Below are positions 1 through 64,000 of a stretch of 64,000 bases of DNA, in pieces. Under the pieces are notes generated by a model that saw only the letters and a program-made list of their open reading frames with translations, had not been told where the DNA came from and made no database searches. The stretch spans positions 247,911-311,910 of the forward strand of contig JAMCRP010000001.1 of the NCBI GenBank assembly GCA_023380635.1. Direction: 5' to 3'. Every line of letters starts with the position of its first letter. The first letter of the stretch is position 1. The DNA comes from Patescibacteria group bacterium. GTDB taxonomy: Bacteria; Patescibacteriota; Microgenomatia; JAMCZE01. The translations under genes were made by a program, and so were the position numbers.

Positions 1-888
1 CTTAACTTCATCGTATATCCGGCCCAAATATTCTCCGATAACTCCCAAAATAAGCAGCTGGATTCCACCGATAAATAGAGTGGAAACCAATGGTGACGCC
101 CACCCTAAAACGGCCGTTCCTGCTACTAGTTTAGCGTATAAAACATCGACAATTACCAGGAAAGCAAAGATGGAAACGGCAAACCCGATATAAGTCGCCA
201 GTCGAAGCGGCACATAGGAAAAAGAGAAAATTGCGTCAAAAGCCATTTTTGCCAGCTTTGCAAAATTCTGAGACTGCTTGCCAGCAAACCGCGGCGGTTT
301 TTCATATTCCTGGCCCAACTGTTTAAAGCCTACCCAGGTGCGCAAGGCCGGAATAAAGCGGTTCCGTTCCGGAAGACTTAGCAGGGCTTCCACAACTGGC
401 CGGCGCATCACCGCAAAAATTCCAACGTTGCGAGGAATGGTAATGGAGGACAATCGGCACATCAAAAAATAATAGAGACCAAACAAAAGTTTTCTTATCG
501 GGGGATCACGACGGACTTTCGAAACGCCGTAGACCACATCATAGTCCTCAGCAATCTTTTCCAGCATTTTTCCCAAAACTTCCGGCGGATCTTGTAGGTC
601 CGCATCAATTGTCGCAACCACTTCCCCCTTCGCTTGAGCCAGACCGGCCATAACCGCCGCCTGCTGGCCAAAGTTTCGTGACAAATTTATTACCTTAACT
701 TTCTTGTCCTTACCGTTCAACTCTCGAAGAATTTCGGGAGATTTATCCCGGCTGGCATCATTAACAAAAATCAGTTCGTACTCTTTTCCTTGTTTGTCCA
801 AAACTTCACGCAGTTGCTTATAGAGCTCTGTCAGATTTCCTTCTTCGTTGTAGACCGGGATGACAATAGAAGTCTGAACTTTGCTCAT
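1..888 (-). CDS. GT2-family polyprenol-phosphate glycosyltransferase (DPM1/ArnC-like); partial, C-terminus runs off the window start
   Basis: My own translation of the minus strand from the ATG at 888 gives MSKVQTSIVIPVYNEEGNL...ATIDADLQDPPE, which carries the N-terminal GT2 motifs, followed by C-terminal hydrophobic TM segments down to position 1. It is absent from the ORF track because it has no stop in the window. It shares a 4-nt ATGA overlap with the upstream ORF 885..1781. Confidence 0.8.
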   Translation of the reverse strand, partial: MSKVQTSIVIPVYNEEGNLTELYKQLREVLDKQGKEYELIFVNDASRDKSPEILRELNGKDKKVKVINLSRNFGQQAAVMAGLAQAKGEVVATIDADLQDPPEVLGKMLEKIAEDYDVVYGVSKVRRDPPIRKLLFGLYYFLMCRLSSITIPRNVGIFAVMRRPVVEALLSLPERNRFIPALRTWVGFKQLGQEYEKPPRFAGKQSQNFAKLAKMAFDAIFSFSYVPLRLATYIGFAVSIFAFLVIVDVLYAKLVAGTAVLGWASPLVSTLFIGGIQLLILGVIGEYLGRIYDEVK

Positions 889-1781
889 CGGAATCTCCTT
901 TTTAACTTATGACTAAATAACTTCAGCGGATTTTTCGTATCTTTCATTTGCTCAGTAAAAAGCCAATATTTGTAGTCTCTGCTGCTTTGCAAAAACTGTC
1001 TATTACAATCATTCAAGGAAACGTCTCGCTGCCAAAAACCCTTCCTTTCCCATATTTTAGCGAAAGTTACCTCCATATAGAAAGCCATGAGAAGCGCTAA
1101 AACCAATCCATGCAGACCGTCTCTGTAACCCTGGCCAAAAAAATAGCGGCTTAAAAATTCATCAGTGGGCATTTTAATGGCATCTCTCCAGGTGATTTCT
1201 TTGCTTTCGGAAATTAATTTTTCCGCCTCCCGAGTCGTGTAACTGTCAAATCGCAACAAAAAGTCAGAAACCGTTACCCAATTGAGATGGAGAATAGCAT
1301 TTTCCAGTTGGCCGATATTTCCGTCAACCTCCAGTTCTTCATGGACATGTTTGGCAGGAAACTTCGCCTTACCATTCTTAAAGAGCCGCAATTGCCAATC
1401 TGGGTACCACCGACTGTTCTCGATCCATTTGCCAAAAATAATATTTTTGCGGGGAACCCGGTAGGCTGTGGCTTGCGGGTCAGAAATTACTCTCCCTATT
1501 TCTTCCTGGAGCTCTGGCGTTATCCGTTCATCCGCATCGAGACTGAAAATCCAATCTCCAAGGCATTTTTCAAAGGCCAGGTTCATGTTCTTCTTCATGA
1601 GCGGCTGATTGGGAACAACGAAAACCTTTGCCTTCAGTTGTTTGGCAATTTTTACGGTATTGTCTGAAGAAGTACCGTCGACGACCACCACTTCATCGGC
1701 GAAGCGAGCGCTTTCCAAACATTCTTTGATATGTTTTTCTTCGTTAAAAGTGACAATAGCGATGGAAATTTTTGGTTTCAT
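885..1781 (-). CDS. GT2-family glycosyltransferase
   Basis: The N-terminus ISIAIVTFNEE...VVVDGTSSDNT...SLDADE is a typical GT2 (WcaA-like) catalytic domain. It overlaps both neighbours by 4 nt. Confidence 0.8.
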   Translation of the reverse strand: MKPKISIAIVTFNEEKHIKECLESARFADEVVVVDGTSSDNTVKIAKQLKAKVFVVPNQPLMKKNMNLAFEKCLGDWIFSLDADERITPELQEEIGRVISDPQATAYRVPRKNIIFGKWIENSRWYPDWQLRLFKNGKAKFPAKHVHEELEVDGNIGQLENAILHLNWVTVSDFLLRFDSYTTREAEKLISESKEITWRDAIKMPTDEFLSRYFFGQGYRDGLHGLVLALLMAFYMEVTFAKIWERKGFWQRDVSLNDCNRQFLQSSRDYKYWLFTEQMKDTKNPLKLFSHKLKRRFR

Positions 1782-3235
1782 TTGCGATAAGCTTTAAGAA
1801 AAATTCCAAAATTCTCCATAATCTCTTTCCTGTCAATCATAAAAGAGACTCCCGCAAAGATTATAGCCCCAGTTATCCCGGCTAACAAAATTCCAACAAT
1901 ACCGGAAGCTACTCTTAAAATTAAAAACATTCCCAGGCCCATGACCACTGACGAAAAGGTAGGCTTCCAGATTGGCTTAACAAAGCTAAATTCAATGTGC
2001 CTTTTTAAGAGATATCCGGTATACACCACGGTTAGAGCGACCACAAACGAAGCCATAGAGATTCCAGTGAACCCAAATTTTCCAACCAGGACAATGGTAA
2101 AGCCCCAGGTTAGAGCAATCCATAAAATCATTAGGCCAAGAGTAGTTTTGACCCGGCCGGTAGCATCCAAAGCATTGACCAAAACATTAGAAATTGCCGA
2201 CAACCCCGCTCCCAGGCAAAGAAAATAAAACGAGGGCAGAGCTGCTTCCCATTTAGCATACTTGGGAATGACATAAATTATCGGCTGGATTAGAAAAATC
2301 ATCCCGGTCAGAATGGGAAAGAGGACAAAACTCACGGCAAAAAGCGATTTTTCAATTCCCTTGCGCAAGGTCTCTTGTTCATGCTGAACACGAGCATAGG
2401 CCGGAAAAGTTACCCGAGTCACACTGTCCACAATTAACCGGAAAGGGCTGTAGGCCCAACGCTGGGCCCAACCCCAATATCCTACGCCTTCCGTCCCCAC
2501 CCAGCCGGTTAAAAAAACTGTCAGAAGATTATCTTTGATAACCGCCAAAACGCTTTTCCCCTGATAAGCAATGCCATACGACAGAAGCGCCCGGGCCTTA
2601 TGTCTGGCTATGCCAAATCTCACCTTCCACGGCGATAAAATATAGTACAACGGCAGCCCGACAAGAGCTGAAACCAAAATGGCCCAGGAATAGGAATCAA
2701 TTTCGAAGCCTCTGTAAGCCAAAACCACTACCAGGACATTAAAAACCGACGACTCGACGATTTGCGGAATGACCTGGACATCAAACGCCAGTTTCCGTTC
2801 CAGCAGCAAGGATGGCAGGGCTTTTAAGGAAGAAATAAATAGGGTTATTAAAAGAACATGATATAAAAATATGCCTTGAGAGTTTAGATGGGCATAGCCC
2901 GCGATATATCTGGTAACCAAGAATCCGACGACAACCGCCGCCGTGACCAAAATCTCCTGAATAGTAAATGTTGTCCGTAAGTCGTCTTCGTCAAGTTCTT
3001 CTTTTTTTTGAATTAAAGCCGCTCCCAACCCCACATCGGTAAAAATAGTAAAAATTTGCAGCAGAGCGTTGACGGCAATAAAAACACCAATTGCCGATGG
3101 GGACAAGAAAATCCCCAGAAAAAAGAAAGCCACCAAGGAAACAGCCTGCAATAAAACTGTCCGACCGATCAGGGCGACCACACTTCTAATGGTTTTTCCT
3201 TTGATATCTTCCAACTCCATAAATTCCGATTCCAA
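1778..3235 (-). CDS. polysaccharide biosynthesis protein / Wzx-like oligosaccharide flippase
   Basis: The 485-aa protein is polytopic with about 12-14 TM helices and has a MOP/Wzx-family profile. It lies in the same operon as the GT2 genes. Confidence 0.7.
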   Translation of the reverse strand: MESEFMELEDIKGKTIRSVVALIGRTVLLQAVSLVAFFFLGIFLSPSAIGVFIAVNALLQIFTIFTDVGLGAALIQKKEELDEDDLRTTFTIQEILVTAAVVVGFLVTRYIAGYAHLNSQGIFLYHVLLITLFISSLKALPSLLLERKLAFDVQVIPQIVESSVFNVLVVVLAYRGFEIDSYSWAILVSALVGLPLYYILSPWKVRFGIARHKARALLSYGIAYQGKSVLAVIKDNLLTVFLTGWVGTEGVGYWGWAQRWAYSPFRLIVDSVTRVTFPAYARVQHEQETLRKGIEKSLFAVSFVLFPILTGMIFLIQPIIYVIPKYAKWEAALPSFYFLCLGAGLSAISNVLVNALDATGRVKTTLGLMILWIALTWGFTIVLVGKFGFTGISMASFVVALTVVYTGYLLKRHIEFSFVKPIWKPTFSSVVMGLGMFLILRVASGIVGILLAGITGAIIFAGVSFMIDRKEIMENFGIFLKAYRK

Positions 3236-4826
3236 GGATAAACGCTAGAGAAATCGCGTTTCCCGCAACCCGCGGCCAGGTATTAGTAAATATACCATTA
3301 ATAGTGTGGTTTCCGGCAGATATGTCAACCGTAATCAATTTATACGGATTGTCATCAGTAATAGGAACTTCTCGGCCGTCAACGGATATTTTCCAGCCGG
3401 GGAAATTGGTTATTTGCGGCTGAAAAACCGCATTGTCACTGAAATTGCCGGTCACAGAAAAACTGTCAGGATTCCAATAATTCACATTCACATTACCGTT
3501 ATTAATTTCAAATTTCGAATTTCGAATTTCAAATTGATTAATATCCACCCACACTACCCCTTTATCATTGATGTAAGTCGCAACTCCTTTCGGCATAAAT
3601 TCAAAAGACGACCCGCTGATGTCCCATTTGACATATTTATCCGTCAGTAGTTGGTTATCAGAAACCGGAATATAGCGTTGCGGGACAAAATATTTCCCCT
3701 GAACAAAAATTACCGCGGCGATCAGGGGAACGGCCAGCCAGAGTTTTTTACCAATAAACCCGGCCAGAAGAGCCGCAAACAAAACTACAAATTCCAGAAA
3801 GCGCCAGGGAAACTGCAGGTACCAAAGCGGGGAAATCCGGTCCCAAAGAAAACGGGAATAGTCGGTAGTCATGAAAAGCGAAAACGCCAGTAAAACCCAT
3901 ACTAAAAGCGCTTTTCTATTTCTCCAAAGCAAGGCAGCCACCAAGGAAACTAAAATTACTAACCAGGATATTTTTCCCAGCGCGAAAGACATTCCGTCAA
4001 AACAACCGGCCACCGAGCCGCCAAAACCCCAGGGACTGTTCCAAAGCTGCGCCGGACAGACAAAATGAATCTGATAGGAGGCTAGATTTTTAATCAGCAA
4101 CTGGTCAACCAGAGTAAATTGCTTTTCCGCCAGTTCCGGCAACCAAAAAAAGGCGGTTAAACCAAAGGCAATAATCGGCGAAAGAAGAAGAGATTTCCGG
4201 CTGAAAACCAAAGCCCAGACGGCAAAGAAAACCATGTACGGCAGAAAAATGAGGTTGTGGGTAATCATTAACAATCCCAATAGGATCCCGGCCAAAACCG
4301 GGCGTTTTTTATAAACAGCTAAAAGAATTAGCGGCAGCCAAACAAAGGAGAAAAGTTCCGCTAAAGCGCCGCGGATATAGGCGTCAACAGCGTGATATGG
4401 GGCGTATAAATAAAATAACGCGGCAACTGTTCCTCCGGCTCTGCCAAAAAATTCCTTAGCCAAAAAGTACATTGCCAAAGCAGATCCCAAGAGAGCCGTG
4501 AACCAAACCAACTTGATCGAATCAATATATCCCAAACCTGTCAGGTGATAAATCTCTCCAAGGTAATAGGATAAGGGAGGATAAAAATTAAACAGCGGAT
4601 AACCGTAGCCAAAACCCAAGTCTTCTACCCACCTGACGGGAAATTGTCCCCCTTTTAGGGCCTTATCCAACTGCTCAAGCCGAACCACCTGTTGATCGTC
4701 ATGCATGGAAAAATAGCCGGGCGACAGGAGGGGTTTCCAGGTGAAATAGGAGAGGAAAAGAATTAGAATTACTGGAAGAAATGTGGCAACGCGTGAAAAA
4801 ATTTTGGACACGAGTTCATTATACAA
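3186..4826 (-). CDS. PTPS-related-domain (PF10131-like) polytopic membrane protein, putative GT-C glycosyltransferase
   Basis: The N-terminus FSMHDD...GQFPVRWVEDLGFGYGYPLFNFYPPLSYYLGE matches the signature of the 6-pyruvoyl-tetrahydropterin-synthase-related membrane protein family. A paralog lies at 14320..15795. There is a C-terminal soluble domain. Confidence 0.65.
   Translation of the reverse strand: MYNELVSKIFSRVATFLPVILILFLSYFTWKPLLSPGYFSMHDDQQVVRLEQLDKALKGGQFPVRWVEDLGFGYGYPLFNFYPPLSYYLGEIYHLTGLGYIDSIKLVWFTALLGSALAMYFLAKEFFGRAGGTVAALFYLYAPYHAVDAYIRGALAELFSFVWLPLILLAVYKKRPVLAGILLGLLMITHNLIFLPYMVFFAVWALVFSRKSLLLSPIIAFGLTAFFWLPELAEKQFTLVDQLLIKNLASYQIHFVCPAQLWNSPWGFGGSVAGCFDGMSFALGKISWLVILVSLVAALLWRNRKALLVWVLLAFSLFMTTDYSRFLWDRISPLWYLQFPWRFLEFVVLFAALLAGFIGKKLWLAVPLIAAVIFVQGKYFVPQRYIPVSDNQLLTDKYVKWDISGSSFEFMPKGVATYINDKGVVWVDINQFEIRNSKFEINNGNVNVNYWNPDSFSVTGNFSDNAVFQPQITNFPGWKISVDGREVPITDDNPYKLITVDISAGNHTINGIFTNTWPRVAGNAISLAFILGIGIYGVGRYQRKNH
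3504..3535. repeat. 7-nt tandem repeat (AATTTCR)x4.5 inside CDS 3186..4826
   Basis: The units are aatttca aatttcg aatttcg aatttca aatt. The copy number is not a multiple of 3, so slippage would shift the frame. Confidence 0.6.
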
Positions 4827-6187
4827 AATTACTTGTAGTTACCGCACTAACGACGATAGCTGTTCTTTTTTCTCCGAGACAAATATTGGCCACCGGAAAC
4901 CAGCCTCACTACACTCTAATTATTAATCAAGTCCGCGGTTCGGAGTGTTACGATGCGGGAAATATTGATTTTCTAAAACAGCAACTGCAAACCTTGGAAC
5001 AGAAGAACTTGCCAGCCACTTTTGCCGTGCGCTTTGACGCTTTGAATGACGGACAATATCTTTCGGTCCTTAACGATGCTAAAAATAAAGGTTTTGAAAT
5101 GGCGGGGTTCCTGGAAATTACCCCACTTTTAGCCTCCGAAAGCGGGGTAGTTTATCATGGTGATGTCCAAAAATGGTATCAACCGGGAAATCTATATTTA
5201 CTTGGCTACTCTCCCGATGACAGAAAGAAATTGATTGACACCTACATGGCCGGCTTCAAGAAAGCTTTTGGCGGTTTTCCAAAAACCACCGTTTCCTGGA
5301 TTATCGATGCCTATTCGCTGCAATATTTAAGCGACAAATATCACATTCAGGCGCACGAAATAACCCGGGACCAGTGGGGAACCGACCGGCTCACTCTTTA
5401 TGGCGGCCCTGAGCATTACCCTTATGTTCCCAGCCCCAATTGGCCAATAATTCCGGCCACCGGTAGCGCTGTCACTTCTCCGCTGATAATCCGTCAGACA
5501 ATCTCTGATCCGGTGGAAAATTATGGCGATCCGACCAATTCTCACACTTCCCAGCCGAACGACTTTATGCGCCGAACGACGAACTTTGCTTATTTCCAAT
5601 ATCTTTTTGACCAAGCCCATGCCCAAGATTTAAACGACTACACGATTGCCGTTATTGGATTGGAAAACTCTATGGAGGCAAAATATCAGCAGATGTTTTC
5701 CTGGCAGCTCGAATATGTCAGCCAGTGGCGGAAAAAAGATTCAAATAATCAAGTTGTCACCGCGCAAAATTTTCCTTTCAACAAGAAGCAGCCATTATTT
5801 ACTGTCTACGAGGGAAATATTTTTAAAGACCGCTCCTCACGAGCCTGGTGGATAAATACCAATGCCTACCGGATCCGCCTGCGCCTGGCTGGCGGCCGGT
5901 TATTTATCAGCGATTTACGAGTTTACGATTCGAACCTGATCGACCCTTACTCATCACGAACGGCAGTTGGAAGCGCCTCCTGGATTGTCCCCTTTATTGT
6001 GGACAGTTCACGCTGGCCTAACCATCTCCTTGATCCTATCCCTGATGATCAGAAATCGGCGGGTATTGAGTTAAGAAATAATATTACCGATGCCCAAAAA
6101 TACTCCCTGGAAAAAGAAGGGGAGTATAAACTTGTCTTGTATGACGATGCATGTTGCCGTTGCCGTCTTTTCTCCTCAGTGGTTTGA
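4781..6187 (+). CDS. exported hypothetical protein (N-terminal signal anchor), apparently interrupted by a frameshift
   Basis: The 468-aa ORF has an N-terminal TM (LLVVTALTTIAVLF) and I recognise no domain. It ends in non-protein-like sequence (DDACCRCRLFSSVV), while an open +1 frame (6075..6632) continues to a GTGA overlap with the next gene. Confidence 0.6.
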   Translation: MWQRVKKFWTRVHYTKLLVVTALTTIAVLFSPRQILATGNQPHYTLIINQVRGSECYDAGNIDFLKQQLQTLEQKNLPATFAVRFDALNDGQYLSVLNDAKNKGFEMAGFLEITPLLASESGVVYHGDVQKWYQPGNLYLLGYSPDDRKKLIDTYMAGFKKAFGGFPKTTVSWIIDAYSLQYLSDKYHIQAHEITRDQWGTDRLTLYGGPEHYPYVPSPNWPIIPATGSAVTSPLIIRQTISDPVENYGDPTNSHTSQPNDFMRRTTNFAYFQYLFDQAHAQDLNDYTIAVIGLENSMEAKYQQMFSWQLEYVSQWRKKDSNNQVVTAQNFPFNKKQPLFTVYEGNIFKDRSSRAWWINTNAYRIRLRLAGGRLFISDLRVYDSNLIDPYSSRTAVGSASWIVPFIVDSSRWPNHLLDPIPDDQKSAGIELRNNITDAQKYSLEKEGEYKLVLYDDACCRCRLFSSVV

Positions 6188-6632
6188 CTTGCCGGGCAAA
6201 CAGACCATTTCCAAAGAAACGGTTAACAAAGATCCCGCCGCCTATCCGCTCTATCTTTCAAACCTGCCAATAGATCAAAATAAATCCTTTGTCTATGTTA
6301 ACAACCGCTACGCTTTTGTCAGCCGCAATCCGGTCAGACTGATTTTTTATCCACGTGACGCTAATAACAACCCGGCAATAGCACAAATATCCGTTCAAAC
6401 TAGCCCGCAAATCGAAAACATTCAAACCCGTGATCAAGATGATCTTGGCGGGGGAATAATAATTGACCTGCAAAACTCACATCCGCAGAAAACAGAAATA
6501 ATAGTCCAAAGCGGCGGTGAAAATTTTACTCAGACTGTATATTTTGCCCCCAACTGCTCACGAAACCCGCTTTCCTGTCTTAGAAATCCTTGGTATTTCT
6601 GGTGGTATTTACATACAATTAAGCAAAAGTGA
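6075..6632 (+). CDS. probable C-terminal continuation of 4781..6187 after a +1 frame change (pseudogene, assembly error or recoding)
   Basis: Frame 0 is open from 6075. Its translation HVAVAVFSPQWFDLPGKQ...NPWYFWWYLHTIKQK is protein-like. Its stop overlaps the GTG start of the downstream GT39 gene (GTGA at 6629-6632), which implies translational coupling. Confidence 0.5.
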   Translation, partial: EIILPMPKNTPWKKKGSINLSCMTMHVAVAVFSPQWFDLPGKQTISKETVNKDPAAYPLYLSNLPIDQNKSFVYVNNRYAFVSRNPVRLIFYPRDANNNPAIAQISVQTSPQIENIQTRDQDDLGGGIIIDLQNSHPQKTEIIVQSGGENFTQTVYFAPNCSRNPLSCLRNPWYFWWYLHTIKQK

Positions 6633-7936
6633 AGCGCTGGGTTTTCCTCATTATACTTATCGGATTTATTCTAAGAATTTACAACCTGGAAAAATTGGCA
6701 GGAATGGATTTTGATCAAGATGTTGCAGCGTGGTGGATTAAGCAGTTTTTGGTTGATCACAAAATTTCACTAATCGGCCAGGAAATTTCTGTCGGCGGTA
6801 TATACATAGCTCCGTTATTTTTTTATTTCCTATCTATATTTTATTTTGTGTTTCGAATGGATCCCCTGGCGGCAAATATTGCGGTAAGTTTAATTTCGGT
6901 AATCACAATGGTGCTCATCTATAAAGTTGCCAAGTTATTATTTGACGAAAAGGTAGCGGTTATAGCCTTAATTATCTATGCTTTTTCTTTCCAGATAAAT
7001 TTTTACGACCGGACGACTGCTCCTTCAAATTTAATAATGTTACTTAGCCTAACTGTCTTATACTTACTTCTTAACAAAAAGGGCTTATTGCTTGGCCCGG
7101 TCTTGGGACTTACTTTAAGTGTTTCACCCGCAGCAATGGTCCTAATACCCCAAAGTTTGTTTTTTCACTTCAAGAAAAAATTCATTATCCTTGCCATCAT
7201 CGTTCTTTTTGCGTTCCCACTGATCTTCTTTGACATAAGGCACAACTTTATGGTGACAAAAAGAATTTTCCAACTGATATTTTCTGGACAGGCAAAAAAC
7301 GAGAACTATTTCCTGCCAACGAAACTTATCACAAACATCATTACATTAGTTCAAAGCTTTCGCCAGCAAATTCTGCCGTTAATTATATATAACGATTTCG
7401 TTAATGCTTTACTTAATTTAGCTACGACAATTGTAATCACTATTAGTTTTATTAAATCCGGATTTTCCGCATTTCAAAGAAAAATACTTTTTGTTTGGAT
7501 ATTAGTTCCGCTGGCATTTTTTACTTTATACCCGTTCCATGTACCGGAATATTATTTTCTCTCGACATTTCCTGTGGCTATAATCTTCTTCGCCGCATTT
7601 TTATCCCGGATCGATTTCCGGATTATGACATTAATCATTACGGCATTTATGCTGACAAATACGTGGCAGATTGTCAGTAATAAATATGATTTCAGTATGT
7701 ACTATAAAAAACAGGCAATTAAATATATTATTGATAAATCGGGTGGGCAACCATTTAAGGTAAACTACAATATTGTTGCCGGCCAAGATAATGGTTTCAA
7801 ATATCTTTTCTATTGGTCCGGCCACGAGCCATCTATACAGGCTAAAGAGGAGTATATAATAACAGTGCCTTCATATATAGACGATGTGCCGGGAGAAGTG
7901 TTCGGAAAAATTAAAGTTACAACTAAGAATGAATAA
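6629..7936 (+). CDS. GT39/PMT_2-family (ArnT-like) membrane glycosyltransferase
   Basis: GTG start. The N-terminal region (RIYNLEKL...DQDVAAWWIKQFLVDH...GIYIAPLFFYF) matches dolichyl-/undecaprenyl-phosphate-sugar-dependent GT-C (PMT_2) proteins. The protein is polytopic. Confidence 0.7.
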   Translation: MKRWVFLIILIGFILRIYNLEKLAGMDFDQDVAAWWIKQFLVDHKISLIGQEISVGGIYIAPLFFYFLSIFYFVFRMDPLAANIAVSLISVITMVLIYKVAKLLFDEKVAVIALIIYAFSFQINFYDRTTAPSNLIMLLSLTVLYLLLNKKGLLLGPVLGLTLSVSPAAMVLIPQSLFFHFKKKFIILAIIVLFAFPLIFFDIRHNFMVTKRIFQLIFSGQAKNENYFLPTKLITNIITLVQSFRQQILPLIIYNDFVNALLNLATTIVITISFIKSGFSAFQRKILFVWILVPLAFFTLYPFHVPEYYFLSTFPVAIIFFAAFLSRIDFRIMTLIITAFMLTNTWQIVSNKYDFSMYYKKQAIKYIIDKSGGQPFKVNYNIVAGQDNGFKYLFYWSGHEPSIQAKEEYIITVPSYIDDVPGEVFGKIKVTTKNE

Positions 7937-8825
7937 AGACTGTCGTTTCTGTAAATCTAATTCGTTAACACTGCTTTTTTCTTCCACTAAAAAAGCCGGG
8001 GCAAAAAGAAAATATGAAGATTACGCCTGTACCAGTAATTCTTTTGGTATTCATGGCCCGATAGTAAAATGCCAAAACTGCCAAATTATTTATGTTGACG
8101 ATGATTCTTCTCAAAAAGAAATCAGCACTTATTATGAACAATCAACAGACCCAACCTACTTCTCCGAGCAACAGGCCAGAAAAATAACTTTTGAAAAGTA
8201 TCTGGCCAAACTTGAGAAGCAATATCCTCAAAAAGGGAAACTTCTGGACATCGGCACAAACACCGGACTTTTCGTAAAGTTGGCCTTAAACCATGGTTGG
8301 GAAGCCGCCGGCTTAGAACCAAATAAATGGGCTGTGGAGTATGCCAAGAAAAATTATAATATTTCCCTAATCAATAAACCGTTTACTGATAAAATGTTTA
8401 AGCCAGAATCTTTTGACGCCATCACTATGTGGGATGTCATTGAGCACTTTACTGATCCCGTCTCGGAGATTAAGAAAGTTTATTCTTGTCTTAAACCGGG
8501 CGGCGTCTTCGCTTTTTCCACCGTTGATCCGCAAAGTTTCCTGGCAAAAATAATGGGAACCAAATGGTCATGGTATATGGAAATGCACCGCGTTTTCTTT
8601 AGCCGGCAAGCCGCGCAGAAATACCTTGAACAGGCCGGGTTTAGGAAAATAGTGTTTACTTCGCATTGGCGTAACCTTTCTTTGGGCTATCTGGCCACCC
8701 GGCTGGAGGCAGTTAACCCCGCTCTGGAAAAAATTGCCAAACGGTTTGTGGCCGATGCCCATCTGGACCGGACAATCGTGCCATATTACGCCAACGATCT
8801 TTTTGACTGCTATGCGTTTAAATAG
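7929..8825 (+). CDS. class I SAM-dependent methyltransferase with N-terminal CxxC...CxxC zinc ribbon
   Basis: I chose the internal start MNKDCRFCKSN at 7929, which avoids a long overlap. The Zn ribbon is CRFC...CQNC. The Methyltransf_11/23-like core is LLDIGTNTG...WDVIEH...LKPGG. Confidence 0.7.
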   Translation: MNKDCRFCKSNSLTLLFSSTKKAGAKRKYEDYACTSNSFGIHGPIVKCQNCQIIYVDDDSSQKEISTYYEQSTDPTYFSEQQARKITFEKYLAKLEKQYPQKGKLLDIGTNTGLFVKLALNHGWEAAGLEPNKWAVEYAKKNYNISLINKPFTDKMFKPESFDAITMWDVIEHFTDPVSEIKKVYSCLKPGGVFAFSTVDPQSFLAKIMGTKWSWYMEMHRVFFSRQAAQKYLEQAGFRKIVFTSHWRNLSLGYLATRLEAVNPALEKIAKRFVADAHLDRTIVPYYANDLFDCYAFK

Positions 8826-10365
8826 TAAGAAAACCGCTACCGCTCTTTTCCTCTTTCTCCTGGGGTTGGGAACTCTTGTTCGGCTGGTCCCGGTTATTAG
8901 TGGGAATATTTTTTTCTGGTTTGATCAAGGACTGGACACGATCCTGGTTAAGCAGCTTGTCATCGATCATAAGATTAATCTCGTCAGCCGTTATAGCGGC
9001 CTGGCCGGAGTCCTTATGGGACCGATTTGGACCTGGCTGATGGCCATTCCCTTTGCTCTTTCTCGTGGGAATCCAATTTCATTTACCATCTTTTTGTCGA
9101 TCTTATCTTTAACTTCTTCTGTCATCACTTTTTTTCTGGTCAGAAAGTATCTTGGTCCAGTCATTGCCATCATTGTTTCCGGTATAACTCTTCTCGCTCC
9201 GGTTTTTGTTACTAACTCAACAATAGTCGCCAGTCCGCATCCGCTGACATTTCTCTTCATCTTTTTTATTTGGTGTTCGTATGAACTTTTCATTAATCAA
9301 AAAAGGATTTTTTGGGTGCCGCTCTTAGTTCTCACTGGCCTCTTTTTCCAATTTGAAATTGGATTTGCCCTTTTTACCCTTCCTGTTCTTATTGTGTTAT
9401 TCGTAACTTTTAGAGGTTGGCGAACTCTGGGAAAGAGTTTCTTAATGGGCTTATTCTTAGTAGGGTTAACTTTTCTACCGCAAGTTGCTTTTGATTTTCG
9501 TCATGATTTTTTGATTTCCAGAGGAATTTTGAAAATCTTTTCCGGTAGTAACAGCTTGTATGGTACTCACGCGTCATTACCCCAGCGTTTTCTGGACCGG
9601 GCCTGGTCGTTTGGCGACGACTTTTTAACTATGGTTCTGCTTTTTCGGGAATGGTTTATTGTTGTTCCGACGGTGATCTTGATGCTATGGGGATCATACC
9701 TTGCTTGGAAGAAAAAACTTGAACCACAATTATCTTTTATAAAAATATGCGCAATCATCATTGTTGTTTTCTATGTGGGTTTTAGCTTTTATCCCGGACC
9801 GCTTTGGGTTTGGTACCGGGCCGGACTACCTATCGTTTATGCGCTGCTTTTTTCCATTCCGCTAGGAATACTTTGGCAAAAATATCGTTATCTCCGGCTG
9901 CCGCTTCTTCTCTTGTTTCTGATGATAATTTACAAAGCAATCAGCCCTGCCGCTCTACTCTCGGAAATTAAAGGATCCACCACCTCAGATACTGCCAATT
10001 TAAAAGTGCAGCAAATGGTTTTAGATTATGTTTATTCTTCATCTGACGGAAAACCTTTCGCCTATTTTGCTTATACGCCGCCTGTTTATGATTACATCTG
10101 GCAATATGATTTTTGGCAATACGGACAGCAAAAATATAAGCGTCTTCCCGAAAATTTTCGAATGAGCATTCCTTTGCTGGGAATTGGCAGCCAAGCCACC
10201 CCGCCAACCGGAAAAGAAGGTTTGTTTTATGTCATTATCGAACCAAACCGGGAACGCCCCTGGGAAATTGCCGGTTGGGAAAAGAGTTTCATTAAAATCG
10301 GTAAAATTCTGGAAACGCAAAACTTCCCCGGGGATATTATCGTAGAAAAAAGAATTACTGAATGA
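8812..10365 (+). CDS. GT39/PMT_2-family membrane glycosyltransferase (paralog 2)
   Basis: I chose the start MRLNSKKTATALFLF at 8812. The protein is polytopic, with the same architecture as 6629..7936 and 12557..14320. Confidence 0.65.
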   Translation: MRLNSKKTATALFLFLLGLGTLVRLVPVISGNIFFWFDQGLDTILVKQLVIDHKINLVSRYSGLAGVLMGPIWTWLMAIPFALSRGNPISFTIFLSILSLTSSVITFFLVRKYLGPVIAIIVSGITLLAPVFVTNSTIVASPHPLTFLFIFFIWCSYELFINQKRIFWVPLLVLTGLFFQFEIGFALFTLPVLIVLFVTFRGWRTLGKSFLMGLFLVGLTFLPQVAFDFRHDFLISRGILKIFSGSNSLYGTHASLPQRFLDRAWSFGDDFLTMVLLFREWFIVVPTVILMLWGSYLAWKKKLEPQLSFIKICAIIIVVFYVGFSFYPGPLWVWYRAGLPIVYALLFSIPLGILWQKYRYLRLPLLLLFLMIIYKAISPAALLSEIKGSTTSDTANLKVQQMVLDYVYSSSDGKPFAYFAYTPPVYDYIWQYDFWQYGQQKYKRLPENFRMSIPLLGIGSQATPPTGKEGLFYVIIEPNRERPWEIAGWEKSFIKIGKILETQNFPGDIIVEKRITE

Positions 10366-11567
10366 AAAAAATTATTAAAAGTCACGTTTTTTGGGCTATC
10401 CTGATTTTGCTGGCAGCCAATGTAGCTCTGTTCTGGCAATTCTATTTTAAAGGACTATTGCCTTTTCCCGGAAACCTTCTGGTTTCCTATTATTTTCCCT
10501 GGAATGGCGGCGGCTTTGCCGGCTTTGATCCTTGGACCACCCGAAAAGGTGTCACTGCTATGGATGTCGTCAGGCAAATGTATCCCTGGAAAACTTTGGC
10601 CGCAGATATGATTAAATCGGGACAAATTCCTCTATGGAATCCCTATAACTTTTCCGGCACTCCGCTCTTGGCCAATTTGCAGTCTTCAATCTTTTTTCCC
10701 GGGACAATTTTATTCCTGGTTCTTCCATATCTAACCGCCTGGAACCTTCAGGTGATTGGGTTACCGTTACTTTTCAGTTTCTTTGTCTATCTTTTCTTAA
10801 GATCCCTGAAACTTTCGCCTCTTGCCAGCGTCTTTGGGGGCATCGTTGCCGCAAATATTTCCTATCTTGTTGTCTGGGCCGAACAACTAGTAGTCATTCA
10901 AAGCGCGCTGTTTTTACCTTTAGCCTTATGGGGTATCAATAATTACTTTGATAAGAAAAAAGAATTTTATCTCTGGCTCATCCCTATATTTTTAGCTTTC
11001 TCTATTTTCGGCGGTCATATCCAAACAACGGTCTATGTTTATCTGATTACTTTTGCCTATTTGCTATTTCGCCGCGTTCCCGGAAAATTTCTGATCCTGA
11101 TTCCTATATTTTCCCTCGCTATTTCTGCTGTTCAACTTTTTCCGTCAGCAGAACTCTATTTCCAATCTGCCAGGGAAGCAACCGTCAGCCGAGAACTTTT
11201 CTATCAATCGACATTTCCGTGGCAAAATTTAGTTACTATAGTGGCTCCGGATTTTTATGGTAACCCGGGAACAAATAACTTTCGTGGGCGCGATTATGGA
11301 AACTTCCAAGGTTATTTTGGAATTGTCGCTCTTATCCTGGCTCTGTTCTCCTTAAAATATATTCGGGAAAAGAAAGAAATCAGATTCTGGTTAGGGGCGG
11401 GTGTCCTCGGCCTCTTATTTTCTCTGGCACCATTTGCTTATGTTTTTGATTGGCTGCATATTCCGGTTCTTTCTTCCGGGTATCCTTCAAGAATGATCTT
11501 TATTTTCCAGTTCAGTTTGAGCATTTTAGCTGCTTATGGTTTCGAGCGAATTACTAATCACCATTAG
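10362..11567 (+). CDS. yfhO: YfhO-family membrane protein, N-terminal part (frameshifted)
   Basis: YfhO (PF09586)-like N-terminus: FPGNLLVSYYFPWNGGGFAG...QIPLWNPYNFSGTPLLANLQSS. It stops at 11567, while the C-terminal YfhO part continues in the +1 frame from 11530. Confidence 0.7.
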   Translation: MKKIIKSHVFWAILILLAANVALFWQFYFKGLLPFPGNLLVSYYFPWNGGGFAGFDPWTTRKGVTAMDVVRQMYPWKTLAADMIKSGQIPLWNPYNFSGTPLLANLQSSIFFPGTILFLVLPYLTAWNLQVIGLPLLFSFFVYLFLRSLKLSPLASVFGGIVAANISYLVVWAEQLVVIQSALFLPLALWGINNYFDKKKEFYLWLIPIFLAFSIFGGHIQTTVYVYLITFAYLLFRRVPGKFLILIPIFSLAISAVQLFPSAELYFQSAREATVSRELFYQSTFPWQNLVTIVAPDFYGNPGTNNFRGRDYGNFQGYFGIVALILALFSLKYIREKKEIRFWLGAGVLGLLFSLAPFAYVFDWLHIPVLSSGYPSRMIFIFQFSLSILAAYGFERITNHH

Positions 11568-12570
11568 AAATTGTGTCCTGCCGCTAGTCTTAGCAGGGTC
11601 AACTTTGGGAATTATTTTAGTGCTCCCGAAGCGCCTCAAAAAAATTGCCGGCATCCTTTTTATCGTTCTTGCTACTTTGGAATATGCCTATTTCTTTAAT
11701 AAATATCAACCTTTTGCTCCGGCGAAATTTGTTTTTCCCAGCCATCCGGTCTTTAATTTTTTGCGGCAAAATGCCGGATTCAATCGCTTTTTCGGCCAGG
11801 AGAGATCGTATATCGATAATAATTTTGCCACTTTCTATCGGGTTTTTTCCCCCGAAGGTTATGACCCGCTCTACATCCGCCGTTATGAAGAATTTCTGGC
11901 CGGCAGCACCCAGAATATTCCTCGGTCAGACGCCTGGATAAACCAGAAAAACGAAAGTATTGAAAATAAGTCATTGGATTTACTGGGGGTAAAGGATTTT
12001 GTAGATATTACTGACAGTCCGACACTGGATACGGGCCAGAATTTTGCCAAATTTCCCGGCGCGCAATTTGGTTTTGCCGGGCAAGTTAGTCAATGGAAAT
12101 TTTACGATAGACATACTGCTTTGCCTCGGGCTTTTTTGGCGGATAACTATCAAATTTTGCCCGAGAATCAAATTCTTGCCAGACTTTACAGCTCTGATTT
12201 CGACGCCCGGAATACGCTCATCCTAGAAAAAGAGCCGGCAATTAAACCTGCAGCCGGTAGCTCAGCTGCTGCTGAAATTATTGCCTATACGCCAAATGAA
12301 GTAACTATCCAAACTAATAGTGATAAACCAAAGCTCCTTTTTTTGTCGGATAACTACTATCCCGGATGGAAAGCCTTGGTTGATGGCCAAGAAGCTCCAA
12401 TCTTAAGAGCCGACTATACTTTCCGGGCAGTTTCTCTTCCGGCAGGAGAGCATGTCGTTAAATTTAATTACCAGCCTCAGGGTTTCTATATTGGAGCATT
12501 TATTAGCGTCGTTTCTCTCCTTTTCTTATTTGGTGTTATAGTGTTTTTATTAAGCCATGAGAAAACTTAA
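11536..12570 (+). CDS. yfhO: YfhO-family membrane protein, C-terminal part (continuation after +1 frame change)
   Basis: The C-terminal conserved YfhO motif is DNYYPGWKALVDGQEAPILRADYTFRAVSLPAGEHVVKFNY, followed by a final TM. Together the two parts (about 745 aa) match the normal YfhO length. Confidence 0.7.
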   Translation: MVSSELLITIRNCVLPLVLAGSTLGIILVLPKRLKKIAGILFIVLATLEYAYFFNKYQPFAPAKFVFPSHPVFNFLRQNAGFNRFFGQERSYIDNNFATFYRVFSPEGYDPLYIRRYEEFLAGSTQNIPRSDAWINQKNESIENKSLDLLGVKDFVDITDSPTLDTGQNFAKFPGAQFGFAGQVSQWKFYDRHTALPRAFLADNYQILPENQILARLYSSDFDARNTLILEKEPAIKPAAGSSAAAEIIAYTPNEVTIQTNSDKPKLLFLSDNYYPGWKALVDGQEAPILRADYTFRAVSLPAGEHVVKFNYQPQGFYIGAFISVVSLLFLFGVIVFLLSHEKT

Positions 12571-14320
12571 ATCTATTTTCTACTCTGATCTTTTCTGGCT
12601 TATGACAGTATTAACAGTCAGCCTGATTGGTTATCTTTTTACTATTCATGGCTTCCCCCCGGGTCTTCTCAATGATGAGGTTGATATCGGCTACGAAGCA
12701 AACTCGATCTTATTAACCGCCAGAGATCAATGGGGTAATTTTTTACCGTTACAGTATTTTAGCGGTTTCGGCGGAACCCGCTTGCCCCTACTAATCTATT
12801 GGACCGTGGCTTTTATCAAATTTTTTGGATTGAACCAGGAAGGCTTGCGTCTCGCCGGCGTCGCCGCTGCTCTGCTCGGAATTGTCGGCTTCTTCTTTCT
12901 TCTAAAAAATCTTTACGACAATCTGCTGGCCGGGTTAGCAACGATCGTATTAATTTTAACCCCCTGGTTCTGGGGGTTAACCAGAACTACCAACGAAGCA
13001 GTCCTGGCGCTATCACTGACAATATGGGGAATTTTGTTTTTGTATTTAAGCCGCAAAAAGGATATTTTCCTCATCTTGGCGGCGATTTTTCTCGGTTTGT
13101 CATTTTACGCTTATTACAGCAGTCAGATTTTCACTCCTCTTCTGATGGTTCTCCTGTTTTGGAAATGGCCTTGGTTGCACAAAGGTAAACTTTTTCCCAA
13201 AGCTGCCTCGCTAATGGTATTTCTTTTCATCATTTCCCCTTTAATCCTCAAAACGCTTACCGGCGGAGGCAGCGCCGTCCGCTTGGAACAAACCGGAATT
13301 TTTGGCAACGTTTCGTTGGTTGGAGAACTGAATGTCCGGCGGTTCGACTGCGAGCAAAACGCTCCGGCAATCTGGTGTCGAACTATTTACAATAAACCCC
13401 TCCTTTGGCTGGGTGAAGTTTCGGCCAACTATTTAAATCACTTTTCGCCCACTTTTTTGTTTACTGACAATTGGTTTGTTGGAATTCTGCCGCCCGGAAG
13501 ATTATTTTTTCTCGGATTACTACCGGGTCTTATCGCCGGTTTTCTTGTCTTAGTTAGAGAAAGTCAAGAAAAAAAGTGGCTTTGGCTCGGTTGGTTATTG
13601 GCAGCCCCAATTGCTGATAGCCTTACCAGTAATGGCCAAGCTATGCGGGCTCTTCTCATTGTTCCACCTCTGGTTGCCATAGCAGTAATCGGATGGAGAT
13701 CAATTTTAAATTACCTGGATAATCCAAAATTAAAGATTCTTCTGATCTCGGGTTTGGCTATTTTTCTCCTATTCGAAACCGCGCATTTTCTAAGCGATTA
13801 TTTTTGGTACTTCCCTCTAAAAAATTCTATGTATTCCCATTATCCATATCAACCGCTGATGGATTACCTGCTTTCGGTAGAGAAAGATTATCCGCAAATT
13901 TATATTTCCAATGCGGCCAACAGCAGCATAAAACAATACGCTTTCTATGTTTTTTACGATAAGTTTGATCCTCACATTTTTCAAAACAGATCGACTGTTA
14001 AATGGGAAAGAGAAAATGAAGGCTGGATTTGGGTGAAGCAAATTGGTAAATGGAACTTTGTTAAATCTTTGCCGCCTCTTTATAAGATTCCCAGAGGGAG
14101 TCTTTTGGTATCTGATCCGGATGAAACTTCCAATACCAGCAAACTTCGATTGGAGAATATAGTGGAAAACCAAATTCTCACCCTGACACCGCTAAAGACC
14201 ATCCGCTATCTCAATGGCGACCCCGCTTTTGTCATCAGCGTGGTTAACCCGAAACCTTTGGGAGAAATCTGTAATGAGACAACAAGCCAGGAAATTATTA
14301 ATGCCGTCTGTAATAAATAA
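12557..14320 (+). CDS. GT39/PMT_2-family membrane glycosyltransferase (paralog 3)
   Basis: The N-terminus PPGLLNDEVDIGYEANSILLTARDQWGNFLPLQY plus multiple TM helices is ArnT/PMT-like. Confidence 0.65.
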   Translation: MRKLKSIFYSDLFWLMTVLTVSLIGYLFTIHGFPPGLLNDEVDIGYEANSILLTARDQWGNFLPLQYFSGFGGTRLPLLIYWTVAFIKFFGLNQEGLRLAGVAAALLGIVGFFFLLKNLYDNLLAGLATIVLILTPWFWGLTRTTNEAVLALSLTIWGILFLYLSRKKDIFLILAAIFLGLSFYAYYSSQIFTPLLMVLLFWKWPWLHKGKLFPKAASLMVFLFIISPLILKTLTGGGSAVRLEQTGIFGNVSLVGELNVRRFDCEQNAPAIWCRTIYNKPLLWLGEVSANYLNHFSPTFLFTDNWFVGILPPGRLFFLGLLPGLIAGFLVLVRESQEKKWLWLGWLLAAPIADSLTSNGQAMRALLIVPPLVAIAVIGWRSILNYLDNPKLKILLISGLAIFLLFETAHFLSDYFWYFPLKNSMYSHYPYQPLMDYLLSVEKDYPQIYISNAANSSIKQYAFYVFYDKFDPHIFQNRSTVKWERENEGWIWVKQIGKWNFVKSLPPLYKIPRGSLLVSDPDETSNTSKLRLENIVENQILTLTPLKTIRYLNGDPAFVISVVNPKPLGEICNETTSQEIINAVCNK

Positions 14321-15795
14321 TGCTAAGCCTTAGAAAACTCTGGCCAGTTTTAACTCTTGTCCTTCTGACTATACCGGTTATTTTTCCATTACTCCAACCA
14401 GGTTTTTTTGCCACTGATGACGGCAATTGGATGGTTATTCGCCTTGCCGCCTTTCACCAGACTCTTCGCTCGGGCCAGTTTCCCGTCAGGTTTCTCTATC
14501 CATTGAACCATGGTTTTGGGTATCCGGTCGCCGATTTTTTATACCCCCTGCCGTTTTATCTTGGAGAAATTATTCATCTTGCCGGTTTCGGCTTTGTCGA
14601 TTCGGTTAAGATTATCTTTCTTCTTAGTTTTCTTTGCGGCGCAATTTTCATGTATTTTCTTGTCCGTCCCAGATGGGGAAACCTTGCCGCTCTGGCTGCC
14701 AGTTTGCTGTATACCTATGCCCCTTATCATATTTTTGATACTTACCACCGCGGTTCATTAGGTGAAGTTTTGGCATTAGCTCTTGTTCCCTTAGTTTTTT
14801 ACTTTTTACAACGCCAAAGCTTCTTTGCCGCGGCCTTAAGCTTTGCTGCTTTGATCACCGCCCACAATGTCATCGCTTTGATATTTAGTCCTTTCATCCT
14901 TTTGTTTGCCTTCAAACCGAAGCAGTTTAAATCCGCGTTAATCTTTCTTCTTTTATCTTTGGCAACTTCCGCATTCTTTTGGCTGCCGGCTCTTTATGAT
15001 CTGCAGTTCACCAGAGCAGCCGCTACTCAAGTAGCGGATTTCCGCCAATATTTCCTTGACCGGAATAATTTTCTGTCTTTAGTGGGTCCGGCTATTCCCT
15101 TCGCGATTATTACATCGGTGCTTTTTATCAGGAAGACCAAAAATTATCTTGTTGCCATTTCTCTTTTGGCCGTTTTAGTCTCACTCTTTTTTACCTCCGG
15201 TTTTTCCGGGACTTTTTGGCAATTTCCGCTTCTTCCCAAAGTCGTTCAGTTTCCCTGGAGATTTTTATCTGTCACTGTTTTCGGCTCGTCAATTTTACTG
15301 GCGGTAGTAATTTCCAGACTAAACAGGATTATTGCTATCTTAGTTATTTTTGTTAGTGTAGCCCTGTCTATACCGCTTATTAATGTCGTCAGAACAAATT
15401 TTCCGGACAGCTACTATTCCACAAATGACGACACCACAACCGTTAAAAACGAGTATATGAGTAAATGGGTAGTCTCCGATCCAAAAACCCGGCCGGTCAG
15501 CTATATAGAAAACATCTCCCCTAATATCATCAGAGTTAATCAAATATATTTTCCCGGTTGGGAAGTCTTTGTTGACGGCAAAAAAACCCCTATCTCCTAC
15601 GCCGATAACGGCTTAATTGAAATTGCGGTAACACCGGGATCGCACAATATAAAGGCAGAATTTACGGAGACGCCACTTCGGACTGCCGCAGACATTGTTT
15701 CACTTCTCAGCCTAGGCGTAACGGCGCTATGGGCAACCAGACCCCTGTGGAAAGGAAAGGGTAATAGCGCAAAAGCAGCAGAACCAAAGAAATAA
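14320..15795 (+). CDS. PTPS-related-domain membrane protein (paralog of 3186..4826)
   Basis: ATDDGNWMVIRLAAFHQTLRSGQFPVRFLYPLNHGFGYPVADFLYPLPFYLGEIIHLAGFG is the same signature as in 3186..4826. Confidence 0.65.
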   Translation: MLSLRKLWPVLTLVLLTIPVIFPLLQPGFFATDDGNWMVIRLAAFHQTLRSGQFPVRFLYPLNHGFGYPVADFLYPLPFYLGEIIHLAGFGFVDSVKIIFLLSFLCGAIFMYFLVRPRWGNLAALAASLLYTYAPYHIFDTYHRGSLGEVLALALVPLVFYFLQRQSFFAAALSFAALITAHNVIALIFSPFILLFAFKPKQFKSALIFLLLSLATSAFFWLPALYDLQFTRAAATQVADFRQYFLDRNNFLSLVGPAIPFAIITSVLFIRKTKNYLVAISLLAVLVSLFFTSGFSGTFWQFPLLPKVVQFPWRFLSVTVFGSSILLAVVISRLNRIIAILVIFVSVALSIPLINVVRTNFPDSYYSTNDDTTTVKNEYMSKWVVSDPKTRPVSYIENISPNIIRVNQIYFPGWEVFVDGKKTPISYADNGLIEIAVTPGSHNIKAEFTETPLRTAADIVSLLSLGVTALWATRPLWKGKGNSAKAAEPKK

Positions 15796-16729
15796 TGACC
15801 GCGCTCCAGACGGCAAATTTATTATTTGGCAACAACGCGGAAAAACCCAACGGAACAATAAAATAATGAGGGAGCAGTTCGTGGGTCCCCGTTTGGGCCA
15901 ATGCCCCGATATAAGCCAAAACTATCAAAGCAATTTCCCTTCTTCTATTGATGAAAAAGGCGGGGACTTGGAAAGCTGTGGCGTATTTGATTCCCACAGA
16001 AATAACCCAGCCAAAAGTTCCCCACACTTTATGTTTATTAAGAAAAAGGTAATATCCGAAAATGGCAAAAAAGAGCATCACAATATCCATATGTCCGGCG
16101 ACGACACCTTCATAAATTATTAATGGGTTGAAAGCGAACAGAACCAGGCCTTTGTTTTTAGCTAATTTATAAATAAAGTACGCGCTGCCGACATAAGCAG
16201 CTACCGCCATCCCCTTAAACCAAAAAAGAGTTAAAAGGAATTTATTGAGCCCCAAAAAATAAAACAGAACGGAAATAGGTAAAAAAGTGGGGCCATATGG
16301 ATAGGTCCGGTGTGTCCAGTTCATAAACCGGGTCCAGGTGTCTGTCGGATACATGAGAGCGGTAGTGGTATACGGATTAGCATGGTGGAAAACAGCAATC
16401 CGGGCGTCGAAAATATAGTTAAAAATGTCGTGAGAAAAAGCAGGGTAGCTTATCAAGCCAAGTATGGCCACAGCGACTACCAGCAGAGCCATATTTTTTG
16501 GCAATAGCCTATTAGCGTCACGGATAAATAGAAAATAGAAAATAGAAAATAGAATTGTCAGAACAATAAATATTTCCGTTGACAATGGCCGGTTAAAATA
16601 ACCCAGTTGAATCATCTGATGTTGGAAATTCAAAAACCATGAGGTTTGAAATAGAGTTAAATTGAGATCAATTTGGGAGTAGGAATATATTCCCAGGGAC
16701 AAAAGGAGTAACAAATATAGGATGATCAT
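15707..16729 (-). CDS. polytopic membrane protein, putative GT-C-type glycosyltransferase (DUF2029/GT87-like), function unknown
   Basis: The 340-aa protein is an integral membrane protein with about 9-10 TM helices and lies inside the glycosylation island. The family assignment is tentative. Confidence 0.45.
   Translation of the reverse strand: MIILYLLLLLSLGIYSYSQIDLNLTLFQTSWFLNFQHQMIQLGYFNRPLSTEIFIVLTILFSIFYFLFIRDANRLLPKNMALLVVAVAILGLISYPAFSHDIFNYIFDARIAVFHHANPYTTTALMYPTDTWTRFMNWTHRTYPYGPTFLPISVLFYFLGLNKFLLTLFWFKGMAVAAYVGSAYFIYKLAKNKGLVLFAFNPLIIYEGVVAGHMDIVMLFFAIFGYYLFLNKHKVWGTFGWVISVGIKYATAFQVPAFFINRRREIALIVLAYIGALAQTGTHELLPHYFIVPLGFSALLPNNKFAVWSAVIISLVLLLLRYYPFLSTGVWLPIAPLRLG
16526..16553. 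repeat. perfect 7-nt tandem repeat (AAATAGA)x4 inside CDS 15707..16729
   Basis: The units are aaataga aaataga aaataga aaataga. The repeat encodes FSIFYFLF on the minus strand. Confidence 0.6.
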
Positions 16730-17496
16730 TTGTAGAAACCCCGCAGATCGTTAAGTTTTACCCGGAAGATTTCTTTAAGCATATCTAAGGATTCTTTGAC
16801 AAATTTGCCGCCCCCGCGGCTTTTTCCTGTAGACACATCGCGATCAGCCCAAGTCACGGGTACCTCAGCAATCTTGTAGCCCCGCCGCTGAGCGGCAACC
16901 AACAGTTCCACATCGAAAGAAGTAACTTTCCACCCCTCGACTTGGTTTTTTTCACTGCGGATAACCTGAAGCAACGGAAAAATCTCCTTGGCTACTTTAC
17001 CTTTAAAAGATTTGAAACCTGCCTGGGTATCAACAATCTCCCGAAGGAGAGCTGCCCGCCTAATCTCACGAAAAACTGTTGAGGCCAACTGCCGGAAAGC
17101 TGAAAAATTTTTTCGCTCGCTTCCCCGACTGCCAATAACAACATCAAAACCCTTTTTATAAAAAGGTAGAAGTTTAGCCACTTCAGAAATCGGAGTCGAT
17201 TGGTCCATATCAGTAAAAAGAACTATCTCACCTTCGGTTGCCCGAATCCCGGACCAAACGGCAAAAGGTTTCCCGGCATGATCATTTTGAAGATATTTGA
17301 ATCCGGAAGTTTTTTCGCAGAAATCTTCAGCTAAGCGGCGAGCCTGCTCGTCCGGAGAGCCATCGTCGGAAACGATAACTTCCCATGGATAATCCTGTTT
17401 CTGCAGATAGTCGTTCACCTCTGCCAGCGCTCCTCGCTTCAGATTTTCGGTTTCGTTATAGGAGGGAATAACAACGGAAAGATATGGTTTAGCCAT
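16726..17496 (-). CDS. GT2-family polyprenol-phosphate glycosyltransferase (DPM1/dolichyl-phosphate beta-glucosyltransferase-like)
   Basis: LSVVIPSYNETENL...VIVSDDGSPDE...FTDMDQSTP is the GT2 DPM1-like catalytic domain. Confidence 0.75.
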   Translation of the reverse strand: MAKPYLSVVIPSYNETENLKRGALAEVNDYLQKQDYPWEVIVSDDGSPDEQARRLAEDFCEKTSGFKYLQNDHAGKPFAVWSGIRATEGEIVLFTDMDQSTPISEVAKLLPFYKKGFDVVIGSRGSERKNFSAFRQLASTVFREIRRAALLREIVDTQAGFKSFKGKVAKEIFPLLQVIRSEKNQVEGWKVTSFDVELLVAAQRRGYKIAEVPVTWADRDVSTGKSRGGGKFVKESLDMLKEIFRVKLNDLRGFYK

Positions 17497-17499
17497 ACA

Positions 17500-18990
17500 C
17501 TATTTACCCGTATAGTGTATCAGTTTGTAAATACTTATTCCAGCCGGCCCCATTTTTGAATCGACAATTTCCGCCCGGCCAAAACCGGCGATTTCCCAAA
17601 GCGGATTTCCCAGCGGTTCGCACTTTTTTTCTTCACAGATAACGACCAGGGTGTTAGTTACCGTTTCCCTCCTGGGATCATTATCCGGATTCTCAATTGT
17701 CACCGGCGCCCGGTTCCAGAGTTCCAGGTAATAACGGTAAGCTTGATCGGTATTGAAATTGGATATCAAACCGAGATTATACGGTTGACCTCCGGCGTAA
17801 TCTAAAACTGTCCTGTCTATCTCCTGAATTTGCGACAACATGTTGTGGGGTGGTTGCCAGAGATAAAGATTTTTAATCATAAAGTAGCTTAAGATTGCCG
17901 CTCCGGTCAAAAACACCGGTATCCCTACTTTTCTTTTAAGAAGCGCGCTTCCGGTTACCCCCAGCAAAAGAAATGGCAAGGGATAAAGATAGCCAAAATA
18001 GTGGTCGTTTAGCTGGCCTTGATAAGAACCAACTCCCAGCGTCCCAACAAGCAGCCAGACCAGAATTAAGGCCGCTTTAATCTTAGAATTTTCGGTTTGG
18101 CGTATTTTTGCTACCCAATATCCCACACCAATTAGTGAGACAAAAAAGAAAACATATTCCCAGACTGTCTCCCGGAAACCAAAAAGCATGCCATAAAGCC
18201 GGCGCTGGATCTCCATAATTAGCCAAACAAGATTACTACTTCGGGGGGCCACAGTTTGCCCCCGGCGGGTGATAAACTCCCAGATGCTTTTAGTGTTGGG
18301 AAATCCGTGACGAATCTCAAAGATAATAAACAGCGAGTTGCCTAACAGAAAACCCGCTAAAACCGCGGCAATTTGTCTTAACCAATCTCTTACCGGAAAG
18401 ATTAAGAGCATTGCCAAGCCGATTACCGCCGCCAAAGCCAGATTCATATAATGCAGCTGAAACAAAATGCCGTAACTGACTCCTGCCAGGAAGGTGTAGA
18501 TAATCTTCTTTCTGGTGGCAGACAAATACAAAAGAGCAACGGTTATAAGCGTAAAAAATGGTACCGGATTGGGGTTCCAGGAGAACCGGGAAATATCGAT
18601 CATTTTGGGCGACAGAGCTACCAGAAACGAGGCGATAATTGCTGCCTTGGTATCAAAAAACCTGGCAGCAAACCAGTAGGTTAAGGCTACCATCGCCACT
18701 CCGATCAGAGCCGAAAGATAGGCCGGACCCACGGGATCAAGGCGGAAAAGCCACAGAAAGGGCAGCATGAAATAATAGTAAATCGGCCCGGTAAAAAAAC
18801 CGCCCACCGAAGCGCTCGGTCCCAAAAGTGTCCACTTATGATTGACGATCATCGCCTTAACAACGAGAACATCCCGCCCCTGGTCACCCAAAAACTGGAG
18901 GTATCCTGAAAGGTTGTAAAACCGCAGACCCGCAGCTATTAGCAAAATTACAACGAGCCAAAAACGGCTGTTTCGAAGGAATTTAAACAT
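17500..18990 (-). CDS. GT39/PMT_2-family membrane glycosyltransferase (paralog 4)
   Basis: RFYNLSGYLQFLGDQGRDVLVVKAMIVNHKWTLLGPSASVGGFFTGPIYYY is the ArnT/PMT_2-like N-terminus. The protein is polytopic. Confidence 0.7.
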   Translation of the reverse strand: MFKFLRNSRFWLVVILLIAAGLRFYNLSGYLQFLGDQGRDVLVVKAMIVNHKWTLLGPSASVGGFFTGPIYYYFMLPFLWLFRLDPVGPAYLSALIGVAMVALTYWFAARFFDTKAAIIASFLVALSPKMIDISRFSWNPNPVPFFTLITVALLYLSATRKKIIYTFLAGVSYGILFQLHYMNLALAAVIGLAMLLIFPVRDWLRQIAAVLAGFLLGNSLFIIFEIRHGFPNTKSIWEFITRRGQTVAPRSSNLVWLIMEIQRRLYGMLFGFRETVWEYVFFFVSLIGVGYWVAKIRQTENSKIKAALILVWLLVGTLGVGSYQGQLNDHYFGYLYPLPFLLLGVTGSALLKRKVGIPVFLTGAAILSYFMIKNLYLWQPPHNMLSQIQEIDRTVLDYAGGQPYNLGLISNFNTDQAYRYYLELWNRAPVTIENPDNDPRRETVTNTLVVICEEKKCEPLGNPLWEIAGFGRAEIVDSKMGPAGISIYKLIHYTGK

Positions 18991-19472
18991 TATTTCCAGA
19001 TGATTTGACTGTAGATGATGAAGTTAACGATCAAACCCACCCCAACGCCGGCAACATAAAAGACCAGATAGGCACTGAATTTCTTGGCAAATTTACCAGC
19101 CACGGGTAATCCGGAAACCAGTTTAACTATTCCCAATTTGGACCAAGGTGTCATTAACAATATTGGCTGCTTAAATTTTTTCAGACCAAATATCAGCTCG
19201 CCAGTTTTGAGAAAAACGAACTGAATAATGACCGACCCAAAAGAGAGAATATTAAACTGAACGAACTTCATCGGCACATCGCTCATCGCCAAAGACCGAT
19301 CAGAAAAGGTAAAGAAATTATTGAGAATGAAGTTAGAAATGATGGCCAGCTCCGCTCCCGCCGGTCCAGCAATTGATGGCGCCACATCAACCCGGACACC
19401 CAAAATCAAGACAGTGGTGTTAATAATAAATCCAATAGTGCCGACAATCAGGAATTTTAAGAAATGCGCCAT
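18990..19472 (-). CDS. gtrA: GtrA-family small membrane protein
   Basis: The 160-aa protein has 4 TM helices and a GtrA-like (PF04138) profile. It is adjacent to GT2 genes. Confidence 0.6.
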   Translation of the reverse strand: MAHFLKFLIVGTIGFIINTTVLILGVRVDVAPSIAGPAGAELAIISNFILNNFFTFSDRSLAMSDVPMKFVQFNILSFGSVIIQFVFLKTGELIFGLKKFKQPILLMTPWSKLGIVKLVSGLPVAGKFAKKFSAYLVFYVAGVGVGLIVNFIIYSQIIWK

Positions 19473-19473
19473 A

Positions 19474-20214
19474 CTATGATATTACCTTTTTTACCCGATA
19501 ACGTAAAGCATAATGCAAGAGATTTTTGGTATAGGACAAGGTCTTCATTTTTGATTGTCCTCCGAGACGGTCGAAGTAAACAATCGGCTGCTCGGCGACT
19601 TTAAAATTCGAACTTAAGGCTTCAAAAGCAAAGGCCGGAACAAGGAGCCAGCCGGTATGCATGGCTACTTTCGGCTTTAGAGCCAACCACACTTCTTTGG
19701 TAAACGCCCGGTACAAATTGGTAAATTCTTTCGATTTGCTGGTCCAGGCCAACAGCTGCAATATATTGTTGGCACTGAGGCTAAAAACCTTGCGCCACCA
19801 AGACCAGTTCATAATTTTTCCGCCCCGGCAATACCGGCTGCCAAGGACGATATCTGCCTTTTCCAATCTACGGATAAAGTCCGGAATCTGATCCGGATCG
19901 TTTGACAGATCTGCTTCCATAGTGATTAAAATATCCGCGCCCAATTTTTCCACGGCATAGTCTAGGCCCTTGGAAATACCCAGTCCCAGCTTTCCCGGTC
20001 CGGGAATTTTGCTGTCATAGTAGTGGACATTTTTATACTTTTCGGCCAGTTCTGAAGTTATGGCCGCGGTGTTGTCCGGAGAATGGCTGTCAGAAATAAG
20101 CACTTCCAAATGATATCCGGGAATTTTTTCCTGCTGTGCTAAGACCCGAGCCACAAAACTGCCAATGTTTGCCTCTTCGTTGAAAGTGGGAGCAACAACA
20201 ACAACTTTTTTCAT
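19474..20214 (-). CDS. GT2-family dolichol-phosphate mannosyltransferase-like glycosyltransferase
   Basis: VVVAPTFNEEANI...VLISDSHSPDNT...TMEADLSNDP is DPM1-like. Confidence 0.75.
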   Translation of the reverse strand: MKKVVVVAPTFNEEANIGSFVARVLAQQEKIPGYHLEVLISDSHSPDNTAAITSELAEKYKNVHYYDSKIPGPGKLGLGISKGLDYAVEKLGADILITMEADLSNDPDQIPDFIRRLEKADIVLGSRYCRGGKIMNWSWWRKVFSLSANNILQLLAWTSKSKEFTNLYRAFTKEVWLALKPKVAMHTGWLLVPAFAFEALSSNFKVAEQPIVYFDRLGGQSKMKTLSYTKNLLHYALRYRVKKVIS

Positions 20215-20957
20215 TCAGTCAGTCCTAATCTGTCGGCCCAAATAACAGCGATTACTTTCATTTGCTCGGTTACGGTATTCGTTGTCATTTTGCTGTCACC
20301 GCTGGTCCTTAGATCAAAATTAATGGGAATTTCTTTTATTTTTGCTCCTCGCTTTTTCATTTCGTAAAGCAATCTTTCTTTATAGGAAAATGAGTTTGAA
20401 AATACCTTTCCAAAATTAATGGAATCCAGGTAGCCTTTGACCCTGGCCAACCGGAAACCCGTGGTGAAATCATGAAGATCAAACATCAAGAGACTTATTC
20501 GATAAGTCAGGTTCCCAACCACGGAAAAAAATTTTCGGTCTATTCCCCATTCCTTTGGGATTGATCCGCCTGGAACATATCTTGAACCGATGACATAATC
20601 GTAACCTTTATCAAACTCCGCGACAAACCGCGGCACATAAATAGGATCATGTTGAAAGTCCGCATCCATTTCCATCACTGCGTCAGCCTTTAATTTATCA
20701 ATCGCGTATCTGAATCCCCGGGTATAGGCTGCTCCCAATCCAGCTTTCTCGCCTTCCAGAAGGAACAAGTTCTTATATTTCTTTTGTTTCTCGGCAACGA
20801 TTTTCCCCGTTCCGTCAGGAGATTTATCATCAATAACTAATAGAAGCATTTTGTGGTCTTTTATTTTTGGAAAAACTTTGCCGCACAATTCGTCGATCAT
20901 CCGGCCGATACTCTGGGCCTCATTATAAGTGGGCATGGCAATCACTATCGTGCTCAT
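20211..20957 (-). CDS. GT2-family dolichol-phosphate mannosyltransferase-like glycosyltransferase
   Basis: I chose the start MSTIVIAMPTYNE at 20957. The ORF-track start at 21053 would overlap trmD. Motifs: VIDDKSPDGT...MEMDADFQHDP. Confidence 0.75.
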   Translation of the reverse strand: MSTIVIAMPTYNEAQSIGRMIDELCGKVFPKIKDHKMLLLVIDDKSPDGTGKIVAEKQKKYKNLFLLEGEKAGLGAAYTRGFRYAIDKLKADAVMEMDADFQHDPIYVPRFVAEFDKGYDYVIGSRYVPGGSIPKEWGIDRKFFSVVGNLTYRISLLMFDLHDFTTGFRLARVKGYLDSINFGKVFSNSFSYKERLLYEMKKRGAKIKEIPINFDLRTSGDSKMTTNTVTEQMKVIAVIWADRLGLTE

Positions 20958-20996
20958 TGAATTGAGTATAGCAAGACAAAAGGCTAAAATACAGCT

Positions 20997-21665
20997 ATGA
21001 AGATCGATGTTCTCACTCTCTTTCCGCAAATGTTTTCCGGTCCGTTTGATCAAAGTATTGTGAAGCGGGCAAAGGATAAGGGACTGGTAAATATTGAGCT
21101 ACATGATCTACGCCGCTGGGCCATTGACGAGCGTGGCTCCGTTGACGACCGGCCATATGGCGGCGGTGTTGGCATGGTTCTCAGAATTGAGCCTATTTAT
21201 AACGCCATAGAAGACATTAAAAAGAGAAAAGGAAAAATTAGGATTGTGTTATTAGACGCCCGTGGCAATACTTTCTCTCAACCCAAAGCCAGGAGTTATT
21301 CAAAACTCGATCAACTTATCCTCATATGTGGTCATTACGAAGGAATAGACGAGAGAGTTAAGAAACTAGCCGACGAAAGTATTAGTATCGGTAATTATGT
21401 TTTAACCGGCGGCGAAATTCCGGCCATGGTCATTACTGATGCTGTGACCCGGCTGATCCCCGGGGTTTTAGAAAAACCAGAAGCTGTTCAAATAGAATCA
21501 TTTTCTAACCAGCAACCAGAATCTAGCGACCAGTATCTAGAATATCCGCAGTATACGCGCCCCGAAGAATTTAATGGTTGGAAAGTTCCGGAAGTCCTTC
21601 TTTCCGGCAACCACGCCGAAATTAAAAAATGGCGGGAGAAAATCAGGCCCGCAGGAGAAAAATAA
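20997..21665 (+). CDS. trmD: tRNA (guanine37-N1)-methyltransferase
   Basis: MKIDVLTLFPQMF...YGGGVGMV...ICGHYEGIDERV is canonical TrmD. Confidence 0.92.
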   Translation: MKIDVLTLFPQMFSGPFDQSIVKRAKDKGLVNIELHDLRRWAIDERGSVDDRPYGGGVGMVLRIEPIYNAIEDIKKRKGKIRIVLLDARGNTFSQPKARSYSKLDQLILICGHYEGIDERVKKLADESISIGNYVLTGGEIPAMVITDAVTRLIPGVLEKPEAVQIESFSNQQPESSDQYLEYPQYTRPEEFNGWKVPEVLLSGNHAEIKKWREKIRPAGEK

Positions 21666-21909
21666 TCAGGACAAAGGCTACCAGAGCAGCGATGGCAGTG
21701 TATTCCCCAATTACCTTCAAAGCCAGATTGCCTTCATGAAAATGATGTAACACTCCCCACAAAACATAAAGAACCGACAGCAAAATCACATCCGCGATTT
21801 GAGCGGCCAAATCGAAACGATAATAAATTAGTCCCGCTAGCCCCAAACCCACAATCAGAGCTAACAGCAGGAAATCGACACCGTGTCTGAGGGCAGAATG
21901 AACTTTCAT
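21643..21909 (-). CDS. small hypothetical membrane protein (3 TM)
   Basis: The 88-aa protein is hydrophobic. It overlaps the upstream CAP gene by 4 nt and is the last gene of the sipW operon. Confidence 0.4.
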   Translation of the reverse strand: MKVHSALRHGVDFLLLALIVGLGLAGLIYYRFDLAAQIADVILLSVLYVLWGVLHHFHEGNLALKVIGEYTAIAALVAFVLIIFLLRA

Positions 21910-22796
21910 AAGACGATGCCTCGGCCGATAAGATTAAGGGCAACTAACAAAGCTATAAGTAATACTAGATGCGCCAGATTGTGCCCGGAAAGCCGGACGG
22001 TTTTGCGCCGGTAAACCAGAGCACTATCCACTACCAAGACTCCGAGAAGCAGTACTGTCAAAGCCACAGAAACCGTCTTGGTTAATCCAAAAGCATCAAT
22101 TTTTGGCTGGCTATTTCCTGTTTCCGTGTTTAGAATCATTCCCGCCGGAGTGCTCTGTTTTGCTGATTCGCTGCTGGTTTCCTGGACTTGCGCCGGCACT
22201 GAAGTCTCTTCAACCGTTGGCGTCCGAGCCGACTGCGCCCCAAACATTTGCACGACAAGTGTCGTCTCGTAACCATTATATTTCCCGTTAACCACCGCAA
22301 AGCCGACATCGGCATAGCGGGAATTAAGCAGATTTTCCCGATGCGAGGGTGAATTCATCCAAGCATCAACGACACTTTTAGAATCGCCAAAATCCCTCGC
22401 CAAATTTTCTCCGGCAAAAAGATAGCTGTAGCCGGCGGCGGTAATAAACGACCAAGGGTCTTTTCCCTGCGGCGAAGTGTGGGCCCAATACTGGTTGGCA
22501 AACATGTCCGCGGCTTTTGCTTCTGCTGCTCTATTAAGCTGATCATTAAGTTTTAGCGGCATCTGCCCGGCGGCGACTCTCTGGTCGTTGGTGTATTTAA
22601 GAAGATCGGTAACGGTGATATTACTGGCATAACCCAAAACTCCCGGATTAAATTTGGCGACGCCGGTGAGAATGATCTGAAAAACCAGCAGCAAAACAAT
22701 GTAGGTCGTGACTGAAGAAACATGAAGTGCCTTAGCCTTGTGGTTATTACTCTGCCTCGGCGTTAAAAAATGCAGAAACGGTTCCAAAAGTCTCAT
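21906..22796 (-). CDS. CAP/SCP (PR-1/YkwD-like) domain protein with N- and C-terminal membrane anchors
   Basis: RAAEAKAADMFANQYWAHTSPQGKDPWSFITAAGYSY...GENLARDF...VDAWMNSPSHRENLLNSRYADVGFAV is the CAP-domain (PF00188) signature. Confidence 0.75.
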   Translation of the reverse strand: MRLLEPFLHFLTPRQSNNHKAKALHVSSVTTYIVLLLVFQIILTGVAKFNPGVLGYASNITVTDLLKYTNDQRVAAGQMPLKLNDQLNRAAEAKAADMFANQYWAHTSPQGKDPWSFITAAGYSYLFAGENLARDFGDSKSVVDAWMNSPSHRENLLNSRYADVGFAVVNGKYNGYETTLVVQMFGAQSARTPTVEETSVPAQVQETSSESAKQSTPAGMILNTETGNSQPKIDAFGLTKTVSVALTVLLLGVLVVDSALVYRRKTVRLSGHNLAHLVLLIALLVALNLIGRGIVL

Positions 22797-23537
22797 CTAC
22801 CCATTGTAAGACCTTTTTTGCCGGCGGTGCAACCAGATAAAAATCAGGAGGGCCAAAAACAAAAGAATTAGCAGCCATAACCACCAGTTGCTGTCGGTCT
22901 TATTATCCGCGTAGCCTAAAATCTCCGGCTGCAAGGCGGGACTGCCGGCCAGAGTGGCCGATCCCGAACCAAGATTGTCTTCGCTTCCCAAAATCTCCCC
23001 GGAGTACCCCCCCGAGGATTGGTTACTACTGGTAGCGGACAAAACCACCTGGCTGGAAGTTCCGGCAAAACCAATGACCAGATCAAAACTGGCTGATTTT
23101 CCCTGAAGCTCGTTACCCGGCTCCGGAGCCATTCGCACTTCCATATCAAAATTAGCTGTTTCGGCGCCATTCAAATTGTAAAGGTTTATCTGCCCGTCAT
23201 CCCAAAACTGCTTCATAGTTTTTGCCGGGTTATCACCATATTGCACCACCCCGTTACTTAGAAACTTCACAAAAAATTTGTCCGCTATATTTTCAGACTG
23301 AGAAGTATTAATTGCTTGGACAGATAAAGTATGCCCGGTATTGCCCAAATTTTTAACACTAAAAGATCTTGTCATCGAGATTCCCGGCGCCCAAACTGCC
23401 CCGGAAGGAAACAGCGGACTGTCAGCAGTCACCTGAAGGTCGCCGGAAGTCATCGTGGCAGCTTGGACCGCGCCAGCCCTCAGTCCCGAGAAAACTATCA
23501 GAAGAATAAATATCAATAGACTGCGGCGAAAGTTCAT
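22797..23537 (-). CDS. TasA/camelysin-like secreted protein with C-terminal TM anchor
   Basis: Signal peptide. It has a TasA-like core and shares the C-terminal motif KSASFDLVIGFAGT with the clear TasA homolog at 26517..27101 (GQSASFDLQFFAEQ). The C-terminus WLWLLILLFLALLIFIWLHRRQKR is a TM followed by a basic tail. Confidence 0.55.
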   Translation of the reverse strand: MNFRRSLLIFILLIVFSGLRAGAVQAATMTSGDLQVTADSPLFPSGAVWAPGISMTRSFSVKNLGNTGHTLSVQAINTSQSENIADKFFVKFLSNGVVQYGDNPAKTMKQFWDDGQINLYNLNGAETANFDMEVRMAPEPGNELQGKSASFDLVIGFAGTSSQVVLSATSSNQSSGGYSGEILGSEDNLGSGSATLAGSPALQPEILGYADNKTDSNWWLWLLILLFLALLIFIWLHRRQKRSYNG

Positions 23538-25960
23538 GGTAGTTCTTTTGTCAGCAGGACAGACGAGTTGTCCGGCCTAAATAGCCAGACCTGAAGTTTA
23601 AAATTATGCGGGTTAGTATAGTAAGTACAAACTATCCCTTCGGTCGAACAGGTTGCCAGCTTAATACCGTCTTTCGTAAAAGGATCTTCTCCGGTCAGAT
23701 TGACATTATTGCCCACCACCCCATCAGAAACGGTATCCGTATCGTAGTTTAACTGGTAATTAAATTTGTCGAAAGAACTGATATTTTTCAAGGTAAAGGA
23801 TACCGTTTTCTGATCGTCGGCCATAACCAGGTCCAAAGTTGGCATCGCTGCTTCAGTGGCCGCAATTTCCGCGCTTTCCGTCGCCGGGATAATTTCAGAC
23901 TTTAACTCCTGTTCCGCCCGGTTAGGCGCCCCTGGTGTTCCCCGGTCGTCGGCGGTTCCTTTAAAGTACAAAGCGGTTGTTGCGGGATCGGTATCGGTAT
24001 ACCAGGAAAGCGGCTTTGACCCGTCACCCACTGTGGCCACTCTTTCCATCGCGTAATGTTTGTTCCCATCATGCAAACCTTCTCCCGGAGTTGTCCCATT
24101 CCAAGCCTGATCAATCAAATTATTTTCGTCGGCTGTTTCTACCAGTTTAATTTCCAAGTTGTTATTAGACAAAGATATGCCCGGCGCAACCAGGTTCACA
24201 TGAACACTGCTGTTAAGATCAGACTTGCTGTCTCCCGAATTGTAATGAGAAATCAAAAAGTATCCCTTAGCCGCAATTGTTTGTCCCGAAAGGCTTATGG
24301 GCATGTCCTTAAACATATTATCGTTTTGGTTCCAAGCCATTAGCTTCAAAGCACTCATATCGATAGCCCGGTCGGTAGTATTGCGCAGTTCGATATATTC
24401 ATCGGCTGATCCTGTCGCCGTTCCCATCCACATTAATTCATTAATCACGATGTCCCCTTCGTTTATTTCTGTTGGGGGATCAGCCAAAGGAGTTCTGACT
24501 GGAATAGTTGTATAGGCAATCTCCGACCAATTCGGCGCTTCATCGGCAGCTCTAACCGCGAAATAATAATCCGTGTCCGGTGTCAAGCCGTCGACATGAA
24601 TACTTTCTGTCGATCCCGGATCGAGAGGCTGTTTTGGCTGTACCATTCTATTGGCCGCGTCAAAGCTGCTTTCATTAGTAATGGGGCTTGTGGAGTAGCG
24701 AATATCATATTGGGCCGCCGGACCGGAGGACCAATCGTTGCCATCATTGGCCGGAGCGGTCCAGTGCAAAGTAGCCATGTTCGGATAGGCCGGCTCCGCG
24801 GTTAAGTCAGTAATTTTTGCCGGTGCGGTTACATCAGTAATCACGACTAATTCGTTTATTGCCGAACTGTTGCCACTGTGATCCGTGCAGGAGTAATTGA
24901 CATGGTGGGTCCCGCCCGTCGCGATACTAAAGCTGTTGCCGTTTTGCCAAACCCCGTCATCCACCTGATACCGGCAGCTTGCTTCCTCCGAAGAGCTAAT
25001 GGTGTACACCGCGTGCGCCGGAACGGCCACATAATAAGTACTCACCTTTTTGATGTACGCCCAAGACTGGTAAGTGCGGTCCAAAGCATTTCCGGCATAA
25101 AGCGCCAGGTCAATGTTTGGCCCTCTAAAAGAACTCAGGTCATATTTAAATGTTTGCCAGCTCGAGCCAGCCACGCTGCTGTCCAGCCCTAAAACCTCCC
25201 GGCCATTAAGCCGGATCAAGAAACCGGGATCGTCACCATAGTCGTCACTCTTGAAGTTGTAATCCAAAGCCAAGGTCTTCGCCCCCGCCGGAAACGACTG
25301 CATCAGCCGGTTTTCCCAGACAAAATTTCCCAAATATTCCGGATCGCTGTTATCAGAGCCTATTTTTACCACTTTCTGCCCGTCAATAGTCGTCAGGCTG
25401 ACATCACCCGTCGTTGTCCAGCCGCTTAAATCATCCTTAAAATCGCCATTAACGATTTTTTCTTCCACCAGTTTTGACCAGGAACCGGAAATAGAAAGCG
25501 AAACCGTGGGAGCCACCCGATCAATGGTTAACTTCCAAAGCGGCCCGAAATCACTTTCGTTATCGAAATTATCTTTGGTTTTAACATGCCAATAATAGGT
25601 TCCATCTTTCAAACCCGACTGGGAAATCTGCGGCTCTGTCAACCAGCCCGAGCGATACACCAGATCAGTCATGCCGGCATCACGATAAATCTCAAACTGA
25701 TAGGAAATCGCCGTCACCCCCGGACAGGAACCGGTCACCGTGTTCCAGCTAAACACCGGATTAAGATCCCAAATTGCTCCCACAGAGAAACCGTCCGCCG
25801 GCGCGGGCCAAAACGGAAACGAAGGCGAGTTCCAACAGGCCATAGAAAAGTTCATTCCTTCTACCTTCGCTTCGCTGGTAAAGTAGGAGTTTGTCCCTTC
25901 TGTCTTGAGTAAGTTCAACAACAGAACCAGAAGTAGGATTTTAATTACTATCCTTCTCAT
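23534..25960 (-). CDS. large secreted protein with SipW-cognate-class signal peptide, FN3-like repeats and a lamin-tail domain (LTD)
   Basis: The N-terminus LLKTEGTNSYFTSEAKVEGMNFS matches the TasA-type SipW-cognate signal (GTxAYFxD). The internal GDIVINELMWMGTATGSADEYIELRNTTDRAIDMSALKL is an LTD (PF00932)-like motif. The protein is 808 aa. Confidence 0.6.
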   Translation of the reverse strand: MRRIVIKILLLVLLLNLLKTEGTNSYFTSEAKVEGMNFSMACWNSPSFPFWPAPADGFSVGAIWDLNPVFSWNTVTGSCPGVTAISYQFEIYRDAGMTDLVYRSGWLTEPQISQSGLKDGTYYWHVKTKDNFDNESDFGPLWKLTIDRVAPTVSLSISGSWSKLVEEKIVNGDFKDDLSGWTTTGDVSLTTIDGQKVVKIGSDNSDPEYLGNFVWENRLMQSFPAGAKTLALDYNFKSDDYGDDPGFLIRLNGREVLGLDSSVAGSSWQTFKYDLSSFRGPNIDLALYAGNALDRTYQSWAYIKKVSTYYVAVPAHAVYTISSSEEASCRYQVDDGVWQNGNSFSIATGGTHHVNYSCTDHSGNSSAINELVVITDVTAPAKITDLTAEPAYPNMATLHWTAPANDGNDWSSGPAAQYDIRYSTSPITNESSFDAANRMVQPKQPLDPGSTESIHVDGLTPDTDYYFAVRAADEAPNWSEIAYTTIPVRTPLADPPTEINEGDIVINELMWMGTATGSADEYIELRNTTDRAIDMSALKLMAWNQNDNMFKDMPISLSGQTIAAKGYFLISHYNSGDSKSDLNSSVHVNLVAPGISLSNNNLEIKLVETADENNLIDQAWNGTTPGEGLHDGNKHYAMERVATVGDGSKPLSWYTDTDPATTALYFKGTADDRGTPGAPNRAEQELKSEIIPATESAEIAATEAAMPTLDLVMADDQKTVSFTLKNISSFDKFNYQLNYDTDTVSDGVVGNNVNLTGEDPFTKDGIKLATCSTEGIVCTYYTNPHNFKLQVWLFRPDNSSVLLTKELP

Positions 25961-26462
25961 TTCGTTTTTCCTGAATTAACCTTTTCACTTCATTTTTAAT
26001 ATTCAATAATTCGCTATAAACAATGACTGTCCCCGGAATAACAATTAAAATAATTAGCCCGGTTAAAGTTTGGGCAAATGAAACCGGGAAACCTAATAAG
26101 GGAACAGAAAATATAACTTTTCCGATAACATAACTCCTGAAAATCAGATCTTGATCGGGAGCATCATTCGCATCTCCTTTAACCCGATAATACTCGGAGC
26201 TTCCCTGCATTCCCGTTTCCACAATTCGATGGGTGACGGTAAATTTGTTTCCTGGAATCCTTGCCGTAATAACATCACCAATAGAATAATTTTTTTCTTC
26301 TTTATCTAATATCAATGATCCTTTGGGAATCTTTGGCGACATGCTGCCGGAATTAACCGTAAAGAATTTGTATTTTCCGGTAACAGGCAAAGACGGCGAC
26401 GCGGCAAAAAATGCCAGAATTATAATTCCAGCAATTAGAAAATAAAGCGCAATGTTTCTCAT
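25941..26462 (-). CDS. sipW: signal peptidase I, SipW-type (S26B, archaeal/eukaryal-like)
   Basis: N-terminal TM. The catalytic-Ser motif FTVNSGSMSPKIPKGSLIL matches B. subtilis SipW VVSGSMEP. It is about 173 aa with a C-terminal TM. Confidence 0.8.
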   Translation of the reverse strand: MRNIALYFLIAGIIILAFFAASPSLPVTGKYKFFTVNSGSMSPKIPKGSLILDKEEKNYSIGDVITARIPGNKFTVTHRIVETGMQGSSEYYRVKGDANDAPDQDLIFRSYVIGKVIFSVPLLGFPVSFAQTLTGLIILIVIPGTVIVYSELLNIKNEVKRLIQEKRNEKDSN

Positions 26463-26516
26463 ATCTTTCCCTTAATGGATTGCCTCTCGGGCGAGAGGCA
26501 ATCGGAAAAGGAACGA

Positions 26517-27101
26517 TTAGAAATACGACGAACCAGTGTGAGATTGCTCCGCAAAAAATTGCAGGTCAAAACTTGCCGATTGGCCCTGGTAATTATTATC
26601 CACTGTTGTGGGAACTTTGAAATCCAAAATTATAGTGTCGTTTTTTCCAGGCGCCAAAACATGCGCTGCAGTTGCATCTCGATATACTGCCGTTCCTAAA
26701 ATATCAACGTTATTAAGCCATGTGGATACGGGCTGGCCGTTTCCCCAATCAGGCGTATAAATTCCTTGATCAGAACCCTCAACCTGACCATAAACCGTGA
26801 CTCTTAGTACCCCCAATAAATTAGGATTGGTCTGATTAATAGCACTTACTCTAAGAGAAGCGATGTCTAAAGTTCCACTATTACCTAGCGTAACCCATTT
26901 TCGAACCATGTCTCCGGGCTTAAGATTGGGAAAACTTACATGAGTTGTCCAGCTAGCGGAATTATTGCTTAGCTTCAGTGTTCCGGTCGCAAAGCTCATC
27001 CCGCTTATTGTCGAAGTGTCATTAAAATAGGCAGCAGTAGAACCAGCGACTGCGGCCGTAAGCGCCAAACAAATTAGTAAGCTTAAAATAATTCTCCTCA
27101 T
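26517..27101 (-). CDS. tasA: TasA/camelysin-family (Peptidase_M73-like) secreted protein
   Basis: AGSTAAYFNDTSTISGMSFATGTLKLSNNSASWTTHVSFPNLKPGDMV aligns closely with B. subtilis TasA GGTWAAFNDIKSKDATFASGTLDLSAKENSASVNLSNLKPGDKL. A strong SD (AGGAGGTG) lies 6 nt upstream. Confidence 0.8.
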   Translation of the reverse strand: MRRIILSLLICLALTAAVAGSTAAYFNDTSTISGMSFATGTLKLSNNSASWTTHVSFPNLKPGDMVRKWVTLGNSGTLDIASLRVSAINQTNPNLLGVLRVTVYGQVEGSDQGIYTPDWGNGQPVSTWLNNVDILGTAVYRDATAAHVLAPGKNDTIILDFKVPTTVDNNYQGQSASFDLQFFAEQSHTGSSYF

Positions 27102-27129
27102 AATTCACCTCCTTCTAGATGATTTTTTT

Positions 27130-27165
27130 CCAAAAAAAATGGCCAGACTTACAAAGAAGCTGGCC
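27130..27165 (-). terminator. putative rho-independent terminator (or attenuator) on minus strand between 27263..27598 gene and tasA-like gene
   Basis: On the minus strand, GGCCAGCTTCTTTGTAAGTCTGGCC forms a 6-bp GC stem (GGCCAG/CTGGCC) with a 13-nt loop, followed by ATTTTTTTTGG. Confidence 0.5.
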
Positions 27166-27262
27166 TAACCGTATTTTTCTGAGACAAAATCGCCCTCTCT
27201 CATCACTGACAGGCAGTACCTTGAGGATATAGCCTCTTATATAGGATTGTCAAGGGGAAGAT

Positions 27263-27598
27263 TTATTGGGGTTTATGGGCGAGAGCTAGCGAAGAAAGTC
27301 CGGAAACGAGAACTAAGCCCATAACAAGATAACCAAAATCTTCCGGACCGGTGGATGGAATAGCGGAAACAGTGGAAGTTTTACTGCCGCCATTATTCAG
27401 TAAAGATGACGGTGTGGCTGACTCAGTGTTTTCTTCCGGCGGGGTACTGGTGACAACCGGCGGTTTCGGAGTGAGAAATCTTTCGCGGATGCGTTCGCCT
27501 GTCCAGCGGGCCAAAAGCACGACCAAGACCAAAAGAATGATGCCGACAATGATCGCTGCTGCCTGACGGGCTCTCTCTTCCATAACCGCAATATACAC
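27263..27598 (-). CDS. hypothetical small surface protein: N-terminal TM, Ser/Thr/Pro-rich linker, C-terminal LPXTG-like sorting signal
   Basis: The C-terminus is IPSTGPEDFGYLVMGLVLVSGLSSLALAHKPQ, that is, an IPxTG motif, a hydrophobic stretch and a basic tail. No sortase is present in the window. Confidence 0.4.
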   Translation of the reverse strand: MYIAVMEERARQAAAIIVGIILLVLVVLLARWTGERIRERFLTPKPPVVTSTPPEENTESATPSSLLNNGGSKTSTVSAIPSTGPEDFGYLVMGLVLVSGLSSLALAHKPQ

Positions 27599-27614
27599 TA
27601 CAGGCTGTTTTTTG

Positions 27615-27893
27615 TCAATTGTATTTCGGCGTGCCCTTCACCGGAATTCCCAAAGCAAAGCCCAAAGCATTGGCAATCGCCGCTCCCACCCGCAAACCAG
27701 TGAAGCTTCCCGGGCCAGGATTAATCTCTATGACTGTAATATCTTTCAGGGTTTTACCTTGCTCTTTAAGAAGTTCTTCAATCATTGGCAACACCACCTG
27801 CGACCGCCAGACCGAGGAATCCCGAACAAGTTCCCGCCGGCCAACTTTTACGGTTGTTTTTTGGTTAGAAGCGGTATCAATATAAAGCTTCAT
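27615..27893 (-). CDS. tsaB: TsaB-like (inactive Kae1/YeaZ homolog), short single-domain form
   Basis: MKLYIDTAS...VIEINPGPGSFTGLRVGAAIANALGFALGIPV matches the TsaB N-terminal domain. It lies downstream of tsaE. Confidence 0.6.
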   Translation of the reverse strand: MKLYIDTASNQKTTVKVGRRELVRDSSVWRSQVVLPMIEELLKEQGKTLKDITVIEINPGPGSFTGLRVGAAIANALGFALGIPVKGTPKYN

Positions 27894-27912
27894 GCTTACT
27901 CCTTGCTGCTTG

Positions 27913-28320
27913 CTACGTACTACTCATCTCTATCTCTCTTTGCGTTTCACCAATAATGCTGATTTTCACTTCCCAATAGTGTTTCGGCAGCGCATTTTTG
28001 ATTATCTCCGGCCATTCAATAACCACAATATTTTTCGGATCAGCCAGAATTTCCCGAATACCGATAGCCTCTGCCTCTTCCTTATTTTGCAACCGGTATA
28101 AGTCGATATGCCAGAAGTGGTTATATTTCCTGGCAATAATAAACGTCGGGCTGGATATCCGCCTTCTTATTCCTAACCCTTGGGCAAGACCCTGGACAAG
28201 GGTAGTTTTACCCGCCCCCAACTCTCCGATCAAACAAACTACTCCGCCATCTTTGACTTTAGCGGCCAGCTTTTTTCCGAAACTTTTTGTTTGGGCAGCG
28301 GTTTTAGTTACTGATTTCAT
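27913..28320 (-). CDS. tsaE: tRNA threonylcarbamoyladenosine biosynthesis ATPase TsaE
   Basis: VVCLIGELGAGKTTLVQGLAQGLG...SPTF is a P-loop with YjeE motifs. I chose the start MKSVTKT at 28320. The ORF-track N-terminal extension overlaps dac. Confidence 0.75.
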   Translation of the reverse strand: MKSVTKTAAQTKSFGKKLAAKVKDGGVVCLIGELGAGKTTLVQGLAQGLGIRRRISSPTFIIARKYNHFWHIDLYRLQNKEEAEAIGIREILADPKNIVVIEWPEIIKNALPKHYWEVKISIIGETQREIEMSST

Positions 28321-29260
28321 AGGGATTAATCCAGGTAAAATTGCGGTAAGCCCACTCCTGGAGCCGGGCCGAATCGCCAAAGCGGTCATCACTTTTCAGC
28401 ACTACGGAAATTATCCGGTGGCCGTCACGGGAAACCGAAGCCACCAAGCACTCCCCGGCCAGATCCGTAAACCCCGTCTTCACTCCGTCGGCTCCGTAAA
28501 GATAGCCCAGAAATTTGTTCACATTTTTCAGCTGAAAAAATTTCTTACCGGTAGTGTCGGACAAAGTAATGCCGTATGTCGCCACCGCCTCGGAAATAAG
28601 AGGGTTTTTCAAAGCGACGGCAGTTAAAAGCGAAATGTCCCGGGCTGAAGAGTAGTGATTATCCGTGTCCAGTCCGCTGGGATTTTCAAAATGAGTATTA
28701 TTCATGTGCAAATTCTGGGCCTTTTTATTCATTGAGTAAATAAAGTTCTCAAATCCTCCGGGATAATTATCAGCCAAAGTATACGCGGCATCATTGCCTG
28801 ACGGCACCAGCAGACCGTAGATTAAATTTCTAACCGTCAGCTTATCTCCGATCTTCAAACCCATGTCTGACTCGCCATCCACCGGGGCTAAACGACGAAC
28901 TGTCAGTACCCGATCAAGCGGATAGTATTCCAAAGCCACCAGGGCAGTCATCAGCTTGGTAATTGAGGCCGGGCGAAGTTTTTCGTTGGGATTAAGACTG
29001 AAAATAGTTACCCCTGATTGTAAGTCCACAACCACCGCTGATCTGGCCGAAATTTCCGGCGGCGCTTCCGTTCCGGTTTTCAGAGGATAACTGCTCGGGA
29101 CAAAGCTGTCAAACTCTGTCGCCCGCACCAGCGGCGGCCTTGGAACCAGTTGTAAAGTTTCATAATAATTTTGTCCCGGCAGGAAAAACAGAAATAAAAG
29201 CAGAGCTGCCAGGGGCCACAGCCGAAGCGTTAGCGGCCTACTTACCAGTTTTTTTTTCAT
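28304..29260 (-). CDS. dacB: D-alanyl-D-alanine carboxypeptidase (S11, PBP5/6-like)
   Basis: Signal peptide/TM. The motifs are SITKLMT (SxxK), SGND (SxN) and KTGFT (KTG). Confidence 0.8.
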   Translation of the reverse strand: MKKKLVSRPLTLRLWPLAALLLFLFFLPGQNYYETLQLVPRPPLVRATEFDSFVPSSYPLKTGTEAPPEISARSAVVVDLQSGVTIFSLNPNEKLRPASITKLMTALVALEYYPLDRVLTVRRLAPVDGESDMGLKIGDKLTVRNLIYGLLVPSGNDAAYTLADNYPGGFENFIYSMNKKAQNLHMNNTHFENPSGLDTDNHYSSARDISLLTAVALKNPLISEAVATYGITLSDTTGKKFFQLKNVNKFLGYLYGADGVKTGFTDLAGECLVASVSRDGHRIISVVLKSDDRFGDSARLQEWAYRNFTWINPYEISN

Positions 29261-30566
29261 GAGCTTTTAACCGAAAGTCTACCCGCTCCATATCGCGGGG
29301 AAAAAGCGAAGCTTCCCGAATGTTTGGTAGATCCAGAATCTTCATTGTCGTTCGCTCCAAACCGTAGGAAAAGCCCCCATGCGGCGGCATTCCATATTTA
29401 AAAGCCTGAAGGTACATCTCAAAATTGGCCGGATTCATTCCCCGCTCCTTAATTATTTCCACTAATTGGTCATAGTCGTGAACCCGCTGGGCCCCACTGC
29501 TAATTTCCAGGCCTTTATAAAGCAAGTCATAGCTCAAACTGTATTCTGGATCTTTAGGATCCGGCAGAGAATAAAACGCCCGTTTCTTGGTTGGGAAATG
29601 AGTGATTATTACTATATCGCTATCATGTTTTTCCAGTGCCCAAGCGCCTATCTCTTTCTCATCCTCCGGCATTAAATCCTTTTCTTTTCGATGATCAACG
29701 CCGGTTCGCTCGAAGATAACTTGCTGAGCTTCCCGCAGGGTCAGGCGGGGAATCTTGCTATAAACTTTGCTGGGCGCCACACCAAGATATTTCAGTGACG
29801 GCGCCGCAGTTTCCTGAGCATAAGCCACCGTTCCGGCAAATGTCTTGCCCAGAAGATCAACAAGCTCATCGAACTCGGCAAAGGCGATTTCGCAATCCAG
29901 TTGAACTGATTCCACCAAGTGTCTGGTGGTGATTGATGGTTCAGCACGGTAGATGTGAGAAATCAAATATACCCGCTCGAAGACTCCGGCCATGATTTGC
30001 TTGTAAAGCTGGGGGCTCTGAACCATAAAAGCCTCGTGTCCAAAATAATCAAACCGAAAGACTTCTGAACCGCCTTCAGTTGATGAGGCAGAAACTGTCG
30101 GCACAAAAACTTCCGTACAACCAAATTCTTTAGCGGTTTTTCGAAAACCTTCGGCCACGGCTTCCTGAACCTTAAATATTGCCCTAATCCTTTCGTGGCG
30201 AAGAGTTAAGGCACGGTGATCAAGCAGCGTCGGCAGTTCCAGATCGAGTTCCGGCTTACCCATGTCAAAAGGATAAGTTTCTGATTTCGCCAGAACTTTG
30301 ATTTCTTTGGCCTCCAGTTCCACCTTTCCGGTTTCCAGTTTCGTATTTACCAGTTTTTCCGGCCTGGCCTTGACCAGTCCAGTTATCTCCACCGCGTCGC
30401 CCACTCCGGCTTCGCAGGAAGTACAAACTACCTGAAGAGTAGCACTCCTGTCCCAGACATCAAGAAATATAATCTTTCCGTGATCGCGGCGCACGCTGAC
30501 CCAACCGTCAATTAACACGGTCTTTCCAACCTGCCCGACAGTATCTTTTATAAGAGTCCGTTCCAT
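29238..30566 (-). CDS. aspS: aspartate--tRNA ligase, archaeal/type-2 (class IIb); AsnRS not fully excluded
   Basis: N-terminal OB fold. Motif 2 is YRAEPSITTRHLVESVQLDCE, where the LDxE pattern favours AspRS. Motif 3 is GMPPHGGFSYGLERTTM. The length is 442 aa. Confidence 0.6.
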   Translation of the reverse strand: MERTLIKDTVGQVGKTVLIDGWVSVRRDHGKIIFLDVWDRSATLQVVCTSCEAGVGDAVEITGLVKARPEKLVNTKLETGKVELEAKEIKVLAKSETYPFDMGKPELDLELPTLLDHRALTLRHERIRAIFKVQEAVAEGFRKTAKEFGCTEVFVPTVSASSTEGGSEVFRFDYFGHEAFMVQSPQLYKQIMAGVFERVYLISHIYRAEPSITTRHLVESVQLDCEIAFAEFDELVDLLGKTFAGTVAYAQETAAPSLKYLGVAPSKVYSKIPRLTLREAQQVIFERTGVDHRKEKDLMPEDEKEIGAWALEKHDSDIVIITHFPTKKRAFYSLPDPKDPEYSLSYDLLYKGLEISSGAQRVHDYDQLVEIIKERGMNPANFEMYLQAFKYGMPPHGGFSYGLERTTMKILDLPNIREASLFPRDMERVDFRLKAHEKKTGK

Positions 30567-30744
30567 ACTGATAGTTTAGCTGGCCCGTTGGGTCTTGACA
30601 AGTAGTCATTAGTTTTTCTAAAATTCAGGGGTCATGCAAAAGAATTATCGCTTTACCTCTCTTATTATTGCCGTCCGGCTTTGGACGGAGAAATAAGGTG
30701 AGAGGCCGATAATTAAAAGCAAAAAAAATAAATTAAATAACGCA

Positions 30745-30773
30745 GCCTCTCACTAAAAAGAGAGGCATTTTTT
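30745..30773 (+). terminator. intrinsic-terminator-like hairpin + U-tract ending exactly at the ATG of 30774 gene
   Basis: GCCTCTC-actaaaaa-GAGAGGC followed by ATTTTTT, then ATG at 30774. Confidence 0.4.
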
Positions 30774-31163
30774 ATGCCGATGTTTAAAAAAATACCCGAA
30801 GTTGATAAGTTCGAAGTTAGTTTGAGATTTCAAGGAATTAGGGAATGCCAAGAAGAGCTTGAACGGCTTAAGGAGAAAACTGATGCGGCCTCTCTAGCGC
30901 GTTGCCGCAAAATAAGAGTTCGCCTGGCTGGACTTCACCAGGCAGTTAAGAACCTCTTAGGACAGAAGGGGGGTGAAAAAATGGAAATCCTGAAATTATC
31001 TAAAAACGATGCTACGAGATTAAGCGAAGCGACAGATACCGTCTTAAGAACGGCCGATGAAGATGATCCGAGATTTTTCCCTGAACCCTACATGGAACTA
31101 CGCGAAATGGCTAAAATGGCAAACGCTTCTCCTAGGAAAAGGGTGACACCCGAAGATCTTTAA
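30774..31163 (+). CDS. hypothetical protein
   Basis: The 129-aa ORF is hydrophilic and I recognise no domain. Its 3' end overlaps recJ by 32 nt (convergent). Confidence 0.4.
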   Translation: MPMFKKIPEVDKFEVSLRFQGIRECQEELERLKEKTDAASLARCRKIRVRLAGLHQAVKNLLGQKGGEKMEILKLSKNDATRLSEATDTVLRTADEDDPRFFPEPYMELREMAKMANASPRKRVTPEDL

Positions 31164-32736
31164 CTTTGAGCTGAAGTTTATGATTGAAATTAAAAGTATC
31201 CAGGGAAATTGAGTAGGCGATCCGAATTGAATCGCCTACTTTTAGTTTGGGCAGCCAGCCTCCCATATTGAAAGCGATGGCATCAAGACCGCTGACAACC
31301 AATTTCAGGTGTTTCCCATCCTGACCAACCGTCCGGATATTTTCCACCGCCACTGTACTGGCAAAAACCGGTTCCGGATTGCCCAAGCCAAACGGCGCCA
31401 TTTTAGTTATCTCCTGATAAAGTTCCATGGTTACTTGGTCCAGTGGCAATTCCATATCCACCCGCAGATTTCTTTCCAGCAGATCATCGGTTATTTGTTT
31501 TCTAGCGTATTCACTAATCGCAATCTTGAACTCCTCTATCCTTGCGGTTTCAATCGAGAATCCAGCCGCCATCGGATGACCACCGGCATTAATCAGAAGT
31601 TTATCGCAAGCTCTTATCGCTTCGATAATATTAAAGCCGGCAATAGATCTGGCCGAAGCCTTACTCACCCCATCAGCTTTGGCAATAACAATTGCCGGCA
31701 GATAGTATTCCTCTACCAGTTTGCCGGCAACCAGACCGATGACACCCTGGTGGTACGATTCATGATCGATTACCAATATCCTGTCCTCGTCCCGCTTAAC
31801 ACTTAATGCCTTCAGTTTGGCATGGTCGCTCATATCCGCCGTCATTGTTTGCCGATCTTTATTGGTATCATTTAAAATTTTTGCTAACTCCCGGGCTTTA
31901 CTCGAATCGTTGGTACAAAGCAGTCGCAAGGCGGTTAAGGCGCTTTCAATCCTTCCGGAGGCATTTAGCCTCGGACCGACGATATAACCGATTTCATAGG
32001 TTCCGATGCTGTTTATCCCCGCCACATCAAACAACGCCCGTAGTCCGACTCGCGGTGTTCTCTGCAGGGCCTCCAGACCAAATTTGACGATCGACCGATT
32101 GATTCCAACCAGAGGCAATAGATCAGTGATCGTGGCAATCGCCGCCAGTTCCAGAAGATTATCTTCAAGTCCCATTGCCCGGGCCATAAAATAGGCAACG
32201 CCCGCCGCGCAAAGTTTTGGCGTGTGAATAATGGCGTAAGCTTTTGGCAGCTTTTTGGGTTTTTCGTGATGATCAAGAATAATGACATCAATTTTTTTCT
32301 TTGCGGCGTAGTCCACGGCCTTATGGGCCACAATACCGCTGTCGACAGCGATAATTAATTTTGTTCCAGCATGTTTTTTATCGGCCAGAATGGTATCGAT
32401 ACCGTCAACTGACAAACCATAACCTTCTTTTTCCCGCGACGGGATAAAAGGCAAAACTTTTGCCCCTAATTTGTTCAGGGCTTCCCACATAATCGCCGTG
32501 GCGCAAATACCGTCAGCGTCATAATCACCGTAGACCACAATCGGCTCCTTTTTCTTTACTGCCCGGCGAATTCTTGTGACCGCTTTCCTCGAATCTAATT
32601 TAAAGTCCGGAAATGGCGGGTTTAAAAATTCTTCCCGATCTTTTTTGGAAGAAATTCCTCTGTTTTCCAAAAGACTGTCAACAATTTTTAACTTTTTACT
32701 TTGAACATTTGACTTGGCTAAAATGTTCCACTTCAT
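31132..32736 (-). CDS. recJ: single-stranded-DNA-specific exonuclease RecJ
   Basis: The DHH motifs are VVYGDYDADGICAT...IAVDSGI...ILDHH, and a DHHA1 C-terminus is present. Confidence 0.88.
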   Translation of the reverse strand: MKWNILAKSNVQSKKLKIVDSLLENRGISSKKDREEFLNPPFPDFKLDSRKAVTRIRRAVKKKEPIVVYGDYDADGICATAIMWEALNKLGAKVLPFIPSREKEGYGLSVDGIDTILADKKHAGTKLIIAVDSGIVAHKAVDYAAKKKIDVIILDHHEKPKKLPKAYAIIHTPKLCAAGVAYFMARAMGLEDNLLELAAIATITDLLPLVGINRSIVKFGLEALQRTPRVGLRALFDVAGINSIGTYEIGYIVGPRLNASGRIESALTALRLLCTNDSSKARELAKILNDTNKDRQTMTADMSDHAKLKALSVKRDEDRILVIDHESYHQGVIGLVAGKLVEEYYLPAIVIAKADGVSKASARSIAGFNIIEAIRACDKLLINAGGHPMAAGFSIETARIEEFKIAISEYARKQITDDLLERNLRVDMELPLDQVTMELYQEITKMAPFGLGNPEPVFASTVAVENIRTVGQDGKHLKLVVSGLDAIAFNMGGWLPKLKVGDSIRIAYSISLDTFNFNHKLQLKVKDLRVSPFS

Positions 32737-32752
32737 GCTAGAATCATATCAT

Positions 32753-34078
32753 ATGATCGAGCTTCCGGATCAAGTTCAGGAATTCATTAACACCGTCGAA
32801 AAAGCCGGTTTTGAGGCTTATGCTGTCGGCGGTTCCGTCCGGGATACTCTCTTAGGTAGACCGACAAAACAGTGGGACTTTACGACAAACGCCATGCCGG
32901 GTGAAATCCAAAAGATTTTCCCGGATAGCTTTTATAACAACAAATACGGCACTGTCGGAGTAAAAGTTGACGGAGATATTTATGAAATCACGACTTTTCG
33001 CAAAGAAGGAAAATATTCCGATATCCGCCACCCTGACGAAATTTCCTGGGCCAAAACTCTTGAGGAAGATTTAGCCAGAAGAGAGTTAACCATCTCGGCC
33101 ATAGCCACCGACGGCAAGAAAATAATTGACCCTTATCGCGGCCGGGAAGATTTGCAAAAGAAAGTTGTCAAATCCGTCGGCAACCCGAACGATCGCTTTA
33201 AAGAGGACGCTTTGCGCATGATCCGGGCAATTCGTATTGCCACCCAATTGGGTTTTAACATTGAGGAAAAAACCTTTGCCGCTATCAAGGAAAACGCCGG
33301 GCTCATTACTACTGTCAGCGGCGAAAGGATTCGCGAAGAACTGATAAAAATTTTATCATCCGACTACCCGGCCGACGGTGTCCAACTTTTATATAACGCC
33401 GGGTTACTGGACTATATTTTGCCGGAACTAACCAAGGGTGTGGGCATGAGACAACCCGGTCACCACATCAGTGATGTCTTTACTCATAGTCTTGACGCTC
33501 TGCGGTTTACTAAGAATCCCGACTGGCTGGTGCGGTTTGCGACTCTAATTCATGACATCGGCAAACCGGCTACCTATAAAGAATTAAACGAAAAGCCGAC
33601 TTTCTATAACCATGAAGTCGTGGGCGCCCACATTGCCAGAGATATTGCCAACCGGTTGCACTTTAGCAAAGAAGACAGAGAAAAACTGTATCTGCTGGTC
33701 CGGTGGCACATGTTCACTGTCAGTGAACTGCTCACTGACGCTGCTATCCGCCGGTTTATCAAAAGAGTTGGCCCGGAAAACACCAGCGATATGCTGGATT
33801 TACGTATTGGTGACAGATTAGGTTCCGGTTCCCGGGAAACTTCCTGGAGATTAGAGAAATTTAAAGAAAGAATTATTGAGGTTCAAAAACACACGCCATC
33901 GGTTAAAGATCTTAAGGTAAACGGCAAAGATGTTATGGAAGTCTTGCATATTAAACCCGGCCCTAAAGTCGGCCAGGTCTTAAACAAATTATTCGATGAA
34001 ATTACTGAAGACCCGTCAAAAAATAACCGGGAATATTTACTTTCGCGGATTCCTTCTTTGCTCCCAAAGGATAAGTAG
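32753..34078 (+). CDS. cca: CCA tRNA nucleotidyltransferase (PolyA-pol head + HD domain)
   Basis: AYAVGGSVRDTLLGRPTKQWDFTT...RRELTISAIA is the nucleotidyltransferase head, and HDIGKP is the HD domain. I chose the start MIELPDQ at 32753 to avoid overlap with the recJ start. Confidence 0.8.
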   Translation: MIELPDQVQEFINTVEKAGFEAYAVGGSVRDTLLGRPTKQWDFTTNAMPGEIQKIFPDSFYNNKYGTVGVKVDGDIYEITTFRKEGKYSDIRHPDEISWAKTLEEDLARRELTISAIATDGKKIIDPYRGREDLQKKVVKSVGNPNDRFKEDALRMIRAIRIATQLGFNIEEKTFAAIKENAGLITTVSGERIREELIKILSSDYPADGVQLLYNAGLLDYILPELTKGVGMRQPGHHISDVFTHSLDALRFTKNPDWLVRFATLIHDIGKPATYKELNEKPTFYNHEVVGAHIARDIANRLHFSKEDREKLYLLVRWHMFTVSELLTDAAIRRFIKRVGPENTSDMLDLRIGDRLGSGSRETSWRLEKFKERIIEVQKHTPSVKDLKVNGKDVMEVLHIKPGPKVGQVLNKLFDEITEDPSKNNREYLLSRIPSLLPKDK

Positions 34079-34930
34079 TGGCGCGGCGTTGAAAATGCTG
34101 CTGTAAGTTCCGGAGAAAATACCGATTAGCAAGGCGATCACAAACCAGCGAATTGATTCTCCGCCGAAAAGGACCAGAGCGAGTAAGGTGAAAAGTACCG
34201 TCAGGGATGTGGTCATTGACCGGGCTAAAGTCTGCAACACCGACTCATTGACCACTTCTTCAAAATTAACCTTTCCGGCTGTTCTTCTCAAGTTTTCTCT
34301 AATTCTATCGAAGACAACAATTGTGTCGTGAACACTAAACCCTATTACTGTCAGTAATGCCGTTACAAAAAGGGCATCAATTTCCACATGGAAGAAATGA
34401 CCCAGGATTGAAAATATACCCGTGACCACCAACACATCATGCAAGAGGGCGACTACCGCGGAAACCCCAAATTTCCAGGGCGAATAGGGTTTGGGAATTT
34501 CCCGGAAAGCATAGGCAATATAAACAATTATTGCTAACGAGGCGACTCCGACTGATTGCATGGCTTTATTGGTTAATTCCTGACCAATTACAGGACCAAC
34601 TGTTTCGAAGCGGGAAATCGAAATCTGCGAACCAAGCTTAGAAGTTAAGTCTGCAAATAGTTTGTCTTTAGTAGCGTTATCGATAGCCTTTGTCCGAAAA
34701 ATGAAATCGCCACCTCCGGCTCTTTGGATCGAAAAAACTTCTACTTGATCTTTCGTGAAAATATCTTTTATTTGATTGCTGTCCGGCCAGCCAGTCACTT
34801 CCAAAAGTGATCCGCCGGTGAAATCAATCGATGGATTTAGTTTCCATTTAATTAAGGAAAAAAGACCCGGCAAAATTACCAGTGAAGAAATGGCAAAAAA
34901 TAACCATTTAAAGCGCATCAAGTTTGTCAT
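34037..34930 (-). CDS. secF: protein translocase subunit SecF
   Basis: IDFTGGSLLEV... plus 6 TM helices. It overlaps secD by 4 nt. Confidence 0.88.
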   Translation of the reverse strand: MTNLMRFKWLFFAISSLVILPGLFSLIKWKLNPSIDFTGGSLLEVTGWPDSNQIKDIFTKDQVEVFSIQRAGGGDFIFRTKAIDNATKDKLFADLTSKLGSQISISRFETVGPVIGQELTNKAMQSVGVASLAIIVYIAYAFREIPKPYSPWKFGVSAVVALLHDVLVVTGIFSILGHFFHVEIDALFVTALLTVIGFSVHDTIVVFDRIRENLRRTAGKVNFEEVVNESVLQTLARSMTTSLTVLFTLLALVLFGGESIRWFVIALLIGIFSGTYSSIFNAAPLLILWEQRRNPRK

Positions 34931-36240
34931 TTTTGAATAAACAATCTAAGTAATGTTCTGGTTACCGTTACAGCCGTAAATAACGAAACGGTGATGCCAA
35001 TGGCCAAAGTAACAGCAAAACCGCGAACGGCGCCAGTGCCAAACCAATACAGAATCGCACAGGTAATCAGTGATGACATATTAGAATCCCGAATGGACGG
35101 AAACGCCCGGGTGAAACCCAATTCCATGGCCGCCAGCCGGTTTCGCCCCCAGCGAATCTCTTCCTTCATTCTTTCAAAAATCAATATATTGGCATCCACC
35201 GCCATACCGATCGAGAGAATAAACCCGGCAATGCCAGCCAAGGTTAAAGTTACCGGAATTAGCTTAAAAATCGCCATGACGGTTAACGAATAAATTACCA
35301 GAGCCAGATCTGCGAACAGCCCCAACTTACCGTAGTTGGCGATCATGAACAAAGCGACGATTGATAACCCGACCAACCCGGCAATTAAGCTTTTATGGAT
35401 CGAATCCTGTCCCAGAGTTGCTCCAATTGACCTTTGCTCCACCACCCTGACGGGCGCCGGTAACGCTCCAGAATTAAGCTCGATGGCAATCTCCTTTGCC
35501 TGCTGGGCTGTGAACTGCCCGGTAATAACCGCCTGACCGTTAGGAATAACGCTTTGAACAGTCGGAGCTAGGAGAAGTTGGTTGTCCAGGAAAATCGCCA
35601 CCCGCTTGCCGATGTTCTCTTTGGTAATCTGCGCAAACTTTTGAGTTCCCTGATCATTAAAAGCCAGCTGAACATCCGGTTCCCCTGTTTGCTGATCAAA
35701 ACCAGGAGTAGCTTTTTGTAAATCCTTTCCGGTGAGGTTAGTTAGTACTTGGTACGGTCCATATATTTGGGCCGCTTCCGTGGCCACATTGGCCGAATCT
35801 GTTGCCGCTTCTTCCCGAAAAGTCAGTTCCGCGGTTTTGCCGATCAGATCCAGAGCTTGCTGAACATCAGTTACTCCGGCCAATTCCACTACAATCCGGT
35901 AGTCGTTATTTACTTTTGAAGTCTGAACGACTGGTTCGGAAATACCGTAAAGGTTCACCCGCCGTTCAATAATACTTTTTAAAGAATCCAGGGCCGTCTG
36001 CCGGTCGGAAGGATTAATGTTACTCATATCCGCCTGTAGTGTCAGCTGAGTTCCTCCGGCCAAATCCAGTCCTTCTTTTATTTCCAAATCCCGGGAAATT
36101 TGGTTACCGAGGATGTCAAAGTTAAAGTTCGGCCGGTTAAATTTCAGCCGCTGAAAGCTGACCGTTTTGGGCATGTCTACTAATATCGCCCCGACGGTCA
36201 ACAAAACTATGAAGAGAATTAAATATTTTGACGGTTTCAT
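34927..36240 (-). CDS. secD: protein translocase subunit SecD
   Basis: LDLAGGTQLTLQAD...LYGISEPVVQ...ELAGVTD is the SecD periplasmic domain, followed by a C-terminal 6-TM domain. Confidence 0.88.
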   Translation of the reverse strand: MKPSKYLILFIVLLTVGAILVDMPKTVSFQRLKFNRPNFNFDILGNQISRDLEIKEGLDLAGGTQLTLQADMSNINPSDRQTALDSLKSIIERRVNLYGISEPVVQTSKVNNDYRIVVELAGVTDVQQALDLIGKTAELTFREEAATDSANVATEAAQIYGPYQVLTNLTGKDLQKATPGFDQQTGEPDVQLAFNDQGTQKFAQITKENIGKRVAIFLDNQLLLAPTVQSVIPNGQAVITGQFTAQQAKEIAIELNSGALPAPVRVVEQRSIGATLGQDSIHKSLIAGLVGLSIVALFMIANYGKLGLFADLALVIYSLTVMAIFKLIPVTLTLAGIAGFILSIGMAVDANILIFERMKEEIRWGRNRLAAMELGFTRAFPSIRDSNMSSLITCAILYWFGTGAVRGFAVTLAIGITVSLFTAVTVTRTLLRLFIQK

Positions 36241-36275
36241 TCTGAAGTTACCGGGTAATAATTTGCCAGCGTATT

Positions 36276-36851
36276 CTACGATATTAGTTCTTCTTCGTCA
36301 CCCACGACCATAATCCGGGAACCATAGAGAATTCCCAGAATAAACGGGTCTTTTTTCTTCTTGCGGAAAACAAATTCTTCTTCCGTCATCGGCGTGAAGA
36401 AAATTTCCCGGCCCCGGCGCAGCTCTTCCTCGCGAACCAACGAGGCCACTTCGGCAACAACCACATTACCGACAATTAACAGATCGACCTCCTCGGCCGA
36501 CCCGGGAATATTTCTGGCAAATTTTCCGGAAAGCATGGCAAACTTCACCCGGCCCAGTTTATTTTTATTTTTAATAATGGCCGCTCCCAGTCCGGAAGTT
36601 TTAGTCACCAATTCCAGAAGGTCGTAGTACAGCGGATAGTCTTTGCGGAAAGTATAGTAAAGCCTGTTGGCCCGGTGTTCTTTAGACACCATTCCGGCTT
36701 TTTCCATATGGGCCAGTTCCCGCCGAACAGCATTAATTTCCTCTTTAGTTTTACGCACCAGTTCACGGACATGAATTATCTGACCCGGAGAAGACAAAAA
36801 AATTTCGAGAAGTTTAACCCTAACCCTGGAAATGATGAGATCATTAAGCAT
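36276..36851 (-). CDS. putative winged-helix transcriptional regulator (function unknown)
   Basis: The N-terminus VKLLEIFLSSPGQIIHVRELVRKTKEEINAVRRELAHMEKAGMV is wHTH-like. The C-terminal domain is unassigned. Confidence 0.4.
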   Translation of the reverse strand: MLNDLIISRVRVKLLEIFLSSPGQIIHVRELVRKTKEEINAVRRELAHMEKAGMVSKEHRANRLYYTFRKDYPLYYDLLELVTKTSGLGAAIIKNKNKLGRVKFAMLSGKFARNIPGSAEEVDLLIVGNVVVAEVASLVREEELRRGREIFFTPMTEEEFVFRKKKKDPFILGILYGSRIMVVGDEEELIS

Positions 36852-36894
36852 AAAGCTTTATATCGGGCAGGGGTTTATGTAACTATACCACTTT

Positions 36895-38106
36895 TTAGCT
36901 AGTTGTCACCTGTTGGCCAAGCGGCAGAGTTTCAATCCATATCTGCCCGCGATTAAATTTTATTTCCCGTCCGGAATTATCAAAATACTTCGTCCTGTCT
37001 GTCCGACTCTTTTTGGACCAAGTTCCCTCAGTTACCTTTCCGTCAATTAAAAATTTTGCTTTCCCCGAACCTTTGGTACCATAGAGCATGTGCACTCCAT
37101 GACCTTCCTCGTTATAACCATCATCAGCAACAGTGAGAGATTCAAATTGTAAAACAACATCTTTAGCCAAAATTTGCTGATTGGTATCCATGTCCCGGTG
37201 CTCCGTACCGCCGTTAAAACGCAGGTATGAGTTGCTATCCCGGTCATATTTCCAAGCGACGGTATAGTCATTGGCGTAAGAAGTGTCTATGTTGGCCAGC
37301 GAAAAAGTTACGGTCGCCCCGCTGGCTGGCCGGTCCGATAAAGCGGCGTCGTCCTTAAAAGTCCAGGGCGTAAAGCTGGTATTCCAACTGGTAGTTTTCC
37401 CTGTCTGATCGTCAGTTTCCGTGTTAGTCAGCCCTCTTTTTGCTGCCGCGAAGTTCCACAGTTTACTCGTAGAGGCATAAACCGTGTGCTCAGTCGGAGT
37501 GTCCGGTCCCAGGCGGTCATAATCGCGCCAGAAAGTCGGAAAACCGATACTGAATTGGTTTAAGTCGTTATATCCTTCCCAACCGTAGCGACCGATTTGG
37601 CCCAGAGCATCCGCTGGACCCGGAGTGTTGGCTCCGCCGACATGGGCGTAAAGTGGAAAATCTCCATATTCCGAGATCCAATCAAGATAATAGGTCCGGG
37701 CGGAACGAACCGGCCCGACAATTTCCGAACTGTCACAATAAAAAACAGCCATAAAGCGGCTGATTCCTCCTTCAGCGTCCGCCTCATAAACAATATCTGC
37801 CGAAGAAAGGCCGGATTGCGGCCGGGCAGCTTTGGAATTTTCAATCATAATCCCCAGAGGCCGGCGCTGTTCCCATTCAGTTCTCTGTGGTTTAGGATAA
37901 AGCGTGCCGTTAAGCGGACAGGCTTCGGTCCGGGGCAAATTAGCATATTTTTTCTCCGGCACCTGGAATTTACCATTCTTGTCAGTAGTTGCAGTCGTTG
38001 TAGCGTCCGGAACTCCGGGGCGAAAATAGGAAAAAGCAGCGTAGGAACTACCTGCGCAGAGCAAATAAAGAGCCAGACCTAAAAATATAACTGTCGTCTT
38101 TTGCAT
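36895..38106 (-). CDS. DUF3048 (YerB-like) domain secreted protein
   Basis: Signal peptide. IMIENSKAARPQSGLSSADIVYEADAEGGISRFMAVF is the DUF3048 N-terminal signature. Confidence 0.7.
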   Translation of the reverse strand: MQKTTVIFLGLALYLLCAGSSYAAFSYFRPGVPDATTTATTDKNGKFQVPEKKYANLPRTEACPLNGTLYPKPQRTEWEQRRPLGIMIENSKAARPQSGLSSADIVYEADAEGGISRFMAVFYCDSSEIVGPVRSARTYYLDWISEYGDFPLYAHVGGANTPGPADALGQIGRYGWEGYNDLNQFSIGFPTFWRDYDRLGPDTPTEHTVYASTSKLWNFAAAKRGLTNTETDDQTGKTTSWNTSFTPWTFKDDAALSDRPASGATVTFSLANIDTSYANDYTVAWKYDRDSNSYLRFNGGTEHRDMDTNQQILAKDVVLQFESLTVADDGYNEEGHGVHMLYGTKGSGKAKFLIDGKVTEGTWSKKSRTDRTKYFDNSGREIKFNRGQIWIETLPLGQQVTTS

Positions 38107-38344
38107 GATGAGTAATTTGCGTATTCATACTATACAAAGCTTGACCGGAGTTAGTCAATATGCTAAAACAAGCTGCATGACTTCCGCGCCAAAAGATTAT
38201 TCTTATGTCGGTTCCGATATCAAACGCATTCTTTTTTTGACTCTGCTTGCAATTCTTTCGCAGCTTGTGCTATGGTATGTGCTAGGCAAAGGTTTAATAA
38301 AAATCTAGCTTAAAGTAACTGCCTTAAAGGGGGTGAAGAACTAA

Positions 38345-38488
38345 ATGCAAGGATATTGTGTTAAATGCCGCGCCAAAGTCACTATTGCCAACGGTAAAGA
38401 TGTGACTTGGAAGAACGGCCGCAGAGCCCATGTCGGCAAATGCCCGACCTGTGGCACCACTGTCGCTCGGGTTATGGGAAAAGCCTAA
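38345..38488 (+). CDS. 47-aa zinc-ribbon protein (DUF5679-like), not in ORF track
   Basis: The product is MQGYCVKCRAKVTIANGKDVTWKNGRRAHVGKCPTCGTTVARVMGKA, with two CxxC pairs. GGGGGTG lies about 10 nt upstream of the ATG. An intrinsic terminator follows the stop. Confidence 0.6.
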   Translation: MQGYCVKCRAKVTIANGKDVTWKNGRRAHVGKCPTCGTTVARVMGKA

Positions 38489-38508
38489 ACTTTTTTGAAG
38501 ATTTACTT

Positions 38509-38543
38509 TAAAAAGAAGCTTTCGTAAGGAGGCTTCTTTTTTT
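38509..38543. terminator. bidirectional rho-independent terminator between convergent genes 38345..38488(+) and 38579..39298(-)
   Basis: AAAAGAAGC-tttcgtaaggag-GCTTCTTTTTTT. The stem is flanked by an A-run upstream and a T-run downstream. Confidence 0.7.
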
Positions 38544-38578
38544 AGGGAAGGTCTACCTGAAAGCGATTCAGATAGATC

Positions 38579-39298
38579 TTAGAAAAACTTGAGAATTTTG
38601 GCTTGGGATTTGAGAGAGGAAAAGTATTGCTGAAGGATGGTGTTTTGTTTCTGGTTGGTTAAATCCGTTTTGGCTTCTTCCCGTAACCCAGCCTCATCAG
38701 TTGCCGTCATGGACGCGCGGTTTTTGTCAATGTAGTCAGAAATTTCCTGATCGGAAACCTGGACCTTGCCGGCTGTCAGTTTTTCCAGCATCAACTGTAA
38801 TTCAACCCGATGACGGAAATCAGCCACTGTTTCACCCTGTTGGGCCAAGGCATCCTGCAAAGAAATTTGCCCGTTTAAAGTTTTTTCAATCGAAGCAATC
38901 TTGGTCTCAATTTCTGCCGGCGTCACGGTAATTTTATTTTTGGCTGCTGCCTGACGAATCAACATTTCCCCAACCATCTCGTCAAGAGTGGCATCGCCGT
39001 ACTGGCTTTCAAGTTGCTTATCAAGACTAAGACGCATAATCGGCTGGTTATTCACCATCGCCGCCACAAACATGCCCTTATTGCGGTAAAGCAAGAGAGC
39101 CAACACGATTAACAATAATCCCAAAACGGCAAAGCGGGAGAAATTTCTGGGAAGAGAAACCCTGCGGGCGGAAACTTTTTCTACCGGAGCAGCCATTGCT
39201 GTCGCCTTAGAAAGATTAGCAGCTCTGACGGAATTTTGACGGGAAACTTTTTTCGCGGCAGAAGTTTTCGCTGATGTTTTTTTTGCAACCCTTGGCAT
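38579..39298 (-). CDS. SurA-N-like / PrsA-like chaperone domain protein with N-terminal membrane anchor (no PPIase domain)
   Basis: TM LLLIVLALLLY, then LSLDKQLESQYGDATLDEMVGEMLIRQAAAKNKITVTPAEIE, which is the SurA_N_3-like chaperone domain. Confidence 0.55.
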   Translation of the reverse strand: MPRVAKKTSAKTSAAKKVSRQNSVRAANLSKATAMAAPVEKVSARRVSLPRNFSRFAVLGLLLIVLALLLYRNKGMFVAAMVNNQPIMRLSLDKQLESQYGDATLDEMVGEMLIRQAAAKNKITVTPAEIETKIASIEKTLNGQISLQDALAQQGETVADFRHRVELQLMLEKLTAGKVQVSDQEISDYIDKNRASMTATDEAGLREEAKTDLTNQKQNTILQQYFSSLKSQAKILKFF

Positions 39299-39475
39299 GA
39301 TTGCCTGTATTTTCGGCTATCGGCCTGATTTCGTCAAGGGAGCAGTTTGGGTCCCCAGAACTTCGCCGGAATTGGCTGACGGAAGAAAATTATCTGCTTT
39401 TGCAAATATCACCAATATTAAGCAAATTAAAAACCAGATAATAATCTTTCGCACTTTAATATTTTAACTCTCTGG

Positions 39476-41011
39476 TCAACCGTAAATTTTATTGTCTTCT
39501 TCCTTTTGCCGAAAACCCAAAGCTTCGGCCACATGAGTTTTTTCAATATTCTCCGAACCAGCTAAATCCGCAATGGTCCGGGCCACTTTTATAACCCGGT
39601 GAAAACCCCGGCCAGAAAGGTTTAAAGCAGCCACTGCTTGTGTCAGCAGGGCCGTAGTTTCTTCGTCTAACGGGCAGAAAATTTTAACCGCTTTGGCTGA
39701 GAGTTCCGCATTGCAGGTAATCCCGGTATTTTTATACCGCTCTTGTTGCCTCTCCCGGGCTTTTTGAACATTGTTTCGGATTTCCGCGGAGCTTTTCCCG
39801 GGTTCCAAATCGGTTAATTTTTCCGGCGGAATAGTAGCGCAGAAAACATGCAAATCAATCCGGTCCAGGAGTGGTCCGGAAAGGCGTTTTTTGTAAGCGA
39901 CGATCTGATGCGCCGTACAAATACATTTTTTCTTGGTGTCATTTAAGTTACCGCAGGGACAGGGGTTGGAAGCGGCAACCAGAATGAATTTAGCCGGAAA
40001 CTGGCTGGTCCCCGCCGCCCGAGAAACGGTTACAAAACCGTCTTCGAGGGGCTGGCGCATGGCTTCTAAAACCTGGCGGGGAAATTCGGCAATTTCGTCC
40101 AAAAACAAGACACCCCGGTGTGCCAGAGAAATTTCACCGGGTTTAGGATGAGTTCCGCCGCCGATTAAGCCCACATGGGAAGTGGTGTGGTGAGGGCTAC
40201 GAAACGGCCGTTTTTTAACAATTGGATTATCCGCAGGTAAAAGACCGTTAATGCTATAAATTTTTGTAACCTCAATAGCTTCTTCCTCGGTCAGTTTCGG
40301 TAAAATTGACGGGAAAGTCCGCGCCATTAAGGTTTTACCCGATCCCGGGCTGCCAGTCATGAGACAATTGTGTCCTCCGGCTGCGGCAATTTCCAAAGCT
40401 CGGCGTGCTGATTCCTGACCGCGGACATCCGCAAAATCAAATTCGTAATTTTCCTCCACTGTAAAATCGAGCTTTTCTTTAGGTACCGGACTGATTGTTT
40501 CTATCCCTAAAATGTGGTCGACAAGCTGTTTTAGTGAAGATACTGGATAGACATCCACTTCATTAACAATGGCCGCCTCCCTGGCGTTTATCGCCGGCAC
40601 AAAGACCCGTTTAAATTTTTTCTCTTTGGCTAAAAGGGCAATGGGTAACACTCCGGGGGTGGAACGCAGCTCTCCATCCAACGATAGTTCCCCCAAATAA
40701 AGGGTGTCCGCAGAGTTTTCTTTAAGAGAACCATTAGCCAAAAGCAAGCCGACAGCAATCGGCAAATCATAAATAGCCCCTTCTTTCGGCAAGTCAGCCG
40801 GCGCCAGATTAACAGTTATTCGGTGGGTAGGAAAATCCAGGCCGGAGTTATTAATGGCTGATCGTACCCTCTCCCGCGCTTCTTCGACCGCTTTATCTGC
40901 CAATCCCACTATTTGGAAACTGGGAAGAGCCCGGGACGCAACATCAACTTCAACAGTGATTAGTATCGAATCCAGTCCCAAAACCGCCCCGGAAAAAACT
41001 TTGGCTAGCAC
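39476..41011 (-). CDS. yifB: YifB/ComM family Mg-chelatase-like AAA ATPase
   Basis: N-terminal Lon-like ChlI domain and Walker A LMTGSPGSGKT. The length is 511 aa. Confidence 0.85.
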   Translation of the reverse strand: MLAKVFSGAVLGLDSILITVEVDVASRALPSFQIVGLADKAVEEARERVRSAINNSGLDFPTHRITVNLAPADLPKEGAIYDLPIAVGLLLANGSLKENSADTLYLGELSLDGELRSTPGVLPIALLAKEKKFKRVFVPAINAREAAIVNEVDVYPVSSLKQLVDHILGIETISPVPKEKLDFTVEENYEFDFADVRGQESARRALEIAAAGGHNCLMTGSPGSGKTLMARTFPSILPKLTEEEAIEVTKIYSINGLLPADNPIVKKRPFRSPHHTTSHVGLIGGGTHPKPGEISLAHRGVLFLDEIAEFPRQVLEAMRQPLEDGFVTVSRAAGTSQFPAKFILVAASNPCPCGNLNDTKKKCICTAHQIVAYKKRLSGPLLDRIDLHVFCATIPPEKLTDLEPGKSSAEIRNNVQKARERQQERYKNTGITCNAELSAKAVKIFCPLDEETTALLTQAVAALNLSGRGFHRVIKVARTIADLAGSENIEKTHVAEALGFRQKEEDNKIYG

Positions 41012-41039
41012 TACATAAATAGTAGCATAAAGAAGAAAA

Positions 41040-41350
41040 AAGAGGCTCTCTAAGACGAGTAAGCCAGATTCTGTTTTAGCAACATCTATCTATGCCCAAC
41101 TACTTCGGCCACCAGGAAGCTGTGGTCTTGGCCATTCGGTTGGTTGCAGCGGGGGGAATTGCTTCGTTGCACCCCTCTGATAGTTTTAGGCTACCAGAAG
41201 ACTCGTCTCTGTAGCTTCACCGTCCGCGTACATGAATTGTACGTGGCCCCGGAAATTAATCCGGGCACCCTGCTTCCTGCTGTCTGGACTTTCCTCCCGC
41301 CACAACTTCGCAGATGTTGGCGGGTAGTTGCCCTGTCTTAGAGAGCAGGG
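41040..41350 (-). ncRNA. rnpB: RNase P RNA (bacterial type A, reduced ~310 nt)
   Basis: The minus-strand RNA has P1 pairing (GCUCUCUAAGAC ... GUCUUAGAGAGC) and a P3 hairpin (CCCGCCAACAUCUGCGAAGUUGUGGCGGG). It has P4 GGAGGAAAGUCC, GCAGGGUGCC, GUGCAACGAAGCAA...GAUGGCC and the 3' P4 strand ACAGAAUCUGGCUUAC. These match E. coli M1 RNA GGAGGAAAGUCCGGGC / ACAGAACCCGGCUUA. Confidence 0.85.
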
Positions 41351-41353
41351 TAA

Positions 41354-42373
41354 TTATACCATATTTGCGCCCCAAATATGGTTGATAATCACTTTGATGG
41401 AGGCCACTACCGGCACGGCCAAAACATAGCCCACCACTCCGAATAAATGCCCTCCGGCCAGCACGGCAAACATTACCAGTAGTGGATGCAGTTTGGTCGC
41501 CCGGCCCATAACCTGCGGGATGATAAACAAGTCCTCGGCCTGACGCAAGACGGTATATAAACTAATAACGGCAATAACATCCAAAAAAGGAACCGGTCCA
41601 AGCCGGGAAAATTGATCAGTAAAAGCAACAATTGTGGCGACAGCTGCTGCCATTACCGGCCCGATAAGGGGGACAATTTCCGCAAACCCGGTAAAAATTG
41701 CCAAAATCAGAGCATAACGTACCCCGATTAAAATTAGTCCGATATAAGTGAAGACCGCCATAATAGCAATTAAAAGTAGCTGCCCGCGTAAATAATTTCC
41801 CAGAACCTGGTTTATTTTTGCCAGAATTTCCGTCCCTTCTTCACGGGTTTTTGCCGGCAAAAAGTTCAGGAGGTTTTTTTGGAAGCTGTGACCGTCTTTA
41901 AGAAAATAAAAAGCGGCTACCAGAAAGACCAAAAGAGACACCGTCCGGTTTAAAGCTCCGGGAAGGTATGCCGTTACCCTCCGGTTAGGTAAAAGCAAAG
42001 AGGCCCGCACCGACTCAAAAGCATCCAGGGCAAACGGCTGAAGCCATTCCGGCAGGAGAGTAATCTGGGAATTAGTCTGGCGGATAAAATTACGGGCTTC
42101 AGCAGCAAACTCGTCAGATTCCTGACCGAAACGGACACCAACATTTATCGCTATGGCTGCCAAACCGCCGATAATCAGAATATATATCAAAGCGATGGCC
42201 AGGGGCCGCGGGAGTTTCAGCCGGTGGGTTAAAAAAGTGACCAGGGGGTTAAGTAAATAAGCGAAAATCGCGGCCAGAATAAAAGGCATGAGCACTGACC
42301 GGACGGCATAAAGAACCGCCAGCAGGGCCAGTCCGAAAATAATATACAGCAAATGACGCCGCTCTATCTTCAT
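41354..42373 (-). CDS. AI-2E family transporter (UPF0118/PerM-like)
   Basis: The 339-aa protein has about 8 TM helices and a PF01594-like profile. Confidence 0.7.
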   Translation of the reverse strand: MKIERRHLLYIIFGLALLAVLYAVRSVLMPFILAAIFAYLLNPLVTFLTHRLKLPRPLAIALIYILIIGGLAAIAINVGVRFGQESDEFAAEARNFIRQTNSQITLLPEWLQPFALDAFESVRASLLLPNRRVTAYLPGALNRTVSLLVFLVAAFYFLKDGHSFQKNLLNFLPAKTREEGTEILAKINQVLGNYLRGQLLLIAIMAVFTYIGLILIGVRYALILAIFTGFAEIVPLIGPVMAAAVATIVAFTDQFSRLGPVPFLDVIAVISLYTVLRQAEDLFIIPQVMGRATKLHPLLVMFAVLAGGHLFGVVGYVLAVPVVASIKVIINHIWGANMV

Positions 42374-43404
42374 GTTTTATGAAACTTCTGTAGAATTATA
42401 TCCCAAACTCCCTTGCCGTGCAGAAACGAGACCAACGAGCCAATTAAAAACAGACTTCCCAGACCAATCAGGGCCAAAGGAATTTTATCGGTCGAAGAAT
42501 CGATTTTAACCGTTTCTACGGCTGCCGGCGTCGATACTTTCTTTGGTTTGGCGCTTTCTGTTCCCAAAACTGCGCTTTCCGAAGTCTTCGCAGTCACTAA
42601 CACCGGTATTTTTACCAGCTTGATGGTTTTGGCTTCTGACTCAAAAAAATCCTCAGCATCTTTTTTCCTCATCCTGATCCGGATCTCATAGTTTCCGGCG
42701 TCTTTATCTTCAGAAACTATCCCCCACGCCTCGCCGTGATAATCCCCGGTGTTGCCGGTAGTAATCAGGGGAAATTTCACCCAGGCCTCATTATCTGACA
42801 AATAAGCCGAACCATTTTTCGTCCGGACTCCGCGGACTTTAAGATAATACTGTTTATTGGCTTCAAAATTTTTTAAATTGACAGAGACTTTAAAAACCTC
42901 GCCGAGATTGCCTTGAACCGGGGGACTAAAGGTAATTTCCGGCAATGGAGTTTGGACGATAGTTACAGTATTGTTATTTTGGCTATTATTGTTGTTACTA
43001 TCCTGGGCCGCACTATCCTGAACCGGGGCGGCGTTGATCTGGATTGCGACCGCATCCGAGTCACCATAATCCCGAAGCCTCAAAACAAGAAGGTTATTGC
43101 CAGTAAAGGCAGAGCTTCCCGGGCGTCCGGTCACCATCCCGTTCCAGACACCAAAAGTGTCTGTCGTAAATGCAGGAAAACCGGCCCAGGCATCGTTGTC
43201 TGACAGCCAATCGCCCGAAGAACTCCTGGTTTGCCCCCGGGTCATGGAACCGGATGTGGTTCCGATCCGAAGCTTGAGAGTATAGCTAGAACTGGCTGCC
43301 AGACCGGAAATCGAAGCGGCTACGGAAAATGGTTCACCAATGGTTAAAGCGGCAGACGGAGTGCTGATGATTATGGCCGCCAACAATGCCAAAGCAATAG
43401 GCAT
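42370..43404 (-). CDS. hypothetical surface protein: signal peptide, two internal repeats of a ~100-aa domain, C-terminal TM anchor
   Basis: The repeats are SYTLKLRIGTTSG...GDWLSDNDAWAGFPAFTTDTFGVWNGMVTG and QYYLKVRGVRTKNGSAYLSDNEAWVKFPLITTGNTGDYHGEAWGIV. The C-terminus is LALIGLGSLFLIGSLVSF. Confidence 0.5.
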   Translation of the reverse strand: MPIALALLAAIIISTPSAALTIGEPFSVAASISGLAASSSYTLKLRIGTTSGSMTRGQTRSSSGDWLSDNDAWAGFPAFTTDTFGVWNGMVTGRPGSSAFTGNNLLVLRLRDYGDSDAVAIQINAAPVQDSAAQDSNNNNSQNNNTVTIVQTPLPEITFSPPVQGNLGEVFKVSVNLKNFEANKQYYLKVRGVRTKNGSAYLSDNEAWVKFPLITTGNTGDYHGEAWGIVSEDKDAGNYEIRIRMRKKDAEDFFESEAKTIKLVKIPVLVTAKTSESAVLGTESAKPKKVSTPAAVETVKIDSSTDKIPLALIGLGSLFLIGSLVSFLHGKGVWDIILQKFHKT

Positions 43405-43451
43405 TAAAATTAGTATGCTTTATGACCAACATAAATGCAAATATCGGAAGC

Positions 43452-44654
43452 TTAATTCTGACGGACCGTATCAATTTCTGAAATACTGTTAATCGAGTAC
43501 TTGGAAGTGAAAGAAATGTCTTTGCCGTTTTCGACATAAGGATCATTCATTTTGTAATCTCCATTTGAACCGCTGACCAAAACCACAAAGTGAGACGGCC
43601 CGGCCCCGATTCCTACTATAACCGGTTTACCTGAAGATAATTCGCCGTCAATTTGCGAATAGGAAATTCCTTCACGCCGCCACGATCCGCCGGCATTAAT
43701 AGTTTTATTCAAAAAGGCCGGATAATAAATCGCGAAATTTGAGGAATCATTATTGATGGTTACCGGCGTAACATCTTTATGACCATAATGGGTAATCACC
43801 ATTGCCATCGAAGTCACAAGACATCCGCTGTTGGCCAAGGTGTAACCGGTATGATTGAGGGCCATTGCTCCCCAACTGCTATCACGCTGGTTGTAGTAGC
43901 AACCCCAATCATCACATTTCGTCTGATTGGAGAGTAAACTGTCGCCGCCTTCCAGGTTTACAAAAGAGTTAAAAGCTGCCAGTTGCGCTTTTGCCTGAGC
44001 CAAAAGCTGCTGATAACGCGACTCGTCATTTTGCGTTTCAGTTAAAAGCTGCTGTTTGTCGCGGTTTTCGTGATCGAGCTCGATTTTTTGAGATTGCAGC
44101 TGAGCCGAAAGAATTTCCTGTTGTTTTTTTACTTGCTCCAGTTCCGTTTTCTGATCGTTATAGTTCTTCCGGCTGGCAGCCATCTGAACCATTACCTGTT
44201 TATCGTGCTTTTGGACAATACGCATGTATTCAAACCGCTGAAAGAAATCCTGAAAATCCGAGGCCGAGAGTAAATACAGCACCGGGTCAGTGCGGCCCTC
44301 GACATATGTCTGGACAATTCTGTTAGCCAAAATGTCGCTTACCTGGTTTAAGGTGCCTTCCAAAACCGTGATTTTTCCGGTAACGCTGGCAATATTTTCA
44401 TTTAGTCGATCCAATTTATCCTGAGTAACAGTAATCTGTGATTTTGTTCGGGAAATTTTAGTGTTAATTAAGTCAATCTGGGAAGAGAGGGTTTTCTCCT
44501 GACTTTGGGTATCAGAAATCTTTTGGGTATAGCAGTCAACCTTGCTTTGGCCGGAAAGCGAAACGCAGGAATCGTCAGCCAAAACAATACTCCGGGCAAG
44601 AAAAAATGCCGATATTAATAGCAGAAAGCAAGTTAGCCTTTTAAGTAGCGCCAT
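43452..44654 (-). CDS. PcsB/EnvC-like divisome peptidoglycan hydrolase: N-terminal coiled coil + C-terminal papain-like (C39_2/CHAP-like) domain
   Basis: Signal peptide. There are about 200 aa of heptad-rich coiled coil. The C-terminal domain is CDDWGCYYNQRDSSWG...NSGCLVTSMAMVITHYGH. It lies immediately downstream of ftsE-ftsX. Confidence 0.6.
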   Translation of the reverse strand: MALLKRLTCFLLLISAFFLARSIVLADDSCVSLSGQSKVDCYTQKISDTQSQEKTLSSQIDLINTKISRTKSQITVTQDKLDRLNENIASVTGKITVLEGTLNQVSDILANRIVQTYVEGRTDPVLYLLSASDFQDFFQRFEYMRIVQKHDKQVMVQMAASRKNYNDQKTELEQVKKQQEILSAQLQSQKIELDHENRDKQQLLTETQNDESRYQQLLAQAKAQLAAFNSFVNLEGGDSLLSNQTKCDDWGCYYNQRDSSWGAMALNHTGYTLANSGCLVTSMAMVITHYGHKDVTPVTINNDSSNFAIYYPAFLNKTINAGGSWRREGISYSQIDGELSSGKPVIVGIGAGPSHFVVLVSGSNGDYKMNDPYVENGKDISFTSKYSINSISEIDTVRQN

Positions 44655-45508
44655 ACTGCCAGAAAACTTCCGGTGATCCCGACCAGTCCTCCGCAGATTA
44701 CGGCTCCGCCCAAGATTTCCAGCATAAAAATCGGAGATACCGGCAGCAGCGAGATCCCGGCAAAATAAGGCAGAAGATAGGGTGTTAAGAAATAAAGCAA
44801 GGCGTAAAGCACTGACCAGGAAAACAGAGCTCCGAAAAAGCCGTAGAAAAACCCTTCCAGCAGAAACGGCAGACGAATATAGCCACTGGAAGCTCCTACC
44901 AGCCGCTCCACCTCAATCTCTTCTTTACGCAGCGCAATCTTCATCCCGATTATAGTTAAAATCGTAAACAGCGAAGTGGCTACAAGAAAAGTAATTAGGC
45001 CCAAACCGCCTTTACGGATTTTGTCCAGAACACCAATTAAGGTGTTGACAACATCTTTCTGGTAGGAAATATCCTCAACATTCGGAGCGCTCTTTAAGAT
45101 GTCATAAAGCTGGGGCAGATCAGAAACATTTTTTGCGGAAACTTCCAGGCTGGCCGGCAGGGTATTGGCGGTAACCAGTTCCAAAAGCATCGGGTCAGCT
45201 TTATTGCGCTCTTTATAAATTTCCAGAGCTTGCTCTTTGGAAACAAACTGAATGCTGGCGGCCTTACCGGTATCCTGTAAAGCCGAAACGGTGTCGGCCA
45301 CCTGATCCTGGTTGTTTATCGTGTCGTTAAAGAAAACAATAACTTGAGGTTTTTGCTCCAGGTAACTCAAAAGCTGATGCGAACCCAGAGACAAAAGCAA
45401 GAAAACCAGCCCGACAAAGCTGGTCAGAGTCATGATCATAATAGCCGCTGCTGCCTGATAGGGGCTACGTCTCATGTGCTGCCAGGTGACAGACATCTGA
45501 TGTTTCAT
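44633..45508 (-). CDS. ftsX: cell division ABC transporter permease FtsX
   Basis: 4 TM helices with a large extracellular loop. It follows ftsE with a 4-nt overlap. Confidence 0.85.
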   Translation of the reverse strand: MKHQMSVTWQHMRRSPYQAAAAIMIMTLTSFVGLVFLLLSLGSHQLLSYLEQKPQVIVFFNDTINNQDQVADTVSALQDTGKAASIQFVSKEQALEIYKERNKADPMLLELVTANTLPASLEVSAKNVSDLPQLYDILKSAPNVEDISYQKDVVNTLIGVLDKIRKGGLGLITFLVATSLFTILTIIGMKIALRKEEIEVERLVGASSGYIRLPFLLEGFFYGFFGALFSWSVLYALLYFLTPYLLPYFAGISLLPVSPIFMLEILGGAVICGGLVGITGSFLAVWRYLKG

Positions 45509-46182
45509 TCGCGATACTTTCCTTTCTTATCCGAAATAATTTTCCCGTCTTTGAGCCGAACCACTCGTTTGTTCAGCTTATCCACAATCTCGGGATTATG
45601 CGTCGCCATGATTACCGTGGTTCCATTATCGTTGATTTGCTCCAGAATTTTAACTATCTTCCAGGCGTTTTCATCATCAACATTACCTGTCGGCTCATCT
45701 GCCAGGAGATACTTTGGGTCTCCGGCCAGCGCCCGGGCAATGGCCGCCCGTTGGAGTTCGCCGCCGGAAAGCTGAGCCGGAAAACAATTAATTTTCTGAC
45801 TCAGGCCTACCAGCTCCAACTTTTCCCGACTTTCAGTATCGACTTCCTTGGCGTTTTTGCCTAAAACCCAAAGCGACAGGGCAACATTTTCCAAAATACT
45901 TCTGTCGTTTAACAGTTTCAGGTCCTGAAAAACGCAACCAATCTTGCGCCTTAGCTGAATAATCTTTCCGCCGTTTATTTTTTTGAGATCATGTTCGTCA
46001 ATTTGAACCTGGCCGGAGCTGGGAAGAAAGTTACGCAGAATCAGCCGTAAAATTGTAGTTTTTCCGGCTCCGCTCGGTCCAACCAGGAAGACAAATTCTC
46101 CATCATTAATTTCCAGATTAATATCGTCGAGGGCTGTGGTACCATCGGGGAACTTTTTGGTAACCGAGTCGAGTTTGATCAT
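45505..46182 (-). CDS. ftsE: cell division ATP-binding protein FtsE
   Basis: Walker A GPSGAGKTT, ABC signature LSGGELQRAAIARAL and Walker B LLADEPTGNVD. Confidence 0.9.
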   Translation of the reverse strand: MIKLDSVTKKFPDGTTALDDINLEINDGEFVFLVGPSGAGKTTILRLILRNFLPSSGQVQIDEHDLKKINGGKIIQLRRKIGCVFQDLKLLNDRSILENVALSLWVLGKNAKEVDTESREKLELVGLSQKINCFPAQLSGGELQRAAIARALAGDPKYLLADEPTGNVDDENAWKIVKILEQINDNGTTVIMATHNPEIVDKLNKRVVRLKDGKIISDKKGKYRE

Positions 46183-46185
46183 TCA

Positions 46186-46683
46186 TTACAAAACTTTAAT
46201 CCGGCCCACATCCATGAGCCAGCCCGCCTTCTGTCCCTGGAAAGTTTCGCCCCAGATCTGGACTTTTTTACCGACATATTTGGATAAATCGATAACCGAG
46301 GAAGTCAGATAAACGTTCTGTGACGGACCACCATCCCGGACAAGGACATGCGTTCCCTCATTAGTAATCTTGCCGTCATTTTCCTGCAAAGTGCCGGTGG
46401 CTGTGTCTTTGAAAGTCGAAGCATCTTTGACTCCTTCCTCTGTCGGTGTCTGGACCACTTCCACATTTTTTCCGGCCAATCGGACCGTTCCGTCAGTATT
46501 TTTGCGATAGAGAAAATAGCCGGATAGCAAACCCAAGAGAATCGGGACCAGAAGGATCAGTAAAACTTTTTTGTCCATCCTTGCCGAATCAATCCTTGGG
46601 ACACCTTTGGTTTGACCGCTTAGCGGTCGAATAATCGGAGTTTCGTCGTTTTGAGCCGGTCTGCTGGTTTTTATTTCTTCCAT
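46186..46683 (-). CDS. hypothetical bitopic membrane protein
   Basis: The 165-aa protein has a single TM (VLLILLVPILLGLLSGYFLY) and an extracytoplasmic C-terminal domain. I recognise no domain. Confidence 0.4.
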   Translation of the reverse strand: MEEIKTSRPAQNDETPIIRPLSGQTKGVPRIDSARMDKKVLLILLVPILLGLLSGYFLYRKNTDGTVRLAGKNVEVVQTPTEEGVKDASTFKDTATGTLQENDGKITNEGTHVLVRDGGPSQNVYLTSSVIDLSKYVGKKVQIWGETFQGQKAGWLMDVGRIKVL

Positions 46684-46704
46684 TTCACTTACATCCGCAT
46701 TTAA

Positions 46705-47715
46705 CTATGCAAAGAAGTGTAGCTCGGCTTGGATGAAGTTGTCAAGGCGGCCATTTAAAATGGCGTCAGTATCGGACTCTTCATAATCTGTGCGCAAGTC
46801 TTTGACTAAATGATACGGGTGCAGGACATAGGAACGAATCTGATTTCCCCAGCCCGGTGTCAGATGAACACCTTTGAGTCGGGCAGCTTCTTCTTTAGTT
46901 TTCTCTTCTTCCAGAGCCAGCAGTTTGGCCTTAAGAATTTTTATGGCAATCTCGCGGTTACGCGATTGGTCTCTTTCTTTCTGGGAAGTTACGACTAAAC
47001 CCGTCGGCTTGTGGGTTAAGCGAACGGCGCTACTGACCTTATTAACATTCTGGCCGCCATGCCCGCCGCTTCTAAAAAAGTCCCAGACCAGATCTTCCTC
47101 CTTGATTGTTCCCTGTTCACTACTTGTCGTATCCTGAAATACCGGCATAACTTCAACTAGAGCAAAGGACGTCTGTCTTAAATGATCGGCATTAAAGGGC
47201 GATTGCCGGACCAGCCGATGGACTCCAGCTTCATGCTTTAATAAACCATATATATTTGAGCCGATTACTTCGAAGGCAACTGTCTTAATTCCCGCTTCTG
47301 AACCCGGTTCGTACTCAATTTCTTCCAGCTTCCAATTTTGTGATTGAACAAATTTTGTATACATTCGGTAAAGCATCTGGGCCCAGTCCATCGCCTCAAC
47401 CCCTCCCTGGCCTGAATGAATAGCGACAATTGCGTTAGAAGTGTCGTATTTTCCGGAAAGATAAAGTAAAGTCTCCAGTTCTTGCACCAATTCCTCAGAT
47501 ATTTCCCCTCTATCCAGTTTTTCCAATTTATTTGTTAGTTCCTGAAGTTGTGCCAGCCTTTTGGTTTTTTCCGTGGCCGCTTCCCGGTTCTGCCAGAATT
47601 CCGGCTTTTCCATTTCCGCTTCCAGTCTCCGCGCTTCCCGCCTTTTTTCATCAGGATTAAGTTTCTCTAAAATTTTCTTAGCTTTTATTTGCAGATCATC
47701 CATAAACGAAGACAT
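46705..47715 (-). CDS. prfB: peptide chain release factor 2 (single uninterrupted ORF, no programmed +1 frameshift)
   Basis: GGQ motif FRSGGHGGQNVNKV and the RF2-specific SPF motif RLVRQSPFNA. The M start precedes 336 in-frame codons. Confidence 0.88.
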   Translation of the reverse strand: MSSFMDDLQIKAKKILEKLNPDEKRREARRLEAEMEKPEFWQNREAATEKTKRLAQLQELTNKLEKLDRGEISEELVQELETLLYLSGKYDTSNAIVAIHSGQGGVEAMDWAQMLYRMYTKFVQSQNWKLEEIEYEPGSEAGIKTVAFEVIGSNIYGLLKHEAGVHRLVRQSPFNADHLRQTSFALVEVMPVFQDTTSSEQGTIKEEDLVWDFFRSGGHGGQNVNKVSSAVRLTHKPTGLVVTSQKERDQSRNREIAIKILKAKLLALEEEKTKEEAARLKGVHLTPGWGNQIRSYVLHPYHLVKDLRTDYEESDTDAILNGRLDNFIQAELHFFA

Positions 47716-47770
47716 TATATCTTACCTTGGAGATCCCTAGCTATCGCTCGGGATAACCTACTGCGGTGGC

Positions 47771-48439
47771 TCACTTTAATCTAAAGTCGATTTCCTGCTT
47801 AAACTGATCAATACTCTGGCCGCCGGTAAACTTAGTACCGTTAACAAAGAATGTCGGAGTAGCGTCAATTCCCACTTTATTACCATCAGCCTGATCATTT
47901 AACACTTTTTGCCGTATAGCATCGGAATCTAAATCAGCCGCAAATTTAGCCGTATCCAGCCCCAAACTTTGAGCCAAGCCAATAGCTTTATCTTTATCAA
48001 AAGCGTAGTCCGGCGATGATTCGAAGGCAGCAAACAGCGCGTCGTGCATTTCCCAAAACTTCCCCTGCAACCCCGCTGCTTCAGCGGTTTCCGCCGCTAA
48101 AAAGGCGTATTGATGAGAAGGTAAGGGAAATTCACGATAAACAAACCGGACACTGCTATTTTTATAAGTATCCAGCATCTGTGCCACGGCTGGCTGAGCC
48201 GCCTGGCAGGCCGGACATTCAAAATCAGAAAATTCCACAATAGTGACTTTAGCGTTTTCCGGACCGAGAAAATGAGAGTCGGGCCGAACCAAAATACTGG
48301 TATCCACCACCTGAGCTGCCGCCGTTGATCCTGAGCTGCTGTTTCCCTGTCCGGACAAAAAAGCCACCCCGCCAATAAGGATTAGCGTGCCGGCAATAAT
48401 CGCAATAAAAACTTTGGTTTCTGTGCTAAGATTGGGCAT
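47771..48439 (-). CDS. DsbA/BdbD-family thiol-disulfide oxidoreductase (membrane-anchored)
   Basis: The thioredoxin-fold active site is FSDFECPACQ. There is an N-terminal TM. Confidence 0.75.
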   Translation of the reverse strand: MPNLSTETKVFIAIIAGTLILIGGVAFLSGQGNSSSGSTAAAQVVDTSILVRPDSHFLGPENAKVTIVEFSDFECPACQAAQPAVAQMLDTYKNSSVRFVYREFPLPSHQYAFLAAETAEAAGLQGKFWEMHDALFAAFESSPDYAFDKDKAIGLAQSLGLDTAKFAADLDSDAIRQKVLNDQADGNKVGIDATPTFFVNGTKFTGGQSIDQFKQEIDFRLK

Positions 48440-50753
48440 TTAAGCGCATTTTAACAGTCTGGACTAAAAACAAATAGGTTACCGTTAACAATAATAACAC
48501 AACCAGCAAGATAAACGGCAGGGAAACGAAAGAAAAAAGGTGAGCCAATGGTGTAAAGGGAATGATTAGAGCCGTCAGGGCCATGCCGCCGCAGGTTAAA
48601 ACCATCCCTGCGCTTGGCTGGCTTTGCAGAAAGGGAATTTTGCGGGTCCGGATAATAAACACAACCAGAACCTGAGTTAACAGTGATTCCACAAACCATC
48701 CGGTTTGAAACAGCGAACCAGCCGCTCTGAAGAAAAAGAGCAGAATACCAAAGGTTAAAAAATCGTAAACTGAACTAATCGGTCCAAAGACCAGCATGTA
48801 TTTCCGAATTGTTCGCATATCCCAGTGTTGGGGGCGCTGCAAACCTTCCGGATCAACATTGTCCGAAGAGATTGAAAGCTGGGAAACATCATAAAGCGAA
48901 TCGGACAACAGCACCTGGGAAGCGGTCATGGGCAAAAACGGCAGGAAAAATGACGCGCCGACCGCCGAAAAAGCGTTACCAAAATTGGAACTGGTTCCCA
49001 TGAGAATATATTTGACAGTGTTGGCAAAAATCTTGCGCCCCTCAACCACTCCGTCGGCAATTACCGCCAGGCTTTTACGTAGCAGGACTACCGACGCCGC
49101 ATCCTTGGCCACATCCACCGCGCTGTTAACGGAAATTCCCACATCGGCACTGTGCAGTGCCAAAGAATCGTTAATCCCATCTCCCAAAAAGCCCACGCAG
49201 TGTCCGTTGGCTTTAAGCAGATTAACAATCCGAAGTTTTTGTTCCGGTGTCATCCGGGCAAAAATATCCAACTCCCGAAGTTTTTCCCGAAGTTCCCCGT
49301 CAGCCATTTCTTCAATCCGGGGACCGGTCAAAATTTCTTTAACCGGAATCCCGATTTCCTGGCAAACTTTCCGGGTAATGACTTCGTTGTCACCGGTAAT
49401 AATTTTCACTTTTACTCCGGCGGTTGCCAGCCTTTCAATGGAAACTTTAGCCGTTTGCTTCGGGGTGTCGGCGAAAGTCAAAAATCCTGCCAGGCTTAGG
49501 CTTTTGGCGTCTGCAAAACTGTAGTGTAGTTTATCTTCGATAGATTTTGTCGCTACAGCTACTACCCGTAAACCCGCTTCGTTCAGGGCAACAATCCTCT
49601 TTCTCAAAACTGTCCTTTTTTGTGGTGTTAAACGGCAAAACTCCAATACTTCATGCGGCGCTCCTTTATAAATCAGCTCTCGCCCGGACGGACCTTCAAC
49701 AACGGTTAGCATCGCCCGCCGACCATAATCAAACGGCTCCTCGGCGACCTTTTCATATTTTTCCGGTACATGATAGTTAGTATTATGAGCAAATGCCCAG
49801 ATACTACTGTCAATTGGGTCACCAAAAATCCGGTGATGGACAATTGCGCCATTACAAAGCAGAGCCAGATCCAAAATCCGATCATTTTTGGTTCCGTTAG
49901 CGTCAAAGTACCCGGTTAAAGATATTTTCCCTTCTGTCAGAGTTCCGGTTTTATCTGTGCAGAGGATATCCATGTTTCCCAAATTTTCGATAGCCACCAA
50001 CTGTTTAACGATTACTTCTTTTTTAGCCAATCTGCCAGCTCCATGAGATAAACTAACGGTAATAATAACCGGCAATAGTTCCGGAGTAATCCCGATGGCA
50101 ATAGCCAGGGAAAATAGCACCGATTCGATAAAAGACCGACCTAAAAGACTATTAATAGTAATGGTGATAATTACCATCACCACTACTACCCGAACCAGAA
50201 ACAGACTAAAACCGCTTAAACCTTTTTGAAAACTGGTCTGTGGTCGACTGGCTTCCAATTTAGTCGAGATTTTTCCAAAGCGGGTCTGGGATCCGGCCGC
50301 CGTAATTTTTCCCTGGGCTGACCCGCGAATTACCGTTGTTCCCATAAACGCCGGGTCGCCGTTTTTCTTAGCAATGGTCGCCGCTTCTCCGGTCAAAGCC
50401 GATTCGTCTACTTCCAGGTTGTCCGACTCCGTTAAGATAATGTCCGCCGGAACCACACAGCCAGGGAAAAGAAAAACCACCTCTCCAGGATTGAGATTTT
50501 TTACCGGCACTTCCTGTTTGATCCCGTTTCGCACGACTACTGCCATCAGGGAAATTCTTTTCAGAAGATCTCTGACTGTCCGTTCCGCGCTAAACTCGTT
50601 CCAAAAACCCATCAGGATCGACAAGACGATAAGAAGAAAGATTATGACCGCATTGGTTGTTTCCCCCACCGTAAAAGAGATTACCGTTGCAACAACCAAG
50701 ATAATTAACAACGGATTTTTAATCTGCCGAAGAAAGATACCGAAGGCCAGCAT
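48426..50753 (-). CDS. cation-transporting P-type ATPase (P2-like)
   Basis: DKTGTLT phosphorylation site, GDGINDSLAL hinge and a TGE-like actuator. The protein is 775 aa. Confidence 0.8.
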   Translation of the reverse strand: MLAFGIFLRQIKNPLLIILVVATVISFTVGETTNAVIIFLLIVLSILMGFWNEFSAERTVRDLLKRISLMAVVVRNGIKQEVPVKNLNPGEVVFLFPGCVVPADIILTESDNLEVDESALTGEAATIAKKNGDPAFMGTTVIRGSAQGKITAAGSQTRFGKISTKLEASRPQTSFQKGLSGFSLFLVRVVVVMVIITITINSLLGRSFIESVLFSLAIAIGITPELLPVIITVSLSHGAGRLAKKEVIVKQLVAIENLGNMDILCTDKTGTLTEGKISLTGYFDANGTKNDRILDLALLCNGAIVHHRIFGDPIDSSIWAFAHNTNYHVPEKYEKVAEEPFDYGRRAMLTVVEGPSGRELIYKGAPHEVLEFCRLTPQKRTVLRKRIVALNEAGLRVVAVATKSIEDKLHYSFADAKSLSLAGFLTFADTPKQTAKVSIERLATAGVKVKIITGDNEVITRKVCQEIGIPVKEILTGPRIEEMADGELREKLRELDIFARMTPEQKLRIVNLLKANGHCVGFLGDGINDSLALHSADVGISVNSAVDVAKDAASVVLLRKSLAVIADGVVEGRKIFANTVKYILMGTSSNFGNAFSAVGASFFLPFLPMTASQVLLSDSLYDVSQLSISSDNVDPEGLQRPQHWDMRTIRKYMLVFGPISSVYDFLTFGILLFFFRAAGSLFQTGWFVESLLTQVLVVFIIRTRKIPFLQSQPSAGMVLTCGGMALTALIIPFTPLAHLFSFVSLPFILLVVLLLLTVTYLFLVQTVKMRLNAQS

Positions 50754-50759
50754 AAGTTT

Positions 50760-51470
50760 TTAGAAGTAACTGACGGCAAAAAAGCCCATCGCCAAACCTA
50801 AAAATAATCCGCCAAGTGTGTCGCTGGCCCAATGCTCGCCAAGATAGATGCGAGAAACAATCATCACCAGCGCGTACAAAACGGCAGCAACCGTCACCCA
50901 ACGGACCTTAAGATATCGGACGATCAGAAATGAACTAACAACCATTAAAAATAAGGTCCGGCTGACGTGACCGGAAGGAAAAGAACTGTTAGTCGACACA
51001 TAGGAAGTAGGAAAAGAGAAAGGCAAAGTATATCGAAAGAAATTTTGCGGTGGGCCAGGGTGATAAAGGCCTAGTTTGCCGATGAATTCAAACATTAAAA
51101 TTACTCCGAAAAAGACCAGGGCAAAAAAGATCTTCTTTTCTCTTCGGAAAACCCATAAGGCCAGAAGGAGAACCAGGAGAGTGGTCACTTCAAAACTTCC
51201 CAAAAGCGACAATATCGACAAAGGAATGTCCAGGGTTCTGGGAGTGACGGACTGGAGATATAAAGTTGTTTGCTCATCAAAATTACCAAAGACCCTTTTT
51301 GCTTCCAAAGCCAGTATCACCAAGAAGATCAGGAAAAAACCGGAACCAGTAAAAAAATAGGAAAAATTTTTCGGCAGGGTGTTGGCTTTTTTAAACTCTG
51401 ATAGCAGATATTTGCTTAATCTCTTCACAAAGATTATGTTAACACAAATCGCAGGGGTTTGTCTTTCCAC
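50760..51470 (-). CDS. PAP2-family phosphatase (phosphatidic acid / undecaprenyl-PP phosphatase-like)
   Basis: The PAP2 motifs are SFPSGH and SRIYLGEHWASD. There are 6 TM helices. Confidence 0.7.
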   Translation of the reverse strand: MERQTPAICVNIIFVKRLSKYLLSEFKKANTLPKNFSYFFTGSGFFLIFLVILALEAKRVFGNFDEQTTLYLQSVTPRTLDIPLSILSLLGSFEVTTLLVLLLALWVFRREKKIFFALVFFGVILMFEFIGKLGLYHPGPPQNFFRYTLPFSFPTSYVSTNSSFPSGHVSRTLFLMVVSSFLIVRYLKVRWVTVAAVLYALVMIVSRIYLGEHWASDTLGGLFLGLAMGFFAVSYF

Positions 51471-51925
51471 TCTTTTGCATAATCCACCCCAATTCTCGGG
51501 GTTATTTTTATTTTCTGCCGGCCGACATCCTCTCTTTCAGTAATGTATAAAGGGCCGGCGACAGTCATATCCACTCCGTTAAGTTTGGTAGTAATTCCTA
51601 AGCTTCGGCAAAGCCTGCCCGGTCCGGAAATGTCTCCCGCCCCCCGAATTAACACCGCCGCGCCGTCAGGTCCGGCCACCACATTAAGACAATAGTACAT
51701 CCCGTAAATCATATAAATGTAAGCGCGGCCTGCCGGGCCAAACATAATTTCCGTTCTTTTTGTTCGGCCAAACCGGCTGTGGGCTGCCAGATCATGTGGC
51801 CCCAAATAGGCCTCAGTCTCGGTTATTTTCAGCTTCTGATTTCCGCGGACTAAATATTTTCCCAAAAGCTCCGGTGCCAAAATATCCGCCGGTTTATTGT
51901 AAAATGCCCGGGTGAGAAGTTTCAT
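51434..51925 (-). CDS. mpg: DNA-3-methyladenine glycosylase (Mpg/AAG family)
   Basis: ITETEAYLGPHDLAAHS...MFGPAGRAYIYMIYGMYYCLNVV...AVLIRG is the MPG signature. Confidence 0.8.
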   Translation of the reverse strand: MKLLTRAFYNKPADILAPELLGKYLVRGNQKLKITETEAYLGPHDLAAHSRFGRTKRTEIMFGPAGRAYIYMIYGMYYCLNVVAGPDGAAVLIRGAGDISGPGRLCRSLGITTKLNGVDMTVAGPLYITEREDVGRQKIKITPRIGVDYAKEWKDKPLRFVLT

Positions 51926-52535
51926 GCCGCCCGAGTATACCAGAGGTTTAGCAAAATTTTATAAAAGAGACTTTATTGTCTCGCCCGCCGTCTTGATCCC
52001 CAGGATTGAAACTGAAGAAATTATCGAGCAGGTTCCCGCTAATGCTAAATTGATTGCCGATGTCGGCACCGGCAGCGGCTGTCTGGGCATTTCCCTGGCG
52101 GAGAAATATCCCGCGGCTACTGTTTATATCTCAGATATTTCCAACGAGGCCTTGTCTATCGCCCGCCAAAACATTCAAACCAAAAACGTTATTATCCTAA
52201 AATCTAACTTGCTATCCGGCTATCCTGTTAACCTGCTATTTGATGTTATCGTCGCCAACTTGCCCTATATTCCTTCGAAAAGAATTTCTCGGCTACTAGC
52301 TGCGATACGAAAATATGAACCCCACTTAGCTCTCGACGGCGGTCCCGACGGCGCCACTTTAATTAATCAATTGATTAAACAGTTGCCAACTCGCCTCAAG
52401 CCCGGTGGTTTAGCCGTTTTGGAAATTGATGATACCCACACTTTGAAAGTCTTTGATCTTCCGGAAAGTTTCAGCGGAGAAATAAAAAAAGACCGGTTTG
52501 AAAGAAACAGATTTATAATTCTTAAAAGAAGCTAA
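51912..52535 (+). CDS. prmC: HemK/PrmC-family protein-(glutamine-N5) methyltransferase
   Basis: DVGTGSGCLGISLA is the SAM-binding motif. VANLPYIP is an NPPY-type motif. The gene lies near prfB. Confidence 0.65.
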   Translation: MRSFMPPEYTRGLAKFYKRDFIVSPAVLIPRIETEEIIEQVPANAKLIADVGTGSGCLGISLAEKYPAATVYISDISNEALSIARQNIQTKNVIILKSNLLSGYPVNLLFDVIVANLPYIPSKRISRLLAAIRKYEPHLALDGGPDGATLINQLIKQLPTRLKPGGLAVLEIDDTHTLKVFDLPESFSGEIKKDRFERNRFIILKRS

Positions 52536-55258
52536 TTAGGATAATGACAGCGCTTGTATTTCTTGCCGCTCCCGCACCAGCAGGGATCGTTACGACCCAG
52601 TTTACTGTGATCTGATTTTGGAGGCACAGTTGTATTTAGTTTGCTACCTGTCAATGCCTGTCCAGTTCTGCTAGTATCTGTCAGCGTCTTTTCCTCTTGT
52701 TTCACTCCGCCTTCAATGTTCTCCACTTGAGCAGCGTTAGTTACCGCCTGTTGCATTTGGGCAATCTGTTCCGGTGTGGCCACAGCAATTTTATAGATCC
52801 GGTGGACAATTTCGCTGTCAACGGCCGCCATCAGTTTTTCGAACATGTCAAAAGCTTCCGATTTATATTCAACCAGGGGGTCCCGCTGGCCGTAACCGCG
52901 TAGCCCGATGCCTTCGCGAAGATCATCAATAGCTTCCAGGTGTTCCATCCAGAGAGTATCGATAACCCGTAGCATTTCCTGCTGTTCAATGTAACGGGAA
53001 ATTTCCACGCCCATCTGTTTTTCCCGGTGGTCATAAACATCACGGGCAATCTGCTGTAAGGTTTCCACTGTCTCTCCTCCTAGAGAAAGTTTCTTAACGA
53101 TTTCTTTGCGGGAATTCTCGTCAAACGGAATAATCGTGGCGTATTCCTCGACAAGTTTAGCCGTGCTGTCATCCTCAAAGTTGCCGGAGTAGGAAGCGAC
53201 CATAGTCGCAATTTCTTTATCAATCTTATCGAGAATAAACTGTTTGCTCTCGTTCTTAAAATTATCGTCCAGAACCTTGCGCCGCAGTCCGTAAACAATT
53301 TCCCGTTGTTTATTCATGACATCATCATAATCCAGCAGGTGTTTGCGTGAGTCGAAATTAAACTGCTCTACCTTACTCTGAGCCTGCTCAATCGCCCGGT
53401 TCACCATCCCGTGTTCCAGCGGCTGATCTTCGGGGATATTAAAGAAAGTCATCAGTTTTCCCACCTGGTCCCCGCCAAATAGACGCATAATGTCATCATC
53501 CAGCGCCAGAAAAAAACGGCTGGAACCCGGATCACCCTGCCGTCCCGCCCGACCACGCAGCTGGTTATCGATCCGGCGGGATTCGTGCCGTTCAGTGCCG
53601 ATGACATGCAAACCGCCGAGTTTTACAACCTCATCATGATCCTTTTCCCATTGCTTCCACTCCTTTGTTCCCACCATTGGCCGTCCATCTTCAAAACTTG
53701 GCTGATTGCCGCCCAAAAGAATGTCAACACCCCGGCCCGCCATGTTTGTGGCCACCGTAACCGCACCCTTTGTGCCAGCCTGGGTAATAATCAGCGCTTC
53801 TTTCTCATGCTGCTTAGCATTTAAAACCTGATGGGGAATGCCTTTATGGCGCAGAAACTGAGAGATAATCTCGTTGCGGTCAATCGAAGTCGTGCCAACC
53901 AAAACCGGCCGACCGATTTTGTGCATCTCTTCAATTTCATGAACAATTGCGGCATACTTAGCCCGTTGGGTTTTATAGACCTGGTCTGCCTGATCAATTC
54001 TGACCATTGGCTTATGTGTCGGGATGACCACCACATTCAGTTTATAAATCTTATGAAACTCTTCGGATTCCGTAGCGGCTGTGCCTGTCATGCCGGCAAT
54101 TTTTTCATATTTACGGAAATAGTTTTGCAAAGAAATGGTAGCTAGCGTCTTTGACTCCTGCTGTATCGGGACACCCTCCTTAGCTTCCACCGCCTGGTGG
54201 ATACCTTCGCTCCAGCGCCGTCCCGGCATGAGTCGCCCGGTAAACTCATCGACAATGACCACTTGATTATCCCGAACAATATAGTCGCGTTCTTTTTGGT
54301 AAAGAGTTTTGGCCTTCAGAGCGGCCTCAATATGGTGAACTGTAGAAAAATCTTTCTCATAAATATCTTTTGTACCCAAAAGTTGTTCAATCTTGCCAAC
54401 TCCGTGGTCAGTTAAATGGGCGGTTCGCAATTTTTCATCAATGACATAGTCCAGTTTCGGGGTTAGTTTTTCTACCAGCTGGGCGTATTCATAATATTTT
54501 TGGGTGGCTTCTTCCTGAGGCGCAGAGATAATATGCGGAGTGCGAGCCTCGTCGATTAGAACTGAGTCGACTTCGTCAACAATCGCAAAATAAAATCCTC
54601 TCTGGACCAGTTCTCCCGCGCTTCGGGCCATATTGTCCCGCAGATAATCAAAACCAAATTCGGAGTTGATACCATAAGTAATATCCGCCGCGTAGGCTTC
54701 TTGGCGCGAAATCGGCCGCAAATGCCGCAATCGCCAATCCGCTGCTTTTTCGTCAGTAAATTCCGGGTCGTATATAAATGAAGTATCGTGGATAATTGCC
54801 GAAGTGGATAACCCCAACAAATGAAAAATTGGCCCCATCCAGCCACTGTGACTCCTGGCTAAATAATCATTCACCGTAACCAAATGGGTTCCTTTGCCCG
54901 CTAGCGCGTTAAGATAAAGCGCGATTGCGGCGGTTAAGGTTTTACCCTCTCCGGTCTTCTGTTCGGCAATCTTTCCCTGATGCAGCACAATTGAGGCCAT
55001 GATCTGTTCATCAAATGGCCGCTGATTATTTACCCGGAAAGACGCTTCCCGAATTAAAGCAAATGCTTCAGGTAAAAGTTCATCAAGGCTTTTTCCGTTA
55101 GCGACTTGTTTTTTTAGTTCTGCAGTTTTTTGCGCAAAATCATTATCTTTAATTTTCTTAGTTCCAGTTTCCAAGCGATTAACTTCCTCTAGAATCGGAA
55201 TTAGCTTCTTGATTTCCTTGTCATTTGCGTTTATATACTTATTGAGAAAATTAAGCAT
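52532..55258 (-). CDS. secA: preprotein translocase ATPase SecA
   Basis: The 908-aa protein has DEAD-like motor domains and the C-terminal zinc finger CWCGSGKKYKRCH. Confidence 0.93.
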   Translation of the reverse strand: MLNFLNKYINANDKEIKKLIPILEEVNRLETGTKKIKDNDFAQKTAELKKQVANGKSLDELLPEAFALIREASFRVNNQRPFDEQIMASIVLHQGKIAEQKTGEGKTLTAAIALYLNALAGKGTHLVTVNDYLARSHSGWMGPIFHLLGLSTSAIIHDTSFIYDPEFTDEKAADWRLRHLRPISRQEAYAADITYGINSEFGFDYLRDNMARSAGELVQRGFYFAIVDEVDSVLIDEARTPHIISAPQEEATQKYYEYAQLVEKLTPKLDYVIDEKLRTAHLTDHGVGKIEQLLGTKDIYEKDFSTVHHIEAALKAKTLYQKERDYIVRDNQVVIVDEFTGRLMPGRRWSEGIHQAVEAKEGVPIQQESKTLATISLQNYFRKYEKIAGMTGTAATESEEFHKIYKLNVVVIPTHKPMVRIDQADQVYKTQRAKYAAIVHEIEEMHKIGRPVLVGTTSIDRNEIISQFLRHKGIPHQVLNAKQHEKEALIITQAGTKGAVTVATNMAGRGVDILLGGNQPSFEDGRPMVGTKEWKQWEKDHDEVVKLGGLHVIGTERHESRRIDNQLRGRAGRQGDPGSSRFFLALDDDIMRLFGGDQVGKLMTFFNIPEDQPLEHGMVNRAIEQAQSKVEQFNFDSRKHLLDYDDVMNKQREIVYGLRRKVLDDNFKNESKQFILDKIDKEIATMVASYSGNFEDDSTAKLVEEYATIIPFDENSRKEIVKKLSLGGETVETLQQIARDVYDHREKQMGVEISRYIEQQEMLRVIDTLWMEHLEAIDDLREGIGLRGYGQRDPLVEYKSEAFDMFEKLMAAVDSEIVHRIYKIAVATPEQIAQMQQAVTNAAQVENIEGGVKQEEKTLTDTSRTGQALTGSKLNTTVPPKSDHSKLGRNDPCWCGSGKKYKRCHYPN

Positions 55259-55278
55259 CAGTCTGCCTATTTTACCAT

Positions 55279-56223
55279 TTGATGACAGATAAATCAGAAG
55301 AGTTTAAAAAGAGAACCAATCGATCTTTAGCCGATTTCCAGCAATTCATTGATAAAAGTCAAATTTCCCCTTCTATTTATAGCCCCGGAAAGGTTTTCGT
55401 CCGCCGACACAATTTTTTAAACATTGTTCAGGAAAAATCTTCAGAAACTATTGAATTATCCTATACGGACATCCTGCGGGCCGGCGGATACACAGTTCCC
55501 ACCGAAGTCAATCCCGCTTACGCCCAAGCCGGCTCTCTTGGCCACGAACTCATCATTTCTGAACTGACCAATCGGCTCAATTCCTTACCCCGTCCCAACC
55601 TGGAAACAGAACTCCTTGAAGAACTCCTTAAGCATCCCAAACTAGCCGCTTTTGATGAGACCGAAGGTTCACAAATGTGGATGTTTTCTCCTCATAAGCC
55701 CTTGGCTCGAGACATTGCTCAAAAGATTATCCGGGTCGTTAATAACTACCTGCAGTTGAAACGGCAAAATCCACTTTTTGAGAAAACGGCCGTTATTCCT
55801 CTTGGAATAATTCATGAACACCAAGTTGTACTCATTACCAGAGGTGATGCAATTGAGGGTAATGTTGGCGAAAATACCATTGTTGATAATTTTAAAACTG
55901 GACTCACGCAGACAATGTCACTAAAAAGAGTCCACTTGGACACCTTTGTCCAGGAAGCCACGGCAGCAGCGATAGAAAATTCTTCACAGGTAAACCGGCC
56001 AGCTTGGCGAAACGGAAAGCTGACTGATGAATGGGTATACTACAGTCAAAAGCCGTTAAGCGAACTGGAAATCAGACCGATACCCTTGGGGAGAATAGTT
56101 TGTACTGACGGCCTTCTCGGGCAGGAAGTTAAGTTCAGTGACAACACCCGACAGGAAAAAAGGCGCTTCTATGACCTTGCAGCTGAGGCTATTGCTAAAA
56201 AGTTAAAATTGTCAACTCGCTAA
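55279..56223 (+). CDS. hypothetical protein (no recognisable domain)
   Basis: The 314-aa ORF is soluble. A probable partner ORF follows 2 nt downstream. Confidence 0.45.
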   Translation: MMTDKSEEFKKRTNRSLADFQQFIDKSQISPSIYSPGKVFVRRHNFLNIVQEKSSETIELSYTDILRAGGYTVPTEVNPAYAQAGSLGHELIISELTNRLNSLPRPNLETELLEELLKHPKLAAFDETEGSQMWMFSPHKPLARDIAQKIIRVVNNYLQLKRQNPLFEKTAVIPLGIIHEHQVVLITRGDAIEGNVGENTIVDNFKTGLTQTMSLKRVHLDTFVQEATAAAIENSSQVNRPAWRNGKLTDEWVYYSQKPLSELEIRPIPLGRIVCTDGLLGQEVKFSDNTRQEKRRFYDLAAEAIAKKLKLSTR

Positions 56224-56225
56224 AC

Positions 56226-56738
56226 TTGGAATATAATGCTCTCGTGCCAAAACCGGAAATTATTAAAAAACTGGCAATGGTCGGGATCAACGCCACGAGA
56301 GTTCCCCAGGAAAGGGGCATCCATATTTATCATGGCAAAACCGGCCTTACTTCAGGACAGGAAGCCACCTTGCAAAAAGTGGATCTCTGTGCCAGACAAC
56401 TTTTTGCCTATATTTATAACGCCATGTCCAGTGACTGGGACGCCAAACAACAAGCTGATTCTCAAAGCGAAGGTTTGGGTGAAATTCTCCAAGAAATAAA
56501 AAATAACAGTGTTCCCTGGCCCATGGTTAAAGAAAGAATCAAAAATGTTGCTGCAGAAATAAATAACAGTCAAACTTCACCCGCCACCCGCCGGGAAATT
56601 GCCAACGAGTTTTGGCGCCGTTTATACACCTCAGGAAAAATACCGCCAACTAGCGTCCGTCAAAAAACCCCGGAGCAGAATTTTGTTTCAAACGACACGC
56701 TCAGGCACCTGCTTCTCCGCAGCCACCAAATTATTTAA
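56226..56738 (+). CDS. hypothetical protein (no recognisable domain)
   Basis: The 170-aa ORF is soluble and tightly linked to 55279..56223. Confidence 0.45.
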   Translation: MEYNALVPKPEIIKKLAMVGINATRVPQERGIHIYHGKTGLTSGQEATLQKVDLCARQLFAYIYNAMSSDWDAKQQADSQSEGLGEILQEIKNNSVPWPMVKERIKNVAAEINNSQTSPATRREIANEFWRRLYTSGKIPPTSVRQKTPEQNFVSNDTLRHLLLRSHQII

Positions 56739-57238
56739 TGACAAACCTCCACCAGATTTATATAACCTTCTTTTAACCGTAAACAATTTACCAAAATCTG
56801 CCCCGTTGGCGCCAAAAATTTCTTCAGTCGGGAAATTCTTACCTGTTTCGCACCGACATAAATATCGACCAATACTAAATCAAATCTCCCGATGGACCGG
56901 AAATGACGGGCATCTTTAACCAAAATCTTTAAGTTGGGTATTTTGTCAAGGGCAAAATATTTTTTACCAATATCGATCATTATCGGGTCAATTTCGACAC
57001 CGGTAATTTTTGCATGGGGATACTTTTGGGAAATTATCCTAGCAGCTGTTCCGCAACCTAAACCAAGAATCAGGACATTGCTACATTGATCCAATGCTAT
57101 ATTGTTAATGGCTCTCTGCCAGACTGATTTTACTAAAGGTCCGGATTGTTCCACTCCTCCCACCCAAACAGACTTTTGCCAGAAGAAACTTTTTACTTTG
57201 ATGATACCGTTATATTTAGAATCTAGTAAGCGCAACAT
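56735..57238 (-). CDS. class I SAM-dependent methyltransferase (spermidine-synthase-like fold)
   Basis: VLILGLGCGTAARIISQKYPHAKITGVEID...FDLVLVD. I chose the start MLRLLDS at 57238. Confidence 0.55.
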   Translation of the reverse strand: MLRLLDSKYNGIIKVKSFFWQKSVWVGGVEQSGPLVKSVWQRAINNIALDQCSNVLILGLGCGTAARIISQKYPHAKITGVEIDPIMIDIGKKYFALDKIPNLKILVKDARHFRSIGRFDLVLVDIYVGAKQVRISRLKKFLAPTGQILVNCLRLKEGYINLVEVCH

Positions 57239-58205
57239 CGATAACTTTTTGTAAAAATTGGGGGTAGGTGTAACCGGCCACCCTGGCAGATCTGATCGCT
57301 CCGTCATTAGGACCAATGGCCGGATTGGCATTGACTTCTAAAATGTATGGCCTCCATTCCTCGCTGATACGAAAATCTACTCGGGTATAATCATAACAAC
57401 CTGTTACCTGAACAGCCCTAACTGCTAGTTCTCTAATTTGCGTTTCCAAATCTCCCGGCAAATCCGCCGGGCTAACCCCGACAGTTTCTTTGTAAGCCAC
57501 CGAATTTTCTTCCCATTTAGCCGCAAAATCGACAATCTTGTATTTTCCGGCGAATGACGGCCCGAAAACAATTTCCGAAATCGGCAAGGCAACCGCCTGA
57601 GCACCATTTCCCAAAACCGTAACGTTAGCCTCCCGGCCGGCAATATATTCCTCGGCAAAAACCGGCTCGGCGTATTTTTGCTGCAACTGTTCTGCCCGTT
57701 CATAAAGATCGACAGGATTATCTACGACAGATTTTTCCGTTATTCCCAGACTGCAATGTTCATTGCTGGGTTTAATAATTAGCGGAAACCGCATTTTCTG
57801 GTCCCACCTGGTCCCTTCTGTAAAAACCTGATAAGCCGGTGTCGGCAAATTTTGCGACTCCAAAACCTTTTTAGTAGCAATTTTATTATCCGTTAAAATG
57901 ATGGCCCGGGAGTCCGATCCGGAATATGGTTTTCCCGTGCGCTTCAAAACATCGGCAACATCTCCCTCACTTTTATCAGCGCTGCCGATACCATAGGCAT
58001 TATTAAAGAAGAAGTCAGTATCTTTTTTCAGAAGCTCCGGTATTGTTTTTTCATTTATTTCAAACAGATCAGCCTGGTGGCCGGCGGAAACCAAAGTTGC
58101 CGCAATCTCTTTGGCCGTTTTAACCGTATCCTCATCGGCCAGAATATCCTGAGGATCACCATGTTCTAGGGAAGTCACCTGGTTATAAACTACTGTGATT
58201 TTCAT
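57216..58205 (-). CDS. ddl: D-alanine--D-alanine ligase family ATP-grasp protein (paralog B)
   Basis: KPSNEHCSLGITEKSVV...EEYIAGREANVTVLGNG...YTRVDFRIS...YILEVNANPAIGP aligns with E. coli DdlB KPSREGSSVGMSKV...GPEFTVAILG...RIDVMLD...YLLEANTSPGMT. Confidence 0.75.
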   Translation of the reverse strand: MKITVVYNQVTSLEHGDPQDILADEDTVKTAKEIAATLVSAGHQADLFEINEKTIPELLKKDTDFFFNNAYGIGSADKSEGDVADVLKRTGKPYSGSDSRAIILTDNKIATKKVLESQNLPTPAYQVFTEGTRWDQKMRFPLIIKPSNEHCSLGITEKSVVDNPVDLYERAEQLQQKYAEPVFAEEYIAGREANVTVLGNGAQAVALPISEIVFGPSFAGKYKIVDFAAKWEENSVAYKETVGVSPADLPGDLETQIRELAVRAVQVTGCYDYTRVDFRISEEWRPYILEVNANPAIGPNDGAIRSARVAGYTYPQFLQKVIDVALTRF

Positions 58206-59228
58206 CTATGAAGCGTATCTCTGGGCAGCAATATGAGCCAGCTTGCCAATAAACTGGCTGTAACTTAGCCCTGAAGCTTTAGCCGATCTTGAGGCTCCCA
58301 TCTGGGGAGAAATGTCACAATTCAGATTAACTTCCAGGAAATATGGAACTTCATCGCGGCTAAGCCGGATATCTACCCGGGCATAATCCCGACCGCCGCA
58401 GGCAAAATAAGCTTTTAGAGCCAGTTTTTCGATTTTGCGTTTTAAAGCAGCATCAATTTTTGCCGGGCAGACACCAACGGTATTGCGGAAGTATAACGAA
58501 GACTCCAGCCATTTGGCCTTAAAATCCACAAACTTCGGTTTACCGACATAAAATTTTCCAAAGACAATTTCCGAAATCGGCAATACCCGGGCTTGCGCGC
58601 CGTTTCCCATGATAGTTACATTAAATTCCCGGCCGGCGATATACTCTTCCACAAGAACCGGTTGGTTATATTTTTTTAGCAATCTTTTTACTGCCCGGCG
58701 CAGTTGTGATAAATTTTTGATAACCGATTCATTATTAATTCCCAGACTGCAATCTTCAGCTACCGGTTTAGCAAATAACGGAAACTCCAATTTCGACGGC
58801 AACTCATCAGGAACCGTTTCGAAAACTGCATAGGCGGGCGTGGGAATATTATTTTGTTCGAAAATTTTTTTAGTTAAGACCTTGTTCGTTGTTAAGATCA
58901 ACGATGAAGCATTGGCTCCCGTGTAGGGCAAACTCATCTGGTCCAGGATTTCCGGAACTTTGTGTTCGGTTTTAGGCAGATTGCCAATTCCGTCGCAAAG
59001 ATTAAAAAAAAGATCGGTCTTAATTTTGTTTAAGTCACTGATATTTTCCGGAGTTAATTCAAAAATCTCCGGTTTGTAACCATCAGAAGAAAGGGCTTTG
59101 GCAATCGCTCTGGCATCTTCCCTGCCGCCTTCTTCGGAAAGAATGGCATCTTTGTCTCCGCAGGAAAGAGAAGTAATTTCGTTATACAAAACCGTAACTT
59201 TTGCGGGCCGGACGTTTTTTTGTTTCAT
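58206..59228 (-). CDS. ddl: D-alanine--D-alanine ligase family ATP-grasp protein (paralog A)
   Basis: It has the same Ddl motifs: KPVAEDCSLGINNES, EEYIAGREFNVTIMGNG, YARVDIRLS and YFLEVNLNCDISP. It sits in tandem with 57216..58205. Confidence 0.75.
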   Translation of the reverse strand: MKQKNVRPAKVTVLYNEITSLSCGDKDAILSEEGGREDARAIAKALSSDGYKPEIFELTPENISDLNKIKTDLFFNLCDGIGNLPKTEHKVPEILDQMSLPYTGANASSLILTTNKVLTKKIFEQNNIPTPAYAVFETVPDELPSKLEFPLFAKPVAEDCSLGINNESVIKNLSQLRRAVKRLLKKYNQPVLVEEYIAGREFNVTIMGNGAQARVLPISEIVFGKFYVGKPKFVDFKAKWLESSLYFRNTVGVCPAKIDAALKRKIEKLALKAYFACGGRDYARVDIRLSRDEVPYFLEVNLNCDISPQMGASRSAKASGLSYSQFIGKLAHIAAQRYAS

Positions 59229-59298
59229 CTTTTATGGAAATTTATTGAAAACTTTTTTCAGAATAGCAGAGAAGGAAGATTTGTCAACCCTGATAAAA

Positions 59299-60648
59299 TT
59301 ATTTTTGGGGAGTAATCAATTTTCTGCCGACATATTTTTGCAGTACTTCCGGCACCGTCACCGTTCCATCGGGATTTTGGTAATTCTCCAAAATAGCGAT
59401 GATTGTTCTGGCGTTGGTTATGCCGGTGTCATTAACATTATGAACAAACTCTTTTTCTCCGTCTTTGGTGACAAATTTAGTGTTGTAGCGTCGGGCCTGG
59501 AAATCAGTTGCATCGGTGTCGCTTCCCATCTCGACAAAAGTTTTGGAGACCGGTAGCCAAACTTCAAAATCGTATTTTTTGGCTGTGGCAAAATAACCGG
59601 CGTCACCGCTACACATCAAAATAACATGATAAGGCAGCTTCAACTGTTGCAGCAGCCATTCATTTATTCCCAAAAGATAGTCCTGCATTTCTCCGGATTT
59701 TTCCGGCAAAGTCAGAGTATCCATCTCCAATTTATCAAACTGATGGACTCTTTTTATCCCCCGGACATCTTTACCCCAGGATCCAACCTCTGAACGGAAA
59801 CAGGAAGTAATGGCGAAGAACTTTTGGGGCAATTGAGTATGGTCCAAAGTTTTGTCCAGGTAGTAACCAAAAAGCGACGGCTCTGAAGAACCGACCAGGT
59901 AGAGATCGGTATTTTCTTCCACATTTTTATTTTCGATCTTATAAACCTGATCGGCGTCTCCAGGAAAATGAGAGGAACCATATAAGACCCGCCCCTTAAC
60001 TAAAAGAGGGACAACCATTGGAGTAAAACCTTCTTTAAGAAGTTTTTCTTTTAAGAGTTCAAAGACAGCGTACTGCAACAAAACCGCTTCGTTTTTCAAA
60101 TAGTAAAAACGACTGCCGGAAACCAAGGCGCTCTGTTCGGTGTCAACAATGTCTAACTCTTTTCCCAATTCCACATGGTCTTTAGCCGGAAATTTAAAAG
60201 CGGGCATCCATTTTTCGGAAGAATCTTTAAGCCCCAATTTATCTTTGGGAAAATTTCCCTCTTTTGGTGTCCAGGCTTTAATTTCCAAATTATCATCTTC
60301 GCCCTTTCCGATTGGCACATCAGGAAGAAGCATATTCGGAATCCAATCCATAACATTTTGGAAATCGGTCTCCACTTCCGCCAGTTCTTTTTCTAAAATA
60401 TCAATGCCTTCTTTGAGTTTTTTTCCTTCGTCTATTTTTTCGGGAGTGCGCTTTTTCTCGTCTTTAAGCTCTTCAGCCAAACGATTTCGGGTTGCGCGCA
60501 TTGTCTCAATTTCGACAATCAGTTTGTTTTTGCGTCCGTCCAAAAGCAGGAGTTTGTCCACATCAGCTCTCGCCGGATCAACCCGGCGGTTAATGATATT
60601 TTGCCTAACTTCTTCAGGATGTTCGCGAATATACTTAATGTCTAACAT
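59299..60648 (-). CDS. serS: serine--tRNA ligase
   Basis: The N-terminal coiled-coil arm MLDIKYIREHPEEV... precedes a class II catalytic core. The protein is 449 aa. Confidence 0.92.
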   Translation of the reverse strand: MLDIKYIREHPEEVRQNIINRRVDPARADVDKLLLLDGRKNKLIVEIETMRATRNRLAEELKDEKKRTPEKIDEGKKLKEGIDILEKELAEVETDFQNVMDWIPNMLLPDVPIGKGEDDNLEIKAWTPKEGNFPKDKLGLKDSSEKWMPAFKFPAKDHVELGKELDIVDTEQSALVSGSRFYYLKNEAVLLQYAVFELLKEKLLKEGFTPMVVPLLVKGRVLYGSSHFPGDADQVYKIENKNVEENTDLYLVGSSEPSLFGYYLDKTLDHTQLPQKFFAITSCFRSEVGSWGKDVRGIKRVHQFDKLEMDTLTLPEKSGEMQDYLLGINEWLLQQLKLPYHVILMCSGDAGYFATAKKYDFEVWLPVSKTFVEMGSDTDATDFQARRYNTKFVTKDGEKEFVHNVNDTGITNARTIIAILENYQNPDGTVTVPEVLQKYVGRKLITPQK

Positions 60649-60651
60649 AGT

Positions 60652-60684
60652 CTTAAGTATCTTAAGATACTTAAGTTACTTAAG
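60652..60684. repeat. four CTTAAG palindromic cores at exact 9-bp periodicity filling the HD-gene/serS intercistronic spacer
   Basis: cttaagtat cttaagata cttaagtta cttaag. It contains the perfect 16-nt palindrome AGTATCTTAAGATACT and starts 4 nt upstream of the serS ATG. Confidence 0.7.
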
Positions 60685-60688
60685 CAAC

Positions 60689-61255
60689 CTACAATCCAAT
60701 TTCCGGCGCGATCTCCTTCATCGCCCTCAAAGCAATTCCCACAAACTGCGGCAAAGGAATTCCCAGTTTTTCTTCACAAAGGACAATATTCTCACGCTTT
60801 GCCCCGGCGGCGAAAGATTTGGTCTTAAATTTGTCGAGAACTTTTTCGACTGTCACTCCAGACAACTTCTTATCCGGTTGCACTACCGTCGTAGCTACTA
60901 TTAAACCGGTTAATTCGTCACAGCAAAACAGGGACCATTCCATTTTGTTCTTTGGTTCTTCCCCCCGATGTGACGCACCGTGGGATTTGATACCGCTGAC
61001 AATATCTTTATCCGTTTCCCCCAGATCCTGTACCCATTTTGCCATTAAAACTGAATGGTTAGCCATATCCTCTTTTGTCTGTTCGTAATCGCCGTCGTGT
61101 AGCAATCCCACAATTCCCCAGACATCCTCATTGCCGTCGAAATGTTTTGCCAAGGCACGCATAACCGCTTCGACACTATAACAGTGTCGTCGCAGGTTTT
61201 GGTTTTGCATTTTCGAGTGGAGAAGATCCAGCGCCTGACTACGGCTGATATTCAT
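60689..61255 (-). CDS. HD/HDIG-domain phosphohydrolase
   Basis: H...HD motifs RRHCYSV...LLHDGDYE. The protein is 188 aa. Confidence 0.6.
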   Translation of the reverse strand: MNISRSQALDLLHSKMQNQNLRRHCYSVEAVMRALAKHFDGNEDVWGIVGLLHDGDYEQTKEDMANHSVLMAKWVQDLGETDKDIVSGIKSHGASHRGEEPKNKMEWSLFCCDELTGLIVATTVVQPDKKLSGVTVEKVLDKFKTKSFAAGAKRENIVLCEEKLGIPLPQFVGIALRAMKEIAPEIGL

Positions 61256-61256
61256 T

Positions 61257-62615
61257 TTATTCGGGACGCATCAGGGGAAATAACACCGCTTCCCGAACAG
61301 GAAGGTTGGCTAAGAATGCAAATAACCTTTCGCTCACTCCAAAACCGGTCACCGGCGGCATACCATATTCCAAGGCAGTTACAAAATCCCGGTCTTCCAT
61401 TTGGGCTTCCAAATCTCCTTTATTTCTCGCTTCCTGTTGTTTTTGAAATCTTTCTTCTTGGTCAAGCGGATCGTTTAGTTCAGAGTAACCATTACCCACT
61501 TCACTGCCGGCAATGATTACCTGATATCTCTCTGTCGTTTGCGGATCTTCTTCAGATCGTTTCGCCAGAGGCGAAACTGCTACCGGGTGGCCGGTCAAAA
61601 ACACCGGACCGGAAATATCTTTGCGCACCGACTTCCAAAGTTGATCAATTTCGGCTGCGTCAGTCATCTTATCCACATCTTTTCCGGTCGTTTTTTTAAT
61701 CGTTTCCCGATAATCAATTCTTCCCCACTTTTTATCCAGACTGATTTTATGGCCGTTAATCTCAAATTCCAGTTTACCAAAAGTCGTGGCGGCGACAAAT
61801 TTATACATCTTTTCAACCAATGCCATACTGTCCTCGAAGTTGGCATAAGCCCAATAAAATTCCATCTGGGTATAGTCCTGAAGATGCTCGCGTGAAAGTC
61901 CCTCATTGCGGAATTGCCGGCCAATTTCAAAAGTTTTTTCAAACCCGGCCACCATTAACCTTTTTTGCCATAGCTCTCCCATAGAAATTCGAAGAAATAA
62001 ATCGATATCTAGGGCGTCATGATGAGTTTTAAACGGATTGGCGCTGGCTCCGCCCGCCGTGGCTTCTAAAGCAGGAGTTTCTACTTCCAGAAAACCTTTG
62101 TTGATCAAAAAATCGCGCATGCTTTGCCAGAAAACCGCTTTCTTTCGAAAGAGAATCTTTAAATCGGGATTAAGAATTAGATCAAGATATCTCTGACGAA
62201 ACCTTGTTTCCTCGTCTTTAATTCCAAACCACTCGCTGGGCAGCGGTCTAAGAGATTTCGAAAGAAGCTCGTACTTTTCAACATCAATTGTGATCTCGCC
62301 GGCTTTGGTAGTCACCATTTTGCCGATTACTCCGACAAAATCGCCGATATCCAAAAGATCCAGCAACTCGTCTTTATGAAAGAGAAGCTGGATTTCTCCG
62401 CTCTCGTCGACAAGATCGGCAAAAACAATGGCGCCGTGAGCCCGAAAGGTAGTAATCCGCCCGGCAGTTTGGACTCTTTTGTCCAGCATTGTCCGGCTCT
62501 GGGCGACCGTCTGCTTTTTAGCAAATTTTGACGGGTAAGGATTTATCCCGAACGCCCTGATTTTTTCCAGTTTTTCCAGACGGACTTTCCGCAGATTTTC
62601 GATCGGTTCGGCCAT
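61257..62615 (-). CDS. lysS: lysine--tRNA ligase (class II)
   Basis: An N-terminal OB anticodon-binding domain (RITTFRAHGAIVFADL) precedes the class II core. The protein is 452 aa. Confidence 0.9.
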   Translation of the reverse strand: MAEPIENLRKVRLEKLEKIRAFGINPYPSKFAKKQTVAQSRTMLDKRVQTAGRITTFRAHGAIVFADLVDESGEIQLLFHKDELLDLLDIGDFVGVIGKMVTTKAGEITIDVEKYELLSKSLRPLPSEWFGIKDEETRFRQRYLDLILNPDLKILFRKKAVFWQSMRDFLINKGFLEVETPALEATAGGASANPFKTHHDALDIDLFLRISMGELWQKRLMVAGFEKTFEIGRQFRNEGLSREHLQDYTQMEFYWAYANFEDSMALVEKMYKFVAATTFGKLEFEINGHKISLDKKWGRIDYRETIKKTTGKDVDKMTDAAEIDQLWKSVRKDISGPVFLTGHPVAVSPLAKRSEEDPQTTERYQVIIAGSEVGNGYSELNDPLDQEERFQKQQEARNKGDLEAQMEDRDFVTALEYGMPPVTGFGVSERLFAFLANLPVREAVLFPLMRPE

Positions 62616-62637
62616 AGTAGCCTAATCTTAGCAGAGA

Positions 62638-63309
62638 CTAATAAATGTTGGTAGGGGTGGTGCCGTGGATGATGACTTGCGTACTCTCGTTAGGATCGAT
62701 GTTAGTCAGAGAATATTTACCGTCGGGAAGAGCAGGATTAGTCCAGTAAAAAAGTTTTTCCGCGTCAGGAATACTCAAATTAACACAGCCGTGCGACCGG
62801 GGCTTACCAAAATCATGATGCCAGTAAGTGCCGTGCAAACCATAGCCTTTATAAAAATATTGGACAAAAGGAACATTGGGTAAATCATAAAAAGTTCCGG
62901 CGGCCACATCCCCACCCGTCATCCGCTGAGCCTTAATTTTAGCCCAAATCCGAAAACTTCCGGTAACCGTGGGAAACCAGGGAAGGCCCGTGCTGACGGG
63001 AAATTGATAGACAACTGTGTCACCTTCATAAGCCCGCAGTGTTTGAGTTGTCAGATCGACATCAATCCATTTTGTCCCGGTGCTCGCTCCCAAAACCGGA
63101 GGAATTTGCCCAATAATTCTGGCTAATTCATCATCAGGCACGGAGACATCTTTATTAAACCAGACACCCTTGCTGGCCGTGGGATCGAGTTGACCGGAAG
63201 CATTATAAATTTCCTGAACAAAAGCTTTAGAGGTCAGTTCGGACCGGGGCCAGGTAATTGCCGCTATCAAGACAACCAGACCGACAATCAGAGGGAGAAA
63301 GCGGGCCAC
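62638..63309 (-). CDS. L,D-transpeptidase (YkuD domain) with N-terminal membrane anchor
   Basis: The catalytic motif is SHGCVNLSIPDAEKLFYW. Confidence 0.8.
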   Translation of the reverse strand: MARFLPLIVGLVVLIAAITWPRSELTSKAFVQEIYNASGQLDPTASKGVWFNKDVSVPDDELARIIGQIPPVLGASTGTKWIDVDLTTQTLRAYEGDTVVYQFPVSTGLPWFPTVTGSFRIWAKIKAQRMTGGDVAAGTFYDLPNVPFVQYFYKGYGLHGTYWHHDFGKPRSHGCVNLSIPDAEKLFYWTNPALPDGKYSLTNIDPNESTQVIIHGTTPTNIY

Positions 63310-63356
63310 GAAATTAGAATATAAACTTTTCCCGGAGGTTGCAAGAAGGAATTTTA

Positions 63357-63433
63357 TGGTAGCGCCTACCGGAGTCGAACCGGTGATTTGCTGGATGAGA
63401 ACCAGCCGTCCTGGACCACTAGACGAAGGCGCC
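63357..63433 (-). tRNA. tRNA-Glu (anticodon CUC), CCA encoded
   Basis: The minus strand reads GGCGCCU-UC-GUCU-AGUGGUCCA-GGAC-G-GCUGG-UUCUCAU-CCAGC-AAAUC-ACCGG-UUCGACU-CCGGU-AGGCGCU-A-CCA. The cloverleaf folds with a Glu-type D-arm. Confidence 0.85.
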
Positions 63434-63445
63434 GGAAATGGCTAC

Positions 63446-63473
63446 TTGACAACTTTATGTATCAGGCTATAAT
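63446..63473 (+). promoter_or_regulatory. near-consensus sigma70-type promoter upstream of greA
   Basis: TTGACA-N16-TATAAT (ttgaca actttatgtatcaggc tataat) lies about 80 nt upstream of the greA ATG. Confidence 0.5.
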
Positions 63474-63552
63474 AGCACAGCTACGCTAATTTGAACAGGT
63501 TCAGCCGCCTCGTTTTGGCTGGCCTTTTTGTTTTATAGAATACTTTTTTATT

Positions 63553-64000
63553 ATGAAAAACGACACTTTTGTGGTCACCGCCGAAGGTTTAGAGGCCCTC
63601 AAAAAAGAGCTTGACGAACTGAAAAATGTCAAACTTCCTGAGGTGATTGCCCGTGTGTCAAAAGCCCGGGAAGACGGAGATCTTTCAGAAAACAGCGCCT
63701 ACCAATTTGGTAAACAGGAGCAGGAATTTCTAGAAGGCCGGGTCGACGAGTTGGAAGACATTATTTCCAAGGCAGTCATGGCTGGGAAATCCAGCGCTAA
63801 GGGCGCGGTTGATGTCGGCTGTAAAGTTACGGTCACAATTAGCGGCAAAAGGCAAACTTTTAGCATCGTGGGTGATTGGGAAGCTAAACCAGCCGAGAAG
63901 AAAATTTCCGGCAGTTCCCCCCTAGGAAAAGCATTATTGGGTAAAAAGGTAGGCGAAAAGGCCGAAGTTGACGCCCCTGCCGGCAAACTCACCTATACTA
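63553..64000 (+). CDS. greA: transcription elongation factor GreA (partial, runs off window end)
   Basis: My own translation is MKNDTFVVTAEGLEALKKELDELKNVKLPEVIARVSKAREDGDLSENSAYQFGKQEQEFLEGRVDELEDII..., the GreA N-terminal coiled coil. Confidence 0.88.
   Translation, partial: MKNDTFVVTAEGLEALKKELDELKNVKLPEVIARVSKAREDGDLSENSAYQFGKQEQEFLEGRVDELEDIISKAVMAGKSSAKGAVDVGCKVTVTISGKRQTFSIVGDWEAKPAEKKISGSSPLGKALLGKKVGEKAEVDAPAGKLTYT

What the first reader, a model, noticed from the sequence alone, without database searches (positions are those of the whole stretch)
1..20957. 21-kb surface-glycosylation island dominated by GT-C membrane glycosyltransferase paralogs
Three adjacent transcription units encode five GT2 DPM1/ArnC-like polyprenol-P-sugar synthases, four GT39/PMT_2 paralogs, two PTPS-related (PF10131-like) paralogs, YfhO and a DUF2029-like membrane protein. 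GtrA, a Wzx-like flippase and a Zn-ribbon methyltransferase are also present. That makes eight predicted GT-C-fold enzymes in about 20 kb. In Firmicutes, YfhO/GtrA/GT2 modules glycosylate teichoic acids, and PMT/GT39 enzymes O-mannosylate proteins. A cluster this redundant points to extensive, possibly combinatorial, glycosylation of surface proteins or envelope polymers in an organism that otherwise looks genome-reduced. Neither the acceptor nor the sugars can be read from the sequence.
Basis: partly seen in the sequence, partly recalled or inferred. Interest (0 to 1): 0.6.

Follow-up and report, generated by a model that had tools for sequence, protein, structure and literature searches.

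The report
Dense membrane glycosyltransferase cluster in a CPR bacterium
A tiny-genome Patescibacteria (Microgenomatia-type) bacterium has a gene cluster of at least 30 kb, packed with membrane enzymes that use lipid-linked sugars to glycosylate its surface; the enzyme families are known and the cluster is shared with its relatives, so it is real but not a new kind of system.

Summary
Window 1-21053 encodes five GT2 enzymes, GtrA, a Wzx flippase, a methyltransferase and eight GT-C-type membrane proteins, in three strand blocks. Paralogs share 24-31% amino-acid identity and no nucleotide similarity, so they are not assembly duplicates.

Corrections:
- Only four of the five GT2s look like polyprenol-phosphate-sugar synthases.
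- The YfhO gene is split by an internal deletion.
- The "DUF2029-like" protein has only weak MptA/B-like matches.
- Two unassigned ORFs are one frameshifted gene for a membrane-anchored, deacetylase/hydrolase-fold protein.

The cluster runs at least 9 kb past the window start, adding three GT-C genes. It is also not genome-specific: 20 loci of at least 18 kb from Curtiss-, Gottesman-, Levy- and Woesebacteria MAGs carry a median of nine GT-C genes each, often in the same order.

[quoted passage not shown] Sugars and acceptors remain unknown. NCBI already annotates most of the genes. Moderate interest; new member of a known kind.

The parts
1..888 (-). GT2 polyprenol-phosphate-sugar synthase type (ArnC/GtrB/PgfS-like). 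The 3' end is cut by the window edge; the full gene is 311 aa on the Logan contig.
   Evidence: PF00535 at 126.9 bits. NCBIfam PgfS 221 bits and ArnC 179 bits over the full length. Two C-terminal hydrophobic helices. Full-length copy in L002 at 10894-11829.
885..1781 (-). GT2 with a non-DPM1-like C-terminal domain and one hydrophobic segment. It is the GT2 partner conserved next to GT-C genes in relatives.
   Evidence: PF00535 at 74.3 bits. Best NCBIfam hits are TIGR04283 and the SunS N-domain. Orthologs at 33-43% identity in most related loci. NCBI MCL4397666.1.
1778..3235 (-). Wzx/MOP-family flippase.
   Evidence: Polysacc_synt_3 at 154.6 bits and Polysacc_synt at 82.3 bits. NCBIfam O-glycosylation flippase, MOP flippase and TuaB at about 100 bits, all below their cut-offs. 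The crude hydropathy scan flags 14 overlapping hydrophobic segments.
3186..4826 (-). GT-C glycosyltransferase of the PTPS_related/YfhO-like subfamily. Probable start at 4706 (506 aa). NCBI calls it 'hypothetical protein'.
4781..6632 (+). One gene broken by a +1 frameshift at about 6149 (ORFs 4781-6187 and 6090/6132-6632). It encodes a membrane-anchored protein with a glycoside-hydrolase/deacetylase-fold (beta/alpha) barrel followed by Ig-like beta-sandwich domains.
6629..7936 (+). GT-C, PMT_2 family (ArnT-like subgroup with a 'DFDQD' loop-1 motif).
   Evidence: PF13231 at 40.8 bits. 25% identity to the 17500-18990 protein. NCBI names it 'glycosyltransferase family 39 protein'.
7884..8825 (+). 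SAM-dependent methyltransferase with an N-terminal CxxC...CxxC zinc-ribbon-like segment.
   Evidence: Methyltransf_23 at 91.2 bits. The cysteine pairs are visible in the translation. A methyltransferase sits at a different position in the close relative's cluster.
8734..10365 (+). GT-C, PMT_2 family ('FDQGLD' loop-1 motif). Probable start at 8812 (517 aa).
   Evidence: PF13231 at 30.7 bits. Orthologs at 23-29% identity in several related loci, including most Gottesmanbacteria-type ones. NCBI MCL4397673.1 is 517 aa.
10362..12570 (+). YfhO-family GT-C split into two ORFs (10362-11567 and 11536/11605-12570) by an out-of-frame internal deletion. Probable pseudogene or split gene.
   Evidence: PF09586 at 37.3 bits (N part) and 65.2 bits (C part). 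Colinear with the intact 734-aa paralog: residues 6-398 match frame 3 and residues 415-733 match frame 1. About 35 residues, including a TM helix, are missing at the junction.
12557..14320 (+). GT-C, PMT_2 family of the PMT-like subgroup ('NDEVD' loop-1 motif). Probable start at 12602.
   Evidence: PF13231 at 29.2 bits. 29% identity, E = 4e-33, to the PF02366-positive PMT outside the window. Orthologs in Curtissbacteria-type loci.
14320..15795 (+). GT-C, PTPS_related family, with a YfhO/PgfM-like C-terminal beta domain.
   Evidence: PF10131 at 38.6 bits and the YfhO C-terminal region at 24.7 bits. NCBIfam PgfM1/PgfM2 C-terminal weak hits.
15707..16729 (-). Polytopic membrane protein (eight hydrophobic segments flagged by the crude scan), a probable small GT-C of the MptA/MptB/PimE-like class. 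Its 3' end overlaps the convergent gene by 89 nt.
   Evidence: NCBIfam TIGR03459 E = 1.8e-7 and MptB E = 5.4e-6, both below cut-off. Precomputed PF26314. No Pfam hit in my scans. D101 in 'SHDIFNY' is invariant across 11 homologs.
16726..17496 (-). Soluble DPM1-like GT2 (polyprenol-phosphate hexose synthase type).
   Evidence: PF00535 at 76.6 bits. Best NCBIfam hits are PgfS, ArnC, Dol-P-hexose transferase and AglJ. No TM segment.
17500..18990 (-). GT-C, PMT_2 family ('GDQGRD' loop-1 motif).
   Evidence: PF13231 at 30.2 bits. The conserved module GT2-GtrA-this gene-GT2-MptB-like occurs in L042, and L043 holds its 3' part (this gene, GT2, MptB-like).
18990..19472 (-). GtrA-family small membrane protein, the putative polyprenol-phosphate-sugar flippase.
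   Evidence: PF04138 at 50.7 bits. Three hydrophobic segments flagged by the crude scan. NCBI names it 'GtrA family protein'.
19474..20214 (-). Soluble DPM1-like GT2.
   Evidence: PF00535 at 78.1 bits. Best NCBIfam hits are ArnC, PgfS, AglJ and PpgS.
20211..21053 (-). Soluble DPM1-like GT2. The probable true start is the ATG at 20957 ('MSTIVIAMPTYNE'), 40 bp from the divergent trmD.
   Evidence: PF00535 at 87.3 bits. Best NCBIfam hits are PgfS, AglJ, ArnC and Dol-P-hexose transferase. 30% identity to the 19474-20214 protein.

Best explanation
The region is the right-hand two-thirds of a cluster of at least 30 kb that combines several 'multi-component transmembrane glycosylation systems'.

**Proposed mechanism.**
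1. Cytoplasmic-face GT2 enzymes load single sugars from nucleotide sugars onto a polyprenol phosphate. One is membrane-anchored and ArnC/GtrB/PgfS-like; three are soluble and DPM1-like.
2. GtrA, and possibly the Wzx protein, move the lipid-linked sugars to the outer face of the membrane.
3. There, a battery of GT-C enzymes transfers the sugars to envelope acceptors. The window holds seven intact GT-C genes and one broken one, from four or five old subfamilies. At least three more lie just outside the window.

The left-hand genes look like a module that makes and tailors a lipid-linked glycan. They are Wzx, non-DPM1-type GT2s, a GT4 and an unassigned 558-aa polytopic protein outside the window, the methyltransferase, and the now-frameshifted deacetylase-fold ectoenzyme.

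**My commitment.** The main acceptor is a secondary envelope glycopolymer or lipoglycan that is extended or decorated outside the membrane. Protein O-glycosylation by the PMT-type and YfhO/Pgf-type members runs in parallel.

**Shown versus inferred.**
- Shown: family and fold assignments, gene linkage, the age of the paralogs, and conservation across Microgenomates-group MAGs.
- Inferred: the lipid carrier, the direction of flow, the sugars and the acceptors.
For: - **All three defining components are adjacent.** These are GT2 synthase-type enzymes, GtrA and GT-C proteins.
- **The operon at 15707-21053 reads GT2-GT2-GtrA-GT-C-GT2-GT-C.** The same order recurs in L042 at 39-48% identity, and L043 holds its 3' part at 59-66%.
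- **Acidic loop-1 motifs are visible in every paralog**. This matches the DxD-type motif described for these enzymes in PMC8035078.
- **The paralogs are ancient.** They share 24-31% identity with each other, against up to 77% to orthologs elsewhere.
- **Relatives carry the same kind of cluster.** The median is nine GT-C genes per locus of about 20 kb, in 20 loci.
- **Several genes hint at a polymer.** These are Wzx, GT4 and a rhamnosyl/GlfT1-like GT2, the deacetylase/hydrolase-fold ectoprotein and weak MptB-like matches.
Against: - No biochemical or expression data exist.
- No priming phosphoglycosyltransferase, Wzy-family hit or nucleotide-sugar synthesis gene was found in the window or in the 9 kb beyond it.
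- Two genes of the plus-strand block are disrupted, so part of the system may be decaying.
- The GT-C assignment of the 340-aa protein is weak.
- Relatives' loci centred on the PMT ortholog do not contain GtrA, Wzx or the deacetylase-fold gene within 10 kb. The coupling of these parts is therefore not universal.
Confidence: 0.72

Rival explanations
1. The cluster is mainly a protein O-glycosylation machinery, of the actinobacterial Ppm1/Pmt type and the streptococcal Pgf/GtrB-PgtC2 type. The many GT-C paralogs would glycosylate Ser/Thr-rich regions of different secreted and surface proteins.
For: - The membrane-anchored GT2 scores 221 bits against PgfS.
- The YfhO and PTPS-like C-terminal domains weakly match PgfM1/PgfM2.
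- Two genes just outside the window reach PF02366 (PMT), and 12557-14320 is their paralog with an 'NDEVD' motif.
- Surface proteins lie next door: a CAP-domain protein with an S/T/E-rich linker, an 808-aa fn3/LTD protein and a TasA-like protein.
- GT-C-dependent glycosylation of Ser/Thr-rich disordered regions is documented in streptococci (10.1101/2024.05.05.592596; PMC5856776).
Against: - None of the four window PMT_2 proteins reaches the PMT model, and no PMT_4TMC or MIR domain was found.
- The Wzx, GT4, deacetylase-fold, methyltransferase and MptB-like genes are not needed for single-sugar protein O-glycosylation.
- A screen for Ser/Thr-rich segments in window proteins found nothing striking.
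Confidence: 0.3
2. The GT-C enzymes form a sequential extracytoplasmic assembly line. They would build a long lipoglycan or wall glycan entirely from polyprenol-phosphate sugars, as mycobacteria do for lipomannan, LAM and arabinogalactan (MptA/B, Emb, Aft). They would not be decorating a pre-made acceptor.
For: - Eleven or more GT-C genes from at least four subfamilies lie in about 30 kb.
- One has an MptA/B-like signal.
- Several distinct Pol-P-sugar synthases could supply different donors.
- The conserved gene order across relatives suggests a fixed pathway.
Against: - The MptB-like match is far below cut-off.
- No lipid-anchor or primer synthesis genes were seen.
- Nothing in the sequence shows processivity.
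Confidence: 0.25
3. The cluster is a decaying or non-functional remnant, or partly an assembly or consensus artefact of a metagenome-assembled genome.
For: - Two genes are disrupted: a +1 frameshift at about 6149 and an out-of-frame deletion at about 11540-11570.
- The NCBI MAG and the Logan assembly of SRR10278331 carry identical protein sequences. Whether they derive from the same reads was not checked, so they cannot be counted as independent confirmation.
Against: - Fifteen of the 17 genes are intact, with conserved invariant residues.
- Orthologs are maintained across many MAGs from different studies.
- There are no nucleotide-level duplicates or long repeats.
- An intact YfhO paralog sits nearby.
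Confidence: 0.05
4. The GT-C enzymes mainly modify membrane lipids or lipid-anchored molecules, in the manner of ArnT, to alter surface charge or resist antimicrobial peptides from host bacteria.
For: - The PMT_2 family includes ArnT.
- An out-of-window paralog scores 70 bits to ArnT.
- ArnC-like GT2 hits occur.
Against: - The Arn-type acceptor, lipid A, would require an outer membrane. No lipid A synthesis genes were seen in the window, and from background knowledge Patescibacteria are thought to lack one.
- There are far more GT-C genes than a lipid modification needs.
Confidence: 0.08

Closest known systems
Multi-component (three-component) transmembrane glycosylation systems: GtrA/GtrB/GtrV of enterobacterial O-antigen, and CsbB/GtcA/YfhO and GtlA/GtcA/GtlB of Bacillus, Listeria and Staphylococcus teichoic acids (PMC8035078, PMC5836110)
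   Same: The three parts are the same and are adjacent: a GT2 polyprenol-phosphate-sugar synthase (one with C-terminal TM helices), a GtrA-family flippase, and polytopic GT-C transferases of the YfhO and PMT_2 families with acidic loop-1 motifs. A Wzx alternative flippase is also present, as described for some systems.
   Different: Known systems pair one synthase with one GT-C, or a few. Here four synthase-type GT2s and eight GT-C genes (at least 11 counting the part outside the window) are clustered. The host is a CPR bacterium in which teichoic acids and O-antigen are not documented. The window's YfhO copy is broken.
Streptococcus mutans Pgf protein O-glycosylation machinery (PgfS, PgfM1, PgfE, PgfM2; PMC5856776) and GtrB/PgtC2 glucosylation of Ser/Thr-rich regions (10.1101/2024.05.05.592596)
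   Same: The membrane-anchored GT2 is PgfS-like over its whole length (221 bits). The YfhO/PTPS-like proteins share the PgfM C-terminal domain.
   Different: All scores are far below the equivalog cut-offs (500-1500 bits). No PgfE-type epimerase is present. No acceptor adhesins have been identified.
Actinobacterial Ppm1/Pmt protein O-mannosylation and the mycobacterial/corynebacterial GT-C set for LM/LAM/arabinogalactan (MptA, MptB, PimE, EmbA-C, AftA-D)
   Same: Many GT-C enzymes use polyprenol-phosphate sugars outside the membrane. DPM1-like soluble GT2 synthases are present. PMT-family members and a weakly MptA/B-like small GT-C are present. The structural neighbours include AftD, AftA, AftB and PimE.
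   Different: No sequence-level membership was shown: the window proteins have no hits to the PDB sequences of these enzymes. From background knowledge, the genes in Actinobacteria are spread over a genome of several Mb; here they form one block, in a lineage known for genomes of about 1 Mb.
ArnC/ArnD/ArnT lipid A aminoarabinose pathway
   Different: There is no lipid A acceptor and no ArnA/ArnB/ArnEF. The deacetylase-fold protein is membrane-anchored, carries Ig-like domains and is frameshifted here.

Membership tests
Multi-component transmembrane glycosylation system (GtrABV / CsbB-GtcA-YfhO type) | GT-A (GT2) polyprenol-phosphate-sugar synthase, typically with C-terminal TM helices | tested here: met
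   The 1-888 gene (full length 311 aa) scores 221 bits to PgfS and 179 bits to ArnC end to end and has two C-terminal hydrophobic helices. Three further soluble DPM1-like GT2s are present.
Multi-component transmembrane glycosylation system (GtrABV / CsbB-GtcA-YfhO type) | GtrA-family (or Wzx-type) flippase encoded with the system | tested here: met
   PF04138 at 50.7 bits for 18990-19472. Polysacc_synt_3 at 154.6 bits for 1778-3235.
Multi-component transmembrane glycosylation system (GtrABV / CsbB-GtcA-YfhO type) | Polytopic GT-C transferase with a DxD-like acidic motif in an extracytoplasmic loop | tested here: met
   [not shown]
Multi-component transmembrane glycosylation system (GtrABV / CsbB-GtcA-YfhO type) | Formation of a C55-P-sugar intermediate and its transfer to an extracellular acceptor | not testable with these tools
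   Needs membrane assays with labelled nucleotide sugars, or genetics.
GT-C fold superfamily (for the unannotated 3186-4826 protein) | Conserved N-terminal TM module of GT-C enzymes recognisable by structure comparison | tested here: met
   [not shown]
PMT / GT39 protein O-mannosyltransferases | Match to the PMT model PF02366 at gathering score | tested here: not met
   The four window proteins match only PF13231 PMT_2. Two out-of-window paralogs do reach PF02366, at 59.8 and 51.9 bits.
PMT / GT39 protein O-mannosyltransferases | Asp-Glu (DE) motif in loop 1 | tested here: inconclusive
   12557-14320 has 'NDEVD'. The other three have 'DQxxD'-type motifs (translations). No alignment to characterised PMTs was made.
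PMT / GT39 protein O-mannosyltransferases | C-terminal PMT_4TMC module (and a MIR domain in eukaryotic members) | tested here: not met
   No such Pfam hits at E <= 0.01.
YfhO family (PF09586) | Pfam match above gathering score | tested here: met
   37.3 bits for the N part and 65.2 bits for the C part, against a 28.5-bit cut-off.
YfhO family (PF09586) | Single intact polypeptide of about 700-850 aa | tested here: not met
   It is two ORFs in different frames. About 35 residues, including a TM helix, are missing relative to the intact 734-aa paralog.
PTPS_related membrane proteins (PF10131) | Pfam match above gathering score | tested here: met
   14320-15795 scores 38.6 bits against a 26.4-bit cut-off. 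3186-4826 has no hit of its own, but it is a paralog (E = 1e-55) and many of its close homologs carry precomputed PF10131.
GT87 / DUF2029 (PF09594) and MptA/MptB mannosyltransferases (for 15707-16729) | Profile match at the curated threshold | tested here: not met
   No PF09594 or other Pfam hit for it or for 10 homologs. TIGR03459 scores 30.5 bits against a 439-bit cut-off, and MptB scores 25.1 against 40. A precomputed PF26314 hit is listed by the contig index. No PDB sequence hit.
GT87 / DUF2029 (PF09594) and MptA/MptB mannosyltransferases (for 15707-16729) | Conserved Asp in the first extracytoplasmic loop | tested here: inconclusive
   D101 in 'S(H/Y)DIFNY' is invariant in 11 homologs. 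Its equivalence to the catalytic Asp of PimE/MptB was not shown.
CE4/NodB-type polysaccharide deacetylase / glycoside-hydrolase-deacetylase fold (for 4781-6632) | (beta/alpha) barrel of the deacetylase/hydrolase superfamily | tested here: met
   [not shown]
CE4/NodB-type polysaccharide deacetylase / glycoside-hydrolase-deacetylase fold (for 4781-6632) | Sequence-profile membership and the Asp-His-His metal site | tested here: not met
   No Pfam or NCBIfam hit. The invariant columns of 50 homologs contain no invariant His. The metal site was not mapped on the model.

The most novel reading that the evidence does not exclude
Bacteria of the Microgenomates group (class Microgenomatia) devote a conserved block of a dozen or more GT-C genes to building a major envelope glycan or lipoglycan outside the membrane, entirely from polyprenol-phosphate sugars. 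This would be an assembly line convergent with mycobacterial LAM/arabinogalactan synthesis, and a defining and so far undescribed feature of the cell envelope of this CPR lineage.
Probability: 0.2. Interest if true: 0.7.

Novelty: new member of a known kind. Interest (0 to 1): 0.4.

Why it matters
The cell envelope of CPR/Patescibacteria is almost uncharacterised, yet it is where these epibiotic, genome-reduced cells meet their hosts. The evidence here is limited to loci fetched around one PMT ortholog, so genome-wide counts are not known. Even so, it shows that Microgenomates-group MAGs keep a dense and conserved battery of lipid-linked-sugar transferases.

That points to heavy extracytoplasmic glycosylation as a maintained investment, and it gives concrete targets:
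- four candidate donor synthases;
- one GtrA;
- defined GT-C subfamilies with invariant residues.

These can be taken into heterologous assays, glycoproteomics of enrichments, or structure-based acceptor prediction. The result does not reveal a new enzymatic principle.

Tried and rejected
- **Assembly duplication: rejected.** Protein paralogs share 24-31% identity, blastn finds only ORF-overlap self-hits, and there are no long repeats.
- **Horizontally acquired, genome-specific island: rejected.**
  - GC content (0.38-0.46) is close to the rest of the window.
  - No tRNA or mobile-element boundary was found: the only tRNA is at 63360, and the right flank begins with trmD, followed by housekeeping genes from 28304.
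  - Comparable clusters occur in 39 related loci.
- **PDB sequence searches: no hits.** This applies to the PTPS-like family profile, the 587-aa PMT_2 protein, and the 340-aa protein alone or as a profile. Only structure comparison worked.
- **The 558-aa polytopic protein outside the window: left unassigned.** It has no Pfam or NCBIfam hit, and hhalign against the PTPS-like profile gives a probability of 5%.
- **Extending the cluster further left: failed.**
  - The full-length 522-aa PMT (P0241) is not on record in the contig index.
  - An exact 48-mer search of metagenome contigs found nothing.
  - The closest relative's contigs end at the same gene.
- **Literature searches: nothing specific.** Searches for CPR/Patescibacteria/Microgenomates/OP11 combined with GT-C, mannosyltransferase, GT39/GT83 or protein glycosylation found no specific description. 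The only relevant text is a remark that one Microgenomates genome has 29 glycosyltransferase genes (PMC7143001).
- **Screen for Ser/Thr-rich acceptor regions in window proteins: uninformative**.

Full report
**1. What is in the sequence**

Six-frame ORF listing shows three strand blocks.
- Minus strand, 1-4826.
- Plus strand, 4781-15795.
- Minus strand, 15707-21053.

trmD follows, diverging at 20997. Pfam scans gave these assignments.
- **GT2 (PF00535):** five genes, at 1-888, 885-1781, 16726-17496, 19474-20214 and 20211-21053.
- **Wzx-type flippase:** Polysacc_synt_3 at 154.6 bits, 1778-3235.
- **GtrA:** PF04138 at 50.7 bits, 18990-19472.
- **Methyltransferase:** Methyltransf_23 with two N-terminal CxxC pairs, 7884-8825.
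- **PMT_2 (PF13231):** four proteins, all above the 26.1-bit gathering score, at 6629-7936, 8734-10365, 12557-14320 and 17500-18990.
- **PTPS_related (PF10131):** 38.6 bits, 14320-15795.
- **YfhO (PF09586):** hits on two consecutive ORFs, 10362-11567 and 11536-12570.

Four ORFs had no Pfam hit: 3186-4826, 4781-6187, 6090-6632 and 15707-16729.

The rest of the window is not glycosylation-related. Just right of trmD lie genes for surface or secreted proteins (a CAP-domain protein, an fn3/LTD protein, a SipW-like signal peptidase and a camelysin/TasA-like protein). Beyond them the genes are housekeeping: D-Ala-D-Ala carboxypeptidase, an aminoacyl-tRNA synthetase, RecJ, CCA-adding enzyme, SecDF, SecA, FtsEX, a release factor and others. 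No nucleotide-sugar synthesis genes were seen.

**2. Is it an artefact?**

No.
- All-against-all BLAST shows the paralogs are old, at 24-31% amino-acid identity.
- At the nucleotide level only the trivial overlaps of neighbouring ORFs match.
- A repeat search over 1-22000 finds only chance-sized matches of 18-33 nt.

**3. Corrections to the gene list**

*(a) The GT2s.*
- The cut gene at 1-888 is a full-length match to PgfS (221 bits) and ArnC (179 bits) and has two C-terminal hydrophobic helices. This is the classical membrane-anchored polyprenol-phosphate-sugar synthase layout.
- The three short GT2s in the right-hand operon have best hits to PgfS, ArnC, archaeal Dol-P-hexose transferase, AglJ and PpgS, and they have no TM segment. 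They are DPM1-like.
- The fifth, 885-1781, instead resembles TIGR04283 and the SunS N-terminal domain. It should not be counted as a lipid-sugar synthase.
- That fifth GT2 is, however, the one found beside GT-C genes in most related loci.

*(b) The protein at 3186-4826.*
- It is a 31%-identical paralog (E = 1e-55) of the PTPS_related protein.
- It has 1627 homologs, many carrying precomputed PF10131.
- An AlphaFold2 model built on 50 homologs is very confident: pLDDT 94.1, pTM 0.93. It shows a helical TM bundle, a C-terminal beta-sandwich at 417-513 and a final TM helix.
- D43, in 'MHDDQQ' just after TM1, is invariant. This is where GT-C enzymes carry their catalytic acid.

*(c) YfhO.*
- The two ORFs align colinearly with an intact 734-aa paralog just outside the window, but in different frames.
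- About 35 residues, including one TM helix, are missing at the junction near 11540-11570.
- This copy is a pseudogene or a split gene.

*(d) ORFs 4781-6187 and 6090-6632.*
- They are one gene. Intact homologs of 608-612 aa (66-68% identity) align to frame 2 up to 6148 and to frame 3 from 6150.
- The lesion is a single extra G that is not in a homopolymer.
- The family has 328 detected members, no Pfam domain and a typical length of 650-700 aa. Every member that carries a source name is from Patescibacteria or is labelled only "bacterium"; most carry no name.
- A model of the intact homolog (pLDDT 84.8) has an N-terminal membrane anchor, a (beta/alpha) barrel and Ig-like beta-sandwiches.
- It is therefore a carbohydrate-active ectoenzyme, either a deacetylase or a hydrolase, and it is disrupted in this genome.

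*(e) The protein at 15707-16729.*
- It gives no PF09594/DUF2029 hit, alone or through 10 homologs.
- It has only sub-threshold NCBIfam matches: TIGR03459, alpha-1,6-mannopyranosyltransferase A (E = 1.8e-7), and MptB (E = 5.4e-6).
- The contig index lists a precomputed PF26314 (MptA_B_family) hit.
- An Asp in 'SHDIFNY' is invariant across 11 homologs.
- I treat it as a probable small GT-C, with lower certainty.

*Count.* The window holds eight GT-C-type genes. Six are supported by Pfam, one by structure and one only weakly. Seven are intact.

**4. Source and extent**

The proteins are identical to NCBI entries MCL4397666-MCL4397681 of a 'Patescibacteria group bacterium' MAG, on a 559-kb contig with locus tags M1403_014xx. 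They are also identical to a 67-kb Logan contig from SRR10278331.

NCBI already names most of them 'glycosyltransferase family 39 protein', 'YfhO family protein', 'GtrA family protein' or '6-pyruvoyl-tetrahydropterin synthase-related protein'. Three are 'hypothetical': the genes at 3186-4826, 4781-6187 and 15707-16729.

The Logan contig shows that the cluster continues at least 9.1 kb beyond window position 1. In order, that stretch holds:
- the rest of the ArnC-like GT2;
- a rhamnosyl/GlfT1-like GT2;
- an unassigned 558-aa polytopic protein;
- another GT2;
- a GT4;
- an intact YfhO (123 bits);
- two proteins that reach the PMT model PF02366.

The cluster is thus at least 30 kb long with at least 11 GT-C genes. 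Its left end is still unknown, because my attempts to extend it failed.

**5. Comparative genomics**

A scan of species-representative genomes with the out-of-window PMT found 39 loci. Those with informative titles are from Curtissbacteria, Gottesmanbacteria, Levyibacteriota, Woesebacteria and 'Patescibacteria group' MAGs, plus one Saccharimonadales and one distant Blastocatellia locus. About half are third-party MAGs titled 'uncultured Gammaproteobacteria' or 'Pseudomonadales', which looks like a mislabel.

tblastn of all cluster proteins against these loci shows they are filled with the same GT-C subfamilies.
- Twenty loci of at least 18 kb carry a median of nine GT-C genes, with a range of 3-13.
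- In the Gottesmanbacteria-type loci, GT-C hits cover up to 66% of the DNA.
- Order is conserved within groups. One example is PMT-PMT-YfhO-PTPS-like on one strand, then PMT_2, three PMTs, PMT_2, PTPS-like, GT2, MptB-like and PTPS-like on the other.
- The left part of this cluster (558-aa protein, GT2, GT4, YfhO, PMT, PMT) recurs in L025, L029, L038, L044 and L045.
- The right-hand operon (GT2-GtrA-PMT_2-GT2-MptB-like) recurs in L042 at 39-48% identity, and L043 holds its 3' part at 59-66%.

One caveat applies. The loci were chosen because they contain one PMT ortholog, so that one gene per locus is guaranteed by the selection. The other GT-C genes are not.

The cluster is an old, lineage-wide trait rather than an island peculiar to this genome. 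Its density is typical for the group.

**6. Mechanism**

The gene content matches the 'multi-component transmembrane glycosylation systems' reviewed in PMC8035078. In those systems a GT-A enzyme makes a C55-P-sugar, a GtrA-type or Wzx-type flippase moves it across the membrane, and a GT-C enzyme with a DxD-like loop motif transfers the sugar to a wall polymer. The same logic glycosylates streptococcal surface proteins (PMC5856776; 10.1101/2024.05.05.592596).

Here four candidate donor synthases, two candidate flippases and many GT-C transferases are linked.

*What favours a glycopolymer.* The accompanying genes suggest that a lipid-linked glycan or wall polymer is made and then extended or decorated outside the membrane. 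These genes are:
- Wzx;
- GT4 and non-DPM1-type GT2s;
- the methyltransferase;
- the deacetylase-fold ectoenzyme;
- the MptB-like protein.

*What keeps protein O-glycosylation open.* The PMT-type and YfhO/Pgf-type members, together with the neighbouring surface proteins, keep this route open as a parallel function.

*What argues for caution.* No priming phosphoglycosyltransferase, Wzy match or nucleotide-sugar gene is visible in about 73 kb of sequence. Two genes are disrupted. Sugars, carrier lipid and acceptors are all inferred.

**7. Novelty and score**

Every component belongs to a described family, and the public annotation already names most of them. What this analysis adds:
- a structural GT-C assignment for a 'hypothetical' protein;
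- recognition of a conserved Patescibacteria ectoenzyme family with a deacetylase/hydrolase fold;
- the two gene disruptions;
- the true extent of the cluster;
- evidence that dense GT-C clusters are a shared feature of Microgenomates-group genomes.

I found no paper describing that shared feature. The only related text is a remark on 29 glycosyltransferase genes in one Microgenomates genome (PMC7143001).

This is a solid, moderately interesting lead into CPR envelope biology. It is not a new kind of system.

Noticed in passing
[not shown]
   Followed up: yes
window 11500-11605 (+): The YfhO gene has lost about 35 codons, including one TM helix, and changes frame. An intact YfhO paralog lies about 4.5 kb beyond the window start (L002 16242-18446).
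   Followed up: yes
window 15707-15795: The convergent genes 14320-15795 (+) and 15707-16729 (-) overlap by 89 nt at their 3' ends. Both gene calls are the same in the Logan annotation. No terminator search was done.
   Followed up: no
window 21906-27101 (-): Directly right of trmD lies a run of surface or secreted protein genes. These are a CAP-domain protein with an S/T/E-rich linker and a C-terminal TM segment, an unassigned 246-aa ORF, an 808-aa fn3/lamin-tail-domain protein, a SipW-like signal peptidase and a camelysin/TasA-like protein. This may be a surface-fibre module and a source of glycosylation acceptors.
   Followed up: partly
L003-L039 (record titles): Many third-party MAG records that hold close relatives of these genes are titled 'uncultured Gammaproteobacteria' or 'Pseudomonadales'. 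Their gene content and nearest named relatives are Curtiss-/Gottesmanbacteria, so the titles look like taxonomic mislabels.
   Followed up: no
L002 12724-14400 (outside the window, about 0.9-2.6 kb left of position 1): A 558-aa polytopic membrane protein (10 hydrophobic segments) sits between GT2 genes and has no Pfam or NCBIfam hit. It is conserved in L044 and L045 (544 aa). It could be a Wzy-like polymerase or another GT-C. hhalign to the PTPS-like profile gave a probability of only 5%.
   Followed up: partly
window 20957-21053: The longest ORF of the last GT2 starts at a TTG at 21053 and overlaps trmD. The ATG at 20957 ('MSTIVIAMPTYNE') fits the GT2 N-terminus and leaves a 40-bp divergent gap. 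The 'TM segment' predicted in the long form is probably not translated.
   Followed up: partly
window 6001-8000: This 2-kb bin has the lowest GC in the window (0.379, against 0.42-0.485 elsewhere). It coincides with the Phe/Ile/Leu-rich PMT_2 gene at 6629-7936. I read it as an amino-acid composition effect, not as foreign DNA, but did not test this.
   Followed up: no

Follow-up and report, generated by a model that had tools for sequence, protein, structure and literature searches.

In Bacillus subtilis, the tapA-sipW-tasA operon encodes a fibre of TasA subunits joined by donor-strand exchange (PDB 8AUR), with TapA as the nucleator. The donor strand of TasA comprises residues 28-38, with which the protein begins once SipW has cut it (PMC9674648), and residues 48-61 complement the groove of the same molecule in the monomer (PMC9674648, PMC10151520). 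TapA was proposed to nucleate the fibre through its donor-like N-terminus (PMC9674648, PMC10151520). The haloarchaeal tafi system was described with a TafC tip carrying a donor strand and an adhesin domain, a TafE adapter, a TafA shaft, a TafF terminator with a C-terminal transmembrane region, and the dedicated signal peptidase TafD; its subunit order rests on AlphaFold models and not on an experimental structure (PMC11821415). Related DUF1102 clusters are found in Thermococcales and Archaeoglobus. In the bundling pili made by the archaeon Pyrobaculum calidifontis (PDB 7UEG), AbpA is a TasA homolog which polymerises by donor-strand insertion, and AbpB, whose gene lies downstream, was proposed to initiate the filament through a complementing strand and to serve as an adhesin.

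In our study, a six-gene locus (g1 to g6) was analysed within a stretch of 64,000 nucleotides (the window), whose source record is labelled "Patescibacteria group bacterium". An earlier note on this DNA had described a SipW/TasA-type fibre module with an added anchor subunit and a large adhesin, and every computational test run supported this description. We consider it probable that g1 to g4 encode a polar, membrane-anchored surface fibre, which would assemble by donor-strand exchange. Like tapA-sipW-tasA, the locus contains a major subunit of the PF12389 family with a SipW-type signal, a signal peptidase of archaeal type that is dedicated to the system and encoded in the operon, a donor strand placed first after the cleavage site, and a minor protein (TapA or g3) with a donor-like N-terminus before an unrelated body. 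In contrast to the Bacillus operon, tasA is the first gene here and is followed by a hairpin.

The likeness to tafi is one of layout (tip, shaft, transmembrane terminator and dedicated signal peptidase); the published haloarchaeal model has the same architecture as the fibre proposed here. The tafi systems are archaeal and the haloarchaeal ones are Tat-exported, whereas the signals here look Sec-type, the subunits belong to the TasA/Peptidase_M73 family, and the adapter subunit and a TafG/DUF5305 gene are absent. For AbpA/AbpB, a dedicated signal peptidase and a membrane-anchored terminator have not been described, and the operon composition differs. Periplasmic chaperone, usher and sortase are absent from the module, and its proteins are not homologous to those of chaperone-usher (Fim/Pap) or sortase-assembled Gram-positive pili; signal-peptide cleavage would be the activating step in place of the chaperone-usher or transpeptidase step.

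Organization of the locus

All six open reading frames which the earlier note had placed on the minus strand were confirmed at the same positions. The features were as follows:

27224..27253, minus strand: sigma-70-like promoter match TTGACA-18-TATCCT (consensus scan, 10/12 matches)
26517-27101, minus strand: g1, 194 aa, TasA/camelysin-family major subunit
26463..26516, minus strand: intercistronic stem-loop between g1 and sipW (g2)
25941-26462, minus strand: g2, 173 aa, SipW-type (archaeal/ER-type) signal peptidase I
23534-25960, minus strand: g3, 808 aa, secreted multi-domain protein with a donor-strand-like segment
22797-23537, minus strand: g4, 246 aa, TasA-superfamily domain lacking a donor strand, with a C-terminal transmembrane helix
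21906-22796, minus strand: g5, 296 aa, membrane protein with an extracellular CAP/SCP (YkwD-like) domain
21643-21909, minus strand: g6, 88 aa, polytopic membrane protein

The six genes had been described as translationally coupled. Four of the five junctions fit this description, as g2/g3 and g3/g4 overlap by 20 and 4 nt, respectively, g4 and g5 abut (gap 0), and g5/g6 overlap by 4 nt; the g1/g2 junction does not, being split by a 54-nt spacer that holds the hairpin. The candidate promoter of the operon lies about 120 nt upstream of g1. The number of sigma-70-like sites found in the region by the consensus scan was not above the shuffle expectation, and the match is therefore weak evidence.

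The stem-loop between g1 and g2 had a dG of -30.6 kcal/mol and a z of -6.1, and 0 of 200 shuffles were as stable. Its perfect 11-bp core (26478-26503) occurs only once within the window, and its outer stem pairs with the Shine-Dalgarno region of g2. In about 25 of 31 loci the corresponding position also held a strong hairpin, the sequences being unrelated. The element probably acts by attenuation or on mRNA stability, so that much more TasA than minor components would be made.

TasA-family subunits and the signal peptidase

The reading of g1 as a TasA/camelysin homolog was borne out by profile search, in which it matched PF12389 (Peptidase_M73) with 59.4 bits (cutoff 22.5) and the SipW-cognate signal TIGR04088 with 23.9-26.6 bits (cutoff 19). 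It is not an ortholog of B. subtilis TasA (39.6 bits against an equivalog cutoff of 450) and is much smaller, with about 171 aa in the mature form. The SipW-type signal peptide was followed by a complete N-terminal donor-strand segment, AYFNDTSTISGMS, and then by FATGTLKLS, NNSASWTTHVSFPNLK and PGD. On manual reading, these segments aligned with residues 28-38, 39-47 and 48-61 of B. subtilis TasA (ranges taken from PMC9674648), respectively, followed by PGD. The donor motif was present in 46 of 48 TasA-type proteins.

The g2 protein, likewise recognised earlier as a SipW-type signal peptidase, matched the archaeal-type signal peptidase I model TIGR02228 with 89.3 bits (cutoff 51.85) and the Bacillus SipW model NF046067 with E=2e-29; against the Bacillus equivalog cutoff of 190 bits it reached 102.5. 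It contained N- and C-terminal transmembrane helices and the putative catalytic residues Ser40 (SGSMSP), His78 (THRI) and Asp97 (GDAN), read as motifs from the translation. Unlike in the Bacillus system, fusions of SipW to g3 or g4 are frequent in this clade: an in-frame SipW-g3 fusion was found in 12 of 37 related loci, and SipW was fused to g4-type proteins in P0138 and P0181. The latter fusions suggest that g4 may be a SipW substrate too.

The g4 protein contained a TasA-superfamily domain (about residues 27-166), a disordered Ser/Gly-rich linker of about 50 aa, a transmembrane helix (about 218-240) and a basic tail, in agreement with its earlier description as TasA-like with a membrane anchor. 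An hhalign comparison of g1 with g4 (99.3%, E=3.8e-20) opened a gap of 10 residues in g4 precisely where g1 has its donor strand, and on manual reading mature g4 begins at the equivalent of TasA 39-47. A donor HMM of 19 columns was built solely from the TasA N-termini of other genomes, which makes the test non-circular; g4 scored -1.7 bits on it. Only one of the 42 sequences classed as g4 contained the donor motif, and that one was a misclassified TasA. A C-terminal transmembrane helix was present in 33 of the 42 g4-type proteins versus 0 of the 48 TasA-type proteins. The best structural match of g4 was the fibre form of TasA, and 7ueg_A was among its Foldseek matches. We propose that g4 would act as an acceptor-only terminator and membrane anchor, functionally like TafF.

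A counterpart of g4 is absent from B. subtilis, whose fibres are thus matrix fibres and not membrane-anchored. The present locus might likewise encode a matrix fibre, with g3 as a TapA-like surface nucleator of unanchored TasA fibres and g4 as an accessory outside the polymer. The gene set does match tapA-sipW-tasA functionally, and TapA localises with the membrane in B. subtilis (PMC10151520). However, throughout the family g4 is a TasA-superfamily domain that lacks the donor strand and is anchored by a transmembrane helix, it is not obvious what a subunit with only a groove would do outside the polymer, and g3 loses its own means of anchoring when the signal peptide is removed. We regard this reading as quite unlikely.

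The 808-aa protein

The FN3-like repeats and lamin-tail domain noted earlier in g3 were recovered above the cutoffs (fn3, 31.1 bits against 25; PF00932 LTD, 35.7 bits against 34.3), whereas the word "giant" was not apt, a protein of 808 aa being large rather than giant. The N-terminus contained a signal anchor followed by a donor-strand-like segment at residues 23-40, TNSYFTSEAKVEGMNFSM, after which a TasA body is missing. The domains after this segment were, in order, Ig-like, jelly-roll (CBM-like), OmpL47-type barrel, FN3, lamin-tail and a C-terminal beta-sandwich. The AF2 model had a pLDDT of 79; residues 19-39 (<50) were its sole low-confidence N-terminal stretch and were followed by the six beta domains. 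Such low confidence is expected for a strand without a partner in the same chain. TapA is not homologous to g3, which had no match to TIGR04087 and carries six different beta domains including the LTD.

The N-terminus of g3 had been called SipW-cognate. The profile TIGR04088 did not match it, even when the segment was scanned alone, whereas the TasA-only donor HMM gave 11.4 bits for residues 23-40 against 6.5 bits for the best of 3678 non-module ORFs; the likeness to the TasA N-terminus is thus genuine, although only the second model recognises it. Scores of the relatives' g3 donor segments on the same HMM were low (median 4.1 bits). On manual reading, the segment shares the hydrophobic positions Y2, F3, I/V9, M12 and F14 with g1. 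Among 33 non-redundant genomes, the g3 19-mer was closer to the TasA of its own genome than to that of other genomes (BLOSUM 41.3 vs 24.6; permutation p<=5e-5), and this co-variation sits in positions 6-19, past the cleavage motif. Some relatives' g3 proteins contained a whole TasA domain at the position of the donor segment, so g3 is not donor-only everywhere. We propose that g3 would both initiate the fibre and serve as its distal adhesin, with a function like that of TapA or TafC; the adhesin role is suggested by its domain types only.

The same results bear on the view that the genes form a SipW-dependent secretion cassette without a polymer, in which g1 and g4 would function as surface proteins or proteases of the camelysin kind, while g3 would be a secreted LTD protein (e.g. 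DNA- or glycan-binding) unrelated to them, and only the signal peptidase would be shared. The Pfam family PF12389 is named for a metalloprotease, and the LTD region of g3 showed a weak match to the LTD part of the ExeM nuclease. However, the similarity and co-variation of g3 and TasA reach at least 14 residues past the cleavage site, the donor strand is cleanly deleted in g4, the best structural match of g4 is a fibre form, and the Pfam and NCBIfam profiles revealed neither a nuclease nor a protease domain in g3. A mere secretion cassette is improbable.

Conservation and exchange of the module

The order TasA(x1-3) - hairpin - SipW - g3 - g4 was found in about 37 non-redundant loci across Patescibacteria. 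The loci were collected through g3 homology, and the presence of g4 downstream of g3 in 37 of 37 is conditional on that search. TasA - SipW - g3 - g4 was present in Roizman-, Gottesman-, Beckwith-, Woese-, Moran-, Andersen-, Berkel-, Sacchari- and Parcubacteria; the survey of related genomes thus showed the four-gene core order kept across many lineages, with natural fusions joining its parts. Full-length g3 relatives were found in Roizman-, Gottesman- and Beckwithbacteria, every one of them on a CPR-type contig, which together with the record label agrees with the earlier suggestion of a CPR-like bacterium.

In P0126, a single chain contained the donor strand of g3 and the LTD together with the g4 domain and its transmembrane helix. 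A long fibre explains this no better, and perhaps less well, than direct strand complementation between g3 and g4. Accordingly, g4 could be a membrane dock whose groove takes the donor strand of g3, yielding a strand-complemented adhesin held in the membrane, with a very short shaft or none, and with TasA (g1) forming a separate structure or intercalating only occasionally. The genes g3 and g4 are always adjacent, with a 4-nt overlap. Between strains L001 and L013, the flanks were 96-100% identical and g3 only 39.9% overall, whereas the first 40 residues of g3 (signal and donor strand) were 92% and the g4 core 97-100% identical. In these near-identical strains the body of g3 was thus swapped as a module, which we count in favour of the fibre; the shared conservation of the g3 donor strand and the g4 core also favours the dock. 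We nevertheless find it unlikely: the module is always preceded by one to three TasA genes, all of which encode a complete donor strand and a groove, co-variation ties the donor segment of g3 to TasA, the hairpin placement suggests that g1 is made in excess, and in the precedent of tafi the tip and the anchor are separated by a shaft.

The earlier note had also considered a recent horizontal insert from Firmicutes. The composition is uneven, with a GC3 of 0.36 in g1, 0.33 in g2 and 0.53 in g3 and g4 (background 0.46 +/- 0.03), and the pooled codon usage of the operon was outside the background range. However, the scores of g1 and g2 fall far short of the Bacillus equivalog cutoffs, the relatives' locus lies in the same housekeeping synteny, between AspRS/TsaE/TsaB and TrmD/glycosyltransferases, at 30-55% identity, and the full-length g3 relatives found are all on CPR-type contigs. 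Exchange of cassettes among Patescibacteria, of which L001/L013 are an example, would fit the uneven composition, and an origin by recent insertion from Firmicutes is extremely improbable.

The identification of g5 as a CAP/SCP-domain membrane protein held (PF00188, 78.5 bits; one N-terminal and two C-terminal transmembrane helices); its match to TIGR02909 (E=1.4e-30) was below the cutoff of that model. The g6 protein had a weak DUF5656 match (20.2 bits, below the cutoff of 23.3). Among the 28 loci whose downstream sequence was long enough, a CAP gene followed g4 in 10, including distant ones in which TrmD synteny is lost, and g6 was beside g5 in 10 of 10 such CAP-containing loci. The identity to the L001 counterparts was 78% for g5 and 76% for g6, a divergence at the housekeeping rate, against 31-55% for g1 to g4. 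The inclusion of both proteins among the fibre parts was thus not supported; they are tied to the module by position only and probably have a separate envelope function, and the membership of g5 in the fibre machinery is uncertain.

Proposed assembly

In the fibre that we favour, all subunits would be exported by Sec, and SipW (g2) would cut the signal peptides of g1 and g3, so that the new N-terminus is the donor beta-strand. As g3 has a donor strand and no TasA body, it can only donate; it would start the chain and come to lie at the distal tip, where its Ig, jelly-roll, FN3 and lamin-tail domains would be exposed as an adhesin. Each g1 would take the previous strand in its groove and offer its own strand to the next, forming the shaft, and the hairpin after g1 probably keeps this subunit in excess over the minor components. 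As g4 has a groove domain and no donor strand, it can only accept; it would stop polymerisation and fasten the fibre to the cell membrane through its linker and C-terminal transmembrane helix. From this arrangement we infer the polarity of the fibre and the tip location of g3. If true, these ultra-small, host-dependent CPR/Patescibacteria would possess, in addition to type IV pili, another type of filament for attachment.

Organization of the operon

The six minus-strand open reading frames g1 to g6, which the earlier note had placed in the window, were borne out at those positions by the ORF coordinates.

Genes of the operon in the window (coordinates, strand, gene, length, description)
26517-27101 (-), g1, 194 aa, TasA/camelysin homolog
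25941-26462 (-), g2, 173 aa, SipW-like signal peptidase
23534-25960 (-), g3, 808 aa, protein with lamin-tail (LTD) and FN3 domains
22797-23537 (-), g4, 246 aa, TasA-like protein with a transmembrane helix
21906-22796 (-), g5, 296 aa, CAP/SCP-domain protein
21643-21909 (-), g6, 88 aa, protein with a weak DUF5656 match only

All of these genes had been described as coupled. The description held for four junctions, where the genes overlapped by 20 nt (g2/g3) or 4 nt (g3/g4 and g5/g6) or abutted with a gap of 0 (g4/g5), but not for g1/g2, where a 54-nt spacer was present. The spacer (26463-26516, -) was found to contain a strong hairpin (dG of -30.6 kcal/mol and z of -6.1, more stable than every shuffle), the outer stem of which spanned the ribosome-binding site of g2. 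In about 25 of 31 loci, the interval from the last TasA gene to sipW contained a strong hairpin of unrelated sequence; the position, and not the sequence, was kept across phylum-level relatives. The g1/g2 hairpin lacked a T-run, and the consensus scan for terminators did not call it; the terminator and promoter consensus scans found sites no more frequently than in shuffled sequence. The hairpin may act in attenuation, stabilize the RNA or occlude the ribosome-binding site.

On one side the operon was flanked by the housekeeping genes of AspRS, S11 peptidase, TsaE and TsaB, and on the other side by TrmD followed by a glycosyltransferase/GtrA/PMT_2 cluster; the closest relative, locus L001, contained the operon in the same synteny. 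The g6 (-) and trmD (+, 20997-21665) genes overlapped convergently at their 3' ends by 23 nt (21643-21665). Past trmD, directly downstream of the operon, nucleotides 15707-21053 encoded three GT2 glycosyltransferases together with GtrA-like, PMT_2-like and MptA_B-like membrane proteins. This cluster was syntenic in L001, where a YfhO-like membrane protein was also present, and could glycosylate surface proteins, for example at the Ser/Thr-rich linkers of g4 and g5. Between tsaB and g1, an ORF of 111 aa (orf111, 27263-27598, -) with an N-terminal transmembrane helix was found, and it was kept at the same position in L001 and in the related loci L013 and L007. Its C-terminus contained an invariant SAIPSTG, a hydrophobic helix and a short tail, and looks like an LPXTG-like sortase sorting signal. 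With a Roizmanbacteria sortase as the seed, jackhmmer detected none in the window, so that orf111 was without a local sortase partner; in Roizmanbacteria loci a sortase gene was located directly upstream of the TasA gene (6513-7202 in L002). Another locus (L004) contained a separate LTD protein of 283 aa (5228-6079) just upstream of the TasA gene, besides the g3-type protein.

The CAP/SCP domain claimed for g5 was recovered with PF00188 at 78.5 bits (cutoff 21.1), and the score of g5 against the YkwD subfamily model was 105.8 bits, under the cutoff of 171. The g5 and g6 genes abutted the core (g1 to g4) in the window and were found downstream of g4 in 10 of the 28 loci with enough downstream sequence. 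The g4-g5-g6 adjacency was also found in distant loci without the TrmD synteny, which suggests more than inherited synteny. The two genes were treated as an associated envelope pair and were not counted as fibre parts, because they were absent from Roizmanbacteria-type loci and diverge at a housekeeping rate.

The TasA-like protein and the signal peptidase

In B. subtilis TasA, the strand acting as donor (residues 28-38), which completes the groove of the neighbouring subunit, comes first after SipW cleavage and is followed by a linker (39-47) and by residues 48-61, which self-complement the groove in the monomer; fibre formation is impaired in TasA without residues 28-38 (PMC9674648). TapA has a donor-like N-terminus and nucleates the fibres (PMC9674648; PMC10151520). 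In the model of the haloarchaeal Tat-fimbriae (tafi), TafC is a tip with a donor strand and an adhesin domain, TafA is the shaft, TafF is a terminator that has a transmembrane region at its C-terminus, and TafD is a dedicated signal peptidase (PMC11821415).

The g1 protein was found to be a TasA/camelysin homolog, as had been proposed, with 59.4 bits against PF12389 Peptidase_M73 (cutoff 22.5) and an alignment over profile positions 18-193 of 196, and the jelly-roll/beta-sandwich fold of the TasA fibre subunit was recovered for the family. It matched TIGR04088 (cognate_SipW) with 23.9 bits as a full protein and 26.6 bits as an N-terminal fragment (cutoff 19). Against the B. subtilis TasA equivalog NF046066 it scored 39.6 bits (cutoff 450), with the N-terminal 70 residues alone aligned. 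By these profile scores, g1 is a clear but distant member of the TasA/camelysin family and not a TasA ortholog. Reading against the published TasA residue ranges assigned the segments AYFNDTSTISGMS, FATGTLKLS, NNSASWTTHVSFPNLK and PGD, in this order; a predicted donor segment, a predicted self-complementing segment and the PGD motif, the sequence prerequisites for donor-strand exchange, were present.

The identification of g2 as a SipW-type signal peptidase was supported by a match to the archaeal-type signal peptidase I model TIGR02228 (89.3 bits, cutoff 51.85). The motifs SGSMSP (Ser40), THRI (His78) and GDAN (Asp97), read from the translation, gave a Ser/His(/Asp) catalytic set, as against Ser/Lys. 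The score against the Bacillus SipW equivalog NF046067 was 102.5 bits, under the cutoff of 190; judged by these models g2 is SipW-like and not a SipW ortholog.

The g3 protein

Both domain types expected in g3 were detected. The PF00932 lamin-tail match was marginal (35.7 bits, cutoff 34.3; residues 500-608), and PF00041 fn3 was matched at 31.1 bits (cutoff 25; residues 382-480). The two regions were beta-rich in the AF2 model, and an NCBI entry 100% identical to g3 was named 'lamin tail domain-containing protein'. A match to an OmpL47-type barrel remained sub-threshold (31.6 bits, cutoff 40). Foldseek with the whole g3 model returned generic multi-Ig/FN3 ectodomains only (receptor tyrosine phosphatases, titin and alpha2-macroglobulins) and pointed to no particular function of the jelly-roll or C-terminal domains.

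The SipW-cognate N-terminus ascribed to g3 stood in part. TIGR04088 did not match g3, even at E<=10 with residues 1-60 alone. Since the curated model misses this segment, a clade-specific TasA-only HMM of 19 columns was built on the N-termini of 38 TasA proteins from other genomes; g3 and window sequences were excluded from it. Donor-motif detection had passed from a brittle regular expression through HMM-anchored ungapped extraction to this non-circular HMM. It scored g3 residues 23-40 at 11.4 bits, g1 at 17.1 and g4 at -1.7, and the best of 3678 non-module ORFs at 6.5 bits. The N-terminus of g3 therefore resembles a SipW-cognate signal in sequence, and is a non-member by the curated model.

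The g3 protein was found to hold the first TasA segment alone, SYFTSEAKVEGMN, which was followed by FSMACW and led straight into Ig-like domains. At its hydrophobic positions (Y, F, I/V, M, F) this segment agreed with g1. In the AF2 model, residues 19-39 were under pLDDT 50 and preceded six confident beta domains, which fits a donor-only reading. The TapA model TIGR04087 (YqxM_for_SipW) matched neither full-length g3 nor its N-terminus. The g3 protein probably works like TapA or TafC, and it is not a TapA homolog.

The g4 protein

The g4 protein contained no match in Pfam or NCBIfam. Its claimed likeness to TasA was borne out by hhalign of the g1 and g4 family alignments (99.3% probability, E=3.8e-20, 152 columns), and iterated searches of the ORFs of all fetched loci linked the two families in both directions. 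The membrane anchor was likewise recovered as one transmembrane helix near the C-terminus. From N- to C-terminus, g4 contained a beta domain (about 27-166), a Ser/Gly-rich linker that is disordered and about 50 residues long, the transmembrane helix and a basic tail. The signal peptide of g4 is of the AxA type, and the protein begins after it at TSGDLQVTA, the equivalent of TasA 39-47, and the hhalign alignment placed a 10-residue gap in g4 exactly facing YFNDTSTISG of g1. A full-length g4 profile matched FN3 proteins only among PDB sequences, because some g4 relatives carry an FN3 insert, and was uninformative on the N-terminal domain. An exhaustive search gave 628 representatives at 50% clustering, and g4 therefore defines a large, unnamed family. 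We regard it as a new branch of the TasA superfamily, which probably works like TafF.

The segments of g1, g3 and g4, read against the TasA layout, point to three kinds of protein: g1 with a putative donor and acceptor, g3 with a donor only, and g4 with an acceptor only and a membrane anchor. We consider it fairly probable that they assemble into an anchored fibre by donor-strand exchange. The subunits would leave the cell via Sec, and SipW would cut g1 and g3 to expose their donor strands. The g3 protein would donate its strand to the first g1, nucleate the fibre and become the distal end, which shows the adhesin-type domains, and further g1 subunits would be linked in a chain by strand exchange. 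The g4 protein would take the last strand and could not extend the chain; its linker and transmembrane helix would tie the fibre to the membrane. The hairpin after g1 would leave the shaft subunits in excess.

Distribution and gene fusions

In total, 86 loci were gathered from contig look-ups and a GTDB genome scan; they were collected through g3, and all module frequencies are therefore conditional on g3 presence. A g4-type gene was present immediately 3' of the g3-type gene in 37 non-redundant loci, and SipW, preceded by one to three TasA genes, was located upstream of the pair. The lineage labels of the loci include Roizman-, Gottesman-, Beckwith-, Woese-, Moran-, Andersen-, Berkel-, Sacchari- and Parcubacteria. 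Full-length g3 relatives were found in MAGs of Roizman-, Gottesman- and Beckwithbacteria and in many further MAGs with evidently unreliable titles; the g3 of more distant lineages was shorter (430-580 aa) and kept the LTD. Many clearly CPR-like contigs were titled 'uncultured Gammaproteobacteria' or 'Pseudomonadales'; the record titles in this collection are unreliable as taxonomy. One locus titled 'Candidatus Bathyarchaeia archaeon' (L028, DATKWX010000096.1) carries the TasA-SipW-g3-g4 module, which could be a case of mis-binning or transfer.

The donor motif was found in 46 of 48 TasA-type proteins and in one of the 42 proteins classed as g4, a TasA that had been put in the wrong class. In their C-terminal half, 33/42 g4-type and 0/48 TasA-type proteins contained a transmembrane helix; several of the nine g4-type proteins without the helix were cut by contig ends.

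SipW was fused to g3 in 12 of the 37 loci, which are listed here.

Loci with a SipW-g3 fusion
L002, L007, L009, L011, L014, L018, L022, L027, L031, L038, L041, L042

In topology the fusion is consistent, since the end of SipW is cytoplasmic and the signal anchor of g3 crosses the membrane again. SipW-g4 fusions were found in the related proteins P0138 and P0181, and some g3 proteins (e.g., P0005) contained a complete TasA domain. Another protein, P0126, was a single-chain g3-g4 fusion with a donor strand, an LTD, an acceptor domain and a transmembrane helix. This fusion is hard to reconcile with a long fibre, and it makes plausible the main rival explanation, in which g3 plugs directly into g4 to give an anchored adhesin with little or no shaft; we hold this arrangement to be unlikely for the locus.

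Co-variation and exchange of protein bodies

The anchored strand-exchange fibre was further considered through the co-variation of g3 and TasA in 33 non-redundant genomes. The 19 residues that follow the cleavage site in g3 were closer to the TasA of the same genome (mean BLOSUM62 score of 41.3) than to that of other genomes (24.6; permutation p<=5e-5), and the cognate TasA was among the top three in 22 of 33 cases. The signal was located in positions 6-19 (30.6 vs 15.8); the first five positions, on which the peptidase would act, showed it weakly. This distribution fits a shared structural role, such as occupation of the same groove, and not just shared recognition by the peptidase. Gene conversion between the g3 and TasA genes could give the same pattern. 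Two other explanations fit both the co-variation and the anatomy of g4 more poorly than the anchored fibre does: an unanchored matrix fibre of the Bacillus kind, which we rate as somewhat less likely than the direct g3-g4 plug, and a SipW secretion cassette that makes no polymer, which is very unlikely.

Between the window and L001, the identity of the flanking proteins was 66-85%, and that of g5 and g6 was 78% and 76%, respectively; the values of g1, g2, g3 and g4 were 31, 46, 53 and 55%. GC3 was 0.36 in g1, 0.33 in g2, 0.53 in g3 and g4 and 0.50-0.53 over g3-g5, with a background of 0.46 +/- 0.03. This unevenness fits separate histories for the g1-g2 and g3-g4 parts.

L001 and L013, which were obtained in separate studies, are related nearly at strain level, with flanks at 96-100% amino acid identity. 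Comparison of L001 6718-11110 with L013 4743-8909 gave identities of 98.9% for SipW, 95.7% for one TasA, 97.6% for g5 and 100% for g6, whereas g3 and the second TasA were 39.9 and 47.5% identical. In the latter two proteins the first 40 or so residues, which contain the signal and the donor strand, were 90-97% identical, and the identity collapsed right after. The core of g4 was 97-100% identical; its signal peptide and linker differed. The connector and chassis were kept and the exposed bodies were swapped between near-identical strains. This pattern speaks for exposure at the surface and for diversifying exchange within the Patescibacteria, and against a recent import from Firmicutes. Such an import was rejected, and the question was settled, because of the scores against the Bacillus equivalog cutoffs (39.6 against 450 bits for g1, 102.5 against 190 for g2) and the synteny.

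Relation to known fibres and significance

The locus resembles tafi in architecture only: g2 is a dedicated peptidase, g3 contains a donor-like segment and adhesin-type domains, and g4 contains a TasA-like domain and a transmembrane helix. The export signals (MRRIILSLLICLAL and similar) look Sec-type by eye, and Pfam scans of g1-g6 found no match to DUF5305 (TafG) or DUF1102; for these reasons the locus was filed as tafi-like in working and not as a tafi member. An initiator-adhesin role has been proposed for AbpB of archaeal bundling pili. As read from its genes, the locus probably encodes a bacterial fibre of the TasA type, which would be anchored in the membrane, depend on Sec and SipW and have a swappable tip. 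The principle behind it is not new; the specific predictions are sharp. TasA (PF12389) homologs in Patescibacteria have been noted before in a Pfam census, which was the sole mention found in the literature searched, and the same literature gave no account of such a module (TasA, SipW or LTD) from CPR or Saccharibacteria.

The Patescibacteria in cultivation grow attached to other microbes, and little is known of how hosts are recognized and held. Type IV pili are named in one paper (PMC12206443) as the main attachment candidates so far. The locus points to a second class of filament that is widespread in Patescibacteria, and the module was found in many candidate phyla, among them Saccharibacteria, a group with cultivated strains. 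The roles of initiator, shaft and terminator would be readable from the presence or absence of one short N-terminal strand. Replacement of the adhesin body with retention of the connector is the pattern expected of a determinant of host or surface specificity under diversifying selection. A broader reading, which we offer tentatively, is that a 'plug-and-play' donor-strand-exchange pilus occurs widely in Patescibacteria. Its fixed chassis would be made up of SipW, the acceptor g4 with its membrane anchor, and the donor strands, and recombination would replace the tip-adhesin and shaft bodies, even in strains that are nearly identical. In place of type IV pili, or together with them, this fibre might set the host cell or surface to which the episymbiont attaches. 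Cleavage of the signal peptide by SipW would be the activating step, in place of that of chaperone-usher or sortase pili. A membrane-anchored TasA-type fibre, if true, would extend TasA biology from the fibres of the biofilm matrix to true bacterial pili, and would connect TasA fibres with the tafi and the bundling pili of archaea.
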